DNA from: a virus
Length of the DNA: 51,730 nucleotides
Strand: one strand, 5' to 3'
Virus record (IMG/VR): IMGVR_UViG_3300017727_001923
Location: 97,406-149,135 of that record
Shown here piece by piece: positions 1-51,730 of this stretch; the first letter of the stretch is position 1, and every line of letters starts with the position of its first letter. Under the pieces are notes generated by a model that had not been told where the DNA came from, ran no database searches, and saw only the letters and a program-made list of their open reading frames with translations. A program made the position numbers and the translations under genes.

Positions 1-503
1 TTTACTTTAGGGTGTTTTGCATTACCAGTAAAATAATCACACAGAGCGACAATTGCATGTTCTCCATTACCTATACAAAAGTAATCGACATTTTCATGTC
101 GGATAACATTAACTAGTTTATTTGCACCTACTACGATTTTTACCCAAGGGTATCTTTCCTTAATATGTTTTATGAGTCTGTTTTGTTTTCTTACTATAGG
201 TGGTGCTTCGTGAATTGAATATGTGAAGAACACACTGAACCCTATCCATTTGGTATTCTTAGTGATTCGAGTTTCACAAAATTCATGTAGTTCACTATCG
301 TCCCATGCCTCAAGAAAGTCTACAACTTCAATGTCCCACTTCCCAGTATTTCTTAAATGGGTTGCAATTCTATGAGCGCCCGTTCCCCTAACTGGCATTT
401 CTTCCCAATTACCAGAATCATAAACTGCATGTTCTGGAACAAATCCTTTACCTATCGGGTATGTAAAGGACGCACCAGTTATTATTAATCCATGGTGTTT
501 CAT
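1..503 (-). CDS. Cobalamin (B12)-binding-domain radical SAM protein, N-terminal part (runs off window start)
   Basis: Not in the ORF track; hand-translated from ATG at 503, which overlaps the gp4 stop (ATGA): MKHHGLIITG...GAHRIATHLRNTGKWDIEVVDF...KWIGFSVFFT...IKHIKERYPWVKIVVGAN...VDYFCIGNGEHAIVALCD. This follows the B12-binding domain pattern of class B radical SAM enzymes. The CxxxCxxC motif would lie outside the window. Confidence 0.7.
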   Translation of the reverse strand, partial: MKHHGLIITGASFTYPIGKGFVPEHAVYDSGNWEEMPVRGTGAHRIATHLRNTGKWDIEVVDFLEAWDDSELHEFCETRITKNTKWIGFSVFFTYSIHEAPPIVRKQNRLIKHIKERYPWVKIVVGANKLVNVIRHENVDYFCIGNGEHAIVALCDYFTGNAKHPKV

Positions 504-976
504 CTTTTTCTTTTGGTGAAAGGTCTCAGTGGTTTTGTTGATTTAGGAATAAGAGACTTGAGTGGTTCATTCTTTTCAGTCCAGATAACAAATCTCCATC
601 CACGGTCTTTTGCATATTCATTTGCCGCTTCCCACTTATTTATATTCTTTACGTAAGTCATACTTTCAGATATAAACTTTTTAGTTCTGCGACTACCTGT
701 AGGAATTCTAGTCTCTTTATCTGGTTTAATCTCAACCAACCAAGTCTTACCATCTTCCATCACCATTTTTAAATCCATAAAATATCTATGATAACGCTTG
801 TCAACTTCATATAAGTATGGTATAATAACCTCTTCAGAAGACCATTTTACTACTTTGGGGTTGTTATCACACCATTTGAATGCATGTTTCTCCCACAGAG
901 AACGATATACCACAACAGTATGGTCTCCCTCGTACTTCTTTGTGTTTTTTACTCTGTATCTACCCGAATATGCCAT
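500..976 (-). CDS. gp4: Head completion protein (T4 gp4-like, TnsA-like nuclease fold)
   Basis: MAYSGRY..KNTKKYEGD..VVYRSLWE, WSSEE..IPY, HRYFMD, VEIKP, NKWEAA motifs typical of gp4. Confidence 0.9.
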   Translation of the reverse strand: MAYSGRYRVKNTKKYEGDHTVVVYRSLWEKHAFKWCDNNPKVVKWSSEEVIIPYLYEVDKRYHRYFMDLKMVMEDGKTWLVEIKPDKETRIPTGSRRTKKFISESMTYVKNINKWEAANEYAKDRGWRFVIWTEKNEPLKSLIPKSTKPLRPFTKRKR

Positions 977-984
977 AAAAACCT

Positions 985-992
985 TATAAATA
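985..992 (+). promoter_or_regulatory. T4-type late promoter TATAAATA (baseplate operon)
   Basis: Exact consensus, 39 nt upstream of the ATG at 1032. Confidence 0.8.
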
Positions 993-1012
993 AAGATAAC
1001 TGATTTATAACC

Positions 1013-1020
1013 TATTTATA
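1013..1020 (-). promoter_or_regulatory. T4-type late promoter TATAAATA (gp4 and radical SAM)
   Basis: TATTTATA on + strand, 36 nt upstream of the gp4 ATG at 976. Confidence 0.75.
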
Positions 1021-1031
1021 GAGAAATTACA

Positions 1032-2075
1032 ATGCCGACAGTCACAAACATTCAAGACGTACAGGTAGGAGATACTTTAACTTCTGCACAAATAGTTGAA
1101 GCAGCAACTGGTAGAAAGCCTGGCATCGAAGAAAACAAAAGTCGAAAAGACTTAGAGTATCCACTTAACAATCCTGACGAATATAAAGGTCGTTTAATCT
1201 TTAACGTAATGAAAGAACCTGAGACTGACCTTGGTAATATTTCAGAAGCAGCAACTTCTTTTGCAAAGTCTGTTGGGGCGGGTTTAAAGAATGCACTTAA
1301 AACTGAAAACCCTGAAGAAGTTGCAAAAGCAGTTAAATCTCACAAAGGTGAAGATAACGTTCCTATTATTAAACAAAGACCATTAATTAAACTTGATAGA
1401 CAAGTATCGATGTATCTACCTGTTGGTCTACAGTACCGTGATAACGTTGCATATGAGAATATGGACTTAGGTGGTGCGGGTGCGGCTGCGGAAAGAGGAT
1501 TACAATCTGGTTCTGGTGCTATTAAGAATTTGATTGAAGGTGGAATGAAAACTCTGAGTGCGGGTCTTAGTGGTGCGGCAAACAAAGATGTTGCAAAACT
1601 AGGTGTTGTTAAACTTGCATCTAAGTTACCTGACGAAGTATCGGGTGCATTCAAATCAGCAGCGGGGGTGACAACTAATCCAAACACTCGTGTATTATTT
1701 AAACAAGTTAATCTTCGTGAATTTGCATTTGCATTTAAGTTCATTGCAACTTCGTCAAAAGAAGCAGAAGAAGTAAAAGAGATTATTAAACTATTTAGAA
1801 CAGAACTATATCCAGAGAATATTAATCTAGACGTGGGTGGAAGTCAAGTTTCTATTGGTTACAAGTTTCCCAACAAATTCCAGATTGATATTGAATATGA
1901 TGGAGAAGAGATTGCAACAAGAATTAAACCGTGTTTCCTTAGAGATGTTAGTGTAACATATAATAACACATCAATGACTATGCACAATGACGGGAACTTT
2001 CAAGAAATCGAAATGTCATTATCATTCCAAGAAACAAGAACACTCAACAGAAAAGATGTAGAGGAAGGATTCTAA
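1032..2075 (+). CDS. gp48: Baseplate tail-tube cap (T4 gp48-like)
   Basis: YLPVGLQYRDNVAY, NPNTRVLFKQVNLREFAFAFKF..S.KEAEEVKEIIKLFR, PCFLRDVSVTY, EMSLSFQE; divergent from gp4 and upstream of gp53. Confidence 0.8.
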   Translation: MPTVTNIQDVQVGDTLTSAQIVEAATGRKPGIEENKSRKDLEYPLNNPDEYKGRLIFNVMKEPETDLGNISEAATSFAKSVGAGLKNALKTENPEEVAKAVKSHKGEDNVPIIKQRPLIKLDRQVSMYLPVGLQYRDNVAYENMDLGGAGAAAERGLQSGSGAIKNLIEGGMKTLSAGLSGAANKDVAKLGVVKLASKLPDEVSGAFKSAAGVTTNPNTRVLFKQVNLREFAFAFKFIATSSKEAEEVKEIIKLFRTELYPENINLDVGGSQVSIGYKFPNKFQIDIEYDGEEIATRIKPCFLRDVSVTYNNTSMTMHNDGNFQEIEMSLSFQETRTLNRKDVEEGF

Positions 2076-2857
2076 TGACAACAAAATATTTTAAAAACTT
2101 TAATATTGTCGGATATAATTTTGGTAATGAGACCTCTTCAGTTCTCTTCGATGACCTCTCACAATATGTAGATATTATTGATGGACTGAAAGATAATGTT
2201 TCTTTCTATGAACAGTATACTGTAGTTGCGGGTGAAAGACCTGATACTCTTTCATACAAGTTATATGGAACTACTAATTATTACTGGACATTCTTTCTTA
2301 TGAATGACCACTTACGTGAGTCTGGATGGCCAATCCCTACATATGAACTATTGGATACTGCAAAAACAAAATATCCATATAGAATTGTTACAACAAACTC
2401 AGATATATCAACATCATTTCCAGTTGGTCAGATTGTAACTGGAGTAAATAGTGGTACTGTCGGTACTATAATCAAACGAAACCTTGACATGGGTCAATTA
2501 GTAATTGATACTTCATTAACGCCTGGCGATTACTTTGGTAAATATCCTAACCTTGAAAACTTTGGCCCTACAGAGAACATACAATACACTGCTCAAGATG
2601 GTGCATTCTATACTGCAACACTTGTTAAAGAATCTGAACAATACAATGCAGTTCATCATTACGAAGATACTAATGGTGTATGGCAAGACTTGACATTATT
2701 TGATTTTGATACACCAAATCCTCTCTGGAAACCTGTCACTTATAGAGATAGAATTGAAGCAAGGAACGATGAATTAAAATTTATTAATGTTTTAAAACCC
2801 GATGTGGTAGACAACGTAGTTAGTGAATTCAATAACTTTCATAAAAGAGTAGGTTAA
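2075..2857 (+). CDS. gp53: Baseplate wedge subunit (T4 gp53-like, LysM-like)
   Basis: YFKNF..V.Y, GERPDTLSYKLYG...YYWTFFLMN..WP, VHHYE, NDELKFINVLKP. Confidence 0.85.
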   Translation: MTTKYFKNFNIVGYNFGNETSSVLFDDLSQYVDIIDGLKDNVSFYEQYTVVAGERPDTLSYKLYGTTNYYWTFFLMNDHLRESGWPIPTYELLDTAKTKYPYRIVTTNSDISTSFPVGQIVTGVNSGTVGTIIKRNLDMGQLVIDTSLTPGDYFGKYPNLENFGPTENIQYTAQDGAFYTATLVKESEQYNAVHHYEDTNGVWQDLTLFDFDTPNPLWKPVTYRDRIEARNDELKFINVLKPDVVDNVVSEFNNFHKRVG

Positions 2858-4209
2858 TGTCCACATCTCAACAGTTCAAAATAACTGAGGCATCAATCTC
2901 GGCAGACCGTTTCGGTGGATTTGCATCAAATTCTTTTGATGTTCGTACATCTGTTGCGGAATTAAATATATTTGAAAGTTTAGATAAACCTTATTTGACG
3001 GGAACTGTTGTTATTCTTGATGACAAAGCATTGTTTGATTCAATGAATTTTCAAGGAACAGAACGATTTCGTATAAAACTTTCTTCTGCGGATGAAACTT
3101 TAGATACCGTATTCGAACGTACCTTTATGATGACTGGAATCGAGCGTTCGGTCAAGGGAAATGATAACGGAAAATCTAGTATGTATGTTATTACATTACT
3201 AGACGAACATGCATATCTGAGTAGTCTAACAAGAATTAGTAAATCGTTTAACGGACGTATTGACAAGATTATTATTAAACTTCTTGCAACTCAAATGAAT
3301 ATGGATGTGGACGTTTCTTATTTGTTTAGAGGTGACGGTAAAGAATCTCTACCTGTTCAATCTAATATGAAAGGTATTATTCCTAACCTGAGTCCTATAC
3401 AAACAATTAAATGGTTGATACAAAGAGCGACCACAGTTACAGGGTCACCTTTCTTTGCTTATGCATCTATGCATGATGACAATCTTCGTCTAGGTAATTT
3501 AGATGCCATGTTATCACAAAAAGCGTTTAACTCAAAATTACCTTACACATATAACCCAGCAAATGTTTCTAGTGCAGATACCCAATCGGAAGTAGAAAAA
3601 ACATTTACTATTAAAGCATTAAAAACATCTAAGATGGGAAACACATTGAAACTTATTCAAGAAGGTGCAGTTTCATCACAGATGTCAAATACTAATCTTA
3701 ACACAGGACAAATATTTAGTCAACACTTTTCAATAAGAAATACCTTGAATAAATTAAATAATCATGGTATAATTGGAGAGTATCAGAATGTATTTGATAC
3801 TGAGTTTAAGATGGACGAATCTCTTGTAGATACTTTTGAATCACAGAGGTTTCATACAATAACATCTAGTGGTACATATGGTAGATTTAAAAGTTACCAT
3901 GATGAGTTTGATGCGACTAAGTTTGAAAAGAAACTTGAAAGTAAAGCATTACACAATACTCTATATAAAAACATGATGAATGTAGTTATTGAAGGTGCGG
4001 GATTTATTGTTTCGAAAGCAAGTGTTGGTGACATAGTAAATTTAAAAATTGTAAATGATAATACAGAACAAGATAGAAATGTCGGTGAAGATGACTTAAT
4101 AGATAAAACTAAATCTGGTAATTGTATTATATACGATACTAGACATACTTTCTCTGGAACACAACACACGGTGTCTATGAACGTATGTAAACTGGAGAAA
4201 CTTTCATAA
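2857..4209 (+). CDS. Baseplate hub protein (gp27-like)
   Basis: ELNIFESLDKPYLTGTVVILD, IIPNLSP..IKWL, C-terminal SG.CIIYDTRHTF; located between gp53 and gp5. Confidence 0.6.
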   Translation: MSTSQQFKITEASISADRFGGFASNSFDVRTSVAELNIFESLDKPYLTGTVVILDDKALFDSMNFQGTERFRIKLSSADETLDTVFERTFMMTGIERSVKGNDNGKSSMYVITLLDEHAYLSSLTRISKSFNGRIDKIIIKLLATQMNMDVDVSYLFRGDGKESLPVQSNMKGIIPNLSPIQTIKWLIQRATTVTGSPFFAYASMHDDNLRLGNLDAMLSQKAFNSKLPYTYNPANVSSADTQSEVEKTFTIKALKTSKMGNTLKLIQEGAVSSQMSNTNLNTGQIFSQHFSIRNTLNKLNNHGIIGEYQNVFDTEFKMDESLVDTFESQRFHTITSSGTYGRFKSYHDEFDATKFEKKLESKALHNTLYKNMMNVVIEGAGFIVSKASVGDIVNLKIVNDNTEQDRNVGEDDLIDKTKSGNCIIYDTRHTFSGTQHTVSMNVCKLEKLS

Positions 4210-5069
4210 TGAAACCAATTCTTTCAGAGTATTATGGTGATAACACACGATGGTTTATTGCAACTGTTGTGGATTCTTCACCACCATATGGTTTTGAAGG
4301 ACGAGTAAAAATTCGTGTACATGGATTACATACCTCGTCTACTAAACTAATACCTCAACATGACCTACCATGGGCGCAATGCGTTGTACCTACAACAGAA
4401 GGTGGAATATCTGGTATTGGAAGAATGCCACAGGTTCAACCTAATGCATTGGTCTTCGGTATGTTTATGGATGGTGTAAATTCACAAACACCTATTGTAT
4501 TAGGTAGTCTACCGCATATTGAATTACCTACAAGAACTCAACTAGGTCAAGTGGGTGAAGATATTGGAGAAGATAACAAACCAGAAGGTCTGTGGCAAAG
4601 TGTTATTGCCGCAGTAAAACCAAAAGATGTTGATATACAAAATGACAATAGTGGTAATATTAATAATCTGGTAAGATTGTCACGAGAAAAAACTGCGGTC
4701 AAGTTCTTTTTAAATCTTGGATATACTGTTAAACAATCTATAGGTTTAGTTTCTGGTCTTGAGATGGCTTCTGGTTTAAGAACTGGTGTTAATGTTCAAT
4801 CAAGTGGTCTTGGAAGGTATTCTAGAAAAAGGTATAATGATTTACAAAACTTTTCTAATGACTACAATCAATTTATGGTTCAACTTGCCTTCATTGCATA
4901 CGAATTAAATGGGTCACAAACAAACGCAAATATAAAACTACTACAATCAGATAAGTTAGAAGGTTCTGATGGAGTGTGTAGGGTAGTGTGTAAGTATTAT
5001 ATTCAAGATGAGTCTCTTACAAAACAGTCAGAACTTGCCGCACGAAGAATGATGGATAGGATAGCATAA
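4209..5069 (+). CDS. gp5 N-terminal OB-fold domain fused to a degenerate tail-lysozyme-like domain
   Basis: WFIATVVD..GRVKIRVHGLH...DLPWAQCVVPTT.GG.SG..VFGMFMDG..QTPIVLGSL is the gp5 OB fold; the C-terminus (GYT.KQ..GLV..L..ASG..R...L..QLAFIAYEL) resembles phage tail lysozyme. Confidence 0.75.
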   Translation: MKPILSEYYGDNTRWFIATVVDSSPPYGFEGRVKIRVHGLHTSSTKLIPQHDLPWAQCVVPTTEGGISGIGRMPQVQPNALVFGMFMDGVNSQTPIVLGSLPHIELPTRTQLGQVGEDIGEDNKPEGLWQSVIAAVKPKDVDIQNDNSGNINNLVRLSREKTAVKFFLNLGYTVKQSIGLVSGLEMASGLRTGVNVQSSGLGRYSRKRYNDLQNFSNDYNQFMVQLAFIAYELNGSQTNANIKLLQSDKLEGSDGVCRVVCKYYIQDESLTKQSELAARRMMDRIA

Positions 5070-6856
5070 TGGCATTAAACAAATCTTCACTCAACAGTAC
5101 AATAAACTCTGAAATCAATAAACAGGTTGAAGGGAATGCTAATTATGCCTCTAGTGCTGTAAACACTATCGAAGATACATTTGCAAAGACCACAAGTAAA
5201 ATTGGTAAGGTTGATGGAGAAGTCTTAGGTGGAGTTCAGTCTTTAGGTTCGTCTGCTCTTGACGGAAACGAAGTATTAAAAGATGGTATAGGAAAACTTA
5301 CAGATAAGATTCCTAGTTTAGGAGGTACTGCAACTGCACAATCATCCATACCAAACCTTTTAGGTTTATCAGAAGCAGACCCTACTGCATCTGCAATGGA
5401 AGCAGTTGGTGGTGCATCACCCAAAGACCTTCAATCCGCAGTAGATAAAGTAACAACTATCTCTGGTGAATCGATGACTGATATATCTACATTTACTGCC
5501 AGTATTGCTTCCGCTGATGAACTAACAAGTATTACCGCTGCTCTTCCTTCTTTAGAAATTCCTAGTCTTGATGCAGTCGTAGGTGAGATTACCCCTGTTG
5601 CAAGTCTGAGTAGTCTTGGAGATGGTGTGAAGGATGCAGTATCAGATGCAACTAGTATTGGTGGTCTTAGTGCGTCACTCCCGTCACCAAAGAATACATT
5701 AAGTAATTTCGGTAGTGTTGGTGATTTAGTTTCAAGTGGATTGAACGATATTACAACCGCTGCTACAGGATTTGTAAATGATGCAACCAAGTTTGCAGAT
5801 GACTTTGCATCATCGATAGACAAAGGTGTCAGTGGAGTTTTACAGAATCTTGCAGAAGGATTGACAGGACAAGCATCTTCTTTCCTCGCTAATATTGTGC
5901 CTGGCGGTATTAGTTCAACTGAAGCAGAGAGAAGAGAAATATTAAGACAGTTTTCAACGGGAGACCCAACAGAAAAAACTAAAGCAGTTAAAACACTGAC
6001 ATCAAAATCTAATAACGTGTCTCCTGAAATGAAAAGTATTATTGATAAAGTAGAAGCGACTACACCTAATACATTGTCAGATAAAGTTGCAAACGAAGCA
6101 AAAAAACAAGGTGTTCCTCAAGAAAAAATAGATGTAGCTATTGCAGAATTACAAACAATTGATAATAGTTTAGAACAACTTGATACAACTATTGGTGGTA
6201 CAGTTGTTATTGACCAGAGTATGTTTGATGAAGACTTTTCTATTGGTCAAAATGAATCTAAGTGGTCTGGTCGTACATCTAAAGATGATGTGTTTACATA
6301 CGTTGCATCTGTAGAGGAATTAGATGCAGATTTCGCTCGTGTAGAAAGACAAGTTACAGAAGTAATCGTCCACGCAACGGAAACATTCACCAATAAAGAC
6401 ATTGGTGCAATAGAGATAAATAACATTCATAACGAATTAGGACACGATGGTATTGGTTATCATTATGTAATTAGAAGAGATGGTAGACTTCAACGTGGTA
6501 GACCTGTTAATAAGGTTGGAGAACACGCAGTAGTAAATGGACATGATGTATATTCAATTGGTATTGTAATGGTTGGTGGTATAAATGTATCTGCGGGAGA
6601 TGATAACCCTGAAACTTATAGGTCTTCACAATCATTTACTCGTGAACAATATACGACACTAGAAAAATTTATTAGGTCATTCTATCGTAAATATTCTGGT
6701 GGACAAGTATTTGGACATAATGATATTGATGTACAAGAAGAAGACCCATACTTTGATGTGACCGATTATATTGAATCAGTATTTAGAAAAACTAATATAA
6801 CCACTGACCCATCTAGCAGTTCACCATTAAGTCCATCCGAGATTAACGTACAATGA
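5069..6856 (+). CDS. Ser/Ala/Thr-rich protein with C-terminal T7-lysozyme-type N-acetylmuramoyl-L-alanine amidase
   Basis: VIVHAT...IGYHYVIRRDGRLQRGRP...GEHA...SIGIVMVGG...FTREQY..L...GHND...DPYFDV. Confidence 0.8.
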   Translation: MALNKSSLNSTINSEINKQVEGNANYASSAVNTIEDTFAKTTSKIGKVDGEVLGGVQSLGSSALDGNEVLKDGIGKLTDKIPSLGGTATAQSSIPNLLGLSEADPTASAMEAVGGASPKDLQSAVDKVTTISGESMTDISTFTASIASADELTSITAALPSLEIPSLDAVVGEITPVASLSSLGDGVKDAVSDATSIGGLSASLPSPKNTLSNFGSVGDLVSSGLNDITTAATGFVNDATKFADDFASSIDKGVSGVLQNLAEGLTGQASSFLANIVPGGISSTEAERREILRQFSTGDPTEKTKAVKTLTSKSNNVSPEMKSIIDKVEATTPNTLSDKVANEAKKQGVPQEKIDVAIAELQTIDNSLEQLDTTIGGTVVIDQSMFDEDFSIGQNESKWSGRTSKDDVFTYVASVEELDADFARVERQVTEVIVHATETFTNKDIGAIEINNIHNELGHDGIGYHYVIRRDGRLQRGRPVNKVGEHAVVNGHDVYSIGIVMVGGINVSAGDDNPETYRSSQSFTREQYTTLEKFIRSFYRKYSGGQVFGHNDIDVQEEDPYFDVTDYIESVFRKTNITTDPSSSSPLSPSEINVQ

Positions 6857-8301
6857 CAACTAAAAAAGATAATTACAGAGAACGAGTTAATAAACTAGGT
6901 GAGGGTACAGAACAGACTCTTGGTGTTTCTATTGATGGAATGCAAGACCCTACTGGTGAATATCCTAAAAGAGATTATAACTTCGGAACAGGTATCAATA
7001 AAGCTGCCCGTGGTATAAAGATTAATGACCTTTACCTTGGGGGTGGAGACGTTGGTGTATCTCTAGGGGTACAATCACAACGTCCTTCCGAATATCCTTT
7101 TAACCAAGTATCAGAATCTTTATCTGGTCATGTTGTAGAATATGATGACACGCCAGGCGGTGAACGAGTATTAATTAAACACCGTAAAGGTGCGGGTGTA
7201 GAGATGAGAGCAGATGGTTCTGTTCTTATTTCTGCGGTAAACAATAAAGTAGAAGTTACTGGTGGTGACCAAACTGTTATTGTTGAAGGACATGGTAACT
7301 TAGTCTACAATGGTAATCTTAATCTTAAAGTAACAGGTGATTACAACATAGATGTTGGTGGTAATTATAATGTCAATGTTGCGGGTAATTTAGTAGAGTC
7401 TATCGAACATAATTTAAAAACAACAGTCACAGGTAATACTAATCTAACAACAAAAGGTACAAGAAACCTAAAGACCGTTGGAACAAACACTCATATGATG
7501 TTATCAGATAATAATCAGTTTGTCAAGGGTAATCATAAACATCTTGTTGAAGGTAATATTGACCAAGCATCTGAAGGAAAGATATTTGTATCTGGTAAAG
7601 AATCCTATGCAGTATCATCTAAGAACACCAATATCACGGGTGCGAAGTTCGTATCAGTATTGGGACAGAAGGGTGCAATCGGTGGTAAGAAGGTTGACTT
7701 TACTGGTAATGTGTTCCAAGGTAATGAAGGTGCAATGGCAGAATCTTCTGGTGCAATCTTCCACGGTACATTCAAGGGTATTGCAGACGAAGCGATTCGT
7801 TCATACAATGCGAATGTAGCAGGATTTGCCGAAGTATCTGACCTAACACATGGACAGTCATATGCGGAAGCAGCAACTTCTGGAAGTGCGGTTGGTGATA
7901 CTCATACAGCAGCAACCAAGGTACAGGCGGTTATTACAGGGGAAGACCCACTGACTCCATTAGTAGTAGTAGGACACGCAACCTCTGGTTCATATGCAAT
8001 CAAGAATGTTGTGGTCGATGCAGATGATTCGTTAAAGAATAAAATCTTATTGACCGATGATTACGAGAATGTATTTGATAAGATACCAACTACCCAAGAG
8101 ATTCGTTCTGCATTTAGAAACAAGTCTTCTCGTGATACTGTAGGTGGTATTCTTGTTTCAGAAGAAAGACTAAACCCAGACTACAAAGCTACAACTCCAC
8201 CTTCAATTGGAAGAACTGCAAAGAAATCTCCATCATCTAGATTTGGATTTGAACCGATTGGTAATGCATTAGAGAATAGAGGTAAAAGGTTCACACCATG
8301 A
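6853..8301 (+). CDS. gp5 C-terminal part (baseplate spike beta-helix)
   Basis: DPTGEYP, SEYPFNQVSESLSGHVVEYDDTPGGERVLIKHRKG, then VxGx-type beta-helix repeats (VTGDYNIDVGGNYNVNVAGN). Confidence 0.8.
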   Translation: MTTKKDNYRERVNKLGEGTEQTLGVSIDGMQDPTGEYPKRDYNFGTGINKAARGIKINDLYLGGGDVGVSLGVQSQRPSEYPFNQVSESLSGHVVEYDDTPGGERVLIKHRKGAGVEMRADGSVLISAVNNKVEVTGGDQTVIVEGHGNLVYNGNLNLKVTGDYNIDVGGNYNVNVAGNLVESIEHNLKTTVTGNTNLTTKGTRNLKTVGTNTHMMLSDNNQFVKGNHKHLVEGNIDQASEGKIFVSGKESYAVSSKNTNITGAKFVSVLGQKGAIGGKKVDFTGNVFQGNEGAMAESSGAIFHGTFKGIADEAIRSYNANVAGFAEVSDLTHGQSYAEAATSGSAVGDTHTAATKVQAVITGEDPLTPLVVVGHATSGSYAIKNVVVDADDSLKNKILLTDDYENVFDKIPTTQEIRSAFRNKSSRDTVGGILVSEERLNPDYKATTPPSIGRTAKKSPSSRFGFEPIGNALENRGKRFTP

Positions 8302-8891
8302 TAATATTAGTAGACCCAGTATATAATCCAGAATTTCAAAGTAGTATTAATTCTGCAACTAGACTAGCAAAAGGTGTGACCGTTGCCAAGTTCTTGGGTG
8401 CATATGGAGATAGAACACCGTTCAATCATGTTGAAAGTGCATCTGTAAGGAAACAAACTGCAAGAAATCTATATCTTCAAGCAGAAGCAATGAGTATTAT
8501 TAACGGTAATACAGAAAACTTTAACAAAGTAAGACTAGTAGTATCAGAAGGTTTGTATGACCTGAAATCTATTGATGCGGGTGATGAAACCATGCAGAAG
8601 AAATCTGACGGTAGATTGGTGTATTATCAAGTAATCGATAGAGAAGGAAATGTTGACCTAGAGAAAACATTTGATGTTGCAGAGTATTGGAAAGATTATA
8701 TTAATTTTAAGAACATCTACTTAGATTATGACACATACAATCCAGATAAAACACTTACTGGTCAGATTGGTCTAGAGTTTCCGACTGTTCCAAGTAGTTT
8801 TGATATAACTTTTACTAAGGATGTTAGTACTCATTTTAATAATGAGTTAATGAGTAAAAATGAATTAGTAGAAATTAAAGAGAAAGACTAA
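8298..8891 (+). CDS. Hypothetical baseplate-region protein
   Basis: 197-aa ORF overlapping the gp5C stop; only weak, uncertain resemblance to a degenerate peptidase M15-like fold. Confidence 0.55.
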   Translation: MIILVDPVYNPEFQSSINSATRLAKGVTVAKFLGAYGDRTPFNHVESASVRKQTARNLYLQAEAMSIINGNTENFNKVRLVVSEGLYDLKSIDAGDETMQKKSDGRLVYYQVIDREGNVDLEKTFDVAEYWKDYINFKNIYLDYDTYNPDKTLTGQIGLEFPTVPSSFDITFTKDVSTHFNNELMSKNELVEIKEKD

Positions 8892-8898
8892 AAAAGGT

Positions 8899-8906
8899 TA
8901 TAAATA
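8899..8906 (+). promoter_or_regulatory. Late promoter TATAAATA
   Basis: Exact consensus, intergenic, 5 nt before the gp25 ATG. Confidence 0.75.
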
Positions 8907-8911
8907 GAAGT

Positions 8912-9361
8912 ATGGCAATACGTAGAGCATTCGCACAGGAAGATACTAATCTCCAATCTGCTACAGTAACAACTAGTAGAGAGAGACAGTATTCTGACGT
9001 TGACCTTTCATTTAAGGTGAAACCTACCAGTGGAGAAATCTTCAAAAAACTGGATGGTGCCGCAGTGAAACAGTCAATCAAAACACTAGTTATGACAAAT
9101 AGACTAGAGAAACCGTTTCGTCCTGATTTTGGTGGAGATGTAAGGGGACAATTGTTCGAATTAGCGGACAAAGGAAAGTCTTCTATTCTACGTAGAGGTA
9201 TAATACAGAACATAGAAGTATATGAACCCAGAGCAGAAGTCCTTAATGTGATTGTAAAAATGCAACCTGATAGACACAGTCTGGACGTAACTATTAAATT
9301 TAAGGTAGTGAATACAACCGAAGAAGTAGAATTCACCACAACATTAGCAAGGTTAAGATAA
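8912..9361 (+). CDS. gp25: Baseplate wedge subunit gp25
   Basis: YSDVDLSF, AVKQSIKTLVMT...EKPFRPDFG....LFE, I..YEPR. Confidence 0.9.
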   Translation: MAIRRAFAQEDTNLQSATVTTSRERQYSDVDLSFKVKPTSGEIFKKLDGAAVKQSIKTLVMTNRLEKPFRPDFGGDVRGQLFELADKGKSSILRRGIIQNIEVYEPRAEVLNVIVKMQPDRHSLDVTIKFKVVNTTEEVEFTTTLARLR

Positions 9362-9362
9362 C

Positions 9363-11189
9363 ATGGCAACAACAATAAAATCGACATCGTTAGATTTTGA
9401 TGCAATCAAAAACAATCTAAAAACTTTTCTCGCAGAAAAAAATGAGTTTTCAGACTTTAATTTTGAAGCGTCTGGATTGTCAAACATCCTAGATGTTCTT
9501 GCATACAACACACACTACAATGGTTTAACTGCTAACTTTGCATTGAACGAATCTTTTCTTGGTACTGCACAATTACGTAGTTCATTGGTATCTCTTTCAG
9601 AAGGTATAGGATATATTCCAGATTCTAAAACATCTTCTCAAGCAATTATTAAGATGTCTGTAAATTTAAGTGGTGTTTCTGGTCGTACTGCAACCATTCA
9701 AATACCTAGTGGTTTTAAATTCAATTCAACCGTTGATACTACAGAATATGTGTTTCAAACTCTAGAAGATTTAACTGCAAGTGATAATGGTGAAGGTCTG
9801 TATATATTTAAAGATGCGTCTGGTAATGAAAACATTAAAGTATTCGAAGGAACAGAAAGAGTAAAAACTTTCCTTATAACAAGAAAAGAAGAAAATGCAG
9901 TTTATATTATTCCAGATGCAAATATGGATATTGATACTGCGGTGGTTCGTGTCTATGAAACGCCTGGCGCTTCTGCATTCGCAACATATACAAACTTACT
10001 AAAAGCAACAACAATTAACATTGCATCAACATTGTTTATTCTAAAAGAATCACCTAATGGATTCTTTGAACTAACTTTTGGTAATGGAACTACTTTAGGT
10101 AGAGCCCCAGATGCGGGTAATAAAGTTGTTGTGACATATCTTGCCTCAAGTGGTGCTGAATCAGATACCGCTAAAGTATTCGAACCACAATCAACAATAT
10201 CAGTTGCGGGTGGTAACTACTCTGTGGTTGTTAGTACTGTTGCAAATGCAGTTGGTGGTGGTGAGAAAGAAAGTATTGAATCCATTCGTAAGACTGCACC
10301 TTTTCAGTATGCAACTCAGAACCGAATGGTAACTGCGGTTGATTACTCTACCCTAGTATTAAGAAACTTTTCCACATTAATCAAAGATATAAAATCATTT
10401 GGTGGTGAAGATGCACTTGACCCTAAGTTTGGGACAATCTTTATGTCAGTATTATTTAATGCAGATGTAGATTCAGTAACAGAAGACGTAACAAAACAAT
10501 CTATTATAGACCTTTCGAATCAATTATCAGTAGCGTCCTTTAGTTTAGAGTTTATTGACCCAGTAAAAACTTTTATTGAGACAGAAGTATTCTTCCAATT
10601 TAATCCTAGCTTGACTACACTTTCTAGAAATACAATTCAAGATAATGTCAACACAACGATTAGTGATTACTTTACTGATAACACAGGTAAATTTGGACAA
10701 TCATTTAGACGTTCAAATCTATTAACTTTGATAGATGACGTAAGTCCCTCAATCTTATCATCTCGTGCAACAGTTAGAATGCAGAGAAGGTTCTCACCTA
10801 CATTAACTAAGATTCAAGACCATACATTAAGATATGCTGCTAATATTTCTGAAACCGATGATGTAAATTATATCATTACTTCAAATGCGTTTCAATATAA
10901 AAATAAGACATGTATCATTAGAAACAAACTAAACACTAATAAACTAGAAGTATTTAATCAGAATGACCGTATTGTTATAGTAGATAACGTTGGTTCATTT
11001 ACTAAGGACACTATTAGTATAGTAGGATTACAAATAGATAATTTTGTTGGTTCAGAATCATTTATTAAAGTAAGTGCAGTCGCAGCTAATGAAAGTGCAA
11101 TTACTCCATTCAGAGAAGATATTATTGAACATGATAAGAGTCAATCGTTTAGTCGTATCGTAGATGTTGACACTGGAGTCACTACGTAA
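9363..11189 (+). CDS. gp6: Baseplate wedge subunit gp6
   Basis: LDFDAIKNNLKTFL..EFSDFNFEASGLSNILDVLAYNTHY..NESFL.TAQLRSS, FELTFGNG, ESIESIR..AP...QNRMVTAVDY. Confidence 0.92.
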   Translation: MATTIKSTSLDFDAIKNNLKTFLAEKNEFSDFNFEASGLSNILDVLAYNTHYNGLTANFALNESFLGTAQLRSSLVSLSEGIGYIPDSKTSSQAIIKMSVNLSGVSGRTATIQIPSGFKFNSTVDTTEYVFQTLEDLTASDNGEGLYIFKDASGNENIKVFEGTERVKTFLITRKEENAVYIIPDANMDIDTAVVRVYETPGASAFATYTNLLKATTINIASTLFILKESPNGFFELTFGNGTTLGRAPDAGNKVVVTYLASSGAESDTAKVFEPQSTISVAGGNYSVVVSTVANAVGGGEKESIESIRKTAPFQYATQNRMVTAVDYSTLVLRNFSTLIKDIKSFGGEDALDPKFGTIFMSVLFNADVDSVTEDVTKQSIIDLSNQLSVASFSLEFIDPVKTFIETEVFFQFNPSLTTLSRNTIQDNVNTTISDYFTDNTGKFGQSFRRSNLLTLIDDVSPSILSSRATVRMQRRFSPTLTKIQDHTLRYAANISETDDVNYIITSNAFQYKNKTCIIRNKLNTNKLEVFNQNDRIVIVDNVGSFTKDTISIVGLQIDNFVGSESFIKVSAVAANESAITPFREDIIEHDKSQSFSRIVDVDTGVTT

Positions 11190-12202
11190 TGGCAATAAAC
11201 CATCTACATGGCAAGAACGATACTCTGATTGATTTAAATAGGAGAGATATTACCTTTCCTAAAAATCAAATCCAAGAGGTTCTTCCTGAGTTCTTTAGAG
11301 GTACATATCCAAAACTCATAAGTCTTTTGGAGGAGTACTATCATTTTGAGACGGGGTCTGAGTCTCCTTCTCGTTTGATTAGTGAGTTGTTCCTTAACCG
11401 TGATATTACTCAGAATGATATAGAACTTTTGTCCTATATCGAAGATGAACTTTTATTGGGTCAATCTTTCTTTGAAGGATTTGCAGATAAAAGAGCTGCA
11501 GCAAAGTATTCAAATACATTATATCGTTCAAAAGGAACATTGTATTCAATACAACAATTCTTTAGAACATTCTTTTCCATTGACCCAGACGTAATCTATA
11601 CTAAGAAAAATATATTTAAGGTTGGGGAAGAGGATTCTAAGATTGGTTTTAACTCTCAGAAGTTTATTACCGATAACAAATTATACCAGACTTTTGCACT
11701 ACTTGTCAAGTCTGAAATTGCAGAAACAGAATGGAAAGAACCATATAAGTTGTTCGTCCATCCTGCTGGCATGTTTGTTGGTAGTGAAGTGCAAATTGTA
11801 TCTGTGGGAACAGATGAAATTACCGCTCCATTAGTTCAACTTGAACCACCACCACCTATTACTATTGAAAATACAGGGTCGTTCAATGTGTTACCAACAC
11901 TAGATTTAACTGCACTTGTTGATGACCTATATAGTGATTCAGATGGTATGTTAAGTAGAATTAATGCAGAACTTACTGATATCAGAGGGTTCAGACCAAA
12001 TACTATACAGACTATTGAAAATCAGTATTCATCATTAAGAGAAGCACAAACTGCAACATCTCCAACATTTGATGATTCTGACCAGTTTGAAACAAATGGT
12101 ATGGATTTATCAAATCATTTCCATTGGGAAACGATTGACCAAGAGAAACATATTTTTTATAGTGCAGATAGTGACCAATACCTAAAAAGTTTTACATTAT
12201 AG
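11189..12202 (+). CDS. Baseplate wedge protein (short gp7-like)
   Basis: LPEFFRGTYPKLI.LLEEYY, LYRSKGT.YSI..FFR.FF, DNKLYQTF, LFVHPAGM..G; follows gp6. Confidence 0.65.
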   Translation: MAINHLHGKNDTLIDLNRRDITFPKNQIQEVLPEFFRGTYPKLISLLEEYYHFETGSESPSRLISELFLNRDITQNDIELLSYIEDELLLGQSFFEGFADKRAAAKYSNTLYRSKGTLYSIQQFFRTFFSIDPDVIYTKKNIFKVGEEDSKIGFNSQKFITDNKLYQTFALLVKSEIAETEWKEPYKLFVHPAGMFVGSEVQIVSVGTDEITAPLVQLEPPPPITIENTGSFNVLPTLDLTALVDDLYSDSDGMLSRINAELTDIRGFRPNTIQTIENQYSSLREAQTATSPTFDDSDQFETNGMDLSNHFHWETIDQEKHIFYSADSDQYLKSFTL

Positions 12203-12213
12203 TGTAAAAGACT

Positions 12214-12221
12214 TATAAATA
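12214..12221 (+). promoter_or_regulatory. Late promoter TATAAATA
   Basis: Exact consensus, intergenic before 12244. Confidence 0.75.
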
Positions 12222-12243
12222 GATTAAACAGACGGATTATCAA

Positions 12244-13269
12244 ATGGCGAAACAAACACTAAACAGAGGAACTACAGCAAACGATGGTACAGGTGATACC
12301 TTACGTACTGCTGCTCAGAAAATAAATGAGAACTTTACAGAACTCTACACCTCTATTGGTGGAGATTCTGCTACTGCAAACGTAAAACTTGCAGCGGGGG
12401 GTGCAATCTTTGAAGGATTGGCAGTGAATGCCCACCAGACTATAGTTTCTCCAGTTGAACCAACACAAGATAATAACGTCTATATTCCAGATGACAGTGG
12501 AACATTAATATTAGACTCTTGTTCTCAGACATTATCTAACAAGACTATTCTTGTTCCGACAATGACAACACCTAAGATTCGAGATGCGAATGCAAGTCAT
12601 ACGTACAATGTAACCGTAGGTGATATAAGTGCAAATCGTAATATTGCGTTACCAGTCCTACAGAGTAATGATACATTTGTATTTGCAAATGCAACACAAA
12701 CGTTACTCAACAAAACTATTGGTGGATTGACAGTTAACAATCCTAAGTTTGGTGGTATCTCAGGCGGGTCTTTACTAGTAGATAGTGCAGACAACGAATA
12801 TTTAAAATTTGTAAAGACCGCAAGTGCAGTTAACTTTGTTACTATGTCAAACAGTGCCACAGGTAACAGTCCATCTATTGATGTAGACGGTGGTGACGCT
12901 AACATTAGTCTTGAACTTGCTGCAAAAGGTACTGGTGCGGTTGAAATTAAAAACAAACTTGTTCTTGAAAAAGGAACAGATGTTGCATCAACAACTGCTA
13001 TTGATTTAAACGAACCATTAACAGTATTTAATTCTGGTTCACAAATCCTTCCAACTATCGGAGATGGAACAATTCAAGGGGAAGTAAAATACTTCAGTAA
13101 CGTTGGTGCGGGTGAAGCAAGACTTACTGTAGGTAATACTTCAAATATCCATGGTGTAAGTAATAATGGCCATATCTCTTTCGGAGAAGGTGACGGATGT
13201 ATACTAGTATGGAACTCAACTAAAAGCAAATGGTTTTTCGTGTCAAATAATGGCACAACAATAGGGTAA
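12244..13269 (+). CDS. Baseplate/tail-fibre connector with gp9/gp10-type N-terminus
   Basis: MAKQTLNRGTTANDGTGDTLRTAAQKINENFTELY is the gp9/gp10 N-terminal motif; QTLxNKT fibre repeats. Confidence 0.7.
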   Translation: MAKQTLNRGTTANDGTGDTLRTAAQKINENFTELYTSIGGDSATANVKLAAGGAIFEGLAVNAHQTIVSPVEPTQDNNVYIPDDSGTLILDSCSQTLSNKTILVPTMTTPKIRDANASHTYNVTVGDISANRNIALPVLQSNDTFVFANATQTLLNKTIGGLTVNNPKFGGISGGSLLVDSADNEYLKFVKTASAVNFVTMSNSATGNSPSIDVDGGDANISLELAAKGTGAVEIKNKLVLEKGTDVASTTAIDLNEPLTVFNSGSQILPTIGDGTIQGEVKYFSNVGAGEARLTVGNTSNIHGVSNNGHISFGEGDGCILVWNSTKSKWFFVSNNGTTIG

Positions 13270-13274
13270 TTGAA

Positions 13275-14633
13275 ATGGCGATTATAACTCAAGATTTAAA
13301 GAAACAAGTATTAAAGGATATCAAATCAGATTTTGATTCCGCAAGTGAAAATTACTTTGCAGTAATAGGTCGCTCTGAAGATTGGAACGATTCTGACGTT
13401 GCACCAACTGTAATAAGTTCTGCAAGAGAAGAAAGAAACTTCCGTCTTGGAATACAATCTGCAAAAAACATTATTGATTTATCCTTTGTTGTTCCCAGAT
13501 ATAACTGGTCTTCTGGTGCAATTTATTCTGCATATGACGATGCGTCAGTAGGATATCCTGCTCAGTCATACTATGTTATGAATGACAATAACCAAGTATA
13601 CATGTGTATTCAACAATCTAGAAATGCGGCAGGACAAGCACAGACATCAACTGTTCAACCTACAGGTAATACAACGGGTGTTGCATTTGATACCGCAGAC
13701 GGTTACATTTGGAAATTCTTATACTCTATCAGTGCTTTAGACGCAAACAAATACATCTCTGCAAACTATTTACCAATTAAATTACAGGGTGCAACTGACT
13801 CAGATTCACCCGCTGCTGACGTTGAACAACTTGCAGTTCAGAATGCGGCAATTATAGGACAAATTACAGGTTATCAGGTTGATTCGGGTGGTAGTGGATA
13901 TTCAAGCACACCAACAGTCAACGTAACAGGTAACGGAACAAAGGCAAAAGCAAACGCAACAATTTCTGGTGGACAAGTAGTTAAAGTAGAACTTATCGAT
14001 AGTTCTGGTGCATACACATTAGGTTCAGGATATGACTATGCAGATGTTACTATAACGGGTGGTGGAGCTCCAACTAAACCAGCCGCAGTTAGAGCAGTTA
14101 TTAGTACTCCAATAGGACTTGGGGGAGACCCAAGAGATGACCTTCGTGCTACCTCAATTATGTTTAACGCAAAACCATCTGGTGCAGAAGGAAATGACTT
14201 TATTATTGGTAATGACTTCCGTCAAGTTGGTTTAATTAGAAATTTAAAAGATAGTGCGGGTACAGTAGACTTCACTGCCTCTACAGGTATTGGTCTAAAG
14301 AAACTAGTATTATCAAGTGTAACTCAAGGGTTTACCGCAGATAACCAGATATTAGGTTCAACTTCTGGAATCAAAGCATTGATTGATAAAGTAGACTCTT
14401 CTAATATATGGTATCACCAAACCGAAGAGACTGGTTTCGGTAATTTTGGTTCAGGTGAGAACATATCAGAAACAAATGGTAATGGTGCGGGAGTTCTAAA
14501 CGGTTCTTTCCATCCATATGTAAACCCAGAAATTGACACTTTCTCTGGAGAAGTACTCTACATAGATAACCGTGCAGCGGTTACTCGTAGTGCTGACCAG
14601 ACTGAAGATATTAAAATCGTAATCCAAATTTAA
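13275..14633 (+). CDS. gp8: Baseplate wedge subunit gp8-like
   Basis: VVPRYNWSSG..Y, YYVMN..QVY.CI, TADGYIWKFLY, NDFRQVGL, SGEVLYIDNR....R..DQTEDIKIVIQ. Confidence 0.8.
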   Translation: MAIITQDLKKQVLKDIKSDFDSASENYFAVIGRSEDWNDSDVAPTVISSAREERNFRLGIQSAKNIIDLSFVVPRYNWSSGAIYSAYDDASVGYPAQSYYVMNDNNQVYMCIQQSRNAAGQAQTSTVQPTGNTTGVAFDTADGYIWKFLYSISALDANKYISANYLPIKLQGATDSDSPAADVEQLAVQNAAIIGQITGYQVDSGGSGYSSTPTVNVTGNGTKAKANATISGGQVVKVELIDSSGAYTLGSGYDYADVTITGGGAPTKPAAVRAVISTPIGLGGDPRDDLRATSIMFNAKPSGAEGNDFIIGNDFRQVGLIRNLKDSAGTVDFTASTGIGLKKLVLSSVTQGFTADNQILGSTSGIKALIDKVDSSNIWYHQTEETGFGNFGSGENISETNGNGAGVLNGSFHPYVNPEIDTFSGEVLYIDNRAAVTRSADQTEDIKIVIQI

Positions 14634-14642
14634 GGTATAGAC

Positions 14643-17600
14643 ATGCCAAAGACATTTACATCTAACGTATTCCAATCAACCTATAAGGATGATTTTAAGG
14701 ACAGTGATAATTATCATCGTGTCCTTTTTAACAGTGGTAGAGCGGTTCAAGCACGTGAACTTACTCAACTACAAACAATCATTCAAGAGGAAATCGGGAG
14801 ATTTGGTCGGAACGTCTTTAAAGACGGTGCTGCCGTAAATCCAGGCGGCCCTCACGTCAATAGTGATTATGAATTTATTAAACTAGATACTTCAGTAAGA
14901 ACTTTACCAGACGATACTTCTGTTTTAATAGGACTTGAGTTCACACATGCCGCAACAAGTACTGCTGCAAGAGTTCTAGAGGTCGTGACTGCTACAGGTT
15001 CAGACCCAGCAACACTATATGTTCAATACACAAACACCTCTGGTGGTGACGTTGGAACAAACCCAGTTCGTATGCAATCGGGTGTAGATATCACAAGTGG
15101 TAGTTTTACATTTACAACACAATCAACAAACACTATTGCAAACCCTGCTGTAGGACGTGGTTGTCAAGTATCAAATGCTGCGGGTGATTTCTTTACTCGT
15201 GGTCATTTTGTATTCGCTAAACCTCAATCACTTATTATATCAAAATATACAAGATATCCTACTAAAGTTATTGGTTTTAAAGTAACAGAAGATATTATTA
15301 CTGTTGCGGATACTAATGAATTGTATGATAATCAGGGTGCAAATCCTAACCTATCTTCGCCTGGCGCTGATAGATACCGAATTAAACTTACTTTAACAAC
15401 AAAAGATGACGTTGCCTCAGATGAAAACTTTGTCTTCTATTGTGATATTGTTGATGGTAATGTAGTTGACCAAGTAACTGGTGCAGATAATTACAATGCA
15501 CCTAATACACTTGTTGCACAAAGAACAAAAGAAGAGAGTGGAGATTATATTGCAAAAGACTTCACTGTTGATTTCAGTGACTCAGCGACTAATCTAGTCG
15601 CATCTGTATCAGATGGTGTTGCATATGTAAACGGACATCGTGGTGCAACAGAAAAACCTACACCTATTACTATTCCAAAACCAAGAACTGATGTAACTTT
15701 AGAGAATGAAGTAACTGGTATTAGTTATGGTCAATTTGTCTTATGTAGTGAACTAAAGGGCGACATTGGTTCATTGTTTAAGACAGTTAATCTATCAACA
15801 TCTACTACTAATCCTGCTGCAAGTATTACAGGTACAGCAAGAGTTCGTTTTGTAGAAAAGAGTGGTGTTAATTTTAAAGTCTATCTATTTGATATCAAGA
15901 TGAATAGTGGACAGTCTTTCCGAAATATTAAAACACTTGGTACTAGTACAACTAATAGAGCAATCCCTGTTTTTGAATCTAGTAAAGCAGTGATTAAGGA
16001 TGCAACTAAAGTAAACTTAGTATATCCTCTTCCTAATCCAAGACCAAGAGCAATTACAGACGTTGACTTTGAAGTTCAAAGAGTTTCTGCTACGATTTCT
16101 AATTCTTCAAGTTCATTCTCTATGCCTAACTTGACTGTGACTGGTGAAACCTATACCAATACAAGTGATTGGATTGTTATTAATGCATCTACTGGTGCTG
16201 TACAAACTGGTGCAACTTTTGGTACTTCTGGTACTACCTCTATGACTGTTAGTAATGTAGCATCTGCTAATGCTATCGTATATCATAAAATTAACAAAGC
16301 ATCCCCAGTAGTTAGACCAAAGACATTAACCGATGCAACTGCAACCGCAACATTATCAACCGATTCTTTAACTGGTGCAAAATATCTAGATTTAGGTAAA
16401 ACTGATGTCTATAGTGTACAATCAATTAGACTAACTAATTCTGGTGGTACAGATATCTCTCATCAATTTACTGTTGATGATGGTCAACGAGCAGGATTCT
16501 ATGGTAATGGTCGATTAGTATTAAATGGTGGAGAGACTCAAAACGGAACAGTTTACTGTGCATTTAAACATTTTGTTCATGGTAATGGAGATTACTTCTC
16601 AGTTAACTCTTACGAAGGTAAGGTTGATTATGACAAGATACCCGCATTCAAAGTCGGGCCTAGAACATCCGTAAACTTACGTGACGTAATTGATTTCCGT
16701 TCTGCGGTAAACTCTAGTAATGTATTTACTACTTCATCACAAAATGAAATCCCTGCTAATGGTGATATCTTCCAAGGTGACGTAACATATTATGTCCCTC
16801 GTTCAGATAAAATCGTAGTTACCGAACAAGGTGAAGTTAAAAATATTTTAGGTGAAGCAGGATTTTCTTCTCAGATTCCCGCAACCCCATCAAATACTCT
16901 AGGTCTTTTTGAACTAGAACATAACGCATATGGTCTAAATGACTCTGACGTAGTTGTAACTCCTCTCAAAGCGAAAGGATTTACAATGAAAGATATCTCT
17001 GAACTAGAGAATAGAATTGATAAGTTAGAAGAAGTAACAACTTTAAGTATGTTAGAACTTGATACATCTTCACTCTTAGTTCTTGATTCTGCTGGAAACT
17101 CTAGAATGAAATCAGGTTTCTTCGTAGATAACTTTGCAAATAGAAGTTTCTCAGACGCAGAAAACTCAGAATATCGTGCTGCTATTGACCCAACTAAAGG
17201 TTTACTTTCATGTGCAACCTTTGAAGATAACGTTGGACTTGTATATGACAGTGCCGCATCATCAAACACTATTCTTAAAGGTGATACGATATTCCTTAAT
17301 TATACACATGTTGAATCAATAAGTCAACCAGTAATTTCTGGAACAGAGAACGTTAACCCATTCGCAGTTATTACTGGAGAAGGAAATCTTACTCTATCTC
17401 CAGCTTCAGATGAATGGTTTCAAACAGCATACAAACCCGCAAATGTAATTAACAAAACTGCGGAAGAACAACTAGGTGACCTAAACGAAGGTAATCTTGC
17501 AGTAGGTACTGCACAACAACGTGGATTCGCTGGCGGTAGTGGTGCATGGATGTGGTCTGGAGCGCCTTTTATTCCATTAATAGGATTCGGTGAATTCGGT

Positions 17601-19841
17601 ATTGGTGGTGGCGGTGGTGGTATCGGCAACCTCTTTGGAGGATGGAGAGGAGCGGGTCAGTGGAACTGGTCTGGTCTAAACACCCAAAGAAGTTCAAACG
17701 GTATAAACCGAACTGGTGTGTCTACAACAAACGATGGTACATTTACTAGTAGAACTTCAAGTTTTAGTCAAAATGTAGTTGTTGGTAATAGAACAGTTCG
17801 TAAGATTGTTGGTGATAAAACTGTATCATTAACATTCCTTCCTTTCATTCGTTCTCGTGAGGTATCTTTCCGTGCAGAAGGTTTAAGACCTAACACTAGA
17901 TACTTCCCATTCTTTGATGGTACAGATGTTGCAACTTTCTGTAAAGAAAAAGCATTCCAAAGACATGCAAGCGGAACGTTCCTAAGTGGTAAAGAAAATA
18001 GATTAGCTACTACTCACCCAGAGGGTTCTTCGAATTTAATATCTAACTCGAATGGTGAAATTGAAGGTTCATTCTTTATTCCGTCAAGTGAAACAAATCG
18101 TTTCCGTGCGGGAACAAGAGAATTTAAACTACTTGATATTAGTAAGAATGATGATGACGCTGCTTTATCACATGCATCAAATAACTATGTTGCTCAAGGT
18201 ACATTGGATACTAGACAAGAGACTATTACATCTACTCGTATTACTCAGAAGATAACTCGTAGATGGACAGAGACTACACGTGTCCGTAATCGTGACCCTC
18301 TTGCACAATCATTCACAGTAACAAAACCATCTGGAATGTTTGTAACTAAGGTTCAGACTTATTTTCAAAGCAAGGATACAAGTATTCCTGTTGAATTACA
18401 GATTCGTCCTATGGTAAATGGCGCTCCATCTTCTACAGAGATTATTGGTAATGCGTCTAAGTTCTTGAACCCAAGTGCGGTAAATCTTCCTGCTTCTCAA
18501 ACACAAGCTGCGGTCTTAAATGCACCCACTACATTTGAGTTTGATGAACCAATCTTCTTGAATCCAGAAACGGATTATTGTATTGTTCTTCTTGCAGAAT
18601 CAATTGATTATAATGCTTATGTCGCAGAGACTTATGCATTTGAACTTGGTTCTACAGAGAAACGTATTTCACGTCAACCATCTATGGGGTCATTATTTAA
18701 ATCTCAGAATGGTAAGACATGGGAGCCAGACCAAACAAAAGACCTTGCATTTAAAATCTTCACTGCTGACTTTGATACTGCGGGTGGTTATGCAGTGTTT
18801 GAAAACGCTGCTCTTGAAAAAGAATCAATTTCAAGTAATCCATTCTTTACAACATCATCCGATGCGACAGTTACTATGTTATTCCCGAACCACGGTTATG
18901 ATGTAAGTGATACTATCACAATTTCAGGTGCTGTTGGTGGTAATGGATTGTCTGCGGGTAATATAAACGGTAACAGAACTGTTACTCACGCAGATGGATT
19001 TGGTATTAAGTTTGAAGCGGGTAGTAATGCAAATGCGGGTGGTAGAGTTGGTGGAGATGCAGTTAAGGCAGATAGACAGGTTCTATTCGATACTGTTGTT
19101 CCAGAATTTACAACATTACAACCCGATGACACAAATATAACATATAATGTTAAATTTACTTCTGGTAAATCATTTGCTTCTATTGGTCAAACAAGATATC
19201 AAAAAGATATTACATACTCTTCTGAGATTCGTATTGGAGATGAAAACTATTTCACAACTCCAAGACTTATTGCTAAGACTGCAAACGAGTCTGTTGAACT
19301 AGGTTCAGGGGTTAAGTCTGCAACATTTAAAGTTAACATGACAACAGTCCGTGGAGATGTTTCTCCATTGGTTGATGCACAAAGAGTATCACTCAAAACT
19401 ACAAACAATATTATTGATAATCAAGCAGCGGCTACTGCTGCGGGATTCAATGTTCCGTTGAACTATGTTGCAGAAACAACAGCGTTTGGTGGTTCATCAC
19501 TTGCAAAACACATGACTACAGTCGGTGTTCTTGAAGAACCCGCTGTTGGTTTAAAACTAATAATTGGTTGTCTAAGACCAGTTGGTTCAGACTTTGATTT
19601 ATATTGGAGAGTTGCACAAGATGGTGACAACATCTTTGATATAGATTGGACACTAGAATCACCAGAACAAACGATTGCTGCTGATGAAAGAAACTTCCGT
19701 GATTATCGTTTCCTAATTGGTGGAGACGGTGGAGATGTTGATGCATTCTCGCAATATCAATTTAAGATTGTAATGCGTACTAATAACTCTGCAAAAGTTC
19801 CTTTCTTCAAGGACTTACGTGCAATTGCAATGGCAACATAA
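14643..19841 (+). CDS. Large virion structural protein (DUF4815/VrlC-like)
   Basis: YKDDF..NYHRVLF.SGRAVQARELTQLQTI, PGADRYRI.L, RTKEESGDY, FTMKDI..LE.RI..LE, KSGFFVDNF, DPLAQSF, GSLFKSQNG.TW..Q..DL.F, F..FKIVM. Confidence 0.75.
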   Translation: MPKTFTSNVFQSTYKDDFKDSDNYHRVLFNSGRAVQARELTQLQTIIQEEIGRFGRNVFKDGAAVNPGGPHVNSDYEFIKLDTSVRTLPDDTSVLIGLEFTHAATSTAARVLEVVTATGSDPATLYVQYTNTSGGDVGTNPVRMQSGVDITSGSFTFTTQSTNTIANPAVGRGCQVSNAAGDFFTRGHFVFAKPQSLIISKYTRYPTKVIGFKVTEDIITVADTNELYDNQGANPNLSSPGADRYRIKLTLTTKDDVASDENFVFYCDIVDGNVVDQVTGADNYNAPNTLVAQRTKEESGDYIAKDFTVDFSDSATNLVASVSDGVAYVNGHRGATEKPTPITIPKPRTDVTLENEVTGISYGQFVLCSELKGDIGSLFKTVNLSTSTTNPAASITGTARVRFVEKSGVNFKVYLFDIKMNSGQSFRNIKTLGTSTTNRAIPVFESSKAVIKDATKVNLVYPLPNPRPRAITDVDFEVQRVSATISNSSSSFSMPNLTVTGETYTNTSDWIVINASTGAVQTGATFGTSGTTSMTVSNVASANAIVYHKINKASPVVRPKTLTDATATATLSTDSLTGAKYLDLGKTDVYSVQSIRLTNSGGTDISHQFTVDDGQRAGFYGNGRLVLNGGETQNGTVYCAFKHFVHGNGDYFSVNSYEGKVDYDKIPAFKVGPRTSVNLRDVIDFRSAVNSSNVFTTSSQNEIPANGDIFQGDVTYYVPRSDKIVVTEQGEVKNILGEAGFSSQIPATPSNTLGLFELEHNAYGLNDSDVVVTPLKAKGFTMKDISELENRIDKLEEVTTLSMLELDTSSLLVLDSAGNSRMKSGFFVDNFANRSFSDAENSEYRAAIDPTKGLLSCATFEDNVGLVYDSAASSNTILKGDTIFLNYTHVESISQPVISGTENVNPFAVITGEGNLTLSPASDEWFQTAYKPANVINKTAEEQLGDLNEGNLAVGTAQQRGFAGGSGAWMWSGAPFIPLIGFGEFGIGGGGGGIGNLFGGWRGAGQWNWSGLNTQRSSNGINRTGVSTTNDGTFTSRTSSFSQNVVVGNRTVRKIVGDKTVSLTFLPFIRSREVSFRAEGLRPNTRYFPFFDGTDVATFCKEKAFQRHASGTFLSGKENRLATTHPEGSSNLISNSNGEIEGSFFIPSSETNRFRAGTREFKLLDISKNDDDAALSHASNNYVAQGTLDTRQETITSTRITQKITRRWTETTRVRNRDPLAQSFTVTKPSGMFVTKVQTYFQSKDTSIPVELQIRPMVNGAPSSTEIIGNASKFLNPSAVNLPASQTQAAVLNAPTTFEFDEPIFLNPETDYCIVLLAESIDYNAYVAETYAFELGSTEKRISRQPSMGSLFKSQNGKTWEPDQTKDLAFKIFTADFDTAGGYAVFENAALEKESISSNPFFTTSSDATVTMLFPNHGYDVSDTITISGAVGGNGLSAGNINGNRTVTHADGFGIKFEAGSNANAGGRVGGDAVKADRQVLFDTVVPEFTTLQPDDTNITYNVKFTSGKSFASIGQTRYQKDITYSSEIRIGDENYFTTPRLIAKTANESVELGSGVKSATFKVNMTTVRGDVSPLVDAQRVSLKTTNNIIDNQAAATAAGFNVPLNYVAETTAFGGSSLAKHMTTVGVLEEPAVGLKLIIGCLRPVGSDFDLYWRVAQDGDNIFDIDWTLESPEQTIAADERNFRDYRFLIGGDGGDVDAFSQYQFKIVMRTNNSAKVPFFKDLRAIAMAT

Positions 19842-20047
19842 TGAAATCGTATGTTGCTATAGAAGGAAATTCATCTTTAGCAAGAGACCCAAATTCGGGG
19901 ACAATTGTTAATATAAATAAAGATGAGATAAGTAAAGCTCGTTTATTAAAAACGAAAAGAAAAGAACAAGAAAGAGAGTTTGATGATTTAAAGAATGAAG
20001 TAAGTGAAGTTAAAGAACTCCTTAACAAACTAATAGAGAAACTGTAA
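19841..20047 (+). CDS. Small coiled-coil protein
   Basis: 68 aa, translationally coupled on both sides; LARDPNSGTIVN plus C-terminal heptads. Confidence 0.7.
   Translation: MKSYVAIEGNSSLARDPNSGTIVNINKDEISKARLLKTKRKEQEREFDDLKNEVSEVKELLNKLIEKL
19912..19919 (+). promoter_or_regulatory. Possible internal late promoter TATAAATA
   Basis: Exact consensus inside the 68-aa ORF, upstream of the fibre island. Confidence 0.45.
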
Positions 20048-21552
20048 TGGCTACCGCAAAACCGACAATTACAACGATTAATGATACGTTCACTACGTTG
20101 GTTACTAATACCAACACTGTCTCATTAGACTTAGGTGCAACTGGTCGATTAAACACGAATCAGGACTCTAGTGCCGTTGCAGCTATTAATGAACTGGAAC
20201 TAGGTATTCGTGGTACTTCGAATGACTTAGTTGCAACTGATTTATCACAAGCAGGAATTACTGCAAATAACGTTGTGTCTGCACTAGTAGAACACGATGT
20301 AGATATGCATGGTTCTGGAGGTGGTAATGCCGCTTCTGATTTAACAACAAATGCAAATGATATTGTATCTGGTGTTAATGAACTAGAAGTTGCTATTCGT
20401 GGAACTGATAATGGACTAGTCGCTAATATCCTATCAACCACTGCAACTAACTTAGTTACTGGTATTGGTGAACTTGACTCTGATATTGGTGCAAGACCAC
20501 ACACAAATCTTACAACTGGTGCAAAGAATCTTACTGCTGCTATCAACGAACTTGAAGCAGACATATTTAACGCAGAGGGTGGAACTAAAAGAACTCTTGC
20601 GTCCCTTGGTACAACCGATAAAACTGGTATCGTTGATGCAATCAATGAACTAGAAACTGCAATCCGTGGTACTACAGCAAATTACACTATTAGTACTACT
20701 AGTAACGATTTAGTAGGTGCGGTAAACGAACTTGATACATTGCAAGGTAATGTTTCAATGGGAACAAGTGCATCTACTGTTACAGGTGCAATTAAAGAAC
20801 ATGATGATGAGTTAGGTACAATTACTGCTCTTGCAATGGGTACAACTGCATCTACAGTATCTACTGCGATTGCAGAACTAGAAGTAGAGATTGATACACT
20901 TAATACAAAAGTCGAACCCGCCCAAGCATTAACAACTACTGCAACTACATTATCAGATGCAGTAAATGAACTTGATGCACTACAGGGTGACAGTGCAATG
21001 GGTACAACTGCAACTACCGTTACAGGTGCGATTGCAGAACTAGAAACAGAGATTGACACACTCAATACCTTTGTTGAACCTACACAATCATTGACTACTA
21101 CTGCAACAACTGTTGCGGATGCAATCAACGAACACGATGCAGAGATTGGTGCTGCCTCTCTCAACACATCTGCTACCACATTACGTGGTGCAATCAATGA
21201 ACTACATACAGAGGTTGGTGCTGCAATTGGGGCAACTCATAACACAACCACTGGTAATATTGGTTCATCATTAAACTTACTAGATAGTGCAGTTGGTAAC
21301 CTTGATGGTTTAAATGCTACCGATGTTCCTGCTGCGGGTCATAATAACTTAGTATCCGCTATCAACGAAGTTGCTGCAAGAGTAACTGGACTTGATGCTT
21401 CTGGTGCTGAGGTTGATTCTAGAATCGGGTCGTTATCAAATCTACACGCTGCTTTCACAGGAACAGAAGATGACAGTATAGTGAATGCTATTAATGCATT
21501 AAGGGGTGATATTCCACTTATATTCGATGAGAATGGAACACAACTTAATTAA
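20047..21552 (+). CDS. Segmented coiled-coil fibre (fibritin/whisker-like by position and architecture)
   Basis: About 15 repeats of L/M-x-T-T-A-T/S-x-L/V-x-x-A-I-N-E-L; lies between the baseplate genes and gp13, like wac. Confidence 0.6.
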   Translation: MATAKPTITTINDTFTTLVTNTNTVSLDLGATGRLNTNQDSSAVAAINELELGIRGTSNDLVATDLSQAGITANNVVSALVEHDVDMHGSGGGNAASDLTTNANDIVSGVNELEVAIRGTDNGLVANILSTTATNLVTGIGELDSDIGARPHTNLTTGAKNLTAAINELEADIFNAEGGTKRTLASLGTTDKTGIVDAINELETAIRGTTANYTISTTSNDLVGAVNELDTLQGNVSMGTSASTVTGAIKEHDDELGTITALAMGTTASTVSTAIAELEVEIDTLNTKVEPAQALTTTATTLSDAVNELDALQGDSAMGTTATTVTGAIAELETEIDTLNTFVEPTQSLTTTATTVADAINEHDAEIGAASLNTSATTLRGAINELHTEVGAAIGATHNTTTGNIGSSLNLLDSAVGNLDGLNATDVPAAGHNNLVSAINEVAARVTGLDASGAEVDSRIGSLSNLHAAFTGTEDDSIVNAINALRGDIPLIFDENGTQLN

Positions 21553-21569
21553 TTGGAGAAAGTGCGAAC

Positions 21570-24182
21570 ATGACTGTTCCATTAAAGTTAAAAGACAGTG
21601 CTGCACCCACTGAGTTGCAAGTATTCTCTTCTGCGGAGGAGAACTACTTAGCATATCTAGCGGGTCAACATATGGCGGGGTATGCCAATGGTACGCCTGG
21701 CACTTTAAGCACTACCAACACAGGAAACCTTGTTGGAACATTAACTGATACATCATTTGATTCTGCTGTAGGAACTGGTGGTGGCGGGTCTCTATTAACA
21801 ATTGGTACAACCACAACTTCCCTTTATCAAGCAGCGGGAAGTATTTCTGACGCAACAATAAGAAGTTCTAATAATTTCCGTCTTCCTGTAATGCAGAGAG
21901 ACAGTGATGGTCAAAGAGTTATCCGTGAAATGGATGACTCAGATATGGATTCTTTAATAACCAGAATTAGAAGTCGTGTTTTTACATCTGACTATCCAAG
22001 TACATATAGACTAGGGTCTTCAACTCCGACAGGAAGTTGGGGTGCTGTTATATCAAATTTAGCGACAGATACTAGAACTGATGGAACTTCTATAGGTTAT
22101 AATATTTACAGAAAAACTAATGATACTTCACCCACTAAGGTATTACCGTTTTCTATAAAACGTGCTAGTGGGTCTACAGGAACGTATCAAGGTCTTCAGT
22201 TGATGACCGATGACCAAGTTAGACAGACCTTTGCAGATTATCTTAGAAATAAAATTGCCTCAGAAGTATCATCTAATGGAATTGGTTCTTATAAAATATA
22301 TCCTTCTGGTACAACACCAACGGGTCAAGGTTTGCCTGGCACATGGGCTGCAAAAGGAACTGCTACAGATACTAGACAGGTTGTTAGTGACGTAAACTAT
22401 ACAAGGGCAAGGTCATCAACCTATTCAAAACTTAGAACGTCAACATATAGTGCTGATTATTCAAGAAATCGTTCGTCTACTTTTTTAAGTCACAGTGACG
22501 CTACTAGGACAAGTAGTTACACAACAACTCGTACTACCGATAGAACAGACCACTATGCCGCATCTGGTTTTCTAGGTAACTATACTGGTGACTTTACTGG
22601 TAATACAGAAAGAGTCTATTCAAGAAATAGAAGTAGTGCTTTAAACTACCAAGGTAATTATACTCAAAACTTTACTGCTGCTTATTCTAGATTAAGCGTA
22701 TTCACAGGAAACTATGCGGATGCCGAAGGTAATAATTTTATACGACAAAGTAATGTAGTTAATAATTATACTGGTAATTATGCTAATGCTTTTGCTGGAA
22801 ACTATGGTAGAATAAACGTATACTCTGGTAATTATACTGGTGAATACACAAGAAATAGTACAAGAGATAGTCAATCAATTGATGATGCCAACTACGCCAG
22901 AGACTTTACAGGTAACTATGCCAGAAACTTTGATAGAAGTAGAGAATCTAACTATACTAGAAATAGTACTGATGCAGTCTTGACAAACTTCCAGAGAACA
23001 TCTACCAGAGATTCTAACAGAGATTCAAATAGAACTATAACTGGTGACTTTACTGGTGACTTTACTGGTGACTACACAAGAAATTATACTGGTGATTTCC
23101 AAAGAACTTCTATTCAAACGACAAATTATACTGCCGTTTACCAAAGAGGTAGACATAAGCAAGGTAATGTTCAATACTATACTGGTGATTTCATAGGACA
23201 AAGATATTATACTAGACAAAGACAAAACTATGCATATGGTTGGACTGGTTATTATTATTCAAGGTCTAATTCTACTACGGATGATTACTGGAGAGTAATC
23301 TATGGTGGGCCGAGTCATGTTAATGGTGACCAATATGGTATTTCTGTTTTTGCTAAAATATATGCCTCCAGTGCGGATAATACAGGGTCAAGCCAGCAAC
23401 TTGGGATGACTAATGCAGCTACTACTGGGTTAGATGACCCATCAAGTGTGTTACCTTTTAGTCAATATCTAACAATAACTTCATACAATTATACTACTGG
23501 AATACCTAGCTATGAAGATTTTGTTGGAGGTACATGGGCAAATTTCATTACTAAAATGAAACTAGTAACGGGTATGATAATTGGTAATTATGAATATGAG
23601 AAGGGTAGTTTTCAGGGTCGATATCATAGTAATTTATATAATGATTACCCCGATGCTGATTTTCCATATTGGGATTTTTACTCTGTAAGACGTAGGTCTG
23701 CGGCATACTTTACTGGTAACTTTGCAGCATCATTTATTGGTGAATATCAAAATACCTTTGCACGTGCATTCACAAGAAACAGTACTGCAAACTCAACGAC
23801 TGAGTATGCGGGTGATTATGCGGGAGATTTTGCGGGAAATTTCTTGGGTGATTATGTTGGTGACTTTACTGGTGATTACACAAGATTTTTCAGTGGTCAA
23901 TATTCTAGAAACTATGTTAGTACAAGAAGTTCTAATTTTAGTGGAGGAGACTCATATTCTCGAACCTTTACTGGTAATTTCATAGGAAACTTTACTAGAA
24001 CATTTACTGCTAATTATATTGGTAATTATACTAGAAACTATGCGGGTCAATATACAGGTAATTATTTAAGAAACTTTCAAGGAAACTTTGCTCGAACCTT
24101 TACTGGTAACTATGCGGGTCAAACCATAGGTAGTGGTAATCAAAATATTGAGACTTATACTCTCTACGTAAGAACAGCATAA
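21570..24182 (+). CDS. Tetrapeptide-repeat fibre protein A (870 aa) with central non-repeat domain
   Basis: About 270-aa N-domain paralogous to the next gene; [YF]x[GR][ND] repeats flank a ~160-aa aromatic-rich insert; C-terminus TYTLYVRTA. Confidence 0.75.
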   Translation: MTVPLKLKDSAAPTELQVFSSAEENYLAYLAGQHMAGYANGTPGTLSTTNTGNLVGTLTDTSFDSAVGTGGGGSLLTIGTTTTSLYQAAGSISDATIRSSNNFRLPVMQRDSDGQRVIREMDDSDMDSLITRIRSRVFTSDYPSTYRLGSSTPTGSWGAVISNLATDTRTDGTSIGYNIYRKTNDTSPTKVLPFSIKRASGSTGTYQGLQLMTDDQVRQTFADYLRNKIASEVSSNGIGSYKIYPSGTTPTGQGLPGTWAAKGTATDTRQVVSDVNYTRARSSTYSKLRTSTYSADYSRNRSSTFLSHSDATRTSSYTTTRTTDRTDHYAASGFLGNYTGDFTGNTERVYSRNRSSALNYQGNYTQNFTAAYSRLSVFTGNYADAEGNNFIRQSNVVNNYTGNYANAFAGNYGRINVYSGNYTGEYTRNSTRDSQSIDDANYARDFTGNYARNFDRSRESNYTRNSTDAVLTNFQRTSTRDSNRDSNRTITGDFTGDFTGDYTRNYTGDFQRTSIQTTNYTAVYQRGRHKQGNVQYYTGDFIGQRYYTRQRQNYAYGWTGYYYSRSNSTTDDYWRVIYGGPSHVNGDQYGISVFAKIYASSADNTGSSQQLGMTNAATTGLDDPSSVLPFSQYLTITSYNYTTGIPSYEDFVGGTWANFITKMKLVTGMIIGNYEYEKGSFQGRYHSNLYNDYPDADFPYWDFYSVRRRSAAYFTGNFAASFIGEYQNTFARAFTRNSTANSTTEYAGDYAGDFAGNFLGDYVGDFTGDYTRFFSGQYSRNYVSTRSSNFSGGDSYSRTFTGNFIGNFTRTFTANYIGNYTRNYAGQYTGNYLRNFQGNFARTFTGNYAGQTIGSGNQNIETYTLYVRTA

Positions 24183-24192
24183 ATAGGTTGAT

Positions 24193-27100
24193 ATGGGAAC
24201 TACCACACTAAAACTTGAAGGTACAAATGGTGACCTCAAGGAAATAACAACCACAGAGGAGAATTACCTTGCGTATCAAGCAGGGTTGCATCTTTCTGCG
24301 TTGGATTCTAGTGCAGTAGGAACACTTACCGCATCCTCAACTAATAACGCTTTAATCGGAACATATACCGATACTACTTTTGACGATGCAGTTGGAACAC
24401 ACGGATTTGCTAGTGGTAATGTTCCAGTAATACAAACAACAACATCATTATATCAAAGAGAAGGTATCACTAACTTTGCGGGTGACTCCGATGCATTTAG
24501 ATATCCTATTGAGTTTAATGATAATAGTGGAACAAGTGAGATTCATGAACTTGATTCCTCAGAAGTAGATACACTCACAGACCGTTTAACAAGTCGTATT
24601 GCAACATCTGAATATCCAGGCACATACCGATTAGGTTCGTCTTCGCCAGGCGGAACATACTCAACATATAAAGCTGGAGTATTCTCTGATAGATTACAAA
24701 CAGGTTCTTCAGGAACAGTATATAACCTTTATGTGAAGTCTAGTATGTCTTCACCGACTGTAGTAAGACCTGTCTCAATTAAACGTGCATCTGGATTGAC
24801 TGGTTCTTTCCAAGGTCTGAAAGAAATGACCGATGCAGAAATTAAATATAGTTTTGGGTCAAGAGTACAATCTAGAATATCAAGTGGTTCTAATGGAGTT
24901 GGAACATATCAATTAAGAAGTAATGTTCAAGGCGCTCCAACAGATACAGGAACTTGGGCGACTCGTGGTACTGCAACGGATACTCGTTTTAACCTAGTAA
25001 ACACTGATTATAGTGCAAACTATCAAAGGGTTAGTACAACAGATTCTACTAGAAACCGTACCGCAGATTTCTCTAGAAGTGTTGATTACGTAGGTAATTA
25101 CTCAAGGAATTTCACAGGTAATTTTCTAGGTGAATATACTGGAGACTTTACAGGTAACTTTGTTGGAGACTTTGTTGGGGATTATTCCAGAAGTTTTATT
25201 GGAGATTACGTAGGTAATTACTCCAGAGACTTTGAAGGTAACTATACTGGTGATTACTCTAGAAACTTCCTTGGTAATTATATCGGAAACTATGCTCGTG
25301 CATATTCTGCTGTATATTCAAGAACAAGAGTCACTACATTTACTGGTGATTTCACTGGTAACTATGTCGGAAACTATTCAAGAAACTATAGTGCTGCATA
25401 TACTAGAAACAGTACTGCGGAATTCATAGGAGATTTCACTGGTAATTATACAGGTAATTATACAAGAAATTATTCTGCAAACTATCAGAGAACACGTGTT
25501 ACTAATTTCCTTGGAGATTTTACTGGTGACTATACAGGAAACTACGCAAGAAACTTTGAAGCAGATTATACCAGAGATAGAGTCACAACATTTACAGGTA
25601 ATTTTTTAGGAGATTACACAGGAAACTACGCTAGAAACTTTGAAGCAGATTATCAGAGAACACGTGTTACTAACTCAGCGGGAACATACACTGGTAACTT
25701 TGAAGGAAACTATACAGGTAACTATGCCAGAAACTTTAGTGCTGATTATCAAAGAACTCGTTCAACTGATTACACACAAGTTTTTACTGGTAACTTTGAA
25801 GGAAACTATACTGGTAACTATGCTCGTAACTACACTGGAAACTACGCTAGAAACTTTAGTGCTGATTATCAAAGAACACGTATTACTGATTACGTAGGAG
25901 ATTATGCAGGCGACTATACAGGAAATTTCTTAGGTGATTATACAGGTAACTATGCACGTAATTATAGTGCGAACTATCAAAGAACTCGTGTTACTACATA
26001 CACTGGAGATTTTGCGGGAGACTATGCGGGTGACTTCGTAGGTAACTATGCTAGAAACTTCCTTGGTAACTATGCTAGAAATTATCATGGTGACTTTGAG
26101 GGTAACTACACAGGAAACTATGCTCGTAATTATCTTGGTAACTATGCTCGTAACTACACAGGTAACTTCGTAGGTGACTATTCAAGAACTCGTGCTACTG
26201 CATACGCAAGAACACGTGCTACTGCATATTCAAGAACTCGTGCTACTAACTATGCGGGTGGTGGTAAAGGTGGTAACGCTTATAACTACACTGGTAACTT
26301 TGTAGGTAACTACACTGGTAACTTCGCTGGTAACTACACAGGTAACTTTGTAGGTAACTACGGAAGAACTCGTGCTACTAACTATGCAAGAGCGTTTACT
26401 GCAAACTATGCCAGAAACTTTAGTGCCGCATATACCAGAGACCGTAATACAAACTATGCTAGAAACTTTACTGCAAACTATGCTAGAAACTATACAAGAA
26501 CATCTACCAGAGATTCTAATAGAACTCGTATTACTGATTACGTAGGTAATTTCTTAGGTGACTATACTGGTAACTATGCTAGAAACTTTAGTGCTGATTA
26601 TCAAAGAACATCTACCAGAGATTCTAATAGAACTCGTATCACTACATACACGGGTGACTTCTTAGGTAATTACACTGGTAACTATGCAAGAAATTATAGT
26701 GCAGACTACGCTAGAAACTTTAGTGCAGACTATGCTAGAACACGTGTAACAGATTACACAGGTAACTTTGTCGGTGATTTCTTAGGAGATTACACTGGTA
26801 ACTATGCAAGAAACTATCAGGCAGACTATGCTAGAACTCGTGTAACAGATTACGTTGGTGATTATGTTGGTGACTTCTTAGGTAATTACGTTGGTAACTA
26901 TGCAAGAAACTATAGTGCTGATTACCAGAGAACTCGTGTAACTGATTATGCGGGGAACTTTGTAGGTAATTACACTGGTAACTATGCTAGAAACTATCAA
27001 GCAGACTATACTAGAAATAGTACAGATACTTTTGTAGGTGATTTCTTAGGAGATTACACTGGTAACTATGCTAGAGAATTTACTGCGGATTATTTAAGAA

Positions 27101-27600
27101 ATAGTACTGCAACATTCTTGGGTGATTTTACGGGTGATTATACAGGAGACTATGCAAGAGCATTTAGTGCAGACTATACAAGAAATAGTGTTGCTGATTT
27201 TGCGGGTAATTTCTTAGGTGAATATACAGGAAACTATAATAGAAGTTTTACTGCTGATTACCAAAGAACTAGGGTGTCTACTTATAGTGCCGCCTATAGT
27301 AGAACAAGAACATCTCTATATAGTGCAAACTATCAGAGAACAAGAAGTTCTGCATACACAAGGAATTCTACAGTAGATTCTACAAGAAACTCAACTGCGG
27401 TATTTACTAGAACTTGTGTTGTTGTACGTTCAAGTGCATACAGTAGAACTAGAACAAGTGTGACAACATTTACTGGTGATTATACTGGTAACTTTGTTGC
27501 AGAATTTACAGGTGACTATGTGGGTAACTATGTCGGAACAACTATTGACTCAGGAAGTTCAGTAATTAAGACATACACTCTTTATCAGAGAACCGCATAA
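24193..27600 (+). CDS. Tetrapeptide-repeat fibre protein B (1135 aa), mirror-symmetric repeat region
   Basis: Shares EENYLAY.AG.H, TDT.FD.AVGT, YP.TYRLGSS.P, SIKRASG.TG..QGL..MTD, GTWA..GTATDTR and C-terminal TYTLYxRTA with protein A. Confidence 0.8.
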   Translation: MGTTTLKLEGTNGDLKEITTTEENYLAYQAGLHLSALDSSAVGTLTASSTNNALIGTYTDTTFDDAVGTHGFASGNVPVIQTTTSLYQREGITNFAGDSDAFRYPIEFNDNSGTSEIHELDSSEVDTLTDRLTSRIATSEYPGTYRLGSSSPGGTYSTYKAGVFSDRLQTGSSGTVYNLYVKSSMSSPTVVRPVSIKRASGLTGSFQGLKEMTDAEIKYSFGSRVQSRISSGSNGVGTYQLRSNVQGAPTDTGTWATRGTATDTRFNLVNTDYSANYQRVSTTDSTRNRTADFSRSVDYVGNYSRNFTGNFLGEYTGDFTGNFVGDFVGDYSRSFIGDYVGNYSRDFEGNYTGDYSRNFLGNYIGNYARAYSAVYSRTRVTTFTGDFTGNYVGNYSRNYSAAYTRNSTAEFIGDFTGNYTGNYTRNYSANYQRTRVTNFLGDFTGDYTGNYARNFEADYTRDRVTTFTGNFLGDYTGNYARNFEADYQRTRVTNSAGTYTGNFEGNYTGNYARNFSADYQRTRSTDYTQVFTGNFEGNYTGNYARNYTGNYARNFSADYQRTRITDYVGDYAGDYTGNFLGDYTGNYARNYSANYQRTRVTTYTGDFAGDYAGDFVGNYARNFLGNYARNYHGDFEGNYTGNYARNYLGNYARNYTGNFVGDYSRTRATAYARTRATAYSRTRATNYAGGGKGGNAYNYTGNFVGNYTGNFAGNYTGNFVGNYGRTRATNYARAFTANYARNFSAAYTRDRNTNYARNFTANYARNYTRTSTRDSNRTRITDYVGNFLGDYTGNYARNFSADYQRTSTRDSNRTRITTYTGDFLGNYTGNYARNYSADYARNFSADYARTRVTDYTGNFVGDFLGDYTGNYARNYQADYARTRVTDYVGDYVGDFLGNYVGNYARNYSADYQRTRVTDYAGNFVGNYTGNYARNYQADYTRNSTDTFVGDFLGDYTGNYAREFTADYLRNSTATFLGDFTGDYTGDYARAFSADYTRNSVADFAGNFLGEYTGNYNRSFTADYQRTRVSTYSAAYSRTRTSLYSANYQRTRSSAYTRNSTVDSTRNSTAVFTRTCVVVRSSAYSRTRTSVTTFTGDYTGNFVAEFTGDYVGNYVGTTIDSGSSVIKTYTLYQRTA
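24997..27540 (+). repeat. Coding 12-nt-period repeat array (208 units, nearly all tetrapeptides) around a Gly-rich turn at 26251-26286
   Basis: Recurrent tacactggtaac, tatgctagaaac, tttagtgctgat and tatcaaagaact units, all in frame. Confidence 0.9.
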
Positions 27601-27639
27601 TAAACTTATATATAAACGTGAAGTGTTAGGAGATTAAAC

Positions 27640-28092
27640 ATGGCAAGAGTATGGTTAGATAATGCATTCTGGGAAACCCCCAAAAAACAAATGTTGAATG
27701 CAATCAGCGAAGAAAGTGTTGATAATAAAGAGATTCGTCAAGTTCATAAACTGAACAGACACAATAATAATGGAACTGAGAACGCTCTATTCTTAGAGGC
27801 AGTCGCTTACATTACAGAAGAAAAGATTGATGCTGCAAGTAAGAAACGTCTTGAAAAGAAACAAGCAGAAGCAGAACTTGAGAAACAAAAACAATTAGAA
27901 CATGAACGTGCAAAGAAGTTAGAAAAACTTTTTGAATATAAACTAGAGACTTTTGAGATTGCTGAAATCAAAGATTCTAAAAACAGACTATTAAAATCAA
28001 AGTTAAGACGTTCTAGGTCTATCCCAGAAGTAAACTTATATGCTATGATGATTGTGAAGGAATCTATAGAGAATGAAATCGACTCAAAGTAA
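27640..28092 (+). CDS. Hypothetical protein with central coiled coil (possible chaperone)
   Basis: AGGAG RBS; charged helical segment KKRLEKKQAEAELEKQKQLEHERAKKLEK. Confidence 0.65.
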   Translation: MARVWLDNAFWETPKKQMLNAISEESVDNKEIRQVHKLNRHNNNGTENALFLEAVAYITEEKIDAASKKRLEKKQAEAELEKQKQLEHERAKKLEKLFEYKLETFEIAEIKDSKNRLLKSKLRRSRSIPEVNLYAMMIVKESIENEIDSK

Positions 28093-28822
28093 AGGATTTG
28101 TAATTGTAGCGTCTAAGAATCACAACTTCTATATTTACGCTTGCAATTTAATGGAATCAATCAAAGACTTCTATCCAGAAGCACTCATTACTCTGGTTAC
28201 CGAAGAAAGATTCTTGGATGACCGTGCAGATGAAGCTGACCAAATAATCTTTTGTACCGACCACTATCGTGCAAAACTATGGGGTATGGCACAAACTCCG
28301 TATGATATTACCATGTATGTTGATGCAGACATGGACTGTGAACACGAAGATATAATAACTGTATGGGATGAGATGCAAGATTATGATATGGTCTTCCATG
28401 AACTTACCAAAGAACGTGAAAAGTTTTATGCAATTCGTGAATTTAAATATGAAGATAAAAGGGAGAAGTTCCGTCTATGCGGAGGAGTTTGTCTCTATAG
28501 AAGTGAGAATCCATTAGTCCGTGAATTTATGGATGATTGGTTTGAAATGTATAATCTCCAACACACTAATGAGTGGCAACCAAAAGGGTTTGACCACGAC
28601 CAATTTCAAAAGGATTTAAAACACTTTGACCAAACAACTCTCTGGTACATGACAGAGAAGATGGAAAAATATAAAGATTTAAAAATAGGAATCTTCTCAG
28701 ATGATATTAGATGGAATTATTTCACTCAATATGCATATGAAGGATTGAAATCAATAGAAGGAAAACCACCTATATTAAGACATTACTCAGGGTCTTTGAA
28801 GAAGGATAAACTTATAGTATGA
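28073..28822 (+). CDS. GT-A fold glycosyltransferase (GT8-like nucleotide-diphospho-sugar transferase)
   Basis: KGFVIVAS, SIKDFYP, RAKL....TPYDITMYVDAD (DxD), GGVCLY, DQTTL, RWNY, ILRHY. Confidence 0.8.
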   Translation: MKSTQSKGFVIVASKNHNFYIYACNLMESIKDFYPEALITLVTEERFLDDRADEADQIIFCTDHYRAKLWGMAQTPYDITMYVDADMDCEHEDIITVWDEMQDYDMVFHELTKEREKFYAIREFKYEDKREKFRLCGGVCLYRSENPLVREFMDDWFEMYNLQHTNEWQPKGFDHDQFQKDLKHFDQTTLWYMTEKMEKYKDLKIGIFSDDIRWNYFTQYAYEGLKSIEGKPPILRHYSGSLKKDKLIV

Positions 28823-29487
28823 TAGACATTCCGATTAATAATAAAGATGTGAAACAAGCATTAGATAATTTCTTATGGTATTATAACAATAGAGAAGTAT
28901 TATCTAAAGAGGTTCATCTCCATGGTGAAGCAAAGGACAGAAGTCACTGGGTTGGTACAAAACACAGAGATGAAATCATTGCTCAAGACACAAACCATGA
29001 AGGATTTCCAGATGCAGTTCATGGATACTCTTTAAAATCGGATAGAATTCAGTTTGTTGAAAGAAATAATCCAAATAATGCATCTTATATATCAAAATTT
29101 GGTGAACTCAATACTGAACTTTGTACAATATTATCCACACGTAATAACGCATTAGCACAACTTTATCCCCCAAATGGACATATTTCGTGGCATAATAATG
29201 CAAATGCATCTGCATATAATATTATTTTCTCTTGGTCAGAGACGGGAGAAGGATGTTTTAAATATGTTGATGGTCATACAGGTGACGAAGTTGTCATGCA
29301 AGATGTAAAAGGATGGCAGTGTAAAGCAGGATATTTTGGTGCATATGGTGAACCTTGGTATAAAAGGGTGTATCATGCAGCCGAGACTGACTGTTGGCGA
29401 TTGACCGTATCTTACATATTTGACCGAACTGATATGTCTATGGGTCTACAAGACGATATAATAGAAGAAATAATGTCTGATTTTTGA
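28819..29487 (+). CDS. 2OG-Fe(II) oxygenase-like (double-stranded beta-helix) protein
   Basis: LYPPNGHISWHNN...IIFSWS..GEG.F....VYHAA....RLTVSY fits the Y-P..G..WH ... H ... R layout; the HxD position is HxN. Confidence 0.6.
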   Translation: MIDIPINNKDVKQALDNFLWYYNNREVLSKEVHLHGEAKDRSHWVGTKHRDEIIAQDTNHEGFPDAVHGYSLKSDRIQFVERNNPNNASYISKFGELNTELCTILSTRNNALAQLYPPNGHISWHNNANASAYNIIFSWSETGEGCFKYVDGHTGDEVVMQDVKGWQCKAGYFGAYGEPWYKRVYHAAETDCWRLTVSYIFDRTDMSMGLQDDIIEEIMSDF

Positions 29488-29508
29488 TGTAGTTAGGTTT
29501 CGTTTCCT

Positions 29509-29516
29509 TATAAATA
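29509..29516 (+). promoter_or_regulatory. Late promoter TATAAATA
   Basis: Exact consensus, intergenic before 29559. Confidence 0.75.
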
Positions 29517-29558
29517 AAGACAAGAAGAAAGTTTATTGTTTTTATATGGGTACTCTAA

Positions 29559-29927
29559 ATGTTGACACCAAACTACGAAGATATTACAATTACACAAGGT
29601 GCAGATGTAGCGATAGAAATACATCTCATCAATGACAGCGACAGTGCATATGACCTTACCAATAGGTCTGTAGCATCTAAAATGAAAAGAAATTATACCG
29701 ATTCTGCGGGTGACCCAGATACGGTAACATTTAATGCGTCTATAATTTCCCCAGCAACTTCGGGGATTGTAAATCTCTCACTAACTAATACTCAAACAGA
29801 TGCGTTGAAGACTCGTGGACGTTATGTCTATGATGTAGAAATATCTTATGTCGATAGTGATTCCAACACAATAATCCAAAGAGTCCTCGAAGGTCAAGCA
29901 GAAGTAAGTCCTTCGGTCACTAAATAA
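29559..29927 (+). CDS. Small Ig/BppU-N-like virion structural (fibre adaptor) protein
   Basis: ITITQGAD, YDLT, G.VNLSLT..QT..L..GRYVYDVEI, RVLEG...VSPSVT. Confidence 0.65.
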   Translation: MLTPNYEDITITQGADVAIEIHLINDSDSAYDLTNRSVASKMKRNYTDSAGDPDTVTFNASIISPATSGIVNLSLTNTQTDALKTRGRYVYDVEISYVDSDSNTIIQRVLEGQAEVSPSVTK

Positions 29928-29938
29928 GGAAAAAATTA

Positions 29939-32900
29939 ATGACTGATAAGATATACATCAAAAAGATAGTCGTTGGGACTCCAATTAAGCGAGTAACATC
30001 TGGTGCGTTTTCTATTGAAAATTTATCAGGGGTAGACGTAAGTGCGACAGAATCCGATGGTTCAATCCTTGCATGGAAATCAAGTGCAAGTAAATTCGTC
30101 ACAACAAATTTAAAAGGTTCTACTAATATATCCGCTAACTACGATAGTGGTCTGGAACAATATACTTTTAGTTTTACTGGAGACACAATTACGGGTAGTC
30201 TTATACCCGACTCCAATGAGGCATACGACCTTGGTAGTGCAACTAAAAAATGGAAAGATTTACATCTAAGTGGAAATACTATTCAACTTGGAACTATATC
30301 ACTAAGAGATAGTAATGGTTCTTTCGTTGTTGTTGACAGTGGTGGTAGTAAAGAAACTCTTGGGGTTTCTCTTTCTTCAAATAACACTGGTGTTTTAAAC
30401 TTTGATAGTGGTTTAGGTCAGTTTACATTTAACGATTCTGACCTTGCAAGAACAAACATCAATGAGACATTCCATAGTGGTATAACTGTACTTAATGGTG
30501 CAACTATTGACAGTGCAACCATTACTAATCTTGCAAACACAAATTTAACTGGAAGTCAAGCGACTTTCGATAGTGCAAACATTGGTACTCTACGAGTAAC
30601 TGGTAATACTGTCCTTGATGGTAATCTGACCATTACTGGTACAGAGACTACCGTAAACACCGAAACAATTAACCTTGCAGACAATACGATTGTCCTAAAC
30701 TCTAATGCAACTGGTACACCTAGTGAAGATGCGGGTATTGAGATTGAACGTGGTTCTTCTGCAAACAAATCATTCTTATGGGATGAAGGTAGTGAGTACT
30801 GGACACTAGGTTCAGAGACTCTTCAAACTACAGGTAAAATTTTATACGGTAACGTCTACAGTTCAGAAGGTGACTTACCAAATGCGGGAACATATCATGG
30901 TATGTTCGCACACGTACATGGAACAGGTAAAGGTTACTTTGCACATGGTGGTGCATGGCACAAACTATTAGACGAAACATCGTCAACAACTGCAAACTTG
31001 ACCGAAGGGTCAAACCTCTATTATACTACTGCACGTTCCGATAGTGACTTTGATATTCGACTCGCAACTAAAAATACTGCGAATCTTTCTGAAGGGTCAA
31101 ACCTCTATTATACAACTACTCGTGCAGATTCAGACTTTGATGTCAGACTTGCTACCAAAACAACAAGTAACGTAGCAGAAGGCACAAATCTCTATTACAC
31201 GTCTACAAGAGTTGATTCAGATATACTGAATTCATCTATTGACGCACAAAGAGCTGCTCCAGTATACCACAAAATTGTAGTTACTGTAGAAAGTGGTTAT
31301 TACTTAATAGACGGAACTTCACAAGCAAATATGGTGTTGTCACCTAATGTTGTGTACAGATTCGACCAATCACATAGTAGTAATAGTTCACACCCATTAG
31401 TATTCTCTACTACATCCGATGGAACACATGGTGGTGGTTCAGAATTATCTTCAAACTTTAAAGTATATAATAAAGTAGGTAATGCTGGCTCTACAGGTGC
31501 ATATGTTGATTTAGCAGTAGAACAAGATGCGGGTAAACTTTATTACTACTGTCAGAGTCATGGTGGAATGGGTGGTGTTGCAAATACAAGTCCTCTTTCA
31601 TCTATCAGTGTTACAGACGCTGGCGGGGATGGTTCACTTTCATATAATAGTTCAACTGGTGTAATAACTTACACAGGGCCAAGTGCAACCGAAGTCAGAG
31701 CGCATTTAACAGCAAACAAAGGTTTGTCTGTATCCAACGGTGAGTTTAATATAGATTCCGCTAACGTTAGAGGCATGTTCTCTGCGGGTGGTGACCTATC
31801 TTATAATAGTGGAACAGGTCAGTTCTCATTTGACGTAGAACAAGTCTATACCAAAACAAACTTTGATTCCGATTTAGGTGCTGCATTAGATGGTGGAGCG
31901 GGTATTACATATGACTCCGCACAAGACACTATCTCTATTACAGCAACTGGAGTAACTGCGGGAACATACGGTAACGCATCTCAGATTCCAGTATTTTCAG
32001 TTAATGCACAAGGTCAATTAGACAGTGCGGGTACAGTTGCAGTTGCGGGTGTATCTACATTCTCATTCGATTCCGCAAATGGTAATATTACAATTGGAAC
32101 TGCGGATGGAGGAAGTTTCCTCACAACTATTACTCTTGACCCATATACTACTACAAATCTAACAGAAGGTACAAGAAAATATTATACTACTGCAAGAGCG
32201 GATAGTGATTTTGATATTAGACTTGCAACCAAAACTACTCAGAATGTAGCAGAACATAGTTCTAATCTTTATTACACAACTGCAAGATGGGACGCACGTC
32301 TTGCTCAAAAAGATTTAGATAATATTGCAGAAGGTTCAACAAATTTATATTATACCTCTGCTCGTGCAGATAGTGACGCAAAGAACTCAGTATCAGTAAC
32401 AGATGCGGGAGGCGATGGTTCACTATCCTACAACTCAACAAATGGTGTCTTTACATATACAGGGCCGAGTTCAAGTGACGTTCGAGCTCACTTTAGTGCT
32501 GCGGGTGATTTAACTTATGACTCTTCTACTGGTAGATTCTCTATTGATGTGGAGAATGTTTATACAAAGTCTAACTTTGATTCAGACCTTGGTGATGCAC
32601 TAGTTGGTGGAACAGGAATCACATATGATTCTTCTTCCGATACAATCAATCTTACAAACACTGGTGTTACTGCTGCAACATACGGTTCTTCAACTTCAGT
32701 TCCCCAGATTGCAATCAATGCTCAAGGTCAAGTTACCTCTGCAAGTAATGTAACTATTGCGGGTGTTACTGGTGTAGATTTTGATAGTTCAAACGCAACT
32801 ATTACAATACAAACAACTGGTGGAAACTTTACGGATGTCATATCACTCGACCCATTCACTACTGCAAACTTATCAGAAAATACTAACCTCTACTATACCG

Positions 32901-35188
32901 ATGCAAGAGCAAGAGCATCCAACTCTGTCACAGATGCGGGTGGAGACGGTTCACTGGCATATAACAGTACTACAGGTGTTATCACTTATACTGGGCCTAG
33001 TGCTGCTGAAGTAAGAGCGCATTTAACCGCAAACAAAGGACTCTCCGTTTCTAATGGTGAGTTTAACATAGATTCTGCAAATGTCAAGGGAATGTTTAGT
33101 GCATCTGACGCTGGCGGAGATGGAAGTTTTGCATACAGTAATGGTGTCTTTACATATACAGGGCCGAGTGCGACAGAAGTAAGAGCGCACTTAACCGCAA
33201 ATAAAGGACTTTCTGTATCCAACGGTGTATTTGACATTGACTCTGCTAATGTAAAAGCAATGTTCAGTGGTTCAAGTGGTGTAAACTACTCTAATGGTGC
33301 AATCACTGCCGACACAAATGAAATCAGAGGATTCTTTACTGCAAATAAAGGTCTTTCAGTTTCAAGTGGTGAGTTTAATATTGACTCTGCCAATGTTCGT
33401 GGAATGTTCTCAGGTTCAACAGGAGTAACCTATAATTCAGGTACAGGTGCAATTGCAATCGGACAGGCAGTTTCAACATCCGATGATGTAACCTTCCAAG
33501 ACGTAACAGTCAGTGGTAACCTAACAATTACAGGTGACACAGTTCAGACTGGTAGTGTTGTATCCGACAATAACTTTACAGGTCTAACCAACTCTAATAC
33601 AGGAAACAGTCAAGACTTTGGTTTCTATGGTAAGTATGTAGAAGGTGGAACAACCAAATATGGTGGTGTATTCTACGATGCATCTACAGATAATACATTC
33701 AGATTATTTACTGATACACAAACACTTCCGACTTCAACAGTAAATACTGGTGCTACAGGTTATTCAAGTGCAAACTTGATTGTTAAAGATATCAATGCCG
33801 AAGACTTAGTTCTATCTGGTAATCTGACAGTCAATGGTGCTACTGTAACCAACAGTGCAACCAACACAACAATCGAAGATGCATTGATTGAACTTGGTTC
33901 TGGTAATACAGGTTCAAACTCAAATGACCTTGGTCTTGTTCTTGAAAGAGGAACAACTGGTGACAATGTGTTCATGGGTTGGGATGAGAGTATAGACAGA
34001 GTAAGATTCGCAACTACAACTGCTACAGGTTCATCAACAGGTGACTTATCACTTACAAATGCAAACGTTCAAGCAGCAAGATTTTATGGTGACTTAACTG
34101 GTGCCGTAACAGGAACAGTTTCAGATATATCTAATCATACAACTGCAAACTTAACTGAAAACACTAATCTTTATCATACCACTGCACGTGCAAGAGGTGC
34201 TATATCGGTAACCGATGCGGGTGGAGATGGAAGTGCATCCTACAATAGTACTACAGGTGTAATTACCTATACAGGGCCGAGTGCATCTGAGGTAAGAGCG
34301 CATCTGACTGCGAACAAGGGTCTAAGTGTATCCTCTGGTGAGTTCAATATAGACTCTGCCAATGTTAGAGGAATGTTTAGTGCTTCAGGTGACCTAAGTT
34401 ACAATAGTGGTACAGGACAATTTAGTTTCTCTGATTCTGCACAACATACTTCTGCACAAATACGTGCAATGTTCTCAGGTTCAACTGGTATTACTTTAAA
34501 TGGTACTACTGGTGCAATATCAACAACCGATGGAGATATCGTTCATGATAATCTATCAGGATTTGTTGCAAACGAACACATAGACCATACTTCAGTTACC
34601 TTAACTGCGGGAACAGGTTTAACTGGTGGTGGCACAATCGCTGCTTCTAGAACTTTCAATGTGGTTGGTGGTAAGGGTATTATTGCAAATGCGAATGATA
34701 TCCAAGTTGACTCCGCAAACATCAAAGGTATGTTTAGTGGTGGTACAGGTATCACATATAGTAATGGTGCAATCTCTACTACAGATGGAGACATTGTCCA
34801 CGATAACTTGAGTGGATTCGTAGCGAATGAACACATAGACCACAGTGGTGTAACAATGACTGCGGGTACTGGTCTTACTGGTGGTGGTACTATTGCTGCT
34901 ACTAGAACCTTCAATGTTGTGGGTGGTAAAGGTATTACCGCAAACGCAAACGATATTCAGATTGACTCTGCAAACGTTAAAGGAATGTTTAGTGCAAGTG
35001 GAGACCTTGGATATTCGAATGGTGTATTCTCATTTAGTGAGACATATTCAACTGCCGCAGAATTGATGACCGCACTAAAAACAGTTGATACAAACTCAAG
35101 TGGTTTAAATGCAGACTTACTAGACGGTCAACAAGGTACTCATTACAGAATAAACGTTTACAATAACGCAGGCACGTTGTTAAACTAA
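29939..35188 (+). CDS. Long repetitive tail/collar fibre protein (1749 aa) with cupredoxin-like domain
   Basis: YDLGSATKKWKDLHLS, GNLTITG..TTVN, repeats TTANLxEGxNLYYTxAR and SVTDAGGDGSLSYNSxTGVITYTGPS, HPLVF...YYYCQSHGGMG, NADLLDGQQG. Confidence 0.75.
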   Translation: MTDKIYIKKIVVGTPIKRVTSGAFSIENLSGVDVSATESDGSILAWKSSASKFVTTNLKGSTNISANYDSGLEQYTFSFTGDTITGSLIPDSNEAYDLGSATKKWKDLHLSGNTIQLGTISLRDSNGSFVVVDSGGSKETLGVSLSSNNTGVLNFDSGLGQFTFNDSDLARTNINETFHSGITVLNGATIDSATITNLANTNLTGSQATFDSANIGTLRVTGNTVLDGNLTITGTETTVNTETINLADNTIVLNSNATGTPSEDAGIEIERGSSANKSFLWDEGSEYWTLGSETLQTTGKILYGNVYSSEGDLPNAGTYHGMFAHVHGTGKGYFAHGGAWHKLLDETSSTTANLTEGSNLYYTTARSDSDFDIRLATKNTANLSEGSNLYYTTTRADSDFDVRLATKTTSNVAEGTNLYYTSTRVDSDILNSSIDAQRAAPVYHKIVVTVESGYYLIDGTSQANMVLSPNVVYRFDQSHSSNSSHPLVFSTTSDGTHGGGSELSSNFKVYNKVGNAGSTGAYVDLAVEQDAGKLYYYCQSHGGMGGVANTSPLSSISVTDAGGDGSLSYNSSTGVITYTGPSATEVRAHLTANKGLSVSNGEFNIDSANVRGMFSAGGDLSYNSGTGQFSFDVEQVYTKTNFDSDLGAALDGGAGITYDSAQDTISITATGVTAGTYGNASQIPVFSVNAQGQLDSAGTVAVAGVSTFSFDSANGNITIGTADGGSFLTTITLDPYTTTNLTEGTRKYYTTARADSDFDIRLATKTTQNVAEHSSNLYYTTARWDARLAQKDLDNIAEGSTNLYYTSARADSDAKNSVSVTDAGGDGSLSYNSTNGVFTYTGPSSSDVRAHFSAAGDLTYDSSTGRFSIDVENVYTKSNFDSDLGDALVGGTGITYDSSSDTINLTNTGVTAATYGSSTSVPQIAINAQGQVTSASNVTIAGVTGVDFDSSNATITIQTTGGNFTDVISLDPFTTANLSENTNLYYTDARARASNSVTDAGGDGSLAYNSTTGVITYTGPSAAEVRAHLTANKGLSVSNGEFNIDSANVKGMFSASDAGGDGSFAYSNGVFTYTGPSATEVRAHLTANKGLSVSNGVFDIDSANVKAMFSGSSGVNYSNGAITADTNEIRGFFTANKGLSVSSGEFNIDSANVRGMFSGSTGVTYNSGTGAIAIGQAVSTSDDVTFQDVTVSGNLTITGDTVQTGSVVSDNNFTGLTNSNTGNSQDFGFYGKYVEGGTTKYGGVFYDASTDNTFRLFTDTQTLPTSTVNTGATGYSSANLIVKDINAEDLVLSGNLTVNGATVTNSATNTTIEDALIELGSGNTGSNSNDLGLVLERGTTGDNVFMGWDESIDRVRFATTTATGSSTGDLSLTNANVQAARFYGDLTGAVTGTVSDISNHTTANLTENTNLYHTTARARGAISVTDAGGDGSASYNSTTGVITYTGPSASEVRAHLTANKGLSVSSGEFNIDSANVRGMFSASGDLSYNSGTGQFSFSDSAQHTSAQIRAMFSGSTGITLNGTTGAISTTDGDIVHDNLSGFVANEHIDHTSVTLTAGTGLTGGGTIAASRTFNVVGGKGIIANANDIQVDSANIKGMFSGGTGITYSNGAISTTDGDIVHDNLSGFVANEHIDHSGVTMTAGTGLTGGGTIAATRTFNVVGGKGITANANDIQIDSANVKGMFSASGDLGYSNGVFSFSETYSTAAELMTALKTVDTNSSGLNADLLDGQQGTHYRINVYNNAGTLLN

Positions 35189-35203
35189 GGATAAATAACT
35201 AGT

Positions 35204-35992
35204 ATGGCATATAGTAGAATAAATAGTAGAAGCGATTTCATAGATTACTGTCTGCGTAGACTGGGTCACCCTGTCATCGAAATAAACATAGATGATGGAC
35301 AATTGGATGACCGTGTCGATGACGCATTACAACTATTCAATGAATATGTTGGTGAAGGTTCTCATAGAGTATATCTTCCAGTAACAATCACTTCGGATAT
35401 GACAACAAGAGGATATCTAGATTTTGATTTAGATACAACTGGTGTTAGTAATGCAAATGACATTTTAAATGTTGTTCGTGTATTACCTATCAATAGTGAA
35501 AGTGGTAGTTCAAGTTTCTTTGATGTTAAGTATCAAATGCGTCTCAATGACATGTGGGACTTACAAACAGGTCTATCTGACATGGCATACTTTGAACAGA
35601 TGCAACAATACTTATCACTTGTTGATATGAAAATGACAGGACATCCCCAGATACAATACCAGAAGGCAAACAATAAACTCCACATCTTTGGTGACATTGG
35701 TGCGGGAAGAGACCTTAAAGCTGGTATGAAAATTTTAATTGAAATGTATATGGCAACCGATATCAATGGTAATGGTAAAGCATATGATAACATGTTCTTA
35801 AAAGAATATGCAACTGCATTAATCAAAGAACAATGGGGTGCAAACCTAATTAAATTTGAAGGAATGGTATTGCCAGGCGGTGTACAACTTAATGGTAGAC
35901 AAATTTACGAAGACGCAAAACAAGAAATCGAAGTAATACGTCAAAGAATATATAATGAATATGACACACCACCAGATTTCTTTATGGGATAA
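35204..35992 (+). CDS. gp13: Neck protein gp13
   Basis: DYCLRRLGHPVIEINIDD.QLDDRVDDALQ, KEYATALIKEQWGANL.KFEG..LPGGV.LNG. Confidence 0.9.
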   Translation: MAYSRINSRSDFIDYCLRRLGHPVIEINIDDGQLDDRVDDALQLFNEYVGEGSHRVYLPVTITSDMTTRGYLDFDLDTTGVSNANDILNVVRVLPINSESGSSSFFDVKYQMRLNDMWDLQTGLSDMAYFEQMQQYLSLVDMKMTGHPQIQYQKANNKLHIFGDIGAGRDLKAGMKILIEMYMATDINGNGKAYDNMFLKEYATALIKEQWGANLIKFEGMVLPGGVQLNGRQIYEDAKQEIEVIRQRIYNEYDTPPDFFMG

Positions 35993-35996
35993 TTAG

Positions 35997-36866
35997 ATGG
36001 CAACGAACCCTTATTTTAAACAAGGTGTTAAGTCTGAACAATCAGTATATGAGGACATCATAATTGAAGCCCTCAAATTCTATGGACAGGACGTATATTA
36101 CCTTCCACGAGAAATCATCAACAAAGATAAAGTCTTTCTTGATGACGTACCGTCACGTTTTGGTAATGCATACAAGATTGAGATGTATATTGAGAACACC
36201 GAAGCGTTTGAAGGCGAGGGTGACCTATTTACTAAATTCGGTATCGAACTAAGAGACCAAGCAAACTTTGTTGTTTCAAGAAAAAGATGGAAGACTTTGG
36301 TTGGTTCTCGTTTAGAATCATTAAACTTCCGTCCTCGTGAAGGGGACTTAATCTATTTGACACTATCTCAATCTATATTTGAGATTCGTAGGGTAGAGAC
36401 CGAAACTCCATTCTATCAACTAGCAAATCTTCCTACATTCCGTATGCAATGTGAGTTGTTCGAGTATAATGATGAGGATATGGATACTGGGTTTGCTACA
36501 ATTGATAATATAGAAGCAGAAGCAGCATATCAAGTTGAATTAACACTGGACTCTGCGGCAGGATTCTCTATTGGAGAAACAGTTACTCAGGCATACGATA
36601 CGTATAACTTAACAGGTGAAGTTACTAGATGGAGTGACTCAGATGGTATCTTACGACTTGCACATGTTGGTGCATCCGATGGGAAGTTCCATCAATTTGG
36701 AACAGGGGTACAAGTAACTGGTGGTACGTCTCTTGCGAAAGCAACACCGACATTTGTTGATGAGTTGCAGGCAATACAAGCAGATGCACAAAATAGAATC
36801 TTTGATGACTTCGAAGCAGACTTCCTTGACTTCTCAGAGAGTAATCCATTCGGAGATATATCATAA
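35997..36866 (+). CDS. gp14: Neck protein gp14
   Basis: EQ..YEDIIIEALKFYGQDVYYLPR, TKFGIELRD, RPREGDLIY, PFYQL, CELFEY, DFSESNPFG. Confidence 0.9.
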   Translation: MATNPYFKQGVKSEQSVYEDIIIEALKFYGQDVYYLPREIINKDKVFLDDVPSRFGNAYKIEMYIENTEAFEGEGDLFTKFGIELRDQANFVVSRKRWKTLVGSRLESLNFRPREGDLIYLTLSQSIFEIRRVETETPFYQLANLPTFRMQCELFEYNDEDMDTGFATIDNIEAEAAYQVELTLDSAAGFSIGETVTQAYDTYNLTGEVTRWSDSDGILRLAHVGASDGKFHQFGTGVQVTGGTSLAKATPTFVDELQAIQADAQNRIFDDFEADFLDFSESNPFGDIS

Positions 36867-37645
36867 TGTTTGGTACATGGTTTTATCATAAAAGAGTAAG
36901 AACTGCGGTATCCGTATTCGGTTCTATGTTTAATAACATATACGTGTTGAGACATGATAGTACAGGAAAAACTATCTCTCAAGTAAAAGTACCATTGTCA
37001 TATGCACCTAAGAGAAATTTTATTGCACGTCTTGATGAGATGAAAGCGGGTGAAGATGGGGAACGTAGAGTTGCAATTAAACTACCTCGTATGTCTTTCG
37101 AGATTACGAGTATGAATTATGACGCACCTCGTCAATTACCTAAAACAAATAATGTATCTGCGGTTGTGTCTAATAGTGTTACTGCAAGACGTAAACTATA
37201 TACTTCGACACCATATAACATTGGATTCCAATTAAACATATATGCAAAATCACAGGATGATGCATTACAAATTGTAGAACAAGTTTTACCATACTTTGCA
37301 CCACAATATACCTTGACAATCAAACCATTTGCTGATATACCTACCTTGACCGAAGATGTTCCAGTAACACTTTCTGGTGTATCCTTTCAAGATGACTTCG
37401 AAGGTGCAGTTGAACAACGTAGGACAATTATATATAGTTTAGAGTTTGAAATGAAGATTGCTCTATACGGGCCAGACGCTAATAAAAGTATTATTCGTGA
37501 TGTGCGTAATAATTTATTTAATATGCAAGCAGGATTACAAGATAGTGACATGTATATAAAAACAATAAAAACTACACCGAATCCTACTAACGTAAGTGCA
37601 GATAGTGATTACGGATTTATTGAAACTGATTTGGATAGTGCATAA
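36866..37645 (+). CDS. gp15: Tail sheath stabiliser/terminator gp15
   Basis: FYHK..R.....FGSMFNNI, KVPLSYAPK, LPRMSFEI, QDDALQIVEQVLPYFAP, RRTIIYSL.F. Confidence 0.92.
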   Translation: MFGTWFYHKRVRTAVSVFGSMFNNIYVLRHDSTGKTISQVKVPLSYAPKRNFIARLDEMKAGEDGERRVAIKLPRMSFEITSMNYDAPRQLPKTNNVSAVVSNSVTARRKLYTSTPYNIGFQLNIYAKSQDDALQIVEQVLPYFAPQYTLTIKPFADIPTLTEDVPVTLSGVSFQDDFEGAVEQRRTIIYSLEFEMKIALYGPDANKSIIRDVRNNLFNMQAGLQDSDMYIKTIKTTPNPTNVSADSDYGFIETDLDSA

Positions 37646-37992
37646 TGAGTGATGAAAAACGAATAAAAGATGATTACGAATACTCTCGTGATACCTACTA
37701 TGAGATACTAGAAAATGGTAAAGAGAGTATGCAATTAATGATTGAAGTTGCAAGGGAGAGTGAACACCCCCGTGCGTTTGAAGTGTTGTCTACCATGATG
37801 AAAAACATGGCAGATGTGAATGATAAGTTGATGGATTTGAATAAGAAGAACAAAGACATAAATCAGAAAGAAGAACTTAAACAACTGGGTAACACCACAA
37901 ACAATCTATTTGTAGGAACAACTACAGACTTGCAGCGACTTATACAGAATGAAAAACAAGTAGTAATAGATGCAGAATCAGAATCCGAATGA
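37645..37992 (+). CDS. gp16: Terminase small subunit gp16
   Basis: DYEYSR, ARESEHPRAFEV, TTNNLFVGTTTDLQRL. Confidence 0.9.
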   Translation: MSDEKRIKDDYEYSRDTYYEILENGKESMQLMIEVARESEHPRAFEVLSTMMKNMADVNDKLMDLNKKNKDINQKEELKQLGNTTNNLFVGTTTDLQRLIQNEKQVVIDAESESE

Positions 37993-39589
37993 ATCATATC
38001 TTGGCAATATAAATGTCAAGCGTGATGGAGTTCAACACAATTTTACAGAAAAGGAAATAACAGAATACTTAAAGTGTTCTAAAGACCCTGTATACTTCTG
38101 TAAGCAATATCTAAAAGTAATCTCTTTGGATGAGGGTCTAGTTCCCTTTGACTTGTATCCATATCAAGAGACAATGTTCGAACACTTCAACAATAACCGA
38201 TTTAGTATCGTCCTTGCATGTAGACAGTCTGGTAAATCAATTAGTTCTGTAGGATATATTATTTGGTTTGCTTGTTTTCATAGTGAGAAAACCATTGCAG
38301 TACTTGCCAACAAAGGTGCAACTGCAAGAGAGATGTTAGGTCGTATCACACTCATGTTAGAGAACTTACCATTCTTTCTACAGCCAGGCACTAAGGCACT
38401 CAACAAAGGTTCAATAGAATTTAGTAATAACTCCCGTATCATTGCTGCCGCAACCTCTGGTAGTTCTATTCGTGGTATGTCCGTTAACTTACTATTCCTA
38501 GATGAGTTTGCGTTTGTTGAAAATGCAAATGAGTTCTATACATCCACCTATCCAGTAATTTCTGCGGGTAAAGATACAAAGGTTATTGTTACATCTACTG
38601 CAAATGGTATCGGTAATACGTTCCATAAGATTTGGGAAGGTGCAGTTCAGAAGGTAAACGAATTCGTTCCTTTTACAGTTAATTGGTGGGACGTGCCAGG
38701 CAGAGATGAGGAATGGAAAAGACAGACAATATCAAACACCTCTCAGTTACAATTTGACCAAGAGTTTGGTAACACCTTTTATGGAACAGGTGATACACTA
38801 ATAAATGCCGAGACATTATTAGGGTTTAGGGCATCAAACCCTCTAGAAGTTCTAGAAGGGGCTGATTTGTTAATATATGAACGTCCAATCAAAGACCATG
38901 AATATATCATGACTGTGGACGTATCAAAGGGAAGAGGTCAGGATTATTCTACGTTTAACGTAATCGACATTAGCACGAGACCGTTCAAACAGGTTGCTGT
39001 CTATCGCAATAATACTATATCTCCAATACTCTTTCCTAATATTATATATAAGTACGGAAATCTCTATAATGATGCATATGTGGTAATTGAGTCTAATGAC
39101 CAAGGTACACTTGTATGTCAAGGACTGTATCAAGACCTAGAGTATGAAAATATTCATATGGAATCTGCAATTAAAGCAGACCGTATTGGTATTGAAATGA
39201 ATAGAAAGGTTAAACGATTAGGTTGTTCTTCTGCAAAAGACTTATTAGAAAGTAATAAATTATCAATTGTAGATGAACATACCATCATGGAAATCTCTAC
39301 TTTTGTATCAAAAGGACAATCTTTTGAAGCATCTGACGGTAATCATGATGATTTAATGATGAATATAGTTATGTTCGGATACTTCTGTTCATCTCAATAC
39401 TTCACTGATATGACAGATATCAACTTAAAAGAGATGATGTTTGCACAAAAAATGAAAGAAATTGAGGATGATGTGCCTCCTGTAGGGTTCATTGATGATG
39501 GTTTAGAAGAAGTGAGACAAGAAGAAATACAGAAAGAACACGGTTGGCATACCTTCGAAGGCACTGGACTAGGTGTTGAAGAATGGTAA
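37970..39589 (+). CDS. gp17: Terminase large subunit gp17
   Basis: Walker A ACRQSGKS, Walker B LLFLDEFAFV, STANG, nuclease DVSKGRGQDYS and HDDLMM; uninterrupted. Confidence 0.95.
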   Translation: MQNQNPNESYLGNINVKRDGVQHNFTEKEITEYLKCSKDPVYFCKQYLKVISLDEGLVPFDLYPYQETMFEHFNNNRFSIVLACRQSGKSISSVGYIIWFACFHSEKTIAVLANKGATAREMLGRITLMLENLPFFLQPGTKALNKGSIEFSNNSRIIAAATSGSSIRGMSVNLLFLDEFAFVENANEFYTSTYPVISAGKDTKVIVTSTANGIGNTFHKIWEGAVQKVNEFVPFTVNWWDVPGRDEEWKRQTISNTSQLQFDQEFGNTFYGTGDTLINAETLLGFRASNPLEVLEGADLLIYERPIKDHEYIMTVDVSKGRGQDYSTFNVIDISTRPFKQVAVYRNNTISPILFPNIIYKYGNLYNDAYVVIESNDQGTLVCQGLYQDLEYENIHMESAIKADRIGIEMNRKVKRLGCSSAKDLLESNKLSIVDEHTIMEISTFVSKGQSFEASDGNHDDLMMNIVMFGYFCSSQYFTDMTDINLKEMMFAQKMKEIEDDVPPVGFIDDGLEEVRQEEIQKEHGWHTFEGTGLGVEEW

Positions 39590-39592
39590 ATG

Positions 39593-39600
39593 TATAAATA
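39593..39600 (+). promoter_or_regulatory. Late promoter TATAAATA (sheath/tube)
   Basis: Exact consensus, intergenic before gp18. Confidence 0.8.
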
Positions 39601-39662
39601 AAGGTAAGTGAATATAACCGTATTATGATAACTTATAATTAGAAAAACTAAAGGAAAGAATT

Positions 39663-41435
39663 ATGGCTCTTTTTACACCCTCTGCTTCTCCTGCTGTAAC
39701 AGTTAAAGAAATTGATTTAACGGGTGTTGTCCCGAACGTTCAAACTTCAACTGGTGCATTCGTGGGGAATTTCGGTTGGGGGCCAGTAGGCGTTGCTACA
39801 CTAGTTTCAGATGAATCTGGACTTGTTAGCACCTTCTCTGCACCAACTGACGATAATACGGTAGATTTCCATTCTGCTGCTTATTTTTTAAGGTATTCCA
39901 ACTCCATGTACGTAGTACGTGAACAGGATAGTGACGGCAAAAACTCCGTTGCGAACCATACCTCATTAGGTACATTAACTGCACAAACAGTTAACAACCT
40001 AGACGCATTCGAAGACTTATCAATTGATAGTTCTGACGGTGCTTTCATTGCCAAATATCCTGGCTCTATCGGTAACTCTCTGAAAATCTCCATCGTGGGA
40101 ACAGACAGTGCTAATGGTAGTTCAGTCAACTTTAATAGTTGGGCATACAAAGACGATTTTGACGGAGCGCCTGGCACTTCTTCTTTCGTATCTGCACTTG
40201 GTGGGTCAAATGACGAAATCCACGTTGCAGTTATTGATGAAGACGGTGAAATTTCGGGTACTGCGGGAACTGTCCTTGAAACATTCCCATACTTATCTGT
40301 TGCAAAGAACGCTAAAGCATCCGATGGTTCATCAAACTTCTTCAAAGAAGTATTGAAGATTCGTTCCAATTGGGTATATGCGGGAGACTTCCACTTATCT
40401 GGTGATTCAGATGGTGTGGATGATTTTGCACACTCAACTTGGGGTAACAATGCAACTACTGCTGGCGAAGACTTCAAAACTAATCAAAACTTCTCTAACA
40501 CACAAAGCACTTGGTCATTCAAAGCTGGTGTTACATCAAGTTCTTTAGGAACTGATGATATCCTTCGTGGATACGACAAGTTTGAAGACAAAGATAATAT
40601 CGAAGTAGACTTCCTTATCGCTCCAGAATCATTGTCAAACACCGCTGCTACTACAATCGTAAATGATTTAGTATCAATAGCGGGAACAACTAGGAAAGAT
40701 TGTGTTGCAGTTGCATCACCTTCTCGTAATGCTGTAGTTACTGTAGGCACCAACGTTGGTGTTCTTGCAAATAACAACACATACACGAAGTCTTCCTACT
40801 TGGTACAAGACAACAACTATCTGAAAGTATTTGACAAGTATAATGACAAATACATTAAGATTCCTGCCGCATCATCCACTGCGGGTCTCATGGCTGCAAC
40901 TGACTTAGTCGCTGCACCTTGGTTCTCCCCTGCTGGGTCAAGACGTGGTAGATATCAAGGAATCACAGATATCATATTATCTCCGACAAAAGCTGAAAGA
41001 GATGCATTATACAAGGCTGGTATCAACCCAATCGCAAATATTCCAGGCGAAGGCATTATGCTCTTCGGTGACAAAACTAACGAATCAAGACCTTCTGCAT
41101 TTGACAGAATTAATGTTCGTAGATTGTTCCTTGGAATTGAAAGAGCGATTGCAATAGCAGGACGTAATGTAATGTTTGAATTCAATGACGAGTTTACTCG
41201 TGCAGAGTTCGTAAACATTGTAGAACCGTTCTTACGTGAGATTCAAGGTCGAAGAGGTATCACGGATTTCCGTGTTGTCTGTGACGCAACGAATAACACG
41301 CCTGCTGTGGTTGACCGTAATGAATTTATCGCTTCTATCTTTATTAAACCCGCACGTTCTATTAACTTCGTAACATTGAATTTTGTTGCAGTTAGAACTG
41401 GTGTTGAGTTTGATGAAGTAGTTGGCACAGTATAA
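39663..41435 (+). CDS. gp18: Tail sheath protein gp18
   Basis: SPAVTVKEIDLT, GNFGWGP, AKYPG..GN, PWFSPAG..RG, RDALYKAGINP, FDRINVRRLF, IKPARSINFV.LNFVA. Confidence 0.95.
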   Translation: MALFTPSASPAVTVKEIDLTGVVPNVQTSTGAFVGNFGWGPVGVATLVSDESGLVSTFSAPTDDNTVDFHSAAYFLRYSNSMYVVREQDSDGKNSVANHTSLGTLTAQTVNNLDAFEDLSIDSSDGAFIAKYPGSIGNSLKISIVGTDSANGSSVNFNSWAYKDDFDGAPGTSSFVSALGGSNDEIHVAVIDEDGEISGTAGTVLETFPYLSVAKNAKASDGSSNFFKEVLKIRSNWVYAGDFHLSGDSDGVDDFAHSTWGNNATTAGEDFKTNQNFSNTQSTWSFKAGVTSSSLGTDDILRGYDKFEDKDNIEVDFLIAPESLSNTAATTIVNDLVSIAGTTRKDCVAVASPSRNAVVTVGTNVGVLANNNTYTKSSYLVQDNNYLKVFDKYNDKYIKIPAASSTAGLMAATDLVAAPWFSPAGSRRGRYQGITDIILSPTKAERDALYKAGINPIANIPGEGIMLFGDKTNESRPSAFDRINVRRLFLGIERAIAIAGRNVMFEFNDEFTRAEFVNIVEPFLREIQGRRGITDFRVVCDATNNTPAVVDRNEFIASIFIKPARSINFVTLNFVAVRTGVEFDEVVGTV

Positions 41436-41448
41436 GGAGTAAAGGAAA

Positions 41449-41976
41449 ATGGCAATTTTAGGCGTAGATGATTTTAAATCAAAACTCAGAGGGGGCGGAG
41501 CTCGTCCCAATCTGTTCAAAGCGACTGTCAACTTTCCAGGCTATGCGGGGGGAGATGTAGAACTTACATCTTTCCTTTGTAAGACTGCACAGTTGCCAGC
41601 ATCCGTAATGAACGTAATGGAAGTTCCTTTCCGTGGTAGACAATTAAAAATGGCGGGTGACCGTACATTTGAACCATGGACAGTAACCATTCTCAATGAT
41701 ACAGATTTCTCAATCCGTAATTCTATGGAAAGATGGATGAATGGTATCAATGCTCATCAAGCTAATACTGGTCTAAGTAATCCTACTGATTACCAAGCAG
41801 ACCTAGTTATCGAGCAGTTGGACAGGGGTGGTGATACTCTCAAGACGTACAACTTCCGTGGATGTTTCCCAACAAACGTCAGTGCAATTGACGTAAGTTA
41901 CGAGACTGTAGATACTATTGAAGAATTTACAGTTGAGTTCCAGATTCAATACTGGGAATCCGACACCACTAGTTAA
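41449..41976 (+). CDS. gp19: Tail tube protein gp19
   Basis: GGARPNLF, FLCKTAQLP, VPFRGR..K.AGDRTFE.WTVT, IEEFTVEF. Confidence 0.95.
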   Translation: MAILGVDDFKSKLRGGGARPNLFKATVNFPGYAGGDVELTSFLCKTAQLPASVMNVMEVPFRGRQLKMAGDRTFEPWTVTILNDTDFSIRNSMERWMNGINAHQANTGLSNPTDYQADLVIEQLDRGGDTLKTYNFRGCFPTNVSAIDVSYETVDTIEEFTVEFQIQYWESDTTS

Positions 41977-41990
41977 TCTAGTTATATATA

Positions 41991-42020
41991 AGGGGGTAGG
42001 GAATAATCCTTACCCCTTTA
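41991..42020 (+). terminator. Hairpin after gp19 (probable intrinsic terminator/attenuator)
   Basis: GGGGTAGGGA-ATAA-TCCTTACCCC followed by TTTA. Confidence 0.6.
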
Positions 42021-42034
42021 TTATGAGGTAAAAA

Positions 42035-43543
42035 ATGGCAGAACAAGACAATAGTATTCTTAAACTATTCGGTTTCGAACTCAAGAGACAAGAGAAAGCC
42101 GAAAAGGAAAAAGAAAAATTAAAGTCCATTGTTGCTCCCACCGATGATGACGGTGCGGGGTATGTTACTGCGTCTGGTTCTCACTATGGTCAATACATTG
42201 ACATGGAAGGGAGTCAAGCAAAGGACAACCAACAATTAATTATGAAATATCGTGGTGTTGCAACACATCCCGAAGTAGATGCCGCAGTAGAAGATATTGT
42301 TAATGAATCAATCGTTGGTTCAGAAATGGATATCTCTTGCGAAATTAATCTGGATAAAGTAGAAGCACCAGATAATATTAAAAATATGATGACCGAAGAA
42401 TTCAACAAAGTATATGGTATGTTGAAATTCACAGATTTAGGTCATGACATATTCCGTTCATTCTATGTTGATGGTAGAATATATCACCATCTTGTAGTAG
42501 ATGAATCCAGAATTAAAGAAGGTATTCAAGAGATTAGAACTATTGATGCCGCAAAGATACGTAAAGTAAAAGAAGTAAAACATGAAAAAGACCCTATCAC
42601 GGGTGCTAAGGTAGTAAAAGAAGTAAAAGAATTCTATATCTTCCAAGAGAAAGCGGGAACTAATCAAGGTGTAAGACTTTCTCCAGACAGTGTTTCATAT
42701 GTATCAAGTGGTCTATTAGACCCAACTAAAAAACAGGTTGTGTCTTATTTACATAAGTCATTAAAACCTATTAACCAATTAAGAATGATGGAAGATTCTC
42801 TTGTAATCTACCGTCTTGCAAGAGCCCCCGAACGTAGAATATTCTATATCGATGTGGGTAACATGCCACGTAATAAGTCTGAAGCGTACATGCAAGGTAT
42901 CATGTCTCGTTACAGAAACAAGATTGTATATGACTCAAGTACTGGTCAACTTAAAGATGACCGTAAACACATGTCTATGTTGGAAGACTTTTGGTTACCA
43001 CGTAGAGAAGGTGGTAGAGGAACTGAAATTTCTACACTGCCTGGCGGTGAGAACCTTGGTCAGATAGATGATATCTTGTACTTCCAGAAGAGGTTGTATC
43101 GTTCATTGAACGTACCAGTCAACCGTCTGGAACAAGAAGCACAGTTTACATTAGGTAGGTCAACTGAAATTTCTAGGGATGAAGTTAAGTTCCAGAAGTT
43201 TATTGACCGTCTACGTAGAAGATTCTCAATGTTGTTTATTGGTATTCTCAAGAAACAACTTATACTCAAAGGTATTATTACTGAGAGTGATTGGGAAGAG
43301 TGGAAGAACGCAATTACTGTTGACTTCCAAAGAGATAACCACTTTACTGAATTGAAGAATGCAGAACTATTACAGAATAGACTACAGACTTTAGACCAAG
43401 TATCTCAGTATGTGGGTGAGTACTTCTCCCGTGAGTGGGCAATGAAGAACGTAATGATGATGTCTGACGAAGATATCGAAGAAATGAAAAAACAAGTCGA
43501 AGGCGAAAACTCCGTTGAAGACGAAGATGAGGAAATACAATGA
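42035..43543 (+). CDS. gp20: Portal protein gp20
   Basis: HPEVDAAVEDIVNE, FYVDGR, NQLRMMEDSLVIYRLARAPERRIFYIDVGNMP, MLEDFWLPRREGGRGTEISTLPGG. Confidence 0.96.
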   Translation: MAEQDNSILKLFGFELKRQEKAEKEKEKLKSIVAPTDDDGAGYVTASGSHYGQYIDMEGSQAKDNQQLIMKYRGVATHPEVDAAVEDIVNESIVGSEMDISCEINLDKVEAPDNIKNMMTEEFNKVYGMLKFTDLGHDIFRSFYVDGRIYHHLVVDESRIKEGIQEIRTIDAAKIRKVKEVKHEKDPITGAKVVKEVKEFYIFQEKAGTNQGVRLSPDSVSYVSSGLLDPTKKQVVSYLHKSLKPINQLRMMEDSLVIYRLARAPERRIFYIDVGNMPRNKSEAYMQGIMSRYRNKIVYDSSTGQLKDDRKHMSMLEDFWLPRREGGRGTEISTLPGGENLGQIDDILYFQKRLYRSLNVPVNRLEQEAQFTLGRSTEISRDEVKFQKFIDRLRRRFSMLFIGILKKQLILKGIITESDWEEWKNAITVDFQRDNHFTELKNAELLQNRLQTLDQVSQYVGEYFSREWAMKNVMMMSDEDIEEMKKQVEGENSVEDEDEEIQ

Positions 43544-43857
43544 GTGAAGTAGAAAATCAAGAAGTGGAAACACAAGAACCAAGTGCAGTAACAGAATTAA
43601 TTAATCAAATCACCAGTGGTGACTTGGCTAATGCTGAAGGTTCTTTTAAAAGTCTTGTACAAGATAAGATGACAGATGCACTAGAAGCACAACGTGTTGC
43701 AACTGCACAGGCAATCTTTAATGACCAAGACGATGACGTTGAAATAGATGAAACAGACATTGAAACAACAGAAAATCCTGAAGAATCGGAAGAAGAAACC
43801 GAAGAAAACGAAGAAATAATAGCAGAATTAGACGATGATGAAGTAGAAACTGCATAA
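43540..43857 (+). CDS. Acidic prohead core protein (gp67-like)
   Basis: Highly acidic C-terminus; directly after the portal gene. Confidence 0.6.
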   Translation: MSEVENQEVETQEPSAVTELINQITSGDLANAEGSFKSLVQDKMTDALEAQRVATAQAIFNDQDDDVEIDETDIETTENPEESEEETEENEEIIAELDDDEVETA

Positions 43858-43883
43858 TTTGCTTGTTTCAAAAACATTGTTTG

Positions 43884-43891
43884 TATAAATA
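43884..43891 (+). promoter_or_regulatory. Late promoter TATAAATA (head genes)
   Basis: Exact consensus, 5 nt before the ATG at 43897. Confidence 0.75.
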
Positions 43892-43896
43892 ATACT

Positions 43897-44118
43897 ATGA
43901 AATCTTATAAAGAAATTCTTCAAGAATTAAGTGAAGCAAAGAAGCCCAAGGGCGAAACTGTCTTCAACAAAAAGATTAAACGTATCCCTGTCCTTATTGT
44001 AAAGGATAAGGGAACAAACCCTTTTGTGGTCTATATTGATGGAGACAAATTAGACTCTTTCAAATCACAAAAGGATGCAGAAAAGTCTGCAATGAAAGTA
44101 ATAAAGGAATTAACATGA
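43897..44118 (+). CDS. Small basic head-region protein (gp68 position)
   Basis: MKSYKEI..ELSEA N-terminus resembling gp21-processed internal head proteins; overlaps the gp21 start. Confidence 0.55.
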   Translation: MKSYKEILQELSEAKKPKGETVFNKKIKRIPVLIVKDKGTNPFVVYIDGDKLDSFKSQKDAEKSAMKVIKELT

Positions 44119-44777
44119 AGTTAATTACAGAATTCACTGATAATGATTCTCTATCTTGTTTAGTAGAAAAGAAAGAGAACGGTGAAAAAAATTATGTCAT
44201 TGAAGGCGTTTTCGCACAAACTGACAAAAAGAACAGAAATGGTCGTGTCTACCCTAAACCTATTATGGAAAAAGCGGTAGCAAAATATGACCAAGAACAA
44301 ATTTCTAAGAAACGTGCGGTTGGGGAATTAAATCACCCTGAAGGGCCGACAGTTAACTTAGACAAAGTTTCACACCTCATCACTGAACTCAAGTTCGAGG
44401 GAAATGATGTGGTTGGAAAGGCACAAATATTGGAAACTCCAATGGGTAAGATTGTGAAAGGTCTTCTTGATGGTGGTGTTCAATTGGGTGTGTCAACTCG
44501 TGGTATGGGTAGCCTTGAGAACAGAAACGGTGCAATGGTCGTCAAAGACGATTTTATTCTTAGTACTGTTGACATAGTACAAGACCCTAGCGCTCCTGAA
44601 GCTTTCGTTAATGGTATAATGGAAGGGGTAGACTGGGTTTGGAATAACGGTGTTTTATGTCCTCAAGTAATTGAAAAAATGGAGACTGAAATTAAAACTG
44701 CTCCGAAAACTGTCTTGTATGAGACAAGTGTTCGAGAGTTCAAGAATTTCCTCTCGTTAATTAAATCTAAAATATAG
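44115..44777 (+). CDS. gp21: Prohead protease gp21
   Basis: IEGVFAQ...NRNGRVYP, GELNHP, LETPMG, GVSTRGMGSL, DIVQDPSAPEAFV. Confidence 0.95.
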   Translation: MKLITEFTDNDSLSCLVEKKENGEKNYVIEGVFAQTDKKNRNGRVYPKPIMEKAVAKYDQEQISKKRAVGELNHPEGPTVNLDKVSHLITELKFEGNDVVGKAQILETPMGKIVKGLLDGGVQLGVSTRGMGSLENRNGAMVVKDDFILSTVDIVQDPSAPEAFVNGIMEGVDWVWNNGVLCPQVIEKMETEIKTAPKTVLYETSVREFKNFLSLIKSKI

Positions 44778-44786
44778 GAGTCAATT

Positions 44787-45839
44787 ATGACTGAAGAAAG
44801 TAAAGTCGAAGTTGAACTCCACGATGAAGACATTAACGACATTGTGGAAGATACTCTCGAAGAAGGAAGCGCTCCTGCTCCTAAAGGGAAACCTGATGCA
44901 AATGCAACTGACGAAGAAGAGTCTATTGCATCTGTAGATAAAGCAGCGGACGCAACCAAAGCAAAACAAGCTCCTGCTCCGAAAACAAAAGCGGGCATGA
45001 TTAATGCAATGAGCATGAAGTTACATTCTATGAAAAAAGATGAACTGACTGCATCATACAGTAATATGATGGATGATGTGCAACACACAGAAGACGCAAT
45101 CGTGGAAACACAGGTTGATACTTCTGCTGAACTGGATGCATTAGTCGAGTCTGAAGCAACACTCAGTGATGAGTTTAAAGCTAAAACCGCAGTAATCTTT
45201 GAAGCAGCCGTGAAATCAAAACTATCAGAAGAAATTGATAGAATTGAATCACAGTATAAGGAAGAATTAGCAGAAGAAATCTCTTCTACTAAGGCAGACC
45301 TTGTAGAGAAAGTGGACAGCTACCTTAACTATGTAGTTGAATCTTGGATGGAAGAAAATCAAGTTGCAATCCAGAGCGGACTCCGCACTGAAATTGCCGA
45401 GACTTTCATGGATAAAATGAAAGACCTCTTTACAGAGTCTTACATTGAAGTCCCAACTTCTAAGGTTGACCTAGTTGATGAACTTGCTGAATCCGTAGAA
45501 GAACTTGAGACTCGTCTCAACGAAACTACTCAGAAAGTTATAGACACAACCGAGGAACTGGAAGTTTACAAACGTGAAACGATTATTCGTGAAGCGTCAC
45601 GTGACCTTGCAGAAACTCAAGTAGAAAAATTGAAATCACTCGTTGAAGGTTTAGATTTTGAAGACGAAGACCAATTCGCCTCTAAAGTCAAGACTGTAAA
45701 AGAGTCATATTTCACAAAAGAAATCACTGGTAGTGAAGAAGTAGAACAAGTTGTAGAAGATGCTGACGTGCAAACTGAAGTATCATCTGTAATGGAACAA
45801 TACATCTCTACTATCCGTAAAAACGCATCTAAATCATAA
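44787..45839 (+). CDS. gp22: Prohead scaffold protein gp22
   Basis: LSDEFKAK...IFEAAV, VDSYLNYVVE.W..EN, LFTE.YI.VP, ETQVEKLKSL.E, KESYF. Confidence 0.92.
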   Translation: MTEESKVEVELHDEDINDIVEDTLEEGSAPAPKGKPDANATDEEESIASVDKAADATKAKQAPAPKTKAGMINAMSMKLHSMKKDELTASYSNMMDDVQHTEDAIVETQVDTSAELDALVESEATLSDEFKAKTAVIFEAAVKSKLSEEIDRIESQYKEELAEEISSTKADLVEKVDSYLNYVVESWMEENQVAIQSGLRTEIAETFMDKMKDLFTESYIEVPTSKVDLVDELAESVEELETRLNETTQKVIDTTEELEVYKRETIIREASRDLAETQVEKLKSLVEGLDFEDEDQFASKVKTVKESYFTKEITGSEEVEQVVEDADVQTEVSSVMEQYISTIRKNASKS

Positions 45840-45851
45840 AGGAAATATAAA

Positions 45852-47165
45852 ATGCAATCTTACGATAATTTAATCGAAAAGTGGGCTCCAGTTCTAAACG
45901 AAGAGTCTGCTGGCGTGATTACTGATAATCACAGACGTGCGGTAACTGCTGCAATTCTCGAAAACCAAGAAAAAGCAATCGCTGAAGAGCGTTCTGCTTC
46001 TGCGGGTTTCATGACAGAGAATGCTGCAAGTGGCGCTAACAACACTGGTTCAGTTAATAACTTTGACCCAGTATTAATCTCACTAGTACGTAGAGCAATG
46101 CCTAACCTCATCGCTTATGACGTATGTGGTGTACAACCTATGAATGGCCCTACTGGTCTTATCTTCGCTATGAAGAGCAGATACCAAGGTGGTTCTACTT
46201 CTAACCGTGAAGCACTATTCAACGAAGCTGAAACTCAGTTCTCTGGTGATAGTTCTGGTACTCACGATTCAGACAATGCGTCTGGTTGGAACGGAATTGA
46301 TTCATCTGGTGCTAGACTTTCTAACCTTGCTGCTGGCGGAATGCCAACTGCTGATGCAGAAGCATTGGGTAGAACTGGTGGTTCATCTTTCAACGAAATG
46401 GGTTTCACCATTGAAAGACAGACTGTAACTGCTAAGTCACGTGCGCTTAAAGCTGAATACACTTTAGAACTTGCACAAGACCTTAAAGCGATTCATGGTC
46501 TTGACGCAGAAACAGAATTGGCTAACATCCTCTCTACTGAAATCCTTGCGGAAATCAACAGAGAAGTTATCCGTACTGTTAACTCTCAAGCGAAAACTGG
46601 AGCTCAACAAGCTAACGTTACTGCAAAAGGTATCTTTAACATGAGTTCAGACGCTGACGGACGTTGGTCTGCTGAGAAGTTCAAAGGTCTTGGTGTACAA
46701 ATTGACCGTGAAGCAAACGTAATTGCAAAAGAAACAAGACGTGGAAAAGGTAACGTAGTTATCTGTTCTTCAGATGTTGCTACTGCACTTGCTGCTGCGG
46801 GTACTTTGGACTATAGTCCTGCTATCAACAACAACCTACAGGTTGACGATACTGGTAATACTTTTGCTGGTGTATTAAACGGACGTATCCGTGTATACAT
46901 CGACCCTTATGCTAACACTGATTATATCACTGTTGGTTATAAAGGACAGAACCCATATGACAGTGGTGTATTCTACTGCCCATACGTTCCGTTGCAAATG
47001 GTTAAAGCAGTTGGTGAAGAAGACTTCCAACCACGTATCGGGTTTAAAACTCGTTACGGAATGGCAAGTAACCCATTTGTTGGGTCTACACCTTCTGACG
47101 GTCTTGCTACTGCAAAGACTAACCAGTACTACAGAATTTTCAAGGTTACTAATATCTTGACATAA
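45852..47165 (+). CDS. gp23: Major capsid protein gp23
   Basis: KWAPVL, FDPVLISLVRRAMPNLIAYDVCGVQPM.GPTGLIFAM, AKSRALKAEYTLELAQDLKAIHGLDAE, YCPYVPLQM, FQPRIGFKTRYG. Confidence 0.97.
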   Translation: MQSYDNLIEKWAPVLNEESAGVITDNHRRAVTAAILENQEKAIAEERSASAGFMTENAASGANNTGSVNNFDPVLISLVRRAMPNLIAYDVCGVQPMNGPTGLIFAMKSRYQGGSTSNREALFNEAETQFSGDSSGTHDSDNASGWNGIDSSGARLSNLAAGGMPTADAEALGRTGGSSFNEMGFTIERQTVTAKSRALKAEYTLELAQDLKAIHGLDAETELANILSTEILAEINREVIRTVNSQAKTGAQQANVTAKGIFNMSSDADGRWSAEKFKGLGVQIDREANVIAKETRRGKGNVVICSSDVATALAAAGTLDYSPAINNNLQVDDTGNTFAGVLNGRIRVYIDPYANTDYITVGYKGQNPYDSGVFYCPYVPLQMVKAVGEEDFQPRIGFKTRYGMASNPFVGSTPSDGLATAKTNQYYRIFKVTNILT

Positions 47166-47204
47166 GTCTGTAATAAGAAGAGTGAGGTTAACTCACCGTT
47201 CTTT

Positions 47205-47233
47205 AAAGGGTCTCTTCGGAGACCCTTTTTTTT
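47205..47233. terminator. Intrinsic terminator with cUUCGg tetraloop, probably bidirectional (gp23 and dam converge)
   Basis: AAAGGGTCTC-TTCG-GAGACCCTTT plus T-run; a second hairpin GTGAG-GTTAA-CTCAC lies just upstream. Confidence 0.9.
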
Positions 47234-48107
47234 ATCCGAAGAAATCGTCTAGTGAAGGTGGGGTAGGTGTGTCGTAGTTTAACAACAAGAGTTCCTTCCT
47301 GTTGTGTTCATCTTCTCTATACTTCTTACCACTATGCATGGTATAAGTCAAATCCCATATACGTTGTTCCCAACCTTTATATGCATCACGAAGAGTATCA
47401 TTAGAATTATACGTAATCATGATTAGATTCTTAGAGTTGTCTGTGACTGTGTGAAAGTCTTTGTGGTCAAATGAGTCATGCATGTCACCATTGTTACCAT
47501 AGATAAATGACTTGATGTCATATGGTGGGTCTGCAAATACAAATGCATCTGGATTATCATCAAACATGACACTATAGTCATCATTGGTCAATGTCCAGTT
47601 TTTCATGAGATGACCGAACTTAGGTAGTTTTGCAATCAGTCTATGATTGAACAAATCCTTTACTGCATCTTTACTGAATGAACCTGTCGATTCTCCTAGT
47701 CCAGAGAAAGAACATCGATTCATTATATAGAATCTCCAAGCAATTTCGAACTCATTATCTGGGTTCTCTAGACCTTCACGCATAACATGATAATAATCTA
47801 GATGTGCTTGAAGAGGGTCAGAAGACTCAGATAGTTCTGTTTTGACACTATGTAGTTTGTCTGCAAGTTTCTGACCTTCCTGTTGTACGGTCAACCAAAA
47901 ACAATACAGATTGTAGTATTTGTCATTGACCCATACAGGAACATTGGGATACTTCTTACTAAAGGCAAATGCACATGAACCACCCCCAAGGAAGGGTTCA
48001 CGATACTCTTTAATAGAGTCTATAGGCATATTCTCGTCACTGAATAAGAAGTCAGTTGCACGAGTCTTTCCGCCTGGATATCTAAGTGGAGATTTTAAAT
48101 CTTTCAT
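47232..48107 (-). CDS. dam: DNA adenine methyltransferase, D12/Dam family
   Basis: KSPLRYPGGKT, YREPFLGGGS, VNDK, NRCSFSGL, catalytic DPPY. Confidence 0.88.
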   Translation of the reverse strand: MKDLKSPLRYPGGKTRATDFLFSDENMPIDSIKEYREPFLGGGSCAFAFSKKYPNVPVWVNDKYYNLYCFWLTVQQEGQKLADKLHSVKTELSESSDPLQAHLDYYHVMREGLENPDNEFEIAWRFYIMNRCSFSGLGESTGSFSKDAVKDLFNHRLIAKLPKFGHLMKNWTLTNDDYSVMFDDNPDAFVFADPPYDIKSFIYGNNGDMHDSFDHKDFHTVTDNSKNLIMITYNSNDTLRDAYKGWEQRIWDLTYTMHSGKKYREDEHNRKELLLLNYDTPTPPSLDDFFG

Positions 48108-48114
48108 GTTGTAT

Positions 48115-48143
48115 ATAGTACACTAGTCCACACTAAATGTCAA
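48115..48143 (-). promoter_or_regulatory. Sigma70-type promoter for dam
   Basis: Minus strand TTGACA (48143-48138), 17 nt, TACTAT (48120-48115). Confidence 0.75.
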
Positions 48144-48167
48144 GGTAAAAATAAACTAAAATAATGC

Positions 48168-48196
48168 TTGACAAACCTTGCTGTTGTTGTTATAAT
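48168..48196 (+). promoter_or_regulatory. Consensus sigma70 (early) promoter
   Basis: TTGACA-17 nt-TATAAT with TGn extension and A-rich upstream tract. Confidence 0.9.
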
Positions 48197-48228
48197 AAGT
48201 GTATAAAATGAAAAAAGGAAAGGAAAAT

Positions 48229-48519
48229 ATGACACCATTTATCAAAGAAGAGTTCACATGGGACGGTATGTATCTCATGTATAGAGGTAAACACACTAAG
48301 AGTGTGAACATGGAGGTCGCAAGACCAGACTGTCACCCATCTTGGGTTGGTCTACCAAAACCAGAGTTTATCGCAAGGTTCAAGTATGGTTACAAACCTT
48401 GGAAGGCATGGGTTAACTTCCTAGTCAAGAATGTTACTGTTGAAGAGTATCTTGCATTGTCTGAAGAGATTCACCCCGCACCCGCAATGAGAGAGTTAGG
48501 TTACGGAGGAAGAACTTAA
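48229..48519 (+). CDS. Hypothetical early protein
   Basis: Track starts at 48199; the ATG at 48229 has an AAGGA RBS downstream of the promoter (MTPFIKEEF...). Confidence 0.65.
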   Translation: MTPFIKEEFTWDGMYLMYRGKHTKSVNMEVARPDCHPSWVGLPKPEFIARFKYGYKPWKAWVNFLVKNVTVEEYLALSEEIHPAPAMRELGYGGRT

Positions 48520-48707
48520 TGAACGAATACTGGAAAGAAATTACGGATTGGGGAGACTTGGGATATAGAGTTCCAAGTCATACCTATATTGTAAACAAGT
48601 ACACTCAACTGGTGGGATACATCAAAGAGGGTACTACTGAAGAGATTATCTTCAAATCACCCATGAAACAGTTCTCTAAGAGTAGGAGAAAGTTCAAAAA
48701 ATTATGA
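48519..48707 (+). CDS. Hypothetical early protein
   Basis: 62 aa, coupled to the upstream stop; ends FSKSRRKFKKL. Confidence 0.6.
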   Translation: MNEYWKEITDWGDLGYRVPSHTYIVNKYTQLVGYIKEGTTEEIIFKSPMKQFSKSRRKFKKL

Positions 48708-48715
48708 GAAAACAC

Positions 48716-48744
48716 TTGACAAAGTGTGTTCTTGTTGTTATAAT
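48716..48744 (+). promoter_or_regulatory. Second consensus sigma70 promoter
   Basis: TTGACA-17 nt-TATAAT with TGn; near-copy of the 48168 promoter. Confidence 0.9.
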
Positions 48745-48771
48745 AAGTATATAATCAAGAAAGGAGAGATT

Positions 48772-49158
48772 ATGATAAACCTGAAAAACTATGAATGTCC
48801 CGACTACGAAAGTGGTCTTTATAAGGGTATCCCTATGGAATATAGGAATGCACCTGTTATACAAGAAATCTTGAAGACAAGATTGTTCACTGTGAGATAC
48901 AGAGGAACGAGTAAGAATGATTACGACAGACCACAAGATTTCTGTCACAAAGATTATGCGGATACCTTCGCAATCTATCCATATGCAAACTATGACGAAT
49001 ATCAAACTAAGGACGATTACCTTGGTCTTGAGAAACCTAAGTACGACCCTGTTGTAAGAAACTACGAAGACCTTAGAAATTTCAGAGATATGCATATAAA
49101 ATTGACGTGTGAAGTTGCGGATGCAATCGTAAGAGAAATGACCGAAGGTGTTGCATGA
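48772..49158 (+). CDS. Hypothetical early protein
   Basis: Track start 48724 lies inside the promoter; the ATG at 48772 follows AAGGAG (MINLKNYE...). Confidence 0.65.
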   Translation: MINLKNYECPDYESGLYKGIPMEYRNAPVIQEILKTRLFTVRYRGTSKNDYDRPQDFCHKDYADTFAIYPYANYDEYQTKDDYLGLEKPKYDPVVRNYEDLRNFRDMHIKLTCEVADAIVREMTEGVA

Positions 49159-49673
49159 GTCATGATACAATGATGAAGTGGTCTTTCTTAGGACTAATAC
49201 TATCGGGTCTTTCCCTGTACTGTTCCAATGCGAATGGTTCTGAGTTAAGGTATCCCTATGAACAAGAGACCTTTTGTCTCGCAAAGAACATCTACTTTGA
49301 ATCGGGTAATCAACCTCTTGCGGGTAAGATTGCAGTTGCACAAGTAGTGTTGAATCGTATGGAACACAAATCATATCCAAAAAATGTATGTGGTGTTGTG
49401 TATGATGCAAAGTGGAAAGAAAACTGGAAAGGTAATATGATGCCTGTCAGGAATCAATGTCAGTTTAGTTGGTTCTGTGACGGTAAGTCAGACGAACCTT
49501 TGGACACAAAGACGTGGGAGTTATCCCTAAAGGTTGCATATGATGTTCTATCAAGACACTATCCAGATATTACTGAAGGTGCAACACATTACCACACACT
49601 CTATGTTGACCCATATTGGTCAGATAGTTTAAACGAAACTGTGAGAATCACAGACCACATTTTTTATAAATAA
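49155..49673 (+). CDS. Cell wall hydrolase, SleB/Hydrolase_2 family, with N-terminal signal/anchor
   Basis: CLAKNIYFES..Q...GKIAVAQVVLNR...CQFSWFCDGK...DITEGATHYH..YVDPYW...I..HIFY; hydrophobic N-terminus. Confidence 0.88.
   Translation: MSHDTMMKWSFLGLILSGLSLYCSNANGSELRYPYEQETFCLAKNIYFESGNQPLAGKIAVAQVVLNRMEHKSYPKNVCGVVYDAKWKENWKGNMMPVRNQCQFSWFCDGKSDEPLDTKTWELSLKVAYDVLSRHYPDITEGATHYHTLYVDPYWSDSLNETVRITDHIFYK
49665..49672 (+). promoter_or_regulatory. Possible late promoter TATAAATA
   Basis: Exact consensus overlapping the hydrolase stop. Confidence 0.45.
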
Positions 49674-49683
49674 GGAATATATT

Positions 49684-49875
49684 ATGTATGAAGTAAGATT
49701 AGCAAATACAGGTTTAGACTGTATGAAATGGTATGCATTCAATACCGCAAAAGAAGCTGTTAAGTTTGTTTTGAAAGAACTACACTGCGTTGGATTTACC
49801 GTAGATGGTAAGACCTACGAAGAGAAGTTCGAAGAAATTGTTTGGGTTGGAAAAGGAAGAATTAATGAAGGTTGA
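49684..49875 (+). CDS. Hypothetical protein
   Basis: 63 aa, AAGGA RBS. Confidence 0.55.
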   Translation: MYEVRLANTGLDCMKWYAFNTAKEAVKFVLKELHCVGFTVDGKTYEEKFEEIVWVGKGRINEG

Positions 49876-50005
49876 TTATCACAGATTAATTAGTAATGCA
49901 GTTGCAGCACAAGAACGAAGTGGTACTGAATGGGGTAAAATCTATTGGGGACGAGTCATTGAGTTTTTGACAAAAAAGGTGCATGAAGACGAAGTAGTCC
50001 ATTAA
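49865..50005 (+). CDS. Hypothetical protein
   Basis: Likely start is the ATG at 49865 after AGGA (MKVDYHRL...); track start 49805. Confidence 0.45.
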   Translation: MKVDYHRLISNAVAAQERSGTEWGKIYWGRVIEFLTKKVHEDEVVH

Positions 50006-50010
50006 ACTCT

Positions 50011-50018
50011 TATAAATA
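50011..50018 (+). promoter_or_regulatory. Late promoter TATAAATA (gp3)
   Basis: Exact consensus, intergenic. Confidence 0.8.
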
Positions 50019-50044
50019 GTAGTATAGACTATTAAGAGGACATT

Positions 50045-50572
50045 ATGGCAGTCACATCAAACGTTCAAGTCACAGACGAAGAACTAACAACCAATTTAAA
50101 TTACTTACAACCTACTGGGTTTAAAGTAATTATTGATAGGACTAAGTACCCAAACATGGAGTACTTTGTTCAGTCTGTGTCACATCCTGGCGCTCAATTA
50201 ACTCCATTGGAATTACCTGTACGTAGGATTACATCTGTACCTTTAGCGGGTGACAAACTAACGTTCTCAGAAGTTTCGTTTGATATTATTGTGGACGAAA
50301 ACATGACATCTTATAAAGAGATGTATAATTGGATGATTCGTATAGTGAATGAAGGACAAGTATCTGCGGGTGCAAGAGATACAGGAAAACCTACCTATGC
50401 GGATATAACTTTATCTGTGTTGTCTAGTCACAATAACACTGCACAAAAGATTAGATATCTTGATTGTGTTCCAACTGGATTGGGTGCAATTGAGTTTCAA
50501 TCCACTTCGGGTGACACTACATATGTCACCTTCAATGCATCATTTAGGTTCTCACAATTTGAGATTATTTGA
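50045..50572 (+). CDS. gp3: Tail tube terminator / tail completion protein gp3
   Basis: NYLQPTGF, YFVQSVSHPG, GDKLTFSE....IVDENM..YKEMYNWM, PT.LG.I.F; upstream of uvsY. Confidence 0.85.
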   Translation: MAVTSNVQVTDEELTTNLNYLQPTGFKVIIDRTKYPNMEYFVQSVSHPGAQLTPLELPVRRITSVPLAGDKLTFSEVSFDIIVDENMTSYKEMYNWMIRIVNEGQVSAGARDTGKPTYADITLSVLSSHNNTAQKIRYLDCVPTGLGAIEFQSTSGDTTYVTFNASFRFSQFEII

Positions 50573-50598
50573 CATTTAACCCTTTATTATGGTATAAT
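50569..50598 (+). promoter_or_regulatory. Sigma70-type promoter for uvsY-uvsW
   Basis: TTGACA-18 nt-TATAAT with TGn extension. Confidence 0.8.
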
Positions 50599-50603
50599 AC
50601 ATT

Positions 50604-51059
50604 ATGATTAACTTAGAAAGTATACTTGCTGAATGGCAAGAAGACAGTATTATTCGCAAAGACGATTATGAACAAGCGTCTATGAATACCCCTAAACTAC
50701 ACGCAAAATACCTTGAGTATTTGTCTCTGACCAAACTACGTTTGAAGAAAGCAGAGTTTGACCAAAAAACCTTACTGAAAGATAAGTATCTTTATTACGA
50801 AGGTAAGATGCCTGAAGAAGATATGACTGCACGTGGTTGGAAGTACGACCCGTTTGATGGTCTGAATCCTAAAGCTTTTACCAAGTCAACTAAAGAGACA
50901 TTCTATAATGGTGATAAGGATATGCAAGAATCTGAAATAAAGATTCAAATGCTTAAAACTACCATAGAAACTCTATCAGAAATTGTGGACAATCTAAAGT
51001 GGAGACACCAGACGATTGGAAACATCATTAGGTGGAGACAATTCGAAAGCGGTATGTAA
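50604..51059 (+). CDS. uvsY: Recombination mediator UvsY
   Basis: W..DSII, P.LHAKYL, KYLYY.GK, R...I.NII.WRQF..G; upstream of uvsW. Confidence 0.88.
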   Translation: MINLESILAEWQEDSIIRKDDYEQASMNTPKLHAKYLEYLSLTKLRLKKAEFDQKTLLKDKYLYYEGKMPEEDMTARGWKYDPFDGLNPKAFTKSTKETFYNGDKDMQESEIKIQMLKTTIETLSEIVDNLKWRHQTIGNIIRWRQFESGM

Positions 51060-51074
51060 GGTATATATAGATGA

Positions 51075-51730
51075 ATGACAATACCTAATACTATTACCGT
51101 TGGTCTTAAAGACCACTCCATGATGTTGATAGATTGTAATCAACACCAACTCCAAGAACTGCGGGACTACTTTTCTTTCTTTGTGCCTGGCTATAAATTT
51201 ATGCCTGCATATAAGTCTAGAAGGTGGGACGGTAAAATCAAACTATTCAATCAGATAACCCGTGAATTAAATGCGGGTTTATATGAGCATGTAAAGAAAT
51301 TTTGTTCTGACCGCATGTATCCTCTTCAATTACAAGAGACAGATTTTGGTCATCCCGCATTAACCAATCAAGTTAAACACCAAGAACTAATTAAATTCCA
51401 AAGTAAACTTAACCTACCGTTTCCATTATATGAATATCAATATGATGCGGTAACCCATGGTATAGAAAAGAAACGTTCCGTTTTATTGTCACCAACTGGT
51501 TCGGGTAAGTCATTTATTATCTACAACCTTATGCGTTGGTATCTAGATAATCACGATAAACAAATACTTATTGTTGTTCCGACAACAAGTCTAGTCGAAC
51601 AGATGTACAAAGACTTTGAAGATTATGGTTATGATGTACAGAATAATGTACATCGTATCTACAGTGGTAAGGACAAGACTACCGACAAACCAGTTATTAT
51701 CTCTACATGGCAATCAATCCATAGATTTTC
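51075..51730 (+). CDS. uvsW: DNA helicase UvsW (partial, runs off window end)
   Basis: Hand-translated: ELRDYFSFFVPGYKFMPAYKSRRWDGKIKLF...YEYQ..AV...LLSPTGSGKSFII...LIVVPTTSLVEQMYKDF...ISTWQS. Confidence 0.93.
   Translation, partial: MTIPNTITVGLKDHSMMLIDCNQHQLQELRDYFSFFVPGYKFMPAYKSRRWDGKIKLFNQITRELNAGLYEHVKKFCSDRMYPLQLQETDFGHPALTNQVKHQELIKFQSKLNLPFPLYEYQYDAVTHGIEKKRSVLLSPTGSGKSFIIYNLMRWYLDNHDKQILIVVPTTSLVEQMYKDFEDYGYDVQNNVHRIYSGKDKTTDKPVIISTWQSIHRF

Follow-up and report, generated by a model that had tools for sequence, protein, structure and literature searches.

Virion proteins of an uncultured marine T4-like phage carry the tripeptides DSA and DSD (together DS[AD]) about five times as often as expected, with sharp residue specificity, on many of the exposed structural proteins and throughout the clade to which the phage belongs. 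We tentatively read D-S-(A/D) as a putative modification sequon on the virion surface, a plausible reading that falls somewhat short of probable.

An excess of DS[AD] in exposed virion proteins

An initial annotation of the 51,730-nt stretch of DNA analysed here (the window) had proposed D-S-[A/D/S/G] as a candidate modification sequon; its per-protein counts were all reproduced exactly. DS[ADSG] occurred 77 times in total versus ~30 expected from within-protein shuffles. The excess outlived the correction for composition: the 26 ORFs of the virion block (11,844 aa) had 56 DS[AD] versus 10-11 after shuffles within 10-, 20-, and 40-residue blocks (z = 14) and 35 versus 8 when the repeat-rich fibre was taken out (z = 10). 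About 20 of the 27 hits in this 1749-aa fibre lie in internal repeats and are thus not independent. In a permutation control, DSA (29 occurrences) was compared with its five permutations (3-13) and DSD (27) with DDS (4) and SDD (2). DSA is distributed over 10 proteins and DSD over 12, a breadth that we count in favor of the sequon reading. Among the tripeptides present in at least eight proteins, DSA and DSD reached p ~1e-12 each, which holds after correction for 8000 tripeptides, while the next best stood at 1e-5, seven orders of magnitude away. The Ser codons at the motif are both TCN and AGY, which places the signal in the protein and excludes a DNA motif.

Table 1. Motif-bearing virion proteins and the enzyme cassette, with positions in the window
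Feature	Coordinates	Strand	Motif sites and remarks
gp7-like/baseplate-periphery protein, 337 aa	11189..12202	+	3 DSD sites; PHROG baseplate wedge matches
gp9-like baseplate-fibre connector, 341 aa	12244..13269	+	3 sites (DSA, DSG, DSA)
gp8-like baseplate wedge protein, 452 aa	13275..14633	+	7 sites versus 1.3 expected; Pfam Phage-Gp8
Baseplate/fibre protein, 1732 aa	14643..19841	+	5 DS[AD] sites; missing from the list of the initial annotation
Fibritin-like fibre, 501 aa	20047..21552	+	4 sites
Repeat protein A	21570..24182	+	4 sites, confined to the N-terminal part outside the repeats
Repeat protein B	24193..27600	+	4 sites (3 N-terminal, 1 C-terminal)
Lys/Glu-rich protein, 150 aa, predicted coiled coil	27640..28092	+	0 sites; first cassette gene, synteny conserved
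P0001, GT-A GT8-like retaining-type glycosyltransferase candidate	28073..28822	+	0 sites; fold model
P0002, 2OG-oxygenase-like double-stranded beta-helix, prolyl-hydroxylase-like	28819..29487	+	0 sites; fold model
LtfC-like adaptor, 122 aa	29559..29927	+	4 sites versus 0.4 expected; densest in the block
Long fibre, 1749 aa	29939..35188	+	27 sites, mostly inside internal repeats
gp14 neck protein	35997..36866	+	2 sites
gp15 tail terminator	36866..37645	+	3 sites, within the C-terminal 35 residues
gp18 sheath	39663..41435	+	4 sites, residues 89-248
gp23 major capsid protein	45852..47165	+	4 sites, 3 of them at residues 133-152 (46245-46310)

As the initial annotation had claimed, the motif sits on exposed virion proteins (Table 1); it is rare or missing on internal and non-virion ones, solvent exposure of the sites being inferred at the level of domains. 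The portal and gp5N have one DS[ADSG] each, and the per-protein count was zero in gp17, gp19, gp21, gp22, gp6, and the 595-aa protein. The gp18 sites lie in or border the variable outer region, where the alignment with T4 gp18 is poor. The three clustered sites of gp23 fall in a segment that has no T4 counterpart; the fourth is in the conserved core, at a position occupied by DAG in T4. Across the clade (80 IMG/VR loci), DS[AD] was 3-14-fold enriched in the adaptor (12-fold), the long fibre (9-fold), gp14 (6-fold), gp15 (14-fold), gp18, and gp23. It was at or below expectation in gp13 and zero in gp16, gp17, gp19, gp20, gp21, gp22, the transferase, and the oxygenase. Non-virion proteins were approximately twofold depleted, with 7 versus 19 expected in genome G000 and ~11 versus 19 in genome G001 after two fibre-region ORFs were set aside.

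Conservation and comparison with related phages

The 80 loci repeat the pattern of the window (DSA 5.3-fold, DSD 5.0-fold), and the excess is also replicated in a second clade genome, with a completeness of 87% as estimated by CheckV. The sister clade of C48C1-like phages, which has the enzyme cassette, showed a 2.7-fold enrichment of DSD, in the sheath and fibres, with no excess of DSA and no motif excess in gp14 or gp15. The motif was at ~1-fold in cassette-less cyanophage loci, S-SSM4, S-PRM1, and a T4-like coliphage. A further contig (L090) bears the cassette yet has no motif excess (6 versus 3.9). The co-occurrence of enzymes and motif that the initial annotation had proposed as a check thus holds only halfway: the cassette-less T4-like phages agree with it, whereas the sister clade, enriched for DSD only, and L090 have the cassette without a matching excess, so that it comes down to about two independent contrasts. 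With the cassette present in the sister clade as well, its enzymes remain candidates for the motif.

At orthologous sites, C48C1 has varied loop residues (DAG, NPE, QTD, NSL, and others) where this clade has DSx, and its gp8-like protein contains no DS[AD] and no DS at any of the seven aligned sites. Members of this clade retain D and S, switch between A, S, and D at position 3, and are unconstrained at position -1. The motif D and S of gp15 are 94-99% conserved in 81 relatives; in gp18, four motif columns are fixed and 15 are sporadic. Conservation of Ser inside the motif compared with other Ser (0.90 versus 0.73, p = 0.08) differs modestly, which we count against the sequon reading. Judging from the aligned sequences, the best explanation is that the motif was probably gained convergently at many independent surface-loop positions in this lineage and avoided elsewhere.

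Residue specificity and a possible structural role

At position 1, D alone was enriched (56 versus 10.6), which we count for the sequon reading; neither ES[AD] (5 versus 7.5 expected) nor NS[AD] (5 versus 11.1) was in excess in the virion block. At position 2, S alone was enriched, and DT[AD] was found 3 times versus 12.4 in the window and 135 versus 250 in the clade. Two of the four third residues originally proposed stood up, A and D being enriched 5-fold in the virion block (DSA 29 versus 5.6 expected, DSD 27 versus 5.0); Ser was weak (DSS 12 versus 6.5, ~2-fold) and Gly, like N, was at background (DSG 7 versus 6.1), with E and T depleted. DSI, DSL, DSV, DSM, and DST were at or below expectation in the same block. 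No Pro- or Lys-containing motif was comparably enriched; PSA (9 versus 2) comes mostly from fibre repeats.

The main rival to the sequon reading is a structural element of the beta-rich surface domains, that is, a strand-to-turn transition, an Asx/ST cap, or a seawater cation-binding acidic loop, which would owe its spread to descent, the amplification of repeats, and a preference of the lineage. We consider it possible but rather unlikely. The flanks do fit a strand-turn, with I, L, V, F, and Y enriched at position -1, G and N enriched at positions +2/+3, and DSDG found five times; Asp, Ser, Asp, and Gly would fit the preferences of type I turns. The repeat copies among the fibre matches agree with it, as does gp14 of the S-clade, which retains one DSD site without any cassette. 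Cyanophage S-SSM4 gp15 also has DDD where this clade has DSD, so that the Ser would be younger than the acidic patch at this place. However, a turn or cap propensity should favor DT[AD], NS[AD], DSN, DSG, and DSE too, all of which are at or below expectation. Other T4-like phages have the same folds and no excess, the orthologous loops of C48C1 manage with varied residues, and the depletion in non-virion proteins is left unexplained by a purely structural preference.

Candidate enzymes

The initial annotation had ascribed the putative modification to the enzymes at 28073-29487. Modeling bears out two enzyme-like folds, GT-A GT8-like and 2OG-oxygenase-like, while their link to the motif is weakened by the sister clade. 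The model of P0001 (pLDDT 93) has a GT-A nucleotide-sugar-binding fold and was matched by Foldseek to UGGT, LgtC, and glycogenin (E = 2e-8). Structural comparison with glycogenin gave VIA Z 16.4 (197 residues aligned, rmsd 3.6), and the other neighbours include GlyE (Z 15.0), Skp1 alpha-GalT (15.0), PBCV-1 A64R (13.8), and collagen Glc transferase (12.5). The DxD motif, D84-A-D86, is invariant in 41 homologues, as is H237. P0001 had no Pfam or PHROG matches, curated GT8/Nucleotid_trans profiles were unmatched, and a profile search against PDB sequences came back empty; PF03407 or PF01501 is carried only by language-model look-alikes of the protein. On the strength of its model, P0001 folds as a GT-A GT8-like glycosyltransferase. 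Encoded inside the late fibre operon and adjoining the two most motif-dense proteins, it is our leading candidate for the enzyme behind the putative modification. Two points count against the sequon reading here: the nearest structural relatives include glycan-extending or Tyr-acting enzymes, and we are aware of no transferase with D-S-[A/D] as its recognition site.

P0002 was modeled with a pLDDT of 95 as a double-stranded beta-helix. Its Foldseek probability was 1.0 with TM-scores of only 0.3-0.4, and it aligned to PHD/P4H with Z 9.2-9.6 over 146-158 residues. H125-N126-N127...H186 is invariant in 40 homologues. The canonical HxD/E...H iron triad is thereby departed from, with Asn at the place of Asp as assigned by motif spacing; R194-x-T196, 8 residues past H186, is likewise invariant, with R194 as a candidate for the basic residue that would bind the C5 carboxylate of 2OG. 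By its model, P0002 has a prolyl-hydroxylase-like 2OG-oxygenase fold with HxN for HxD. The match to AspH (Z 8.0) is below that to the prolyl hydroxylases (best 9.6), and with HxN in addition, Asp hydroxylation, which had been offered as an alternative chemistry, is left without specific support. P0002 suggests chemistry on Pro (or Lys, Asp, Asn) and not on Ser, an observation that we count against the sequon reading.

A sequon could also be served by another enzyme or chemistry than this cassette, with genes present in the clade but missing from its sister clade as candidates, which we regard as distinctly unlikely. G000 and G001 have 33 genes in common that are missing from the sister-clade genome G004 and cyanophage G009, including an 8-kb island at G000:71.3-79.2 kb, and the DSA excess is likewise clade-specific. 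These candidates comprise a second GT8-like transferase, a sulfotransferase, a methyltransferase, two B12-binding radical SAM enzymes, a 190-aa 2OG oxygenase, and an AMP-binding-like protein; for none of them is a preference for D-S-x known. The clade-specific GT8-like gene is broken by stops in G001, yet the motif excess of G001 is still full. The genome also has a sugar-nucleotide and glycosyltransferase island, which we count for the sequon reading. Against the alternative enzymes, S-PRM1 has a similar sugar island and no DS[AD] excess, and the sugar islands of cyanophages are usually ascribed to host-surface changes.

A putative surface sequon

The excess, its specificity, and its spread over proteins and clades are shown here, as are both enzyme folds; that the motif is modified at all, by which chemistry and by which enzyme, is what we infer. 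In the sequon reading, DS[AD], with Ser tolerated as the third residue, would be a short linear motif on surface loops of exposed virion proteins. A trans-acting phage-encoded enzyme, with P0001 as the leading candidate, would read the tripeptide in the cytoplasm and then modify it, most likely by O-glycosylation of Ser. The baseplate periphery, fibres, neck, sheath, and capsid would thereby share one coat. We also formulated a bolder version, in which an abundant uncultured marine T4-like clade would write a virion-wide coat (an O-glycan or other adduct) on D-S-[A/D], a sequon that all exposed structural proteins would have acquired by convergence and that cytoplasmic proteins would have lost through purging. 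The reader would be the unclassified GT8-like transferase with its HxN prolyl-hydroxylase-like partner, and the sequon would have widened from DSD, as in the sister clade, to DSD and DSA as the enzyme diverged. In this extended form the proposal is unlikely to hold.

Exposed triplets might instead bind a ligand of the host surface or the environment, such as divalent cations, polysaccharide, or particles, and so lend the virion a uniform surface chemistry. The motif is acidic and limited to the virion surface, and the setting is marine, but its avoidance in cytoplasmic proteins goes unexplained and uncharged Ala does as well as charged Asp at position 3, making a binding element very unlikely. 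It is almost certainly wrong to put the excess down to composition, repeats within proteins, or multiple testing: the motif was picked post hoc by the initial annotation and fibre repeats inflate its count, but this explanation is refuted by the local shuffles with and without the fibre, the corrected tripeptide p values, and the permutation control, and the excess was replicated in the 80 loci and the second genome.

Relation to known systems

We are not aware of any earlier description of a tripeptide sequon shared by ~14 proteins. The cytoplasm is where T4-like virion proteins assemble. The O-glycosylation sequon of Bacteroidota, (D)(S/T)(A/I/L/V/M/T, extended to S/G/F/C) (PMC8550257, PMC8729774), belongs to a system that modifies only proteins exported from the cytoplasm and is inactive in the cytoplasm (PMC8729774). 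Like DS[AD], it spans three residues and requires Asp directly ahead of the Ser that is modified, and +1 Ala, Ser, and Gly are allowed there. It uses both Ser and Thr, whereas the Thr version is depleted in this phage, and its +1 residue is hydrophobic or methyl-bearing, whereas Asp, which is outside that sequon, is here as enriched as Ala. The parallel drawn by the initial annotation thus extends to Asp before Ser and stops at Thr, the hydrophobic +1 residue, and action outside the cytoplasm. No homologue of the Bacteroidota glycosylation machinery was identified in this analysis.

The mycobacteriophages Che8 and Rita encode enzymes that glycosylate their virions (Freeman et al. 2023, as cited in PMC11256854). 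According to that citation, phage-encoded glycosyltransferases glycosylate major virion proteins and form a shield, to which we propose a parallel here. Those glycans are demonstrated, whereas here there are a motif and genes, and the phage family and the host are unrelated.

PBCV-1 A64R, a virus-encoded cytoplasmic GT-A enzyme that acts on the major capsid protein, resembles P0001 in structure (182 residues aligned, rmsd 3.4) but has no sequence similarity to it. PBCV-1, unlike this phage a eukaryotic virus, makes N-linked glycans at atypical Asn sites. The Skp1 hydroxyproline (PhyA and GT8-like Gat1) and collagen hydroxylysine systems pair a 2OG hydroxylase and a GT-A transferase on one protein. 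Their targets are Pro or Lys, whereas here the motif has Ser in D-S-x and P0002 has HxN instead of HxD. Dictyostelium PhyA (Z 9.4) is among the nearest solved structures of P0002, as Skp1 alpha-GalT is among those of P0001.

Specificity of the Asp-Ser-(Ala/Asp) excess

D-S-[A/D/S/G] had been proposed in the initial annotation as a recurrent motif of exposed virion proteins. The 41 main ORFs of the window were translated and D-S-[ADSG] was tallied against an expectation from within-protein shuffles; all per-protein counts of that annotation were reproduced, with a total of 77 matches versus ~30 expected. Position-specific counts over the 26 ORFs of 11189-47165 (11,844 aa) redefined the class. 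After Asp-Ser, Ala (29 observed versus 5.6 expected) and Asp (27 versus 5.0) were in strong excess and Ser was observed 12 times versus 6.5, whereas Gly, a proposed member, stayed near expectation (7 versus 6.1); Glu (0 versus 3.6), Thr (3 versus 7.3) and hydrophobic residues were depleted. The first position accepts Asp only (ES[AD] 5 versus 7.5, NS[AD] 5 versus 11) and the second Ser only (DT[AD] 3 versus 12.4). We refer to the resulting motif as DS[AD].

When all tripeptides were scanned, DSA and DSD were outranked only by words from the tandem repeats of proteins A and B (GNY, YAR and others, each in 2-4 proteins). With the scan restricted to tripeptides found in 8 or more proteins, DSA (p = 1e-12, 10 proteins) and DSD (7e-12, 12 proteins) came first and FEG (1e-5) was next. 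The short-period repeats in proteins A and B supply the top-ranking words of the block (GNY, YAR, NYA, YTG, TGN), which also dominate a 3,347-aa protein of phage C48C1 (annotated CDS L001:31012-41055; GNY 86 versus 4.6), so this repeat architecture spans more than one clade.

The excess persisted after composition correction. Shuffling within 10-, 20- or 40-residue blocks, which preserves local loop composition, gave 56 DS[AD] versus 10-11 expected (z = 14), and 35 versus 8 (z = 10) with the repeat-rich fibre removed, so neither global nor local composition is the cause. DSA occurred 29 times versus 3-13 for its permutations, and DSD 27 times versus 4 for DDS and 2 for SDD. In the long fibre, ~20 of the 27 matches are copies inside internal repeats and not independent; repeats were rejected as the sole cause, since the excess remains without the fibre and spans 10-12 proteins. 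The motif Ser codons are mixed (AGT, TCT, TCA, TCC, thus both TCN and AGY) and all Asp and Ala codons are present, so selection acts on the protein, and a DNA word was rejected.

Distribution over the virion

Carriers of the motif are, in the baseplate, the gp7-, gp9- and gp8-like periphery proteins and a 1732-aa protein; among the fibres, the fibritin-like fibre, the non-repeat parts of proteins A and B, the LtfC-like adaptor and the long fibre; and, in neck, tail and head, gp14, gp15 (its last 35 residues), gp18 and gp23. Three gp23 sites (residues 133-152) fall within a 45-residue segment without an alignable T4 counterpart, where T4 gp23 has ~90 residues; the fourth lies in the conserved core, at T4 residues DAG. 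The gp18 sites (residues 89-248) are inside or at the edge of a region poorly alignable to T4, which we take to be the outer sheath domains. Together, these placements support exposure in the virion only at the level of domains. The inner baseplate block (3,225 aa) has zero DS[AD] and 5 DS versus 19 expected. Non-virion proteins contain 7 DS[AD] versus 19 expected in the genome under study, G000, and ~11 versus 19 in G001, a second genome of its clade, two fibre-region ORFs set aside.

G000 is a complete virus record of 149,135 bp with direct terminal repeats, the window being its final 51.7 kb. It represents a T4-like myovirus with a G+C content of 33-42%. Its gp23 shares 71% identity with the Phage C48C1 (Kyanoviridae) protein and 54-62% with the gp23 proteins of cyanophages. 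psbA is absent from the whole genome and tRNA genes are absent from the window, despite Kyanoviridae being the nearest classified relatives; a host other than a cyanobacterium is probable.

Conservation within the clade and beyond

The clade of G000 (W clade) was sampled as 80 IMG/VR loci around gp15 with 67-89% identity, which gave DSA 615 versus 116, DSD 590 versus 117 and DSS 260 versus 131. Enrichment by orthologue was 14x in gp15, 12x in the adaptor, 9x in the fibre, 6x in gp14, 3.6x in gp18 and 3.4x in gp23; gp13 was at expectation or lower, and the motif was absent from gp16, gp17, gp19, gp20, gp21, gp22 and two predicted enzymes encoded ahead of the adaptor and long fibre. At the three gp15 sites, D and S are 94-99% conserved versus a mean column identity of 77%. 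Clade members retain D and S, alternate between A, S and D at position 3 and are unconstrained at position -1. Overall, motif Ser conservation is just modestly above that of other Ser (0.90 versus 0.73, p = 0.08), and gp18 has 15 sporadic motif columns beside 4 fixed ones, which indicates motif turnover.

At the orthologous positions C48C1 mostly has different loop residues (such as DAG, NPE, QTD and NSL), so many sites converged on one tripeptide in the W lineage. The C48C1-like sister clade (C clade, 80 loci) has DSA at 0.8x and DSD at 2.7x, the latter in sheath and fibres only; its 160-kb member G004 has DSA 13 versus 12 and DSD 46 versus 9. Cyanophage-like loci (n = 80) are at ~1.2x, and no excess was found in S-SSM4, S-PRM1 or one T4-like coliphage. 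A literature search on 'C48C1' returned nothing relevant.

A conserved cassette of transferase- and oxygenase-like proteins

The two enzymes, P0001 and P0002, had zero matches in Pfam or PHROGs and none among PDB sequences by profile search, and were identified by folding alone; both belong to large families seen solely in marine viral metagenomes. P0001 was modeled with 41 homologues (pLDDT 93) as a GT-A protein, its nearest solved structures being glycogenin (Z 16.4), GlyE (15.0), Skp1 alpha-galactosyltransferase (15.0) and LgtC (14.2), followed by the PBCV-1 capsid-glycosylating A64R (13.8), UGGT (13.5) and a collagen Glc transferase (12.5). D84-x-D86 and H237 are invariant among the homologues. 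P0002 is a double-stranded beta-helix protein (pLDDT 95) closest to protein prolyl hydroxylases (PHD, Pseudomonas P4H, Dictyostelium PhyA and PBCV-1 vCPH, Z 9.2-9.6), with TET at 8.2 and AspH at 8.0. Its invariant residues, H125-N-N127...H186...R194-x-T196, place His-x-Asn where 2OG oxygenases have His-x-Asp; its enzymatic activity is uncertain because Asn replaces the canonical iron-binding Asp. The window ORF 51075-51728 showed no similarity to P0002. The actual paralogue of P0002 (34% identical) adjoins the ThyX gene in a nucleotide-metabolism region, so the substrate of the family may be a nucleic acid instead of a protein. A search for a Pro-containing target motif gave nothing convincing (PSA 9 versus 2, with 4 of the 9 in fibre repeats).

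All relatives examined share one gene order: a 150-aa Lys/Glu-rich protein (predicted coiled-coil), transferase and oxygenase, then LtfC-like adaptor, long fibre(s), gp13, gp14 and gp15. All W-clade records of sufficient length carry the cassette, L044 being too short for a verdict, so the clade offers no internal contrast; the cassette is in 4 of 5 long C-clade records and in 0 of 5 long cyanophage-like records, two complete genomes among them. The expected co-occurrence of motif and transferase held for DSD, whose excess tracks the cassette between clades, a comparison amounting to about two independent contrasts. It failed for DSA, in excess in the W clade only, as are the gp14 and gp15 sites, and for contig L090, which has the cassette and no motif excess (6 versus 3.9). 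Site 2 in the gp15 C-terminal tail reads A/P-D-S-D-[YF]-G-F in all five cassette-bearing phages compared, A-D-D-D-F-G-F (DDD) in S-SSM4 and EDW in a T4-like phage; judged from this alignment, Ser rather than an acidic patch sets the cassette-bearing lineages apart. The pattern fits a widening of the enzyme's sequon from DSD alone to both DSD and DSA; it also fits the absence of any enzyme-motif link.

Possible roles of the motif

The DS[AD] observation is confirmed and sharpened. The interpretation built on it finds partial support, and the link to the enzymes and the chemistry are inferences. The specificity, the convergent gain at many loops, the restriction to exposed parts and the mild avoidance elsewhere together fit a site that a trans-acting enzyme would read in the cytoplasm. 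Glycosylation of the motif by P0001 is the leading but unproven version of this reading, which we hold tentatively, at somewhat less than even chances. Mycobacteriophages are a precedent for phage-encoded virion glycosylation (Freeman 2023, as cited in PMC11256854). The Bacteroidota sequon shares only the Asp-Ser core and Ala at +1, and its use of Thr and hydrophobic +1 residues is not seen in DS[AD]; that system operates outside the cytoplasm (PMC8550257, PMC8729774).

The rival of a structural or cation-binding role must be taken seriously, though it is less probable: a hydrophobic -1 residue, Gly/Asn at +2/+3 and acidic patches already in place would suit it. However, the four features above differ from what generic turn or capping propensities predict; these should raise DT[AD], NS[AD], DSN, DSG and DSE as well, and should do so too in the equally folded proteins of other T4-like phages. 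Even as a structural motif, a lineage-specific tripeptide on exposed parts of ~14 unrelated virion proteins would be of use as a surface marker and would represent an unexplained convergence of sequences. If DS[AD] is a sequon, it would be the first virion modification code of ocean tailed phages that can be read from sequence. Modified virion surfaces would then be predictable straight from metagenomes, one of many orphan glycosyltransferase sets in marine myoviruses would gain a function, and the finding would be relevant to how phage particles in seawater escape sticking, proteolysis or recognition.

That the sequon serves another enzyme or another chemistry is unlikely. The 33 genes common to G000 and G001 and missing from the C-clade and cyanophage genomes compared match the W-clade specificity of the DSA excess, and those for two radical SAM proteins, a 190-aa oxygenase and an AMP-binding-like protein possibly encode protein- or metabolite-tailoring enzymes. 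The clade-specific GT8-like gene of a glycan-related island is, however, in three pieces in G001 (C1:71093-71880; one TGA and one TAA), through either decay or assembly error. Cyanophages S-PRM1 and S-CAM9 carry similar sugar islands, and S-PRM1 has zero excess; on these two grounds the island, which tracks the motif no better than the cassette does, was rejected as the correlate. A binding motif is improbable, and an artefact is scarcely credible with z of 10-14 after local shuffles, ordinary permutations and an excess in 80 related loci.

Coordinates of features in the window and in the remainder of G000
Feature	Coordinates	Strand	Description
Late block	window 1032-47165		baseplate, fibres, neck, terminase, sheath, tube, portal, head proteins
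Inner baseplate block	window 1032-11189
Repeats of proteins A and B	window 21570-27600
P0001	window 28073-28822	+	GT8-like candidate
P0002	window 28819-29487	+	oxygenase-like
gp15 gene	window 36866-37645
P0002 paralogue	G000:C1:24382-25074
Glycan-related island	G000:C1:69842-81402		core 71323-79221 also in G001, absent in sister-clade and cyanophage genomes compared; GT8-like protein, glutamine amidotransferase, cupin, sulfotransferase, methyltransferase, HAD + sugar-1-phosphate nucleotidyltransferase fusion; flanks with three GT25 genes, another GT8-like gene, radical SAM/SPASM gene
Clade-specific GT8-like gene	G000:71323-72114
B12-binding radical SAM protein 1	G000:96178-97908 (window 3-503)	-	576 aa, clade-specific
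B12-binding radical SAM protein 2	G000:946-2592		548 aa, clade-specific
2OG-Fe(II) oxygenase	G000:3080-3652		190 aa
AMP-binding-like protein	G000:59655-60890

Three further clade-specific genes, at G000:C1:28228-33032, are unusual for a phage and encode a CsgG-like protein (curli secretion channel family), a FecR-domain protein and a CHASE2 sensor-adenylate/guanylate cyclase fusion.

Follow-up and report, generated by a model that had tools for sequence, protein, structure and literature searches.

A three-gene unit tied to hairpin fibre genes of a marine T4-like phage pairs a predicted glycogenin-type glycosyltransferase with an oxygenase-fold protein carrying an HxN metal site

We found that three overlapping genes of an uncultured marine T4-like phage, encoding an orphan protein (ORF1), a predicted glycosyltransferase of the glycogenin type (ORF2) and a predicted prolyl-hydroxylase-type protein with an altered metal site (ORF3), are strongly linked to genes encoding hairpin fibre proteins. 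The window, i.e. the whole stretch of DNA that was analysed, comprises 51,730 nucleotides (positions 97,406 to 149,135 of IMG/VR record IMGVR_UViG_3300017727_001923), and positions given here are those of the window. We propose that ORF1-3 are a fibre-maturation module belonging to the hairpin fibre genes, a plausible but tentative reading to which we give a little less than an even chance. The observed basis of this proposal is the folds, the conserved catalytic-type residues, the strict co-occurrence of the genes and promoter motifs that imply an operon; the substrate, the order of the reactions and the chemistry of ORF3 are what we infer.

ORF1 (27640..28092, 150 aa) overlaps ORF2 (28073..28822, 249 aa) by 20 nt, and ORF2 overlaps ORF3 (28819..29487, 222 aa) by 4 nt, all on the + strand. 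The first-pass annotation had described three overlapping, co-oriented genes between hairpin protein B and the adaptor and long-fibre genes, and this arrangement held at exact coordinates, with 272 homologues of ORF2 and 317 of ORF3 at E ≤ 0.001 in a near-length search. Upstream, a T4-type late promoter motif, TATAAATA (19912..19919, +), is the likely start of the unit. Its first gene encodes a coiled-coil, Thr-rich fibre-like protein of 501 aa (20047..21552, +), syntenic in related loci and located 3' of the VrlC/DUF4815 gene (14643-19841). It is followed by hairpin fibre protein A (21570..24182, +; 870 aa), which has a conserved N-domain and four-residue repeats rich in Tyr, Asn, Thr and Arg, by hairpin fibre protein B (24193..27600, +; 1135 aa), the proposed substrate, immediately 5' of the trio, and by ORF1-3. 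Downstream, the same motif (29509..29516, +) marks the next unit, in which an LtfC/p132-like beta-sandwich adaptor (29559..29927, +; PF23926, E 0.003; phrog_1084, E 6e-20; phrog_3304, E 5.5e-15) is directly followed by a 1749-aa fibre (29939-35188). The trio lies between the VrlC/DUF4815 gene and the gene of neck protein gp14 (35997-36866). In pelagimyophages and cyanomyophages the host-recognition cluster, located at the same position between VrlC/DUF4815 and gp14, mixes fibres with GT8-type transferases that were read as modifiers of the host O-chain (PMC7029224). Glycosyltransferases within the host-recognition cluster had thus already been described for pelagimyophages, with host O-chain modification proposed; that work describes neither the three-gene unit nor its link with hairpin fibres nor the HxN protein.

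Within 19.7-30.1 kb, exact + strand matches to the promoter motif were found only at 19912 and 29509. Among 60 distinct related loci the motif followed ORF3, ahead of the next gene, in 59, and lay within 200 nt 5' of ORF1 in none (0/60), indicating that the trio closes the hairpin operon. As read from the promoter motif, the trio is thus implied to be the 3' end of the hairpin late transcription unit. Scans for terminators and sigma-70 promoters around the trio stayed at chance level.

The order hairpin, ORF1, ORF2, ORF3, LtfC-like gene was kept wherever the contig reached, in 80/80 IMG/VR loci anchored on the transferase and in Phage C48C1. When loci were anchored on the hairpin gene the trio was present in 39/67, and the other 28 all stop inside the hairpin ORF and hence provide no informative negative. 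Among 50,697 GenBank phage records, the families of the hairpin N-domain, ORF1, ORF2 and ORF3 each matched only Phage C48C1, homologues of all four being undetectable in the cultured pelagimyophages and cyanophages of that set. In a rearranged locus (L245) the transferase gene had been relocated, and ORF1 and ORF3 were still found directly 3' of the hairpin gene. Together, the data show a strong link between the hairpin genes and the trio; the adjacency may partly stem from common descent within one phage clade. That the two hairpin genes and the trio make up one five-gene unit, as had been suggested, was borne out by their presence together in all informative loci, the common C48C1-only pattern and the placement of the promoters.

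The AF2 model of ORF2 (pLDDT 92.2, pTM 0.89) matched glycogenin (3t7n, VIA) with a Z score of 16.8 and an rmsd of 3.6 Å over 197 residues, followed by GlyE (Z 15.3), Skp1 alpha-galactosyltransferase (14.7) and LgtC (14.3), and Foldseek returned LgtC, glycogenin and UGGT at E 2e-8. The best four fold matches are all retaining GT-A enzymes, the top three of which use protein-linked acceptors, and identity to the solved glycogenin/GT8 relatives is only 12-16%. At the level of the modelled fold, ORF2 is confirmed as a retaining GT-A glycosyltransferase of the glycogenin/GT8 type, as the GT-A assignment from sequence had anticipated. The DxD motif D84-A-D86, which comes after beta-strand 79-84, was invariant in 36 and in 67 sequences, and D84, D86, D186, Q187 and H237 were invariant across 67 cassette copies, down to 26% identity. 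D186-Q187 lies within a DQxxL motif and H237 is a C-terminal His, GT8 enzymes having a DQxxLN-type motif and a metal-binding His in a C-terminal HxxGxxK; these two elements and the DxD probably stand at the GT8 positions for Mn2+ and UDP-sugar binding. Sequence searches returned no Pfam match for ORF2 at E ≤ 0.1, no solved chain for its profile among PDB sequences and nothing usable in PHROG, and PF01501 (Glyco_transf_8), searched on the whole genome at E ≤ 10, found two other genes, ORF2 not among them. Aligned by hhalign with these two weak GT8-like genes, the ORF2 profile placed DAD and RHYS in register, but the matches were non-significant. ORF2 has the GT-A fold in common with glycogenin, Gat1 (PDB 6mw5), GlyE of Streptococcus pneumoniae (5gvw) and LgtC (1g9r); unlike these GT8 enzymes, it has no match to Pfam Glyco_transf_8 and its lineage was found only in phages. 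One fused form was found, a protein of 551 aa whose ~300 extra N-terminal residues matched no family and did not match ORF1.

ORF3 was modelled by AF2 as a double-stranded beta-helix (pLDDT 93.9) resembling PHD2 (3oui; Z 11.3, rmsd 3.2 Å over 147 residues) and other prolyl hydroxylases (4j25, Z 10.7; 6t8m, 9.9; 5c5t, 9.2). In a Foldseek-independent search the best 50 solved chains were all 2OG oxygenases or uncharacterised homologues thereof; protein prolyl hydroxylases led (Z 10.3-9.2), ahead of ALKBH6 (8.6) and NgTET1 (8.2), so that nucleic-acid oxygenases trail the top fold matches by only 1-2 Z units. The model confirms, at fold level, a 2OG-oxygenase type closest to protein prolyl hydroxylases. 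The predicted site reads H125-x-N127...H186...R194-x-T196, and the metal-binding part (H125-N126-N127...H186) has HxN in place of HxD, the iron-binding Asp being changed to Asn. Asn127 was present in 37/37 sequences, in 132/132 diverse representatives and in 71/71 cassette copies. H125 and H186 are invariant, and among the family representatives Y116 was found in 132/132, R194 in 127/132 and T/S196 in 123/132. In the model R194 and T196 lie on strand 194-201 and Y116 on strand 109-116, and the three are candidate 2OG-binding residues. The residues of the Y...H...H...R-x-T pattern fall on the strands where this fold would have them, and their spacing is PHD2-like. The 2-His-1-carboxylate facial triad is incomplete, the carboxylate ligand being absent, and given this loss ORF3 may perhaps be no oxygenase; halogenases and AspH are also without the carboxylate ligand. 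Searches of Pfam and PHROG with ORF3 and 37 relatives gave no family for ORF3 and none consistent among the 37; PF13640 found nothing on the genome at E ≤ 10, and the ORF3 profile matched no PDB sequence. The ESM Atlas returned only unnamed viral clusters for ORF3, and BFVD a single uncharacterised member of the family, followed by generic 2OG oxygenases of viruses. ORF3 shares its double-stranded beta-helix with human PHD2, Pseudomonas PPHD (4j25/4iw3), the Dictyostelium Skp1 hydroxylase PhyA (6t8m) and vCPH of PBCV-1 (5c5t), and differs from these PHD/P4H hydroxylases by its HxN site, by having no Pfam 2OG model and by the lack of a proline-rich or collagen-like substrate. The designation "2OG-oxygenase-like" was therefore upheld for the fold and not for the motif.

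Hairpin B is composed of 11.4% Tyr, 9.8% Asn, 0.6% Pro and 0.8% Lys and carries 38 N-x-S/T triplets, and two prolines of the hairpin N-domain are conserved (P152 in 97%, P249 in 95%). Neither collagen-like G-X-Y repeats nor Pro/Lys-rich proteins were found when sought among the fibres. The absence of G-X-Y repeats and the low Pro and Lys content of hairpin B argue against a collagen-type substrate. The hydroxylate-then-glycosylate scheme of the first-pass annotation found no support: ORF3 lacks the triad carboxylate, with Asn127 invariant, and the fibres offer neither collagen-like repeats nor Pro and Lys in quantity.

In the fibre-maturation module that we propose, a single late transcript from 19912 would carry first the gene of the Thr-rich fibre, next those of hairpins A and B, and finally ORF1-3, which would be translationally coupled via the gene overlaps. 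In the cytoplasm ORF2 would take a nucleotide sugar, bound through Mn2+ on D84/D86/H237, and transfer the sugar to the hairpin proteins. The acceptor may be a side chain in the repeat ribbon, with Tyr, Thr/Ser and Asn as candidates, or a site within the conserved N-domain. ORF3 would bind 2-oxoglutarate through Y116, R194 and T196 and a metal through its 2-His(+Asn) site, and would oxidise or otherwise ready a residue on the same hairpin proteins. ORF1 would be an adaptor or chaperone, as is usual for genes right after fibre genes.

A different target, the host envelope, has to be weighed first, although we consider it rather unlikely. Here ORF2 with ORF3 would alter LPS, capsule or another surface glycan of the host; the altered glycan could be the receptor of the hairpin fibre, with the enzymes travelling with their cognate receptor-binding proteins, and the purpose would be to block superinfection or to keep progeny from sticking to debris. 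For the GT8-type transferases placed in the same cluster of pelagimyophages, from VrlC to gp14, the published argument is for O-chain modification (PMC7029224). GT8 enzymes often use LPS, and LgtC, a LOS galactosyltransferase, is a strong structural match to ORF2. Other sugar genes of this genome are those of a UDP-sugar epimerase and a UDP-glucose dehydrogenase and the two further weak GT8-like genes, and co-occurrence with a receptor-binding protein suits receptor masking as well as it suits fibre maturation. Against this, a scan of 185,579 species' genomes for ORF2, which was pattern-based and may miss distant relatives, gave 4 matches, all of them MAG contigs that carry this phage fibre module; apart from these mis-binned phage contigs, cellular genomes and LPS/O-antigen loci yielded no homologue. 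In addition, the trio shares its late promoter motif with the fibre genes and sits apart from the other sugar genes, the nearest folds of ORF3 are protein hydroxylases, and no membrane segment is evident in the sequences of ORF1, ORF2 or ORF3. With 56-92% identity, ORF2 has diverged as fast as core structural genes do, unlike the hypervariable fibre parts. This core-like conservation, while fibre tips vary, argues that a phage-internal substrate fits better than host glycans, which vary between hosts.

The properties of ORF1 bear on another explanation, that the trio consists of assembly factors. ORF1 starts 39 nt past the hairpin B stop, with a ribosome-binding site AGGAG at 27629-27633; it is present in every related locus, and in all the informative ones, the rearranged locus included, it comes right after the last hairpin gene. 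Its N-terminus is conserved (W-x-DNAFWE), its centre is rich in K and E, and its C-terminal half is basic, amphipathic and highly conserved; ten residues were invariant in 27 sequences (W11, L97, F98, K101, F105, E106, K111, R116, R123 and E130). Pfam and PHROG gave nothing usable for ORF1 and 27 relatives, and neither a profile search of PDB sequences nor the ESM Atlas gave a match, known chaperone families included. Judged by sequence, ORF1 is an orphan, probably helical protein; the earlier label "coiled-coil protein" is in part consistent with the K/E-rich centre and the amphipathic C-terminal half, the features that were checked. Fibre chaperones are usually encoded directly 3' of the fibre gene, as are T4 gp38, lambda Tfa and P2 G. 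It is conceivable, if improbable, that the three proteins perform little or no catalysis on the fibre and that folding or attachment of the long two-stranded ribbons requires all of them, ORF1 as a Tfa/gp38/gp57A-like chaperone and ORF3 as a module for binding, a pseudo-enzyme or a small-molecule enzyme. The location directly 3' of the fibre genes is the usual chaperone place, ORF3 is without the canonical Asp, ORF1 is without enzyme-like features, and ORF1 and ORF3 remain by the hairpin gene even where the transferase has moved. However, the catalytic-type residues of ORF2 (DxD, DQ, His) and ORF3 (Y, H, N, H, R, T) are kept over deep divergence, which argues that the active sites are under selection and are not mere scaffolds.

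The ORF3 family extends beyond the fibre locus. It comprises at least 520 clusters at 50% identity, has no Pfam model and, as sampled, looks almost wholly viral. Elsewhere in the same genome an ORF3 paralogue adjoins ThyX in the replication module; ThyX lies 5' of the paralogue in 74/80 loci and is directly adjacent in 68/80. Phage C48C1 has a third copy of the family, located after the head genes. Fibre-linked copies (WHNNAN) and ThyX-linked ones (WHTNWN) form separate subfamilies with ~33% identity to each other, and the fibre-linked copy lies ~100 kb away from the replication genes. The ORF3 family is therefore not fibre-specific. The location "away from DNA-metabolism genes" that had been claimed for the cassette is accurate for the cassette copy and fails for the paralogue beside ThyX, and this conserved paralogue weakens, at family level, the claim that the substrates are virion proteins rather than DNA; the fibre-linked copy itself stays in the late fibre operon. 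Phage oxygenase-glycosyltransferase pairs that hypermodify DNA are known (PMC8256090; bioRxiv 10.1101/2023.12.21.572611), and a paper on glycosylated 5-hydroxycytosine has no 2OG enzymes in it. That ORF3 oxidises a base which ORF2 then glycosylates, on the model of base J or of the TET-plus-glycosyltransferase systems of phages, would agree with the ThyX-adjacent paralogue and with the 1-2 Z units that separate nucleic-acid oxygenases from the top ORF3 folds, but is very unlikely given that the cassette copy lies in the late fibre operon far from the replication genes, that the linkage is to hairpin genes and not to methyltransferase or nucleotide genes, that the best folds of ORF2 are not DNA glycosyltransferases and that the two subfamilies are distinct.

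Returning to the fibre-maturation module, glycosyltransferases encoded by mycobacteriophages are reported as probably modifying virion proteins of the phage itself (Freeman et al. 2023, cited as ref. 61 in PMC12801897); these systems are said to involve capsid and tail-tube proteins of actinobacteriophages and to have no oxygenase-like partner. In contrast to mycobacteriophage glycosylation, ORF1-3 of the marine T4-like phages are tied to a single fibre family. Mimivirus L230 and R699, which act on viral collagen (PMC5802723, PMC9546862, PMC9614988), likewise combine a virus-encoded 2OG-oxygenase fold with a GT-A transferase and fibre-type virion proteins. The Mimivirus enzymes have demonstrated activities on Lys of collagen, and their hydroxylase carries the canonical triad, whereas the phage trio, known from sequence and models and belonging to a phage of a bacterial host, has no collagen and an altered triad.

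In a bolder reading, which we hold as a long shot, the HxN proteins would form a new class of enzymes that bind 2-oxoglutarate and are nearly all viral; the fibre-linked subfamily, with the transferase and ORF1, would decorate Tyr/Asn-rich two-stranded hairpin ribbons. Halogenases and AspH would be the analogy for a 2-His(+Asn) site whose chemistry is other than ordinary hydroxylation, and the product would be a post-translationally built "glyco-ribbon" receptor-binding organelle, unprecedented in tailed phages. Whatever its substrate, the ORF3 family is a concrete target for enzymology, with an invariant Asp-to-Asn change at the metal site of an oxygenase fold and paralogues that keep to two or three set places in the genome. 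Most of the host-recognition region still lacks annotation in the marine T4-like phages related to pelagimyophages, an abundant group. Should the trio act on hairpin fibres, phages of Gram-negative bacteria would have their first known dedicated module of tail-fibre maturation enzymes, and glycosyltransferases in host-recognition clusters would be read as decorating the virion and not as remodelling host LPS.

The virus record to which the window belongs is complete, spans 149,135 bp and has terminal repeats; the window makes up its right-hand third. The source is a marine T4-like myophage, whose portal protein is 69% identical to that of Phage C48C1 (Kyanoviridae) and ~50-53% identical to those of Methylophilales phage Melnitz, Pelagibacter phages Mosig and HTVC008M, and cyanophage S-RIM2. 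As the first-pass annotation had described, three co-oriented, overlapping genes lie on the + strand amid fibre genes: ORF1 (27640-28092, 150 aa), ORF2 (28073-28822, 249 aa, overlapping ORF1 by 20 nt) and ORF3 (28819-29487, 222 aa, overlapping ORF2 by 4 nt). Upstream of the trio are the genes of the giant fibre proteins hairpin A (21570-24182) and hairpin B (24193-27600), and downstream an LtfC/p132-like adaptor, a 1749-aa fibre and then neck genes. The whole block is bordered by the VrlC/DUF4815 gene (14643-19841) and by gp14, and corresponds to the 'host recognition cluster' of pelagimyophages and cyanomyophages (PMC7029224).

Examination of the neighbourhood in viral metagenomes confirmed the expected linkage from both sides. 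Using ORF2 as anchor, the order hairpin, ORF1, ORF2, ORF3, LtfC-like gene was found in 80/80 IMG/VR loci and in C48C1, genes being missing solely at contig ends. Using the hairpin N-domain as anchor, the trio was found in 39 of 67 loci, and the remaining 28 ran off the contig within the hairpin ORF; this set takes in loci with just 26-33% ORF2 and ORF3 identity. The hairpin N-domain and each of the three ORFs matched C48C1 alone among 50,697 GenBank phage records. In a rearranged contig of a divergent phage (L245:5543-10951) the order is transferase, LtfC-like gene, 72-aa ORF, 594-aa fibre, 408-aa hairpin-like protein, ORF1-like, ORF3-like; here the transferase has become a neighbour of the LtfC-like gene, but the hairpin gene is still followed by ORF1 and ORF3.

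Exact copies of the T4 late-promoter motif TATAAATA precede the first fibre gene (19912) and follow ORF3 (29509), and the stretch between them contains none. In 59 of 60 distinct loci TATAAATA separated ORF3 from the LtfC-like gene, and in none did it occur in the 200 nt preceding ORF1, a placement suggesting that the trio closes the hairpin transcription unit as its tail and lies outside the long-fibre unit. The + strand of the window carries nine copies (985, 8899, 12214, 19912, 29509, 39593, 43884, 49665 and 50011), all in or bordering intergenic gaps 5' of structural genes, that together would provide a putative late-operon map of the structural region; on both strands there are 11 matches versus 5.4 expected.

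None of the three proteins matched Pfam or PHROGs. ORF1 starts with a conserved W-x-DNAFWE stretch, is rich in K/E in its middle and has a basic, amphipathic, very conserved C-terminal half, and no relative with known function was detectable. The predicted structure of ORF2 was confident (pLDDT 92), and in agreement with the earlier assignment its modelled fold is that of a GT-A glycosyltransferase. Foldseek returned LgtC, glycogenin and the UGGT catalytic domain (E about 1e-8), and VIA-align gave Z 16.8 for glycogenin (rmsd 3.6 A, 197 residues), 15.3 for GlyE, 14.7 for Skp1 alpha-galactosyltransferase and 14.3 for LgtC. D84-A-D86, D186-Q187 and H237, which we take to be the GT8 DxD, DQxxLN and C-terminal His motifs, showed no variation across the 67 cassette copies compared, even where identity was as low as 26%. 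The Pfam GT8 profile did not recognise ORF2 but gave weak matches to two genes elsewhere in this genome, beyond the window (G000:C1:80968-81354 and 71527-71865; Glyco_transf_8, below cut-off, E 1e-5 and 8e-4), indicating that GT8-like genes also occur away from the fibre region. Also outside the window, just 3' of the DNA polymerase gene (two ORFs upstream), are an NAD-dependent sugar epimerase/dehydratase and a UDP-glucose/GDP-mannose dehydrogenase (L086:4839-5777 and 5747-6724; G000:18838-20723), which could feed an unusual nucleotide sugar (e.g. UDP-GlcA, UDP-GalA) to phage transferases. A single fused ORF2-family form was found, the metagenomic P0392 (551 aa), in which the transferase domain follows a 300-residue N-terminal domain that matches no Pfam family and does not resemble ORF1. 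No cellular homologue of ORF2 was detected in the genomes of 185,579 species; the four matches are MAG contigs (L242-L245: JAAXIF010000028, JAYQEC010000001, CBFHZN010000007 and PBDY01000018; bins Sphingobacteriales, Porticoccaceae, Microbacteriaceae and Gammaproteobacteria) carrying the same phage module of VrlC, hairpin, ORF1-3, LtfC-like and neck genes, and are most likely phage sequences wrongly assigned to bacterial bins.

ORF3 was confidently predicted (pLDDT 94) to form a double-stranded beta-helix, best matched by protein prolyl hydroxylases: PHD2 (Z 11.3, rmsd 3.2 A, 147 residues), Pseudomonas PPHD (10.7), Dictyostelium PhyA (9.9) and PBCV-1 vCPH (9.2). In a Foldseek-independent search the top 50 chains were all 2OG oxygenases or their uncharacterised homologues, with nucleic-acid oxygenases 1-2 Z units below the top matches. 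The ORF3 site, Y116...H125-N126-N127...H186...R194-x-T196, occupies the same strands as Y...HxD...H...R in PHD-type enzymes. When 1.84 billion representatives were searched with a profile, at least 520 clusters were retrieved (262 with E <= 1e-10), and Atlas-sampled members were 94-100% viral. Among 132 full-length representatives, many just 23-30% identical to ORF3, W-H-x-N was invariant, as were Y116 and W166, and D162, H186 and R194 were nearly so, indicating that this HxN family keeps the 2OG-binding residues while the carboxylate ligand is systematically Asn. Thus, the 2OG-oxygenase-like designation held for the fold but not for the metal site, and the Asn places ORF3 outside the canonical 2-His-1-carboxylate enzymes. 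AspH and halogenases likewise have no carboxylate ligand. By analogy, ORF3 may still act like a canonical enzyme; equally, it may perform other chemistry.

The ORF3 family is not fibre-specific. A 230-aa paralogue (33% identity, motif WHTNWN; G000:C1:24382-24975, = L086:10383-11075), located outside the window, overlaps the end of ThyX in a module with PolB, UvsX and DnaB. Of 80 related IMG/VR loci, 74 have ThyX upstream of this paralogue, 68 have it as the immediate neighbour and 79 retain the motif; within the HxN family, the paralogue may be directed at nucleotides or at the replisome. C48C1 (OQ984149.1) has three HxN copies, all annotated hypothetical: one after the major head and gp3-like genes and before UvsY (18267-18920), one between a DnaB-like helicase and a NifU-like gene (40130-40804) and one in the fibre cassette (152322-153029). 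The proposal that the substrates are virion proteins and not DNA is strengthened by the tie of the trio to hairpin genes but weakened, at family level, by the ThyX-linked paralogue.

A collagen-type Pro/Lys target in the fibres was ruled out, given that the genome has no collagen-like repeats and that hairpin B contains 0.6% Pro and 0.8% Lys (with 11.4% Tyr, 9.8% Asn, 14.2% Thr and 38 N-x-S/T triplets). The proposed hydroxylate-then-glycosylate scheme therefore lost this target, and its reaction order found no support here. The repeat ribbon has no proline, and in the hairpin N-domain (hairpin B: 24193-24990) P152 and P249 are conserved in 97% and 95% of 115 sequences. Candidate modification sites are these single N-domain prolines or Tyr, Asn, Thr and Arg of the ribbon; judged by sequence, P152 and P249 would be the only residues at which prolyl hydroxylation is plausible, should ORF3 use proline at all.

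We tentatively favour a phage-internal substrate, the hairpin proteins being the obvious candidates, because late co-transcription is predicted, co-occurrence is strict in both directions, ORF2 is conserved like a core gene and cellular relatives were not found. Masking of the receptor or LPS, linked to the cognate fibre, is a less probable reading, yet it accounts for the trio-hairpin co-occurrence almost as well, and GT8 genes of the host recognition cluster have already been read as LPS modifiers (PMC7029224). Both were rated above a mainly chaperone-like role of the trio, which is unlikely, and above DNA modification, which is very doubtful even though phage oxygenase-plus-transferase pairs acting on DNA are already known. 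Viral hydroxylase-transferase pairs are known from Mimivirus (PMC5802723, PMC9546862), as are glycosyltransferases inside the host recognition cluster and phage virion glycosylation, whereas neither the HxN family nor the fixed unit of three genes linked to hairpin fibres appears to have been described.
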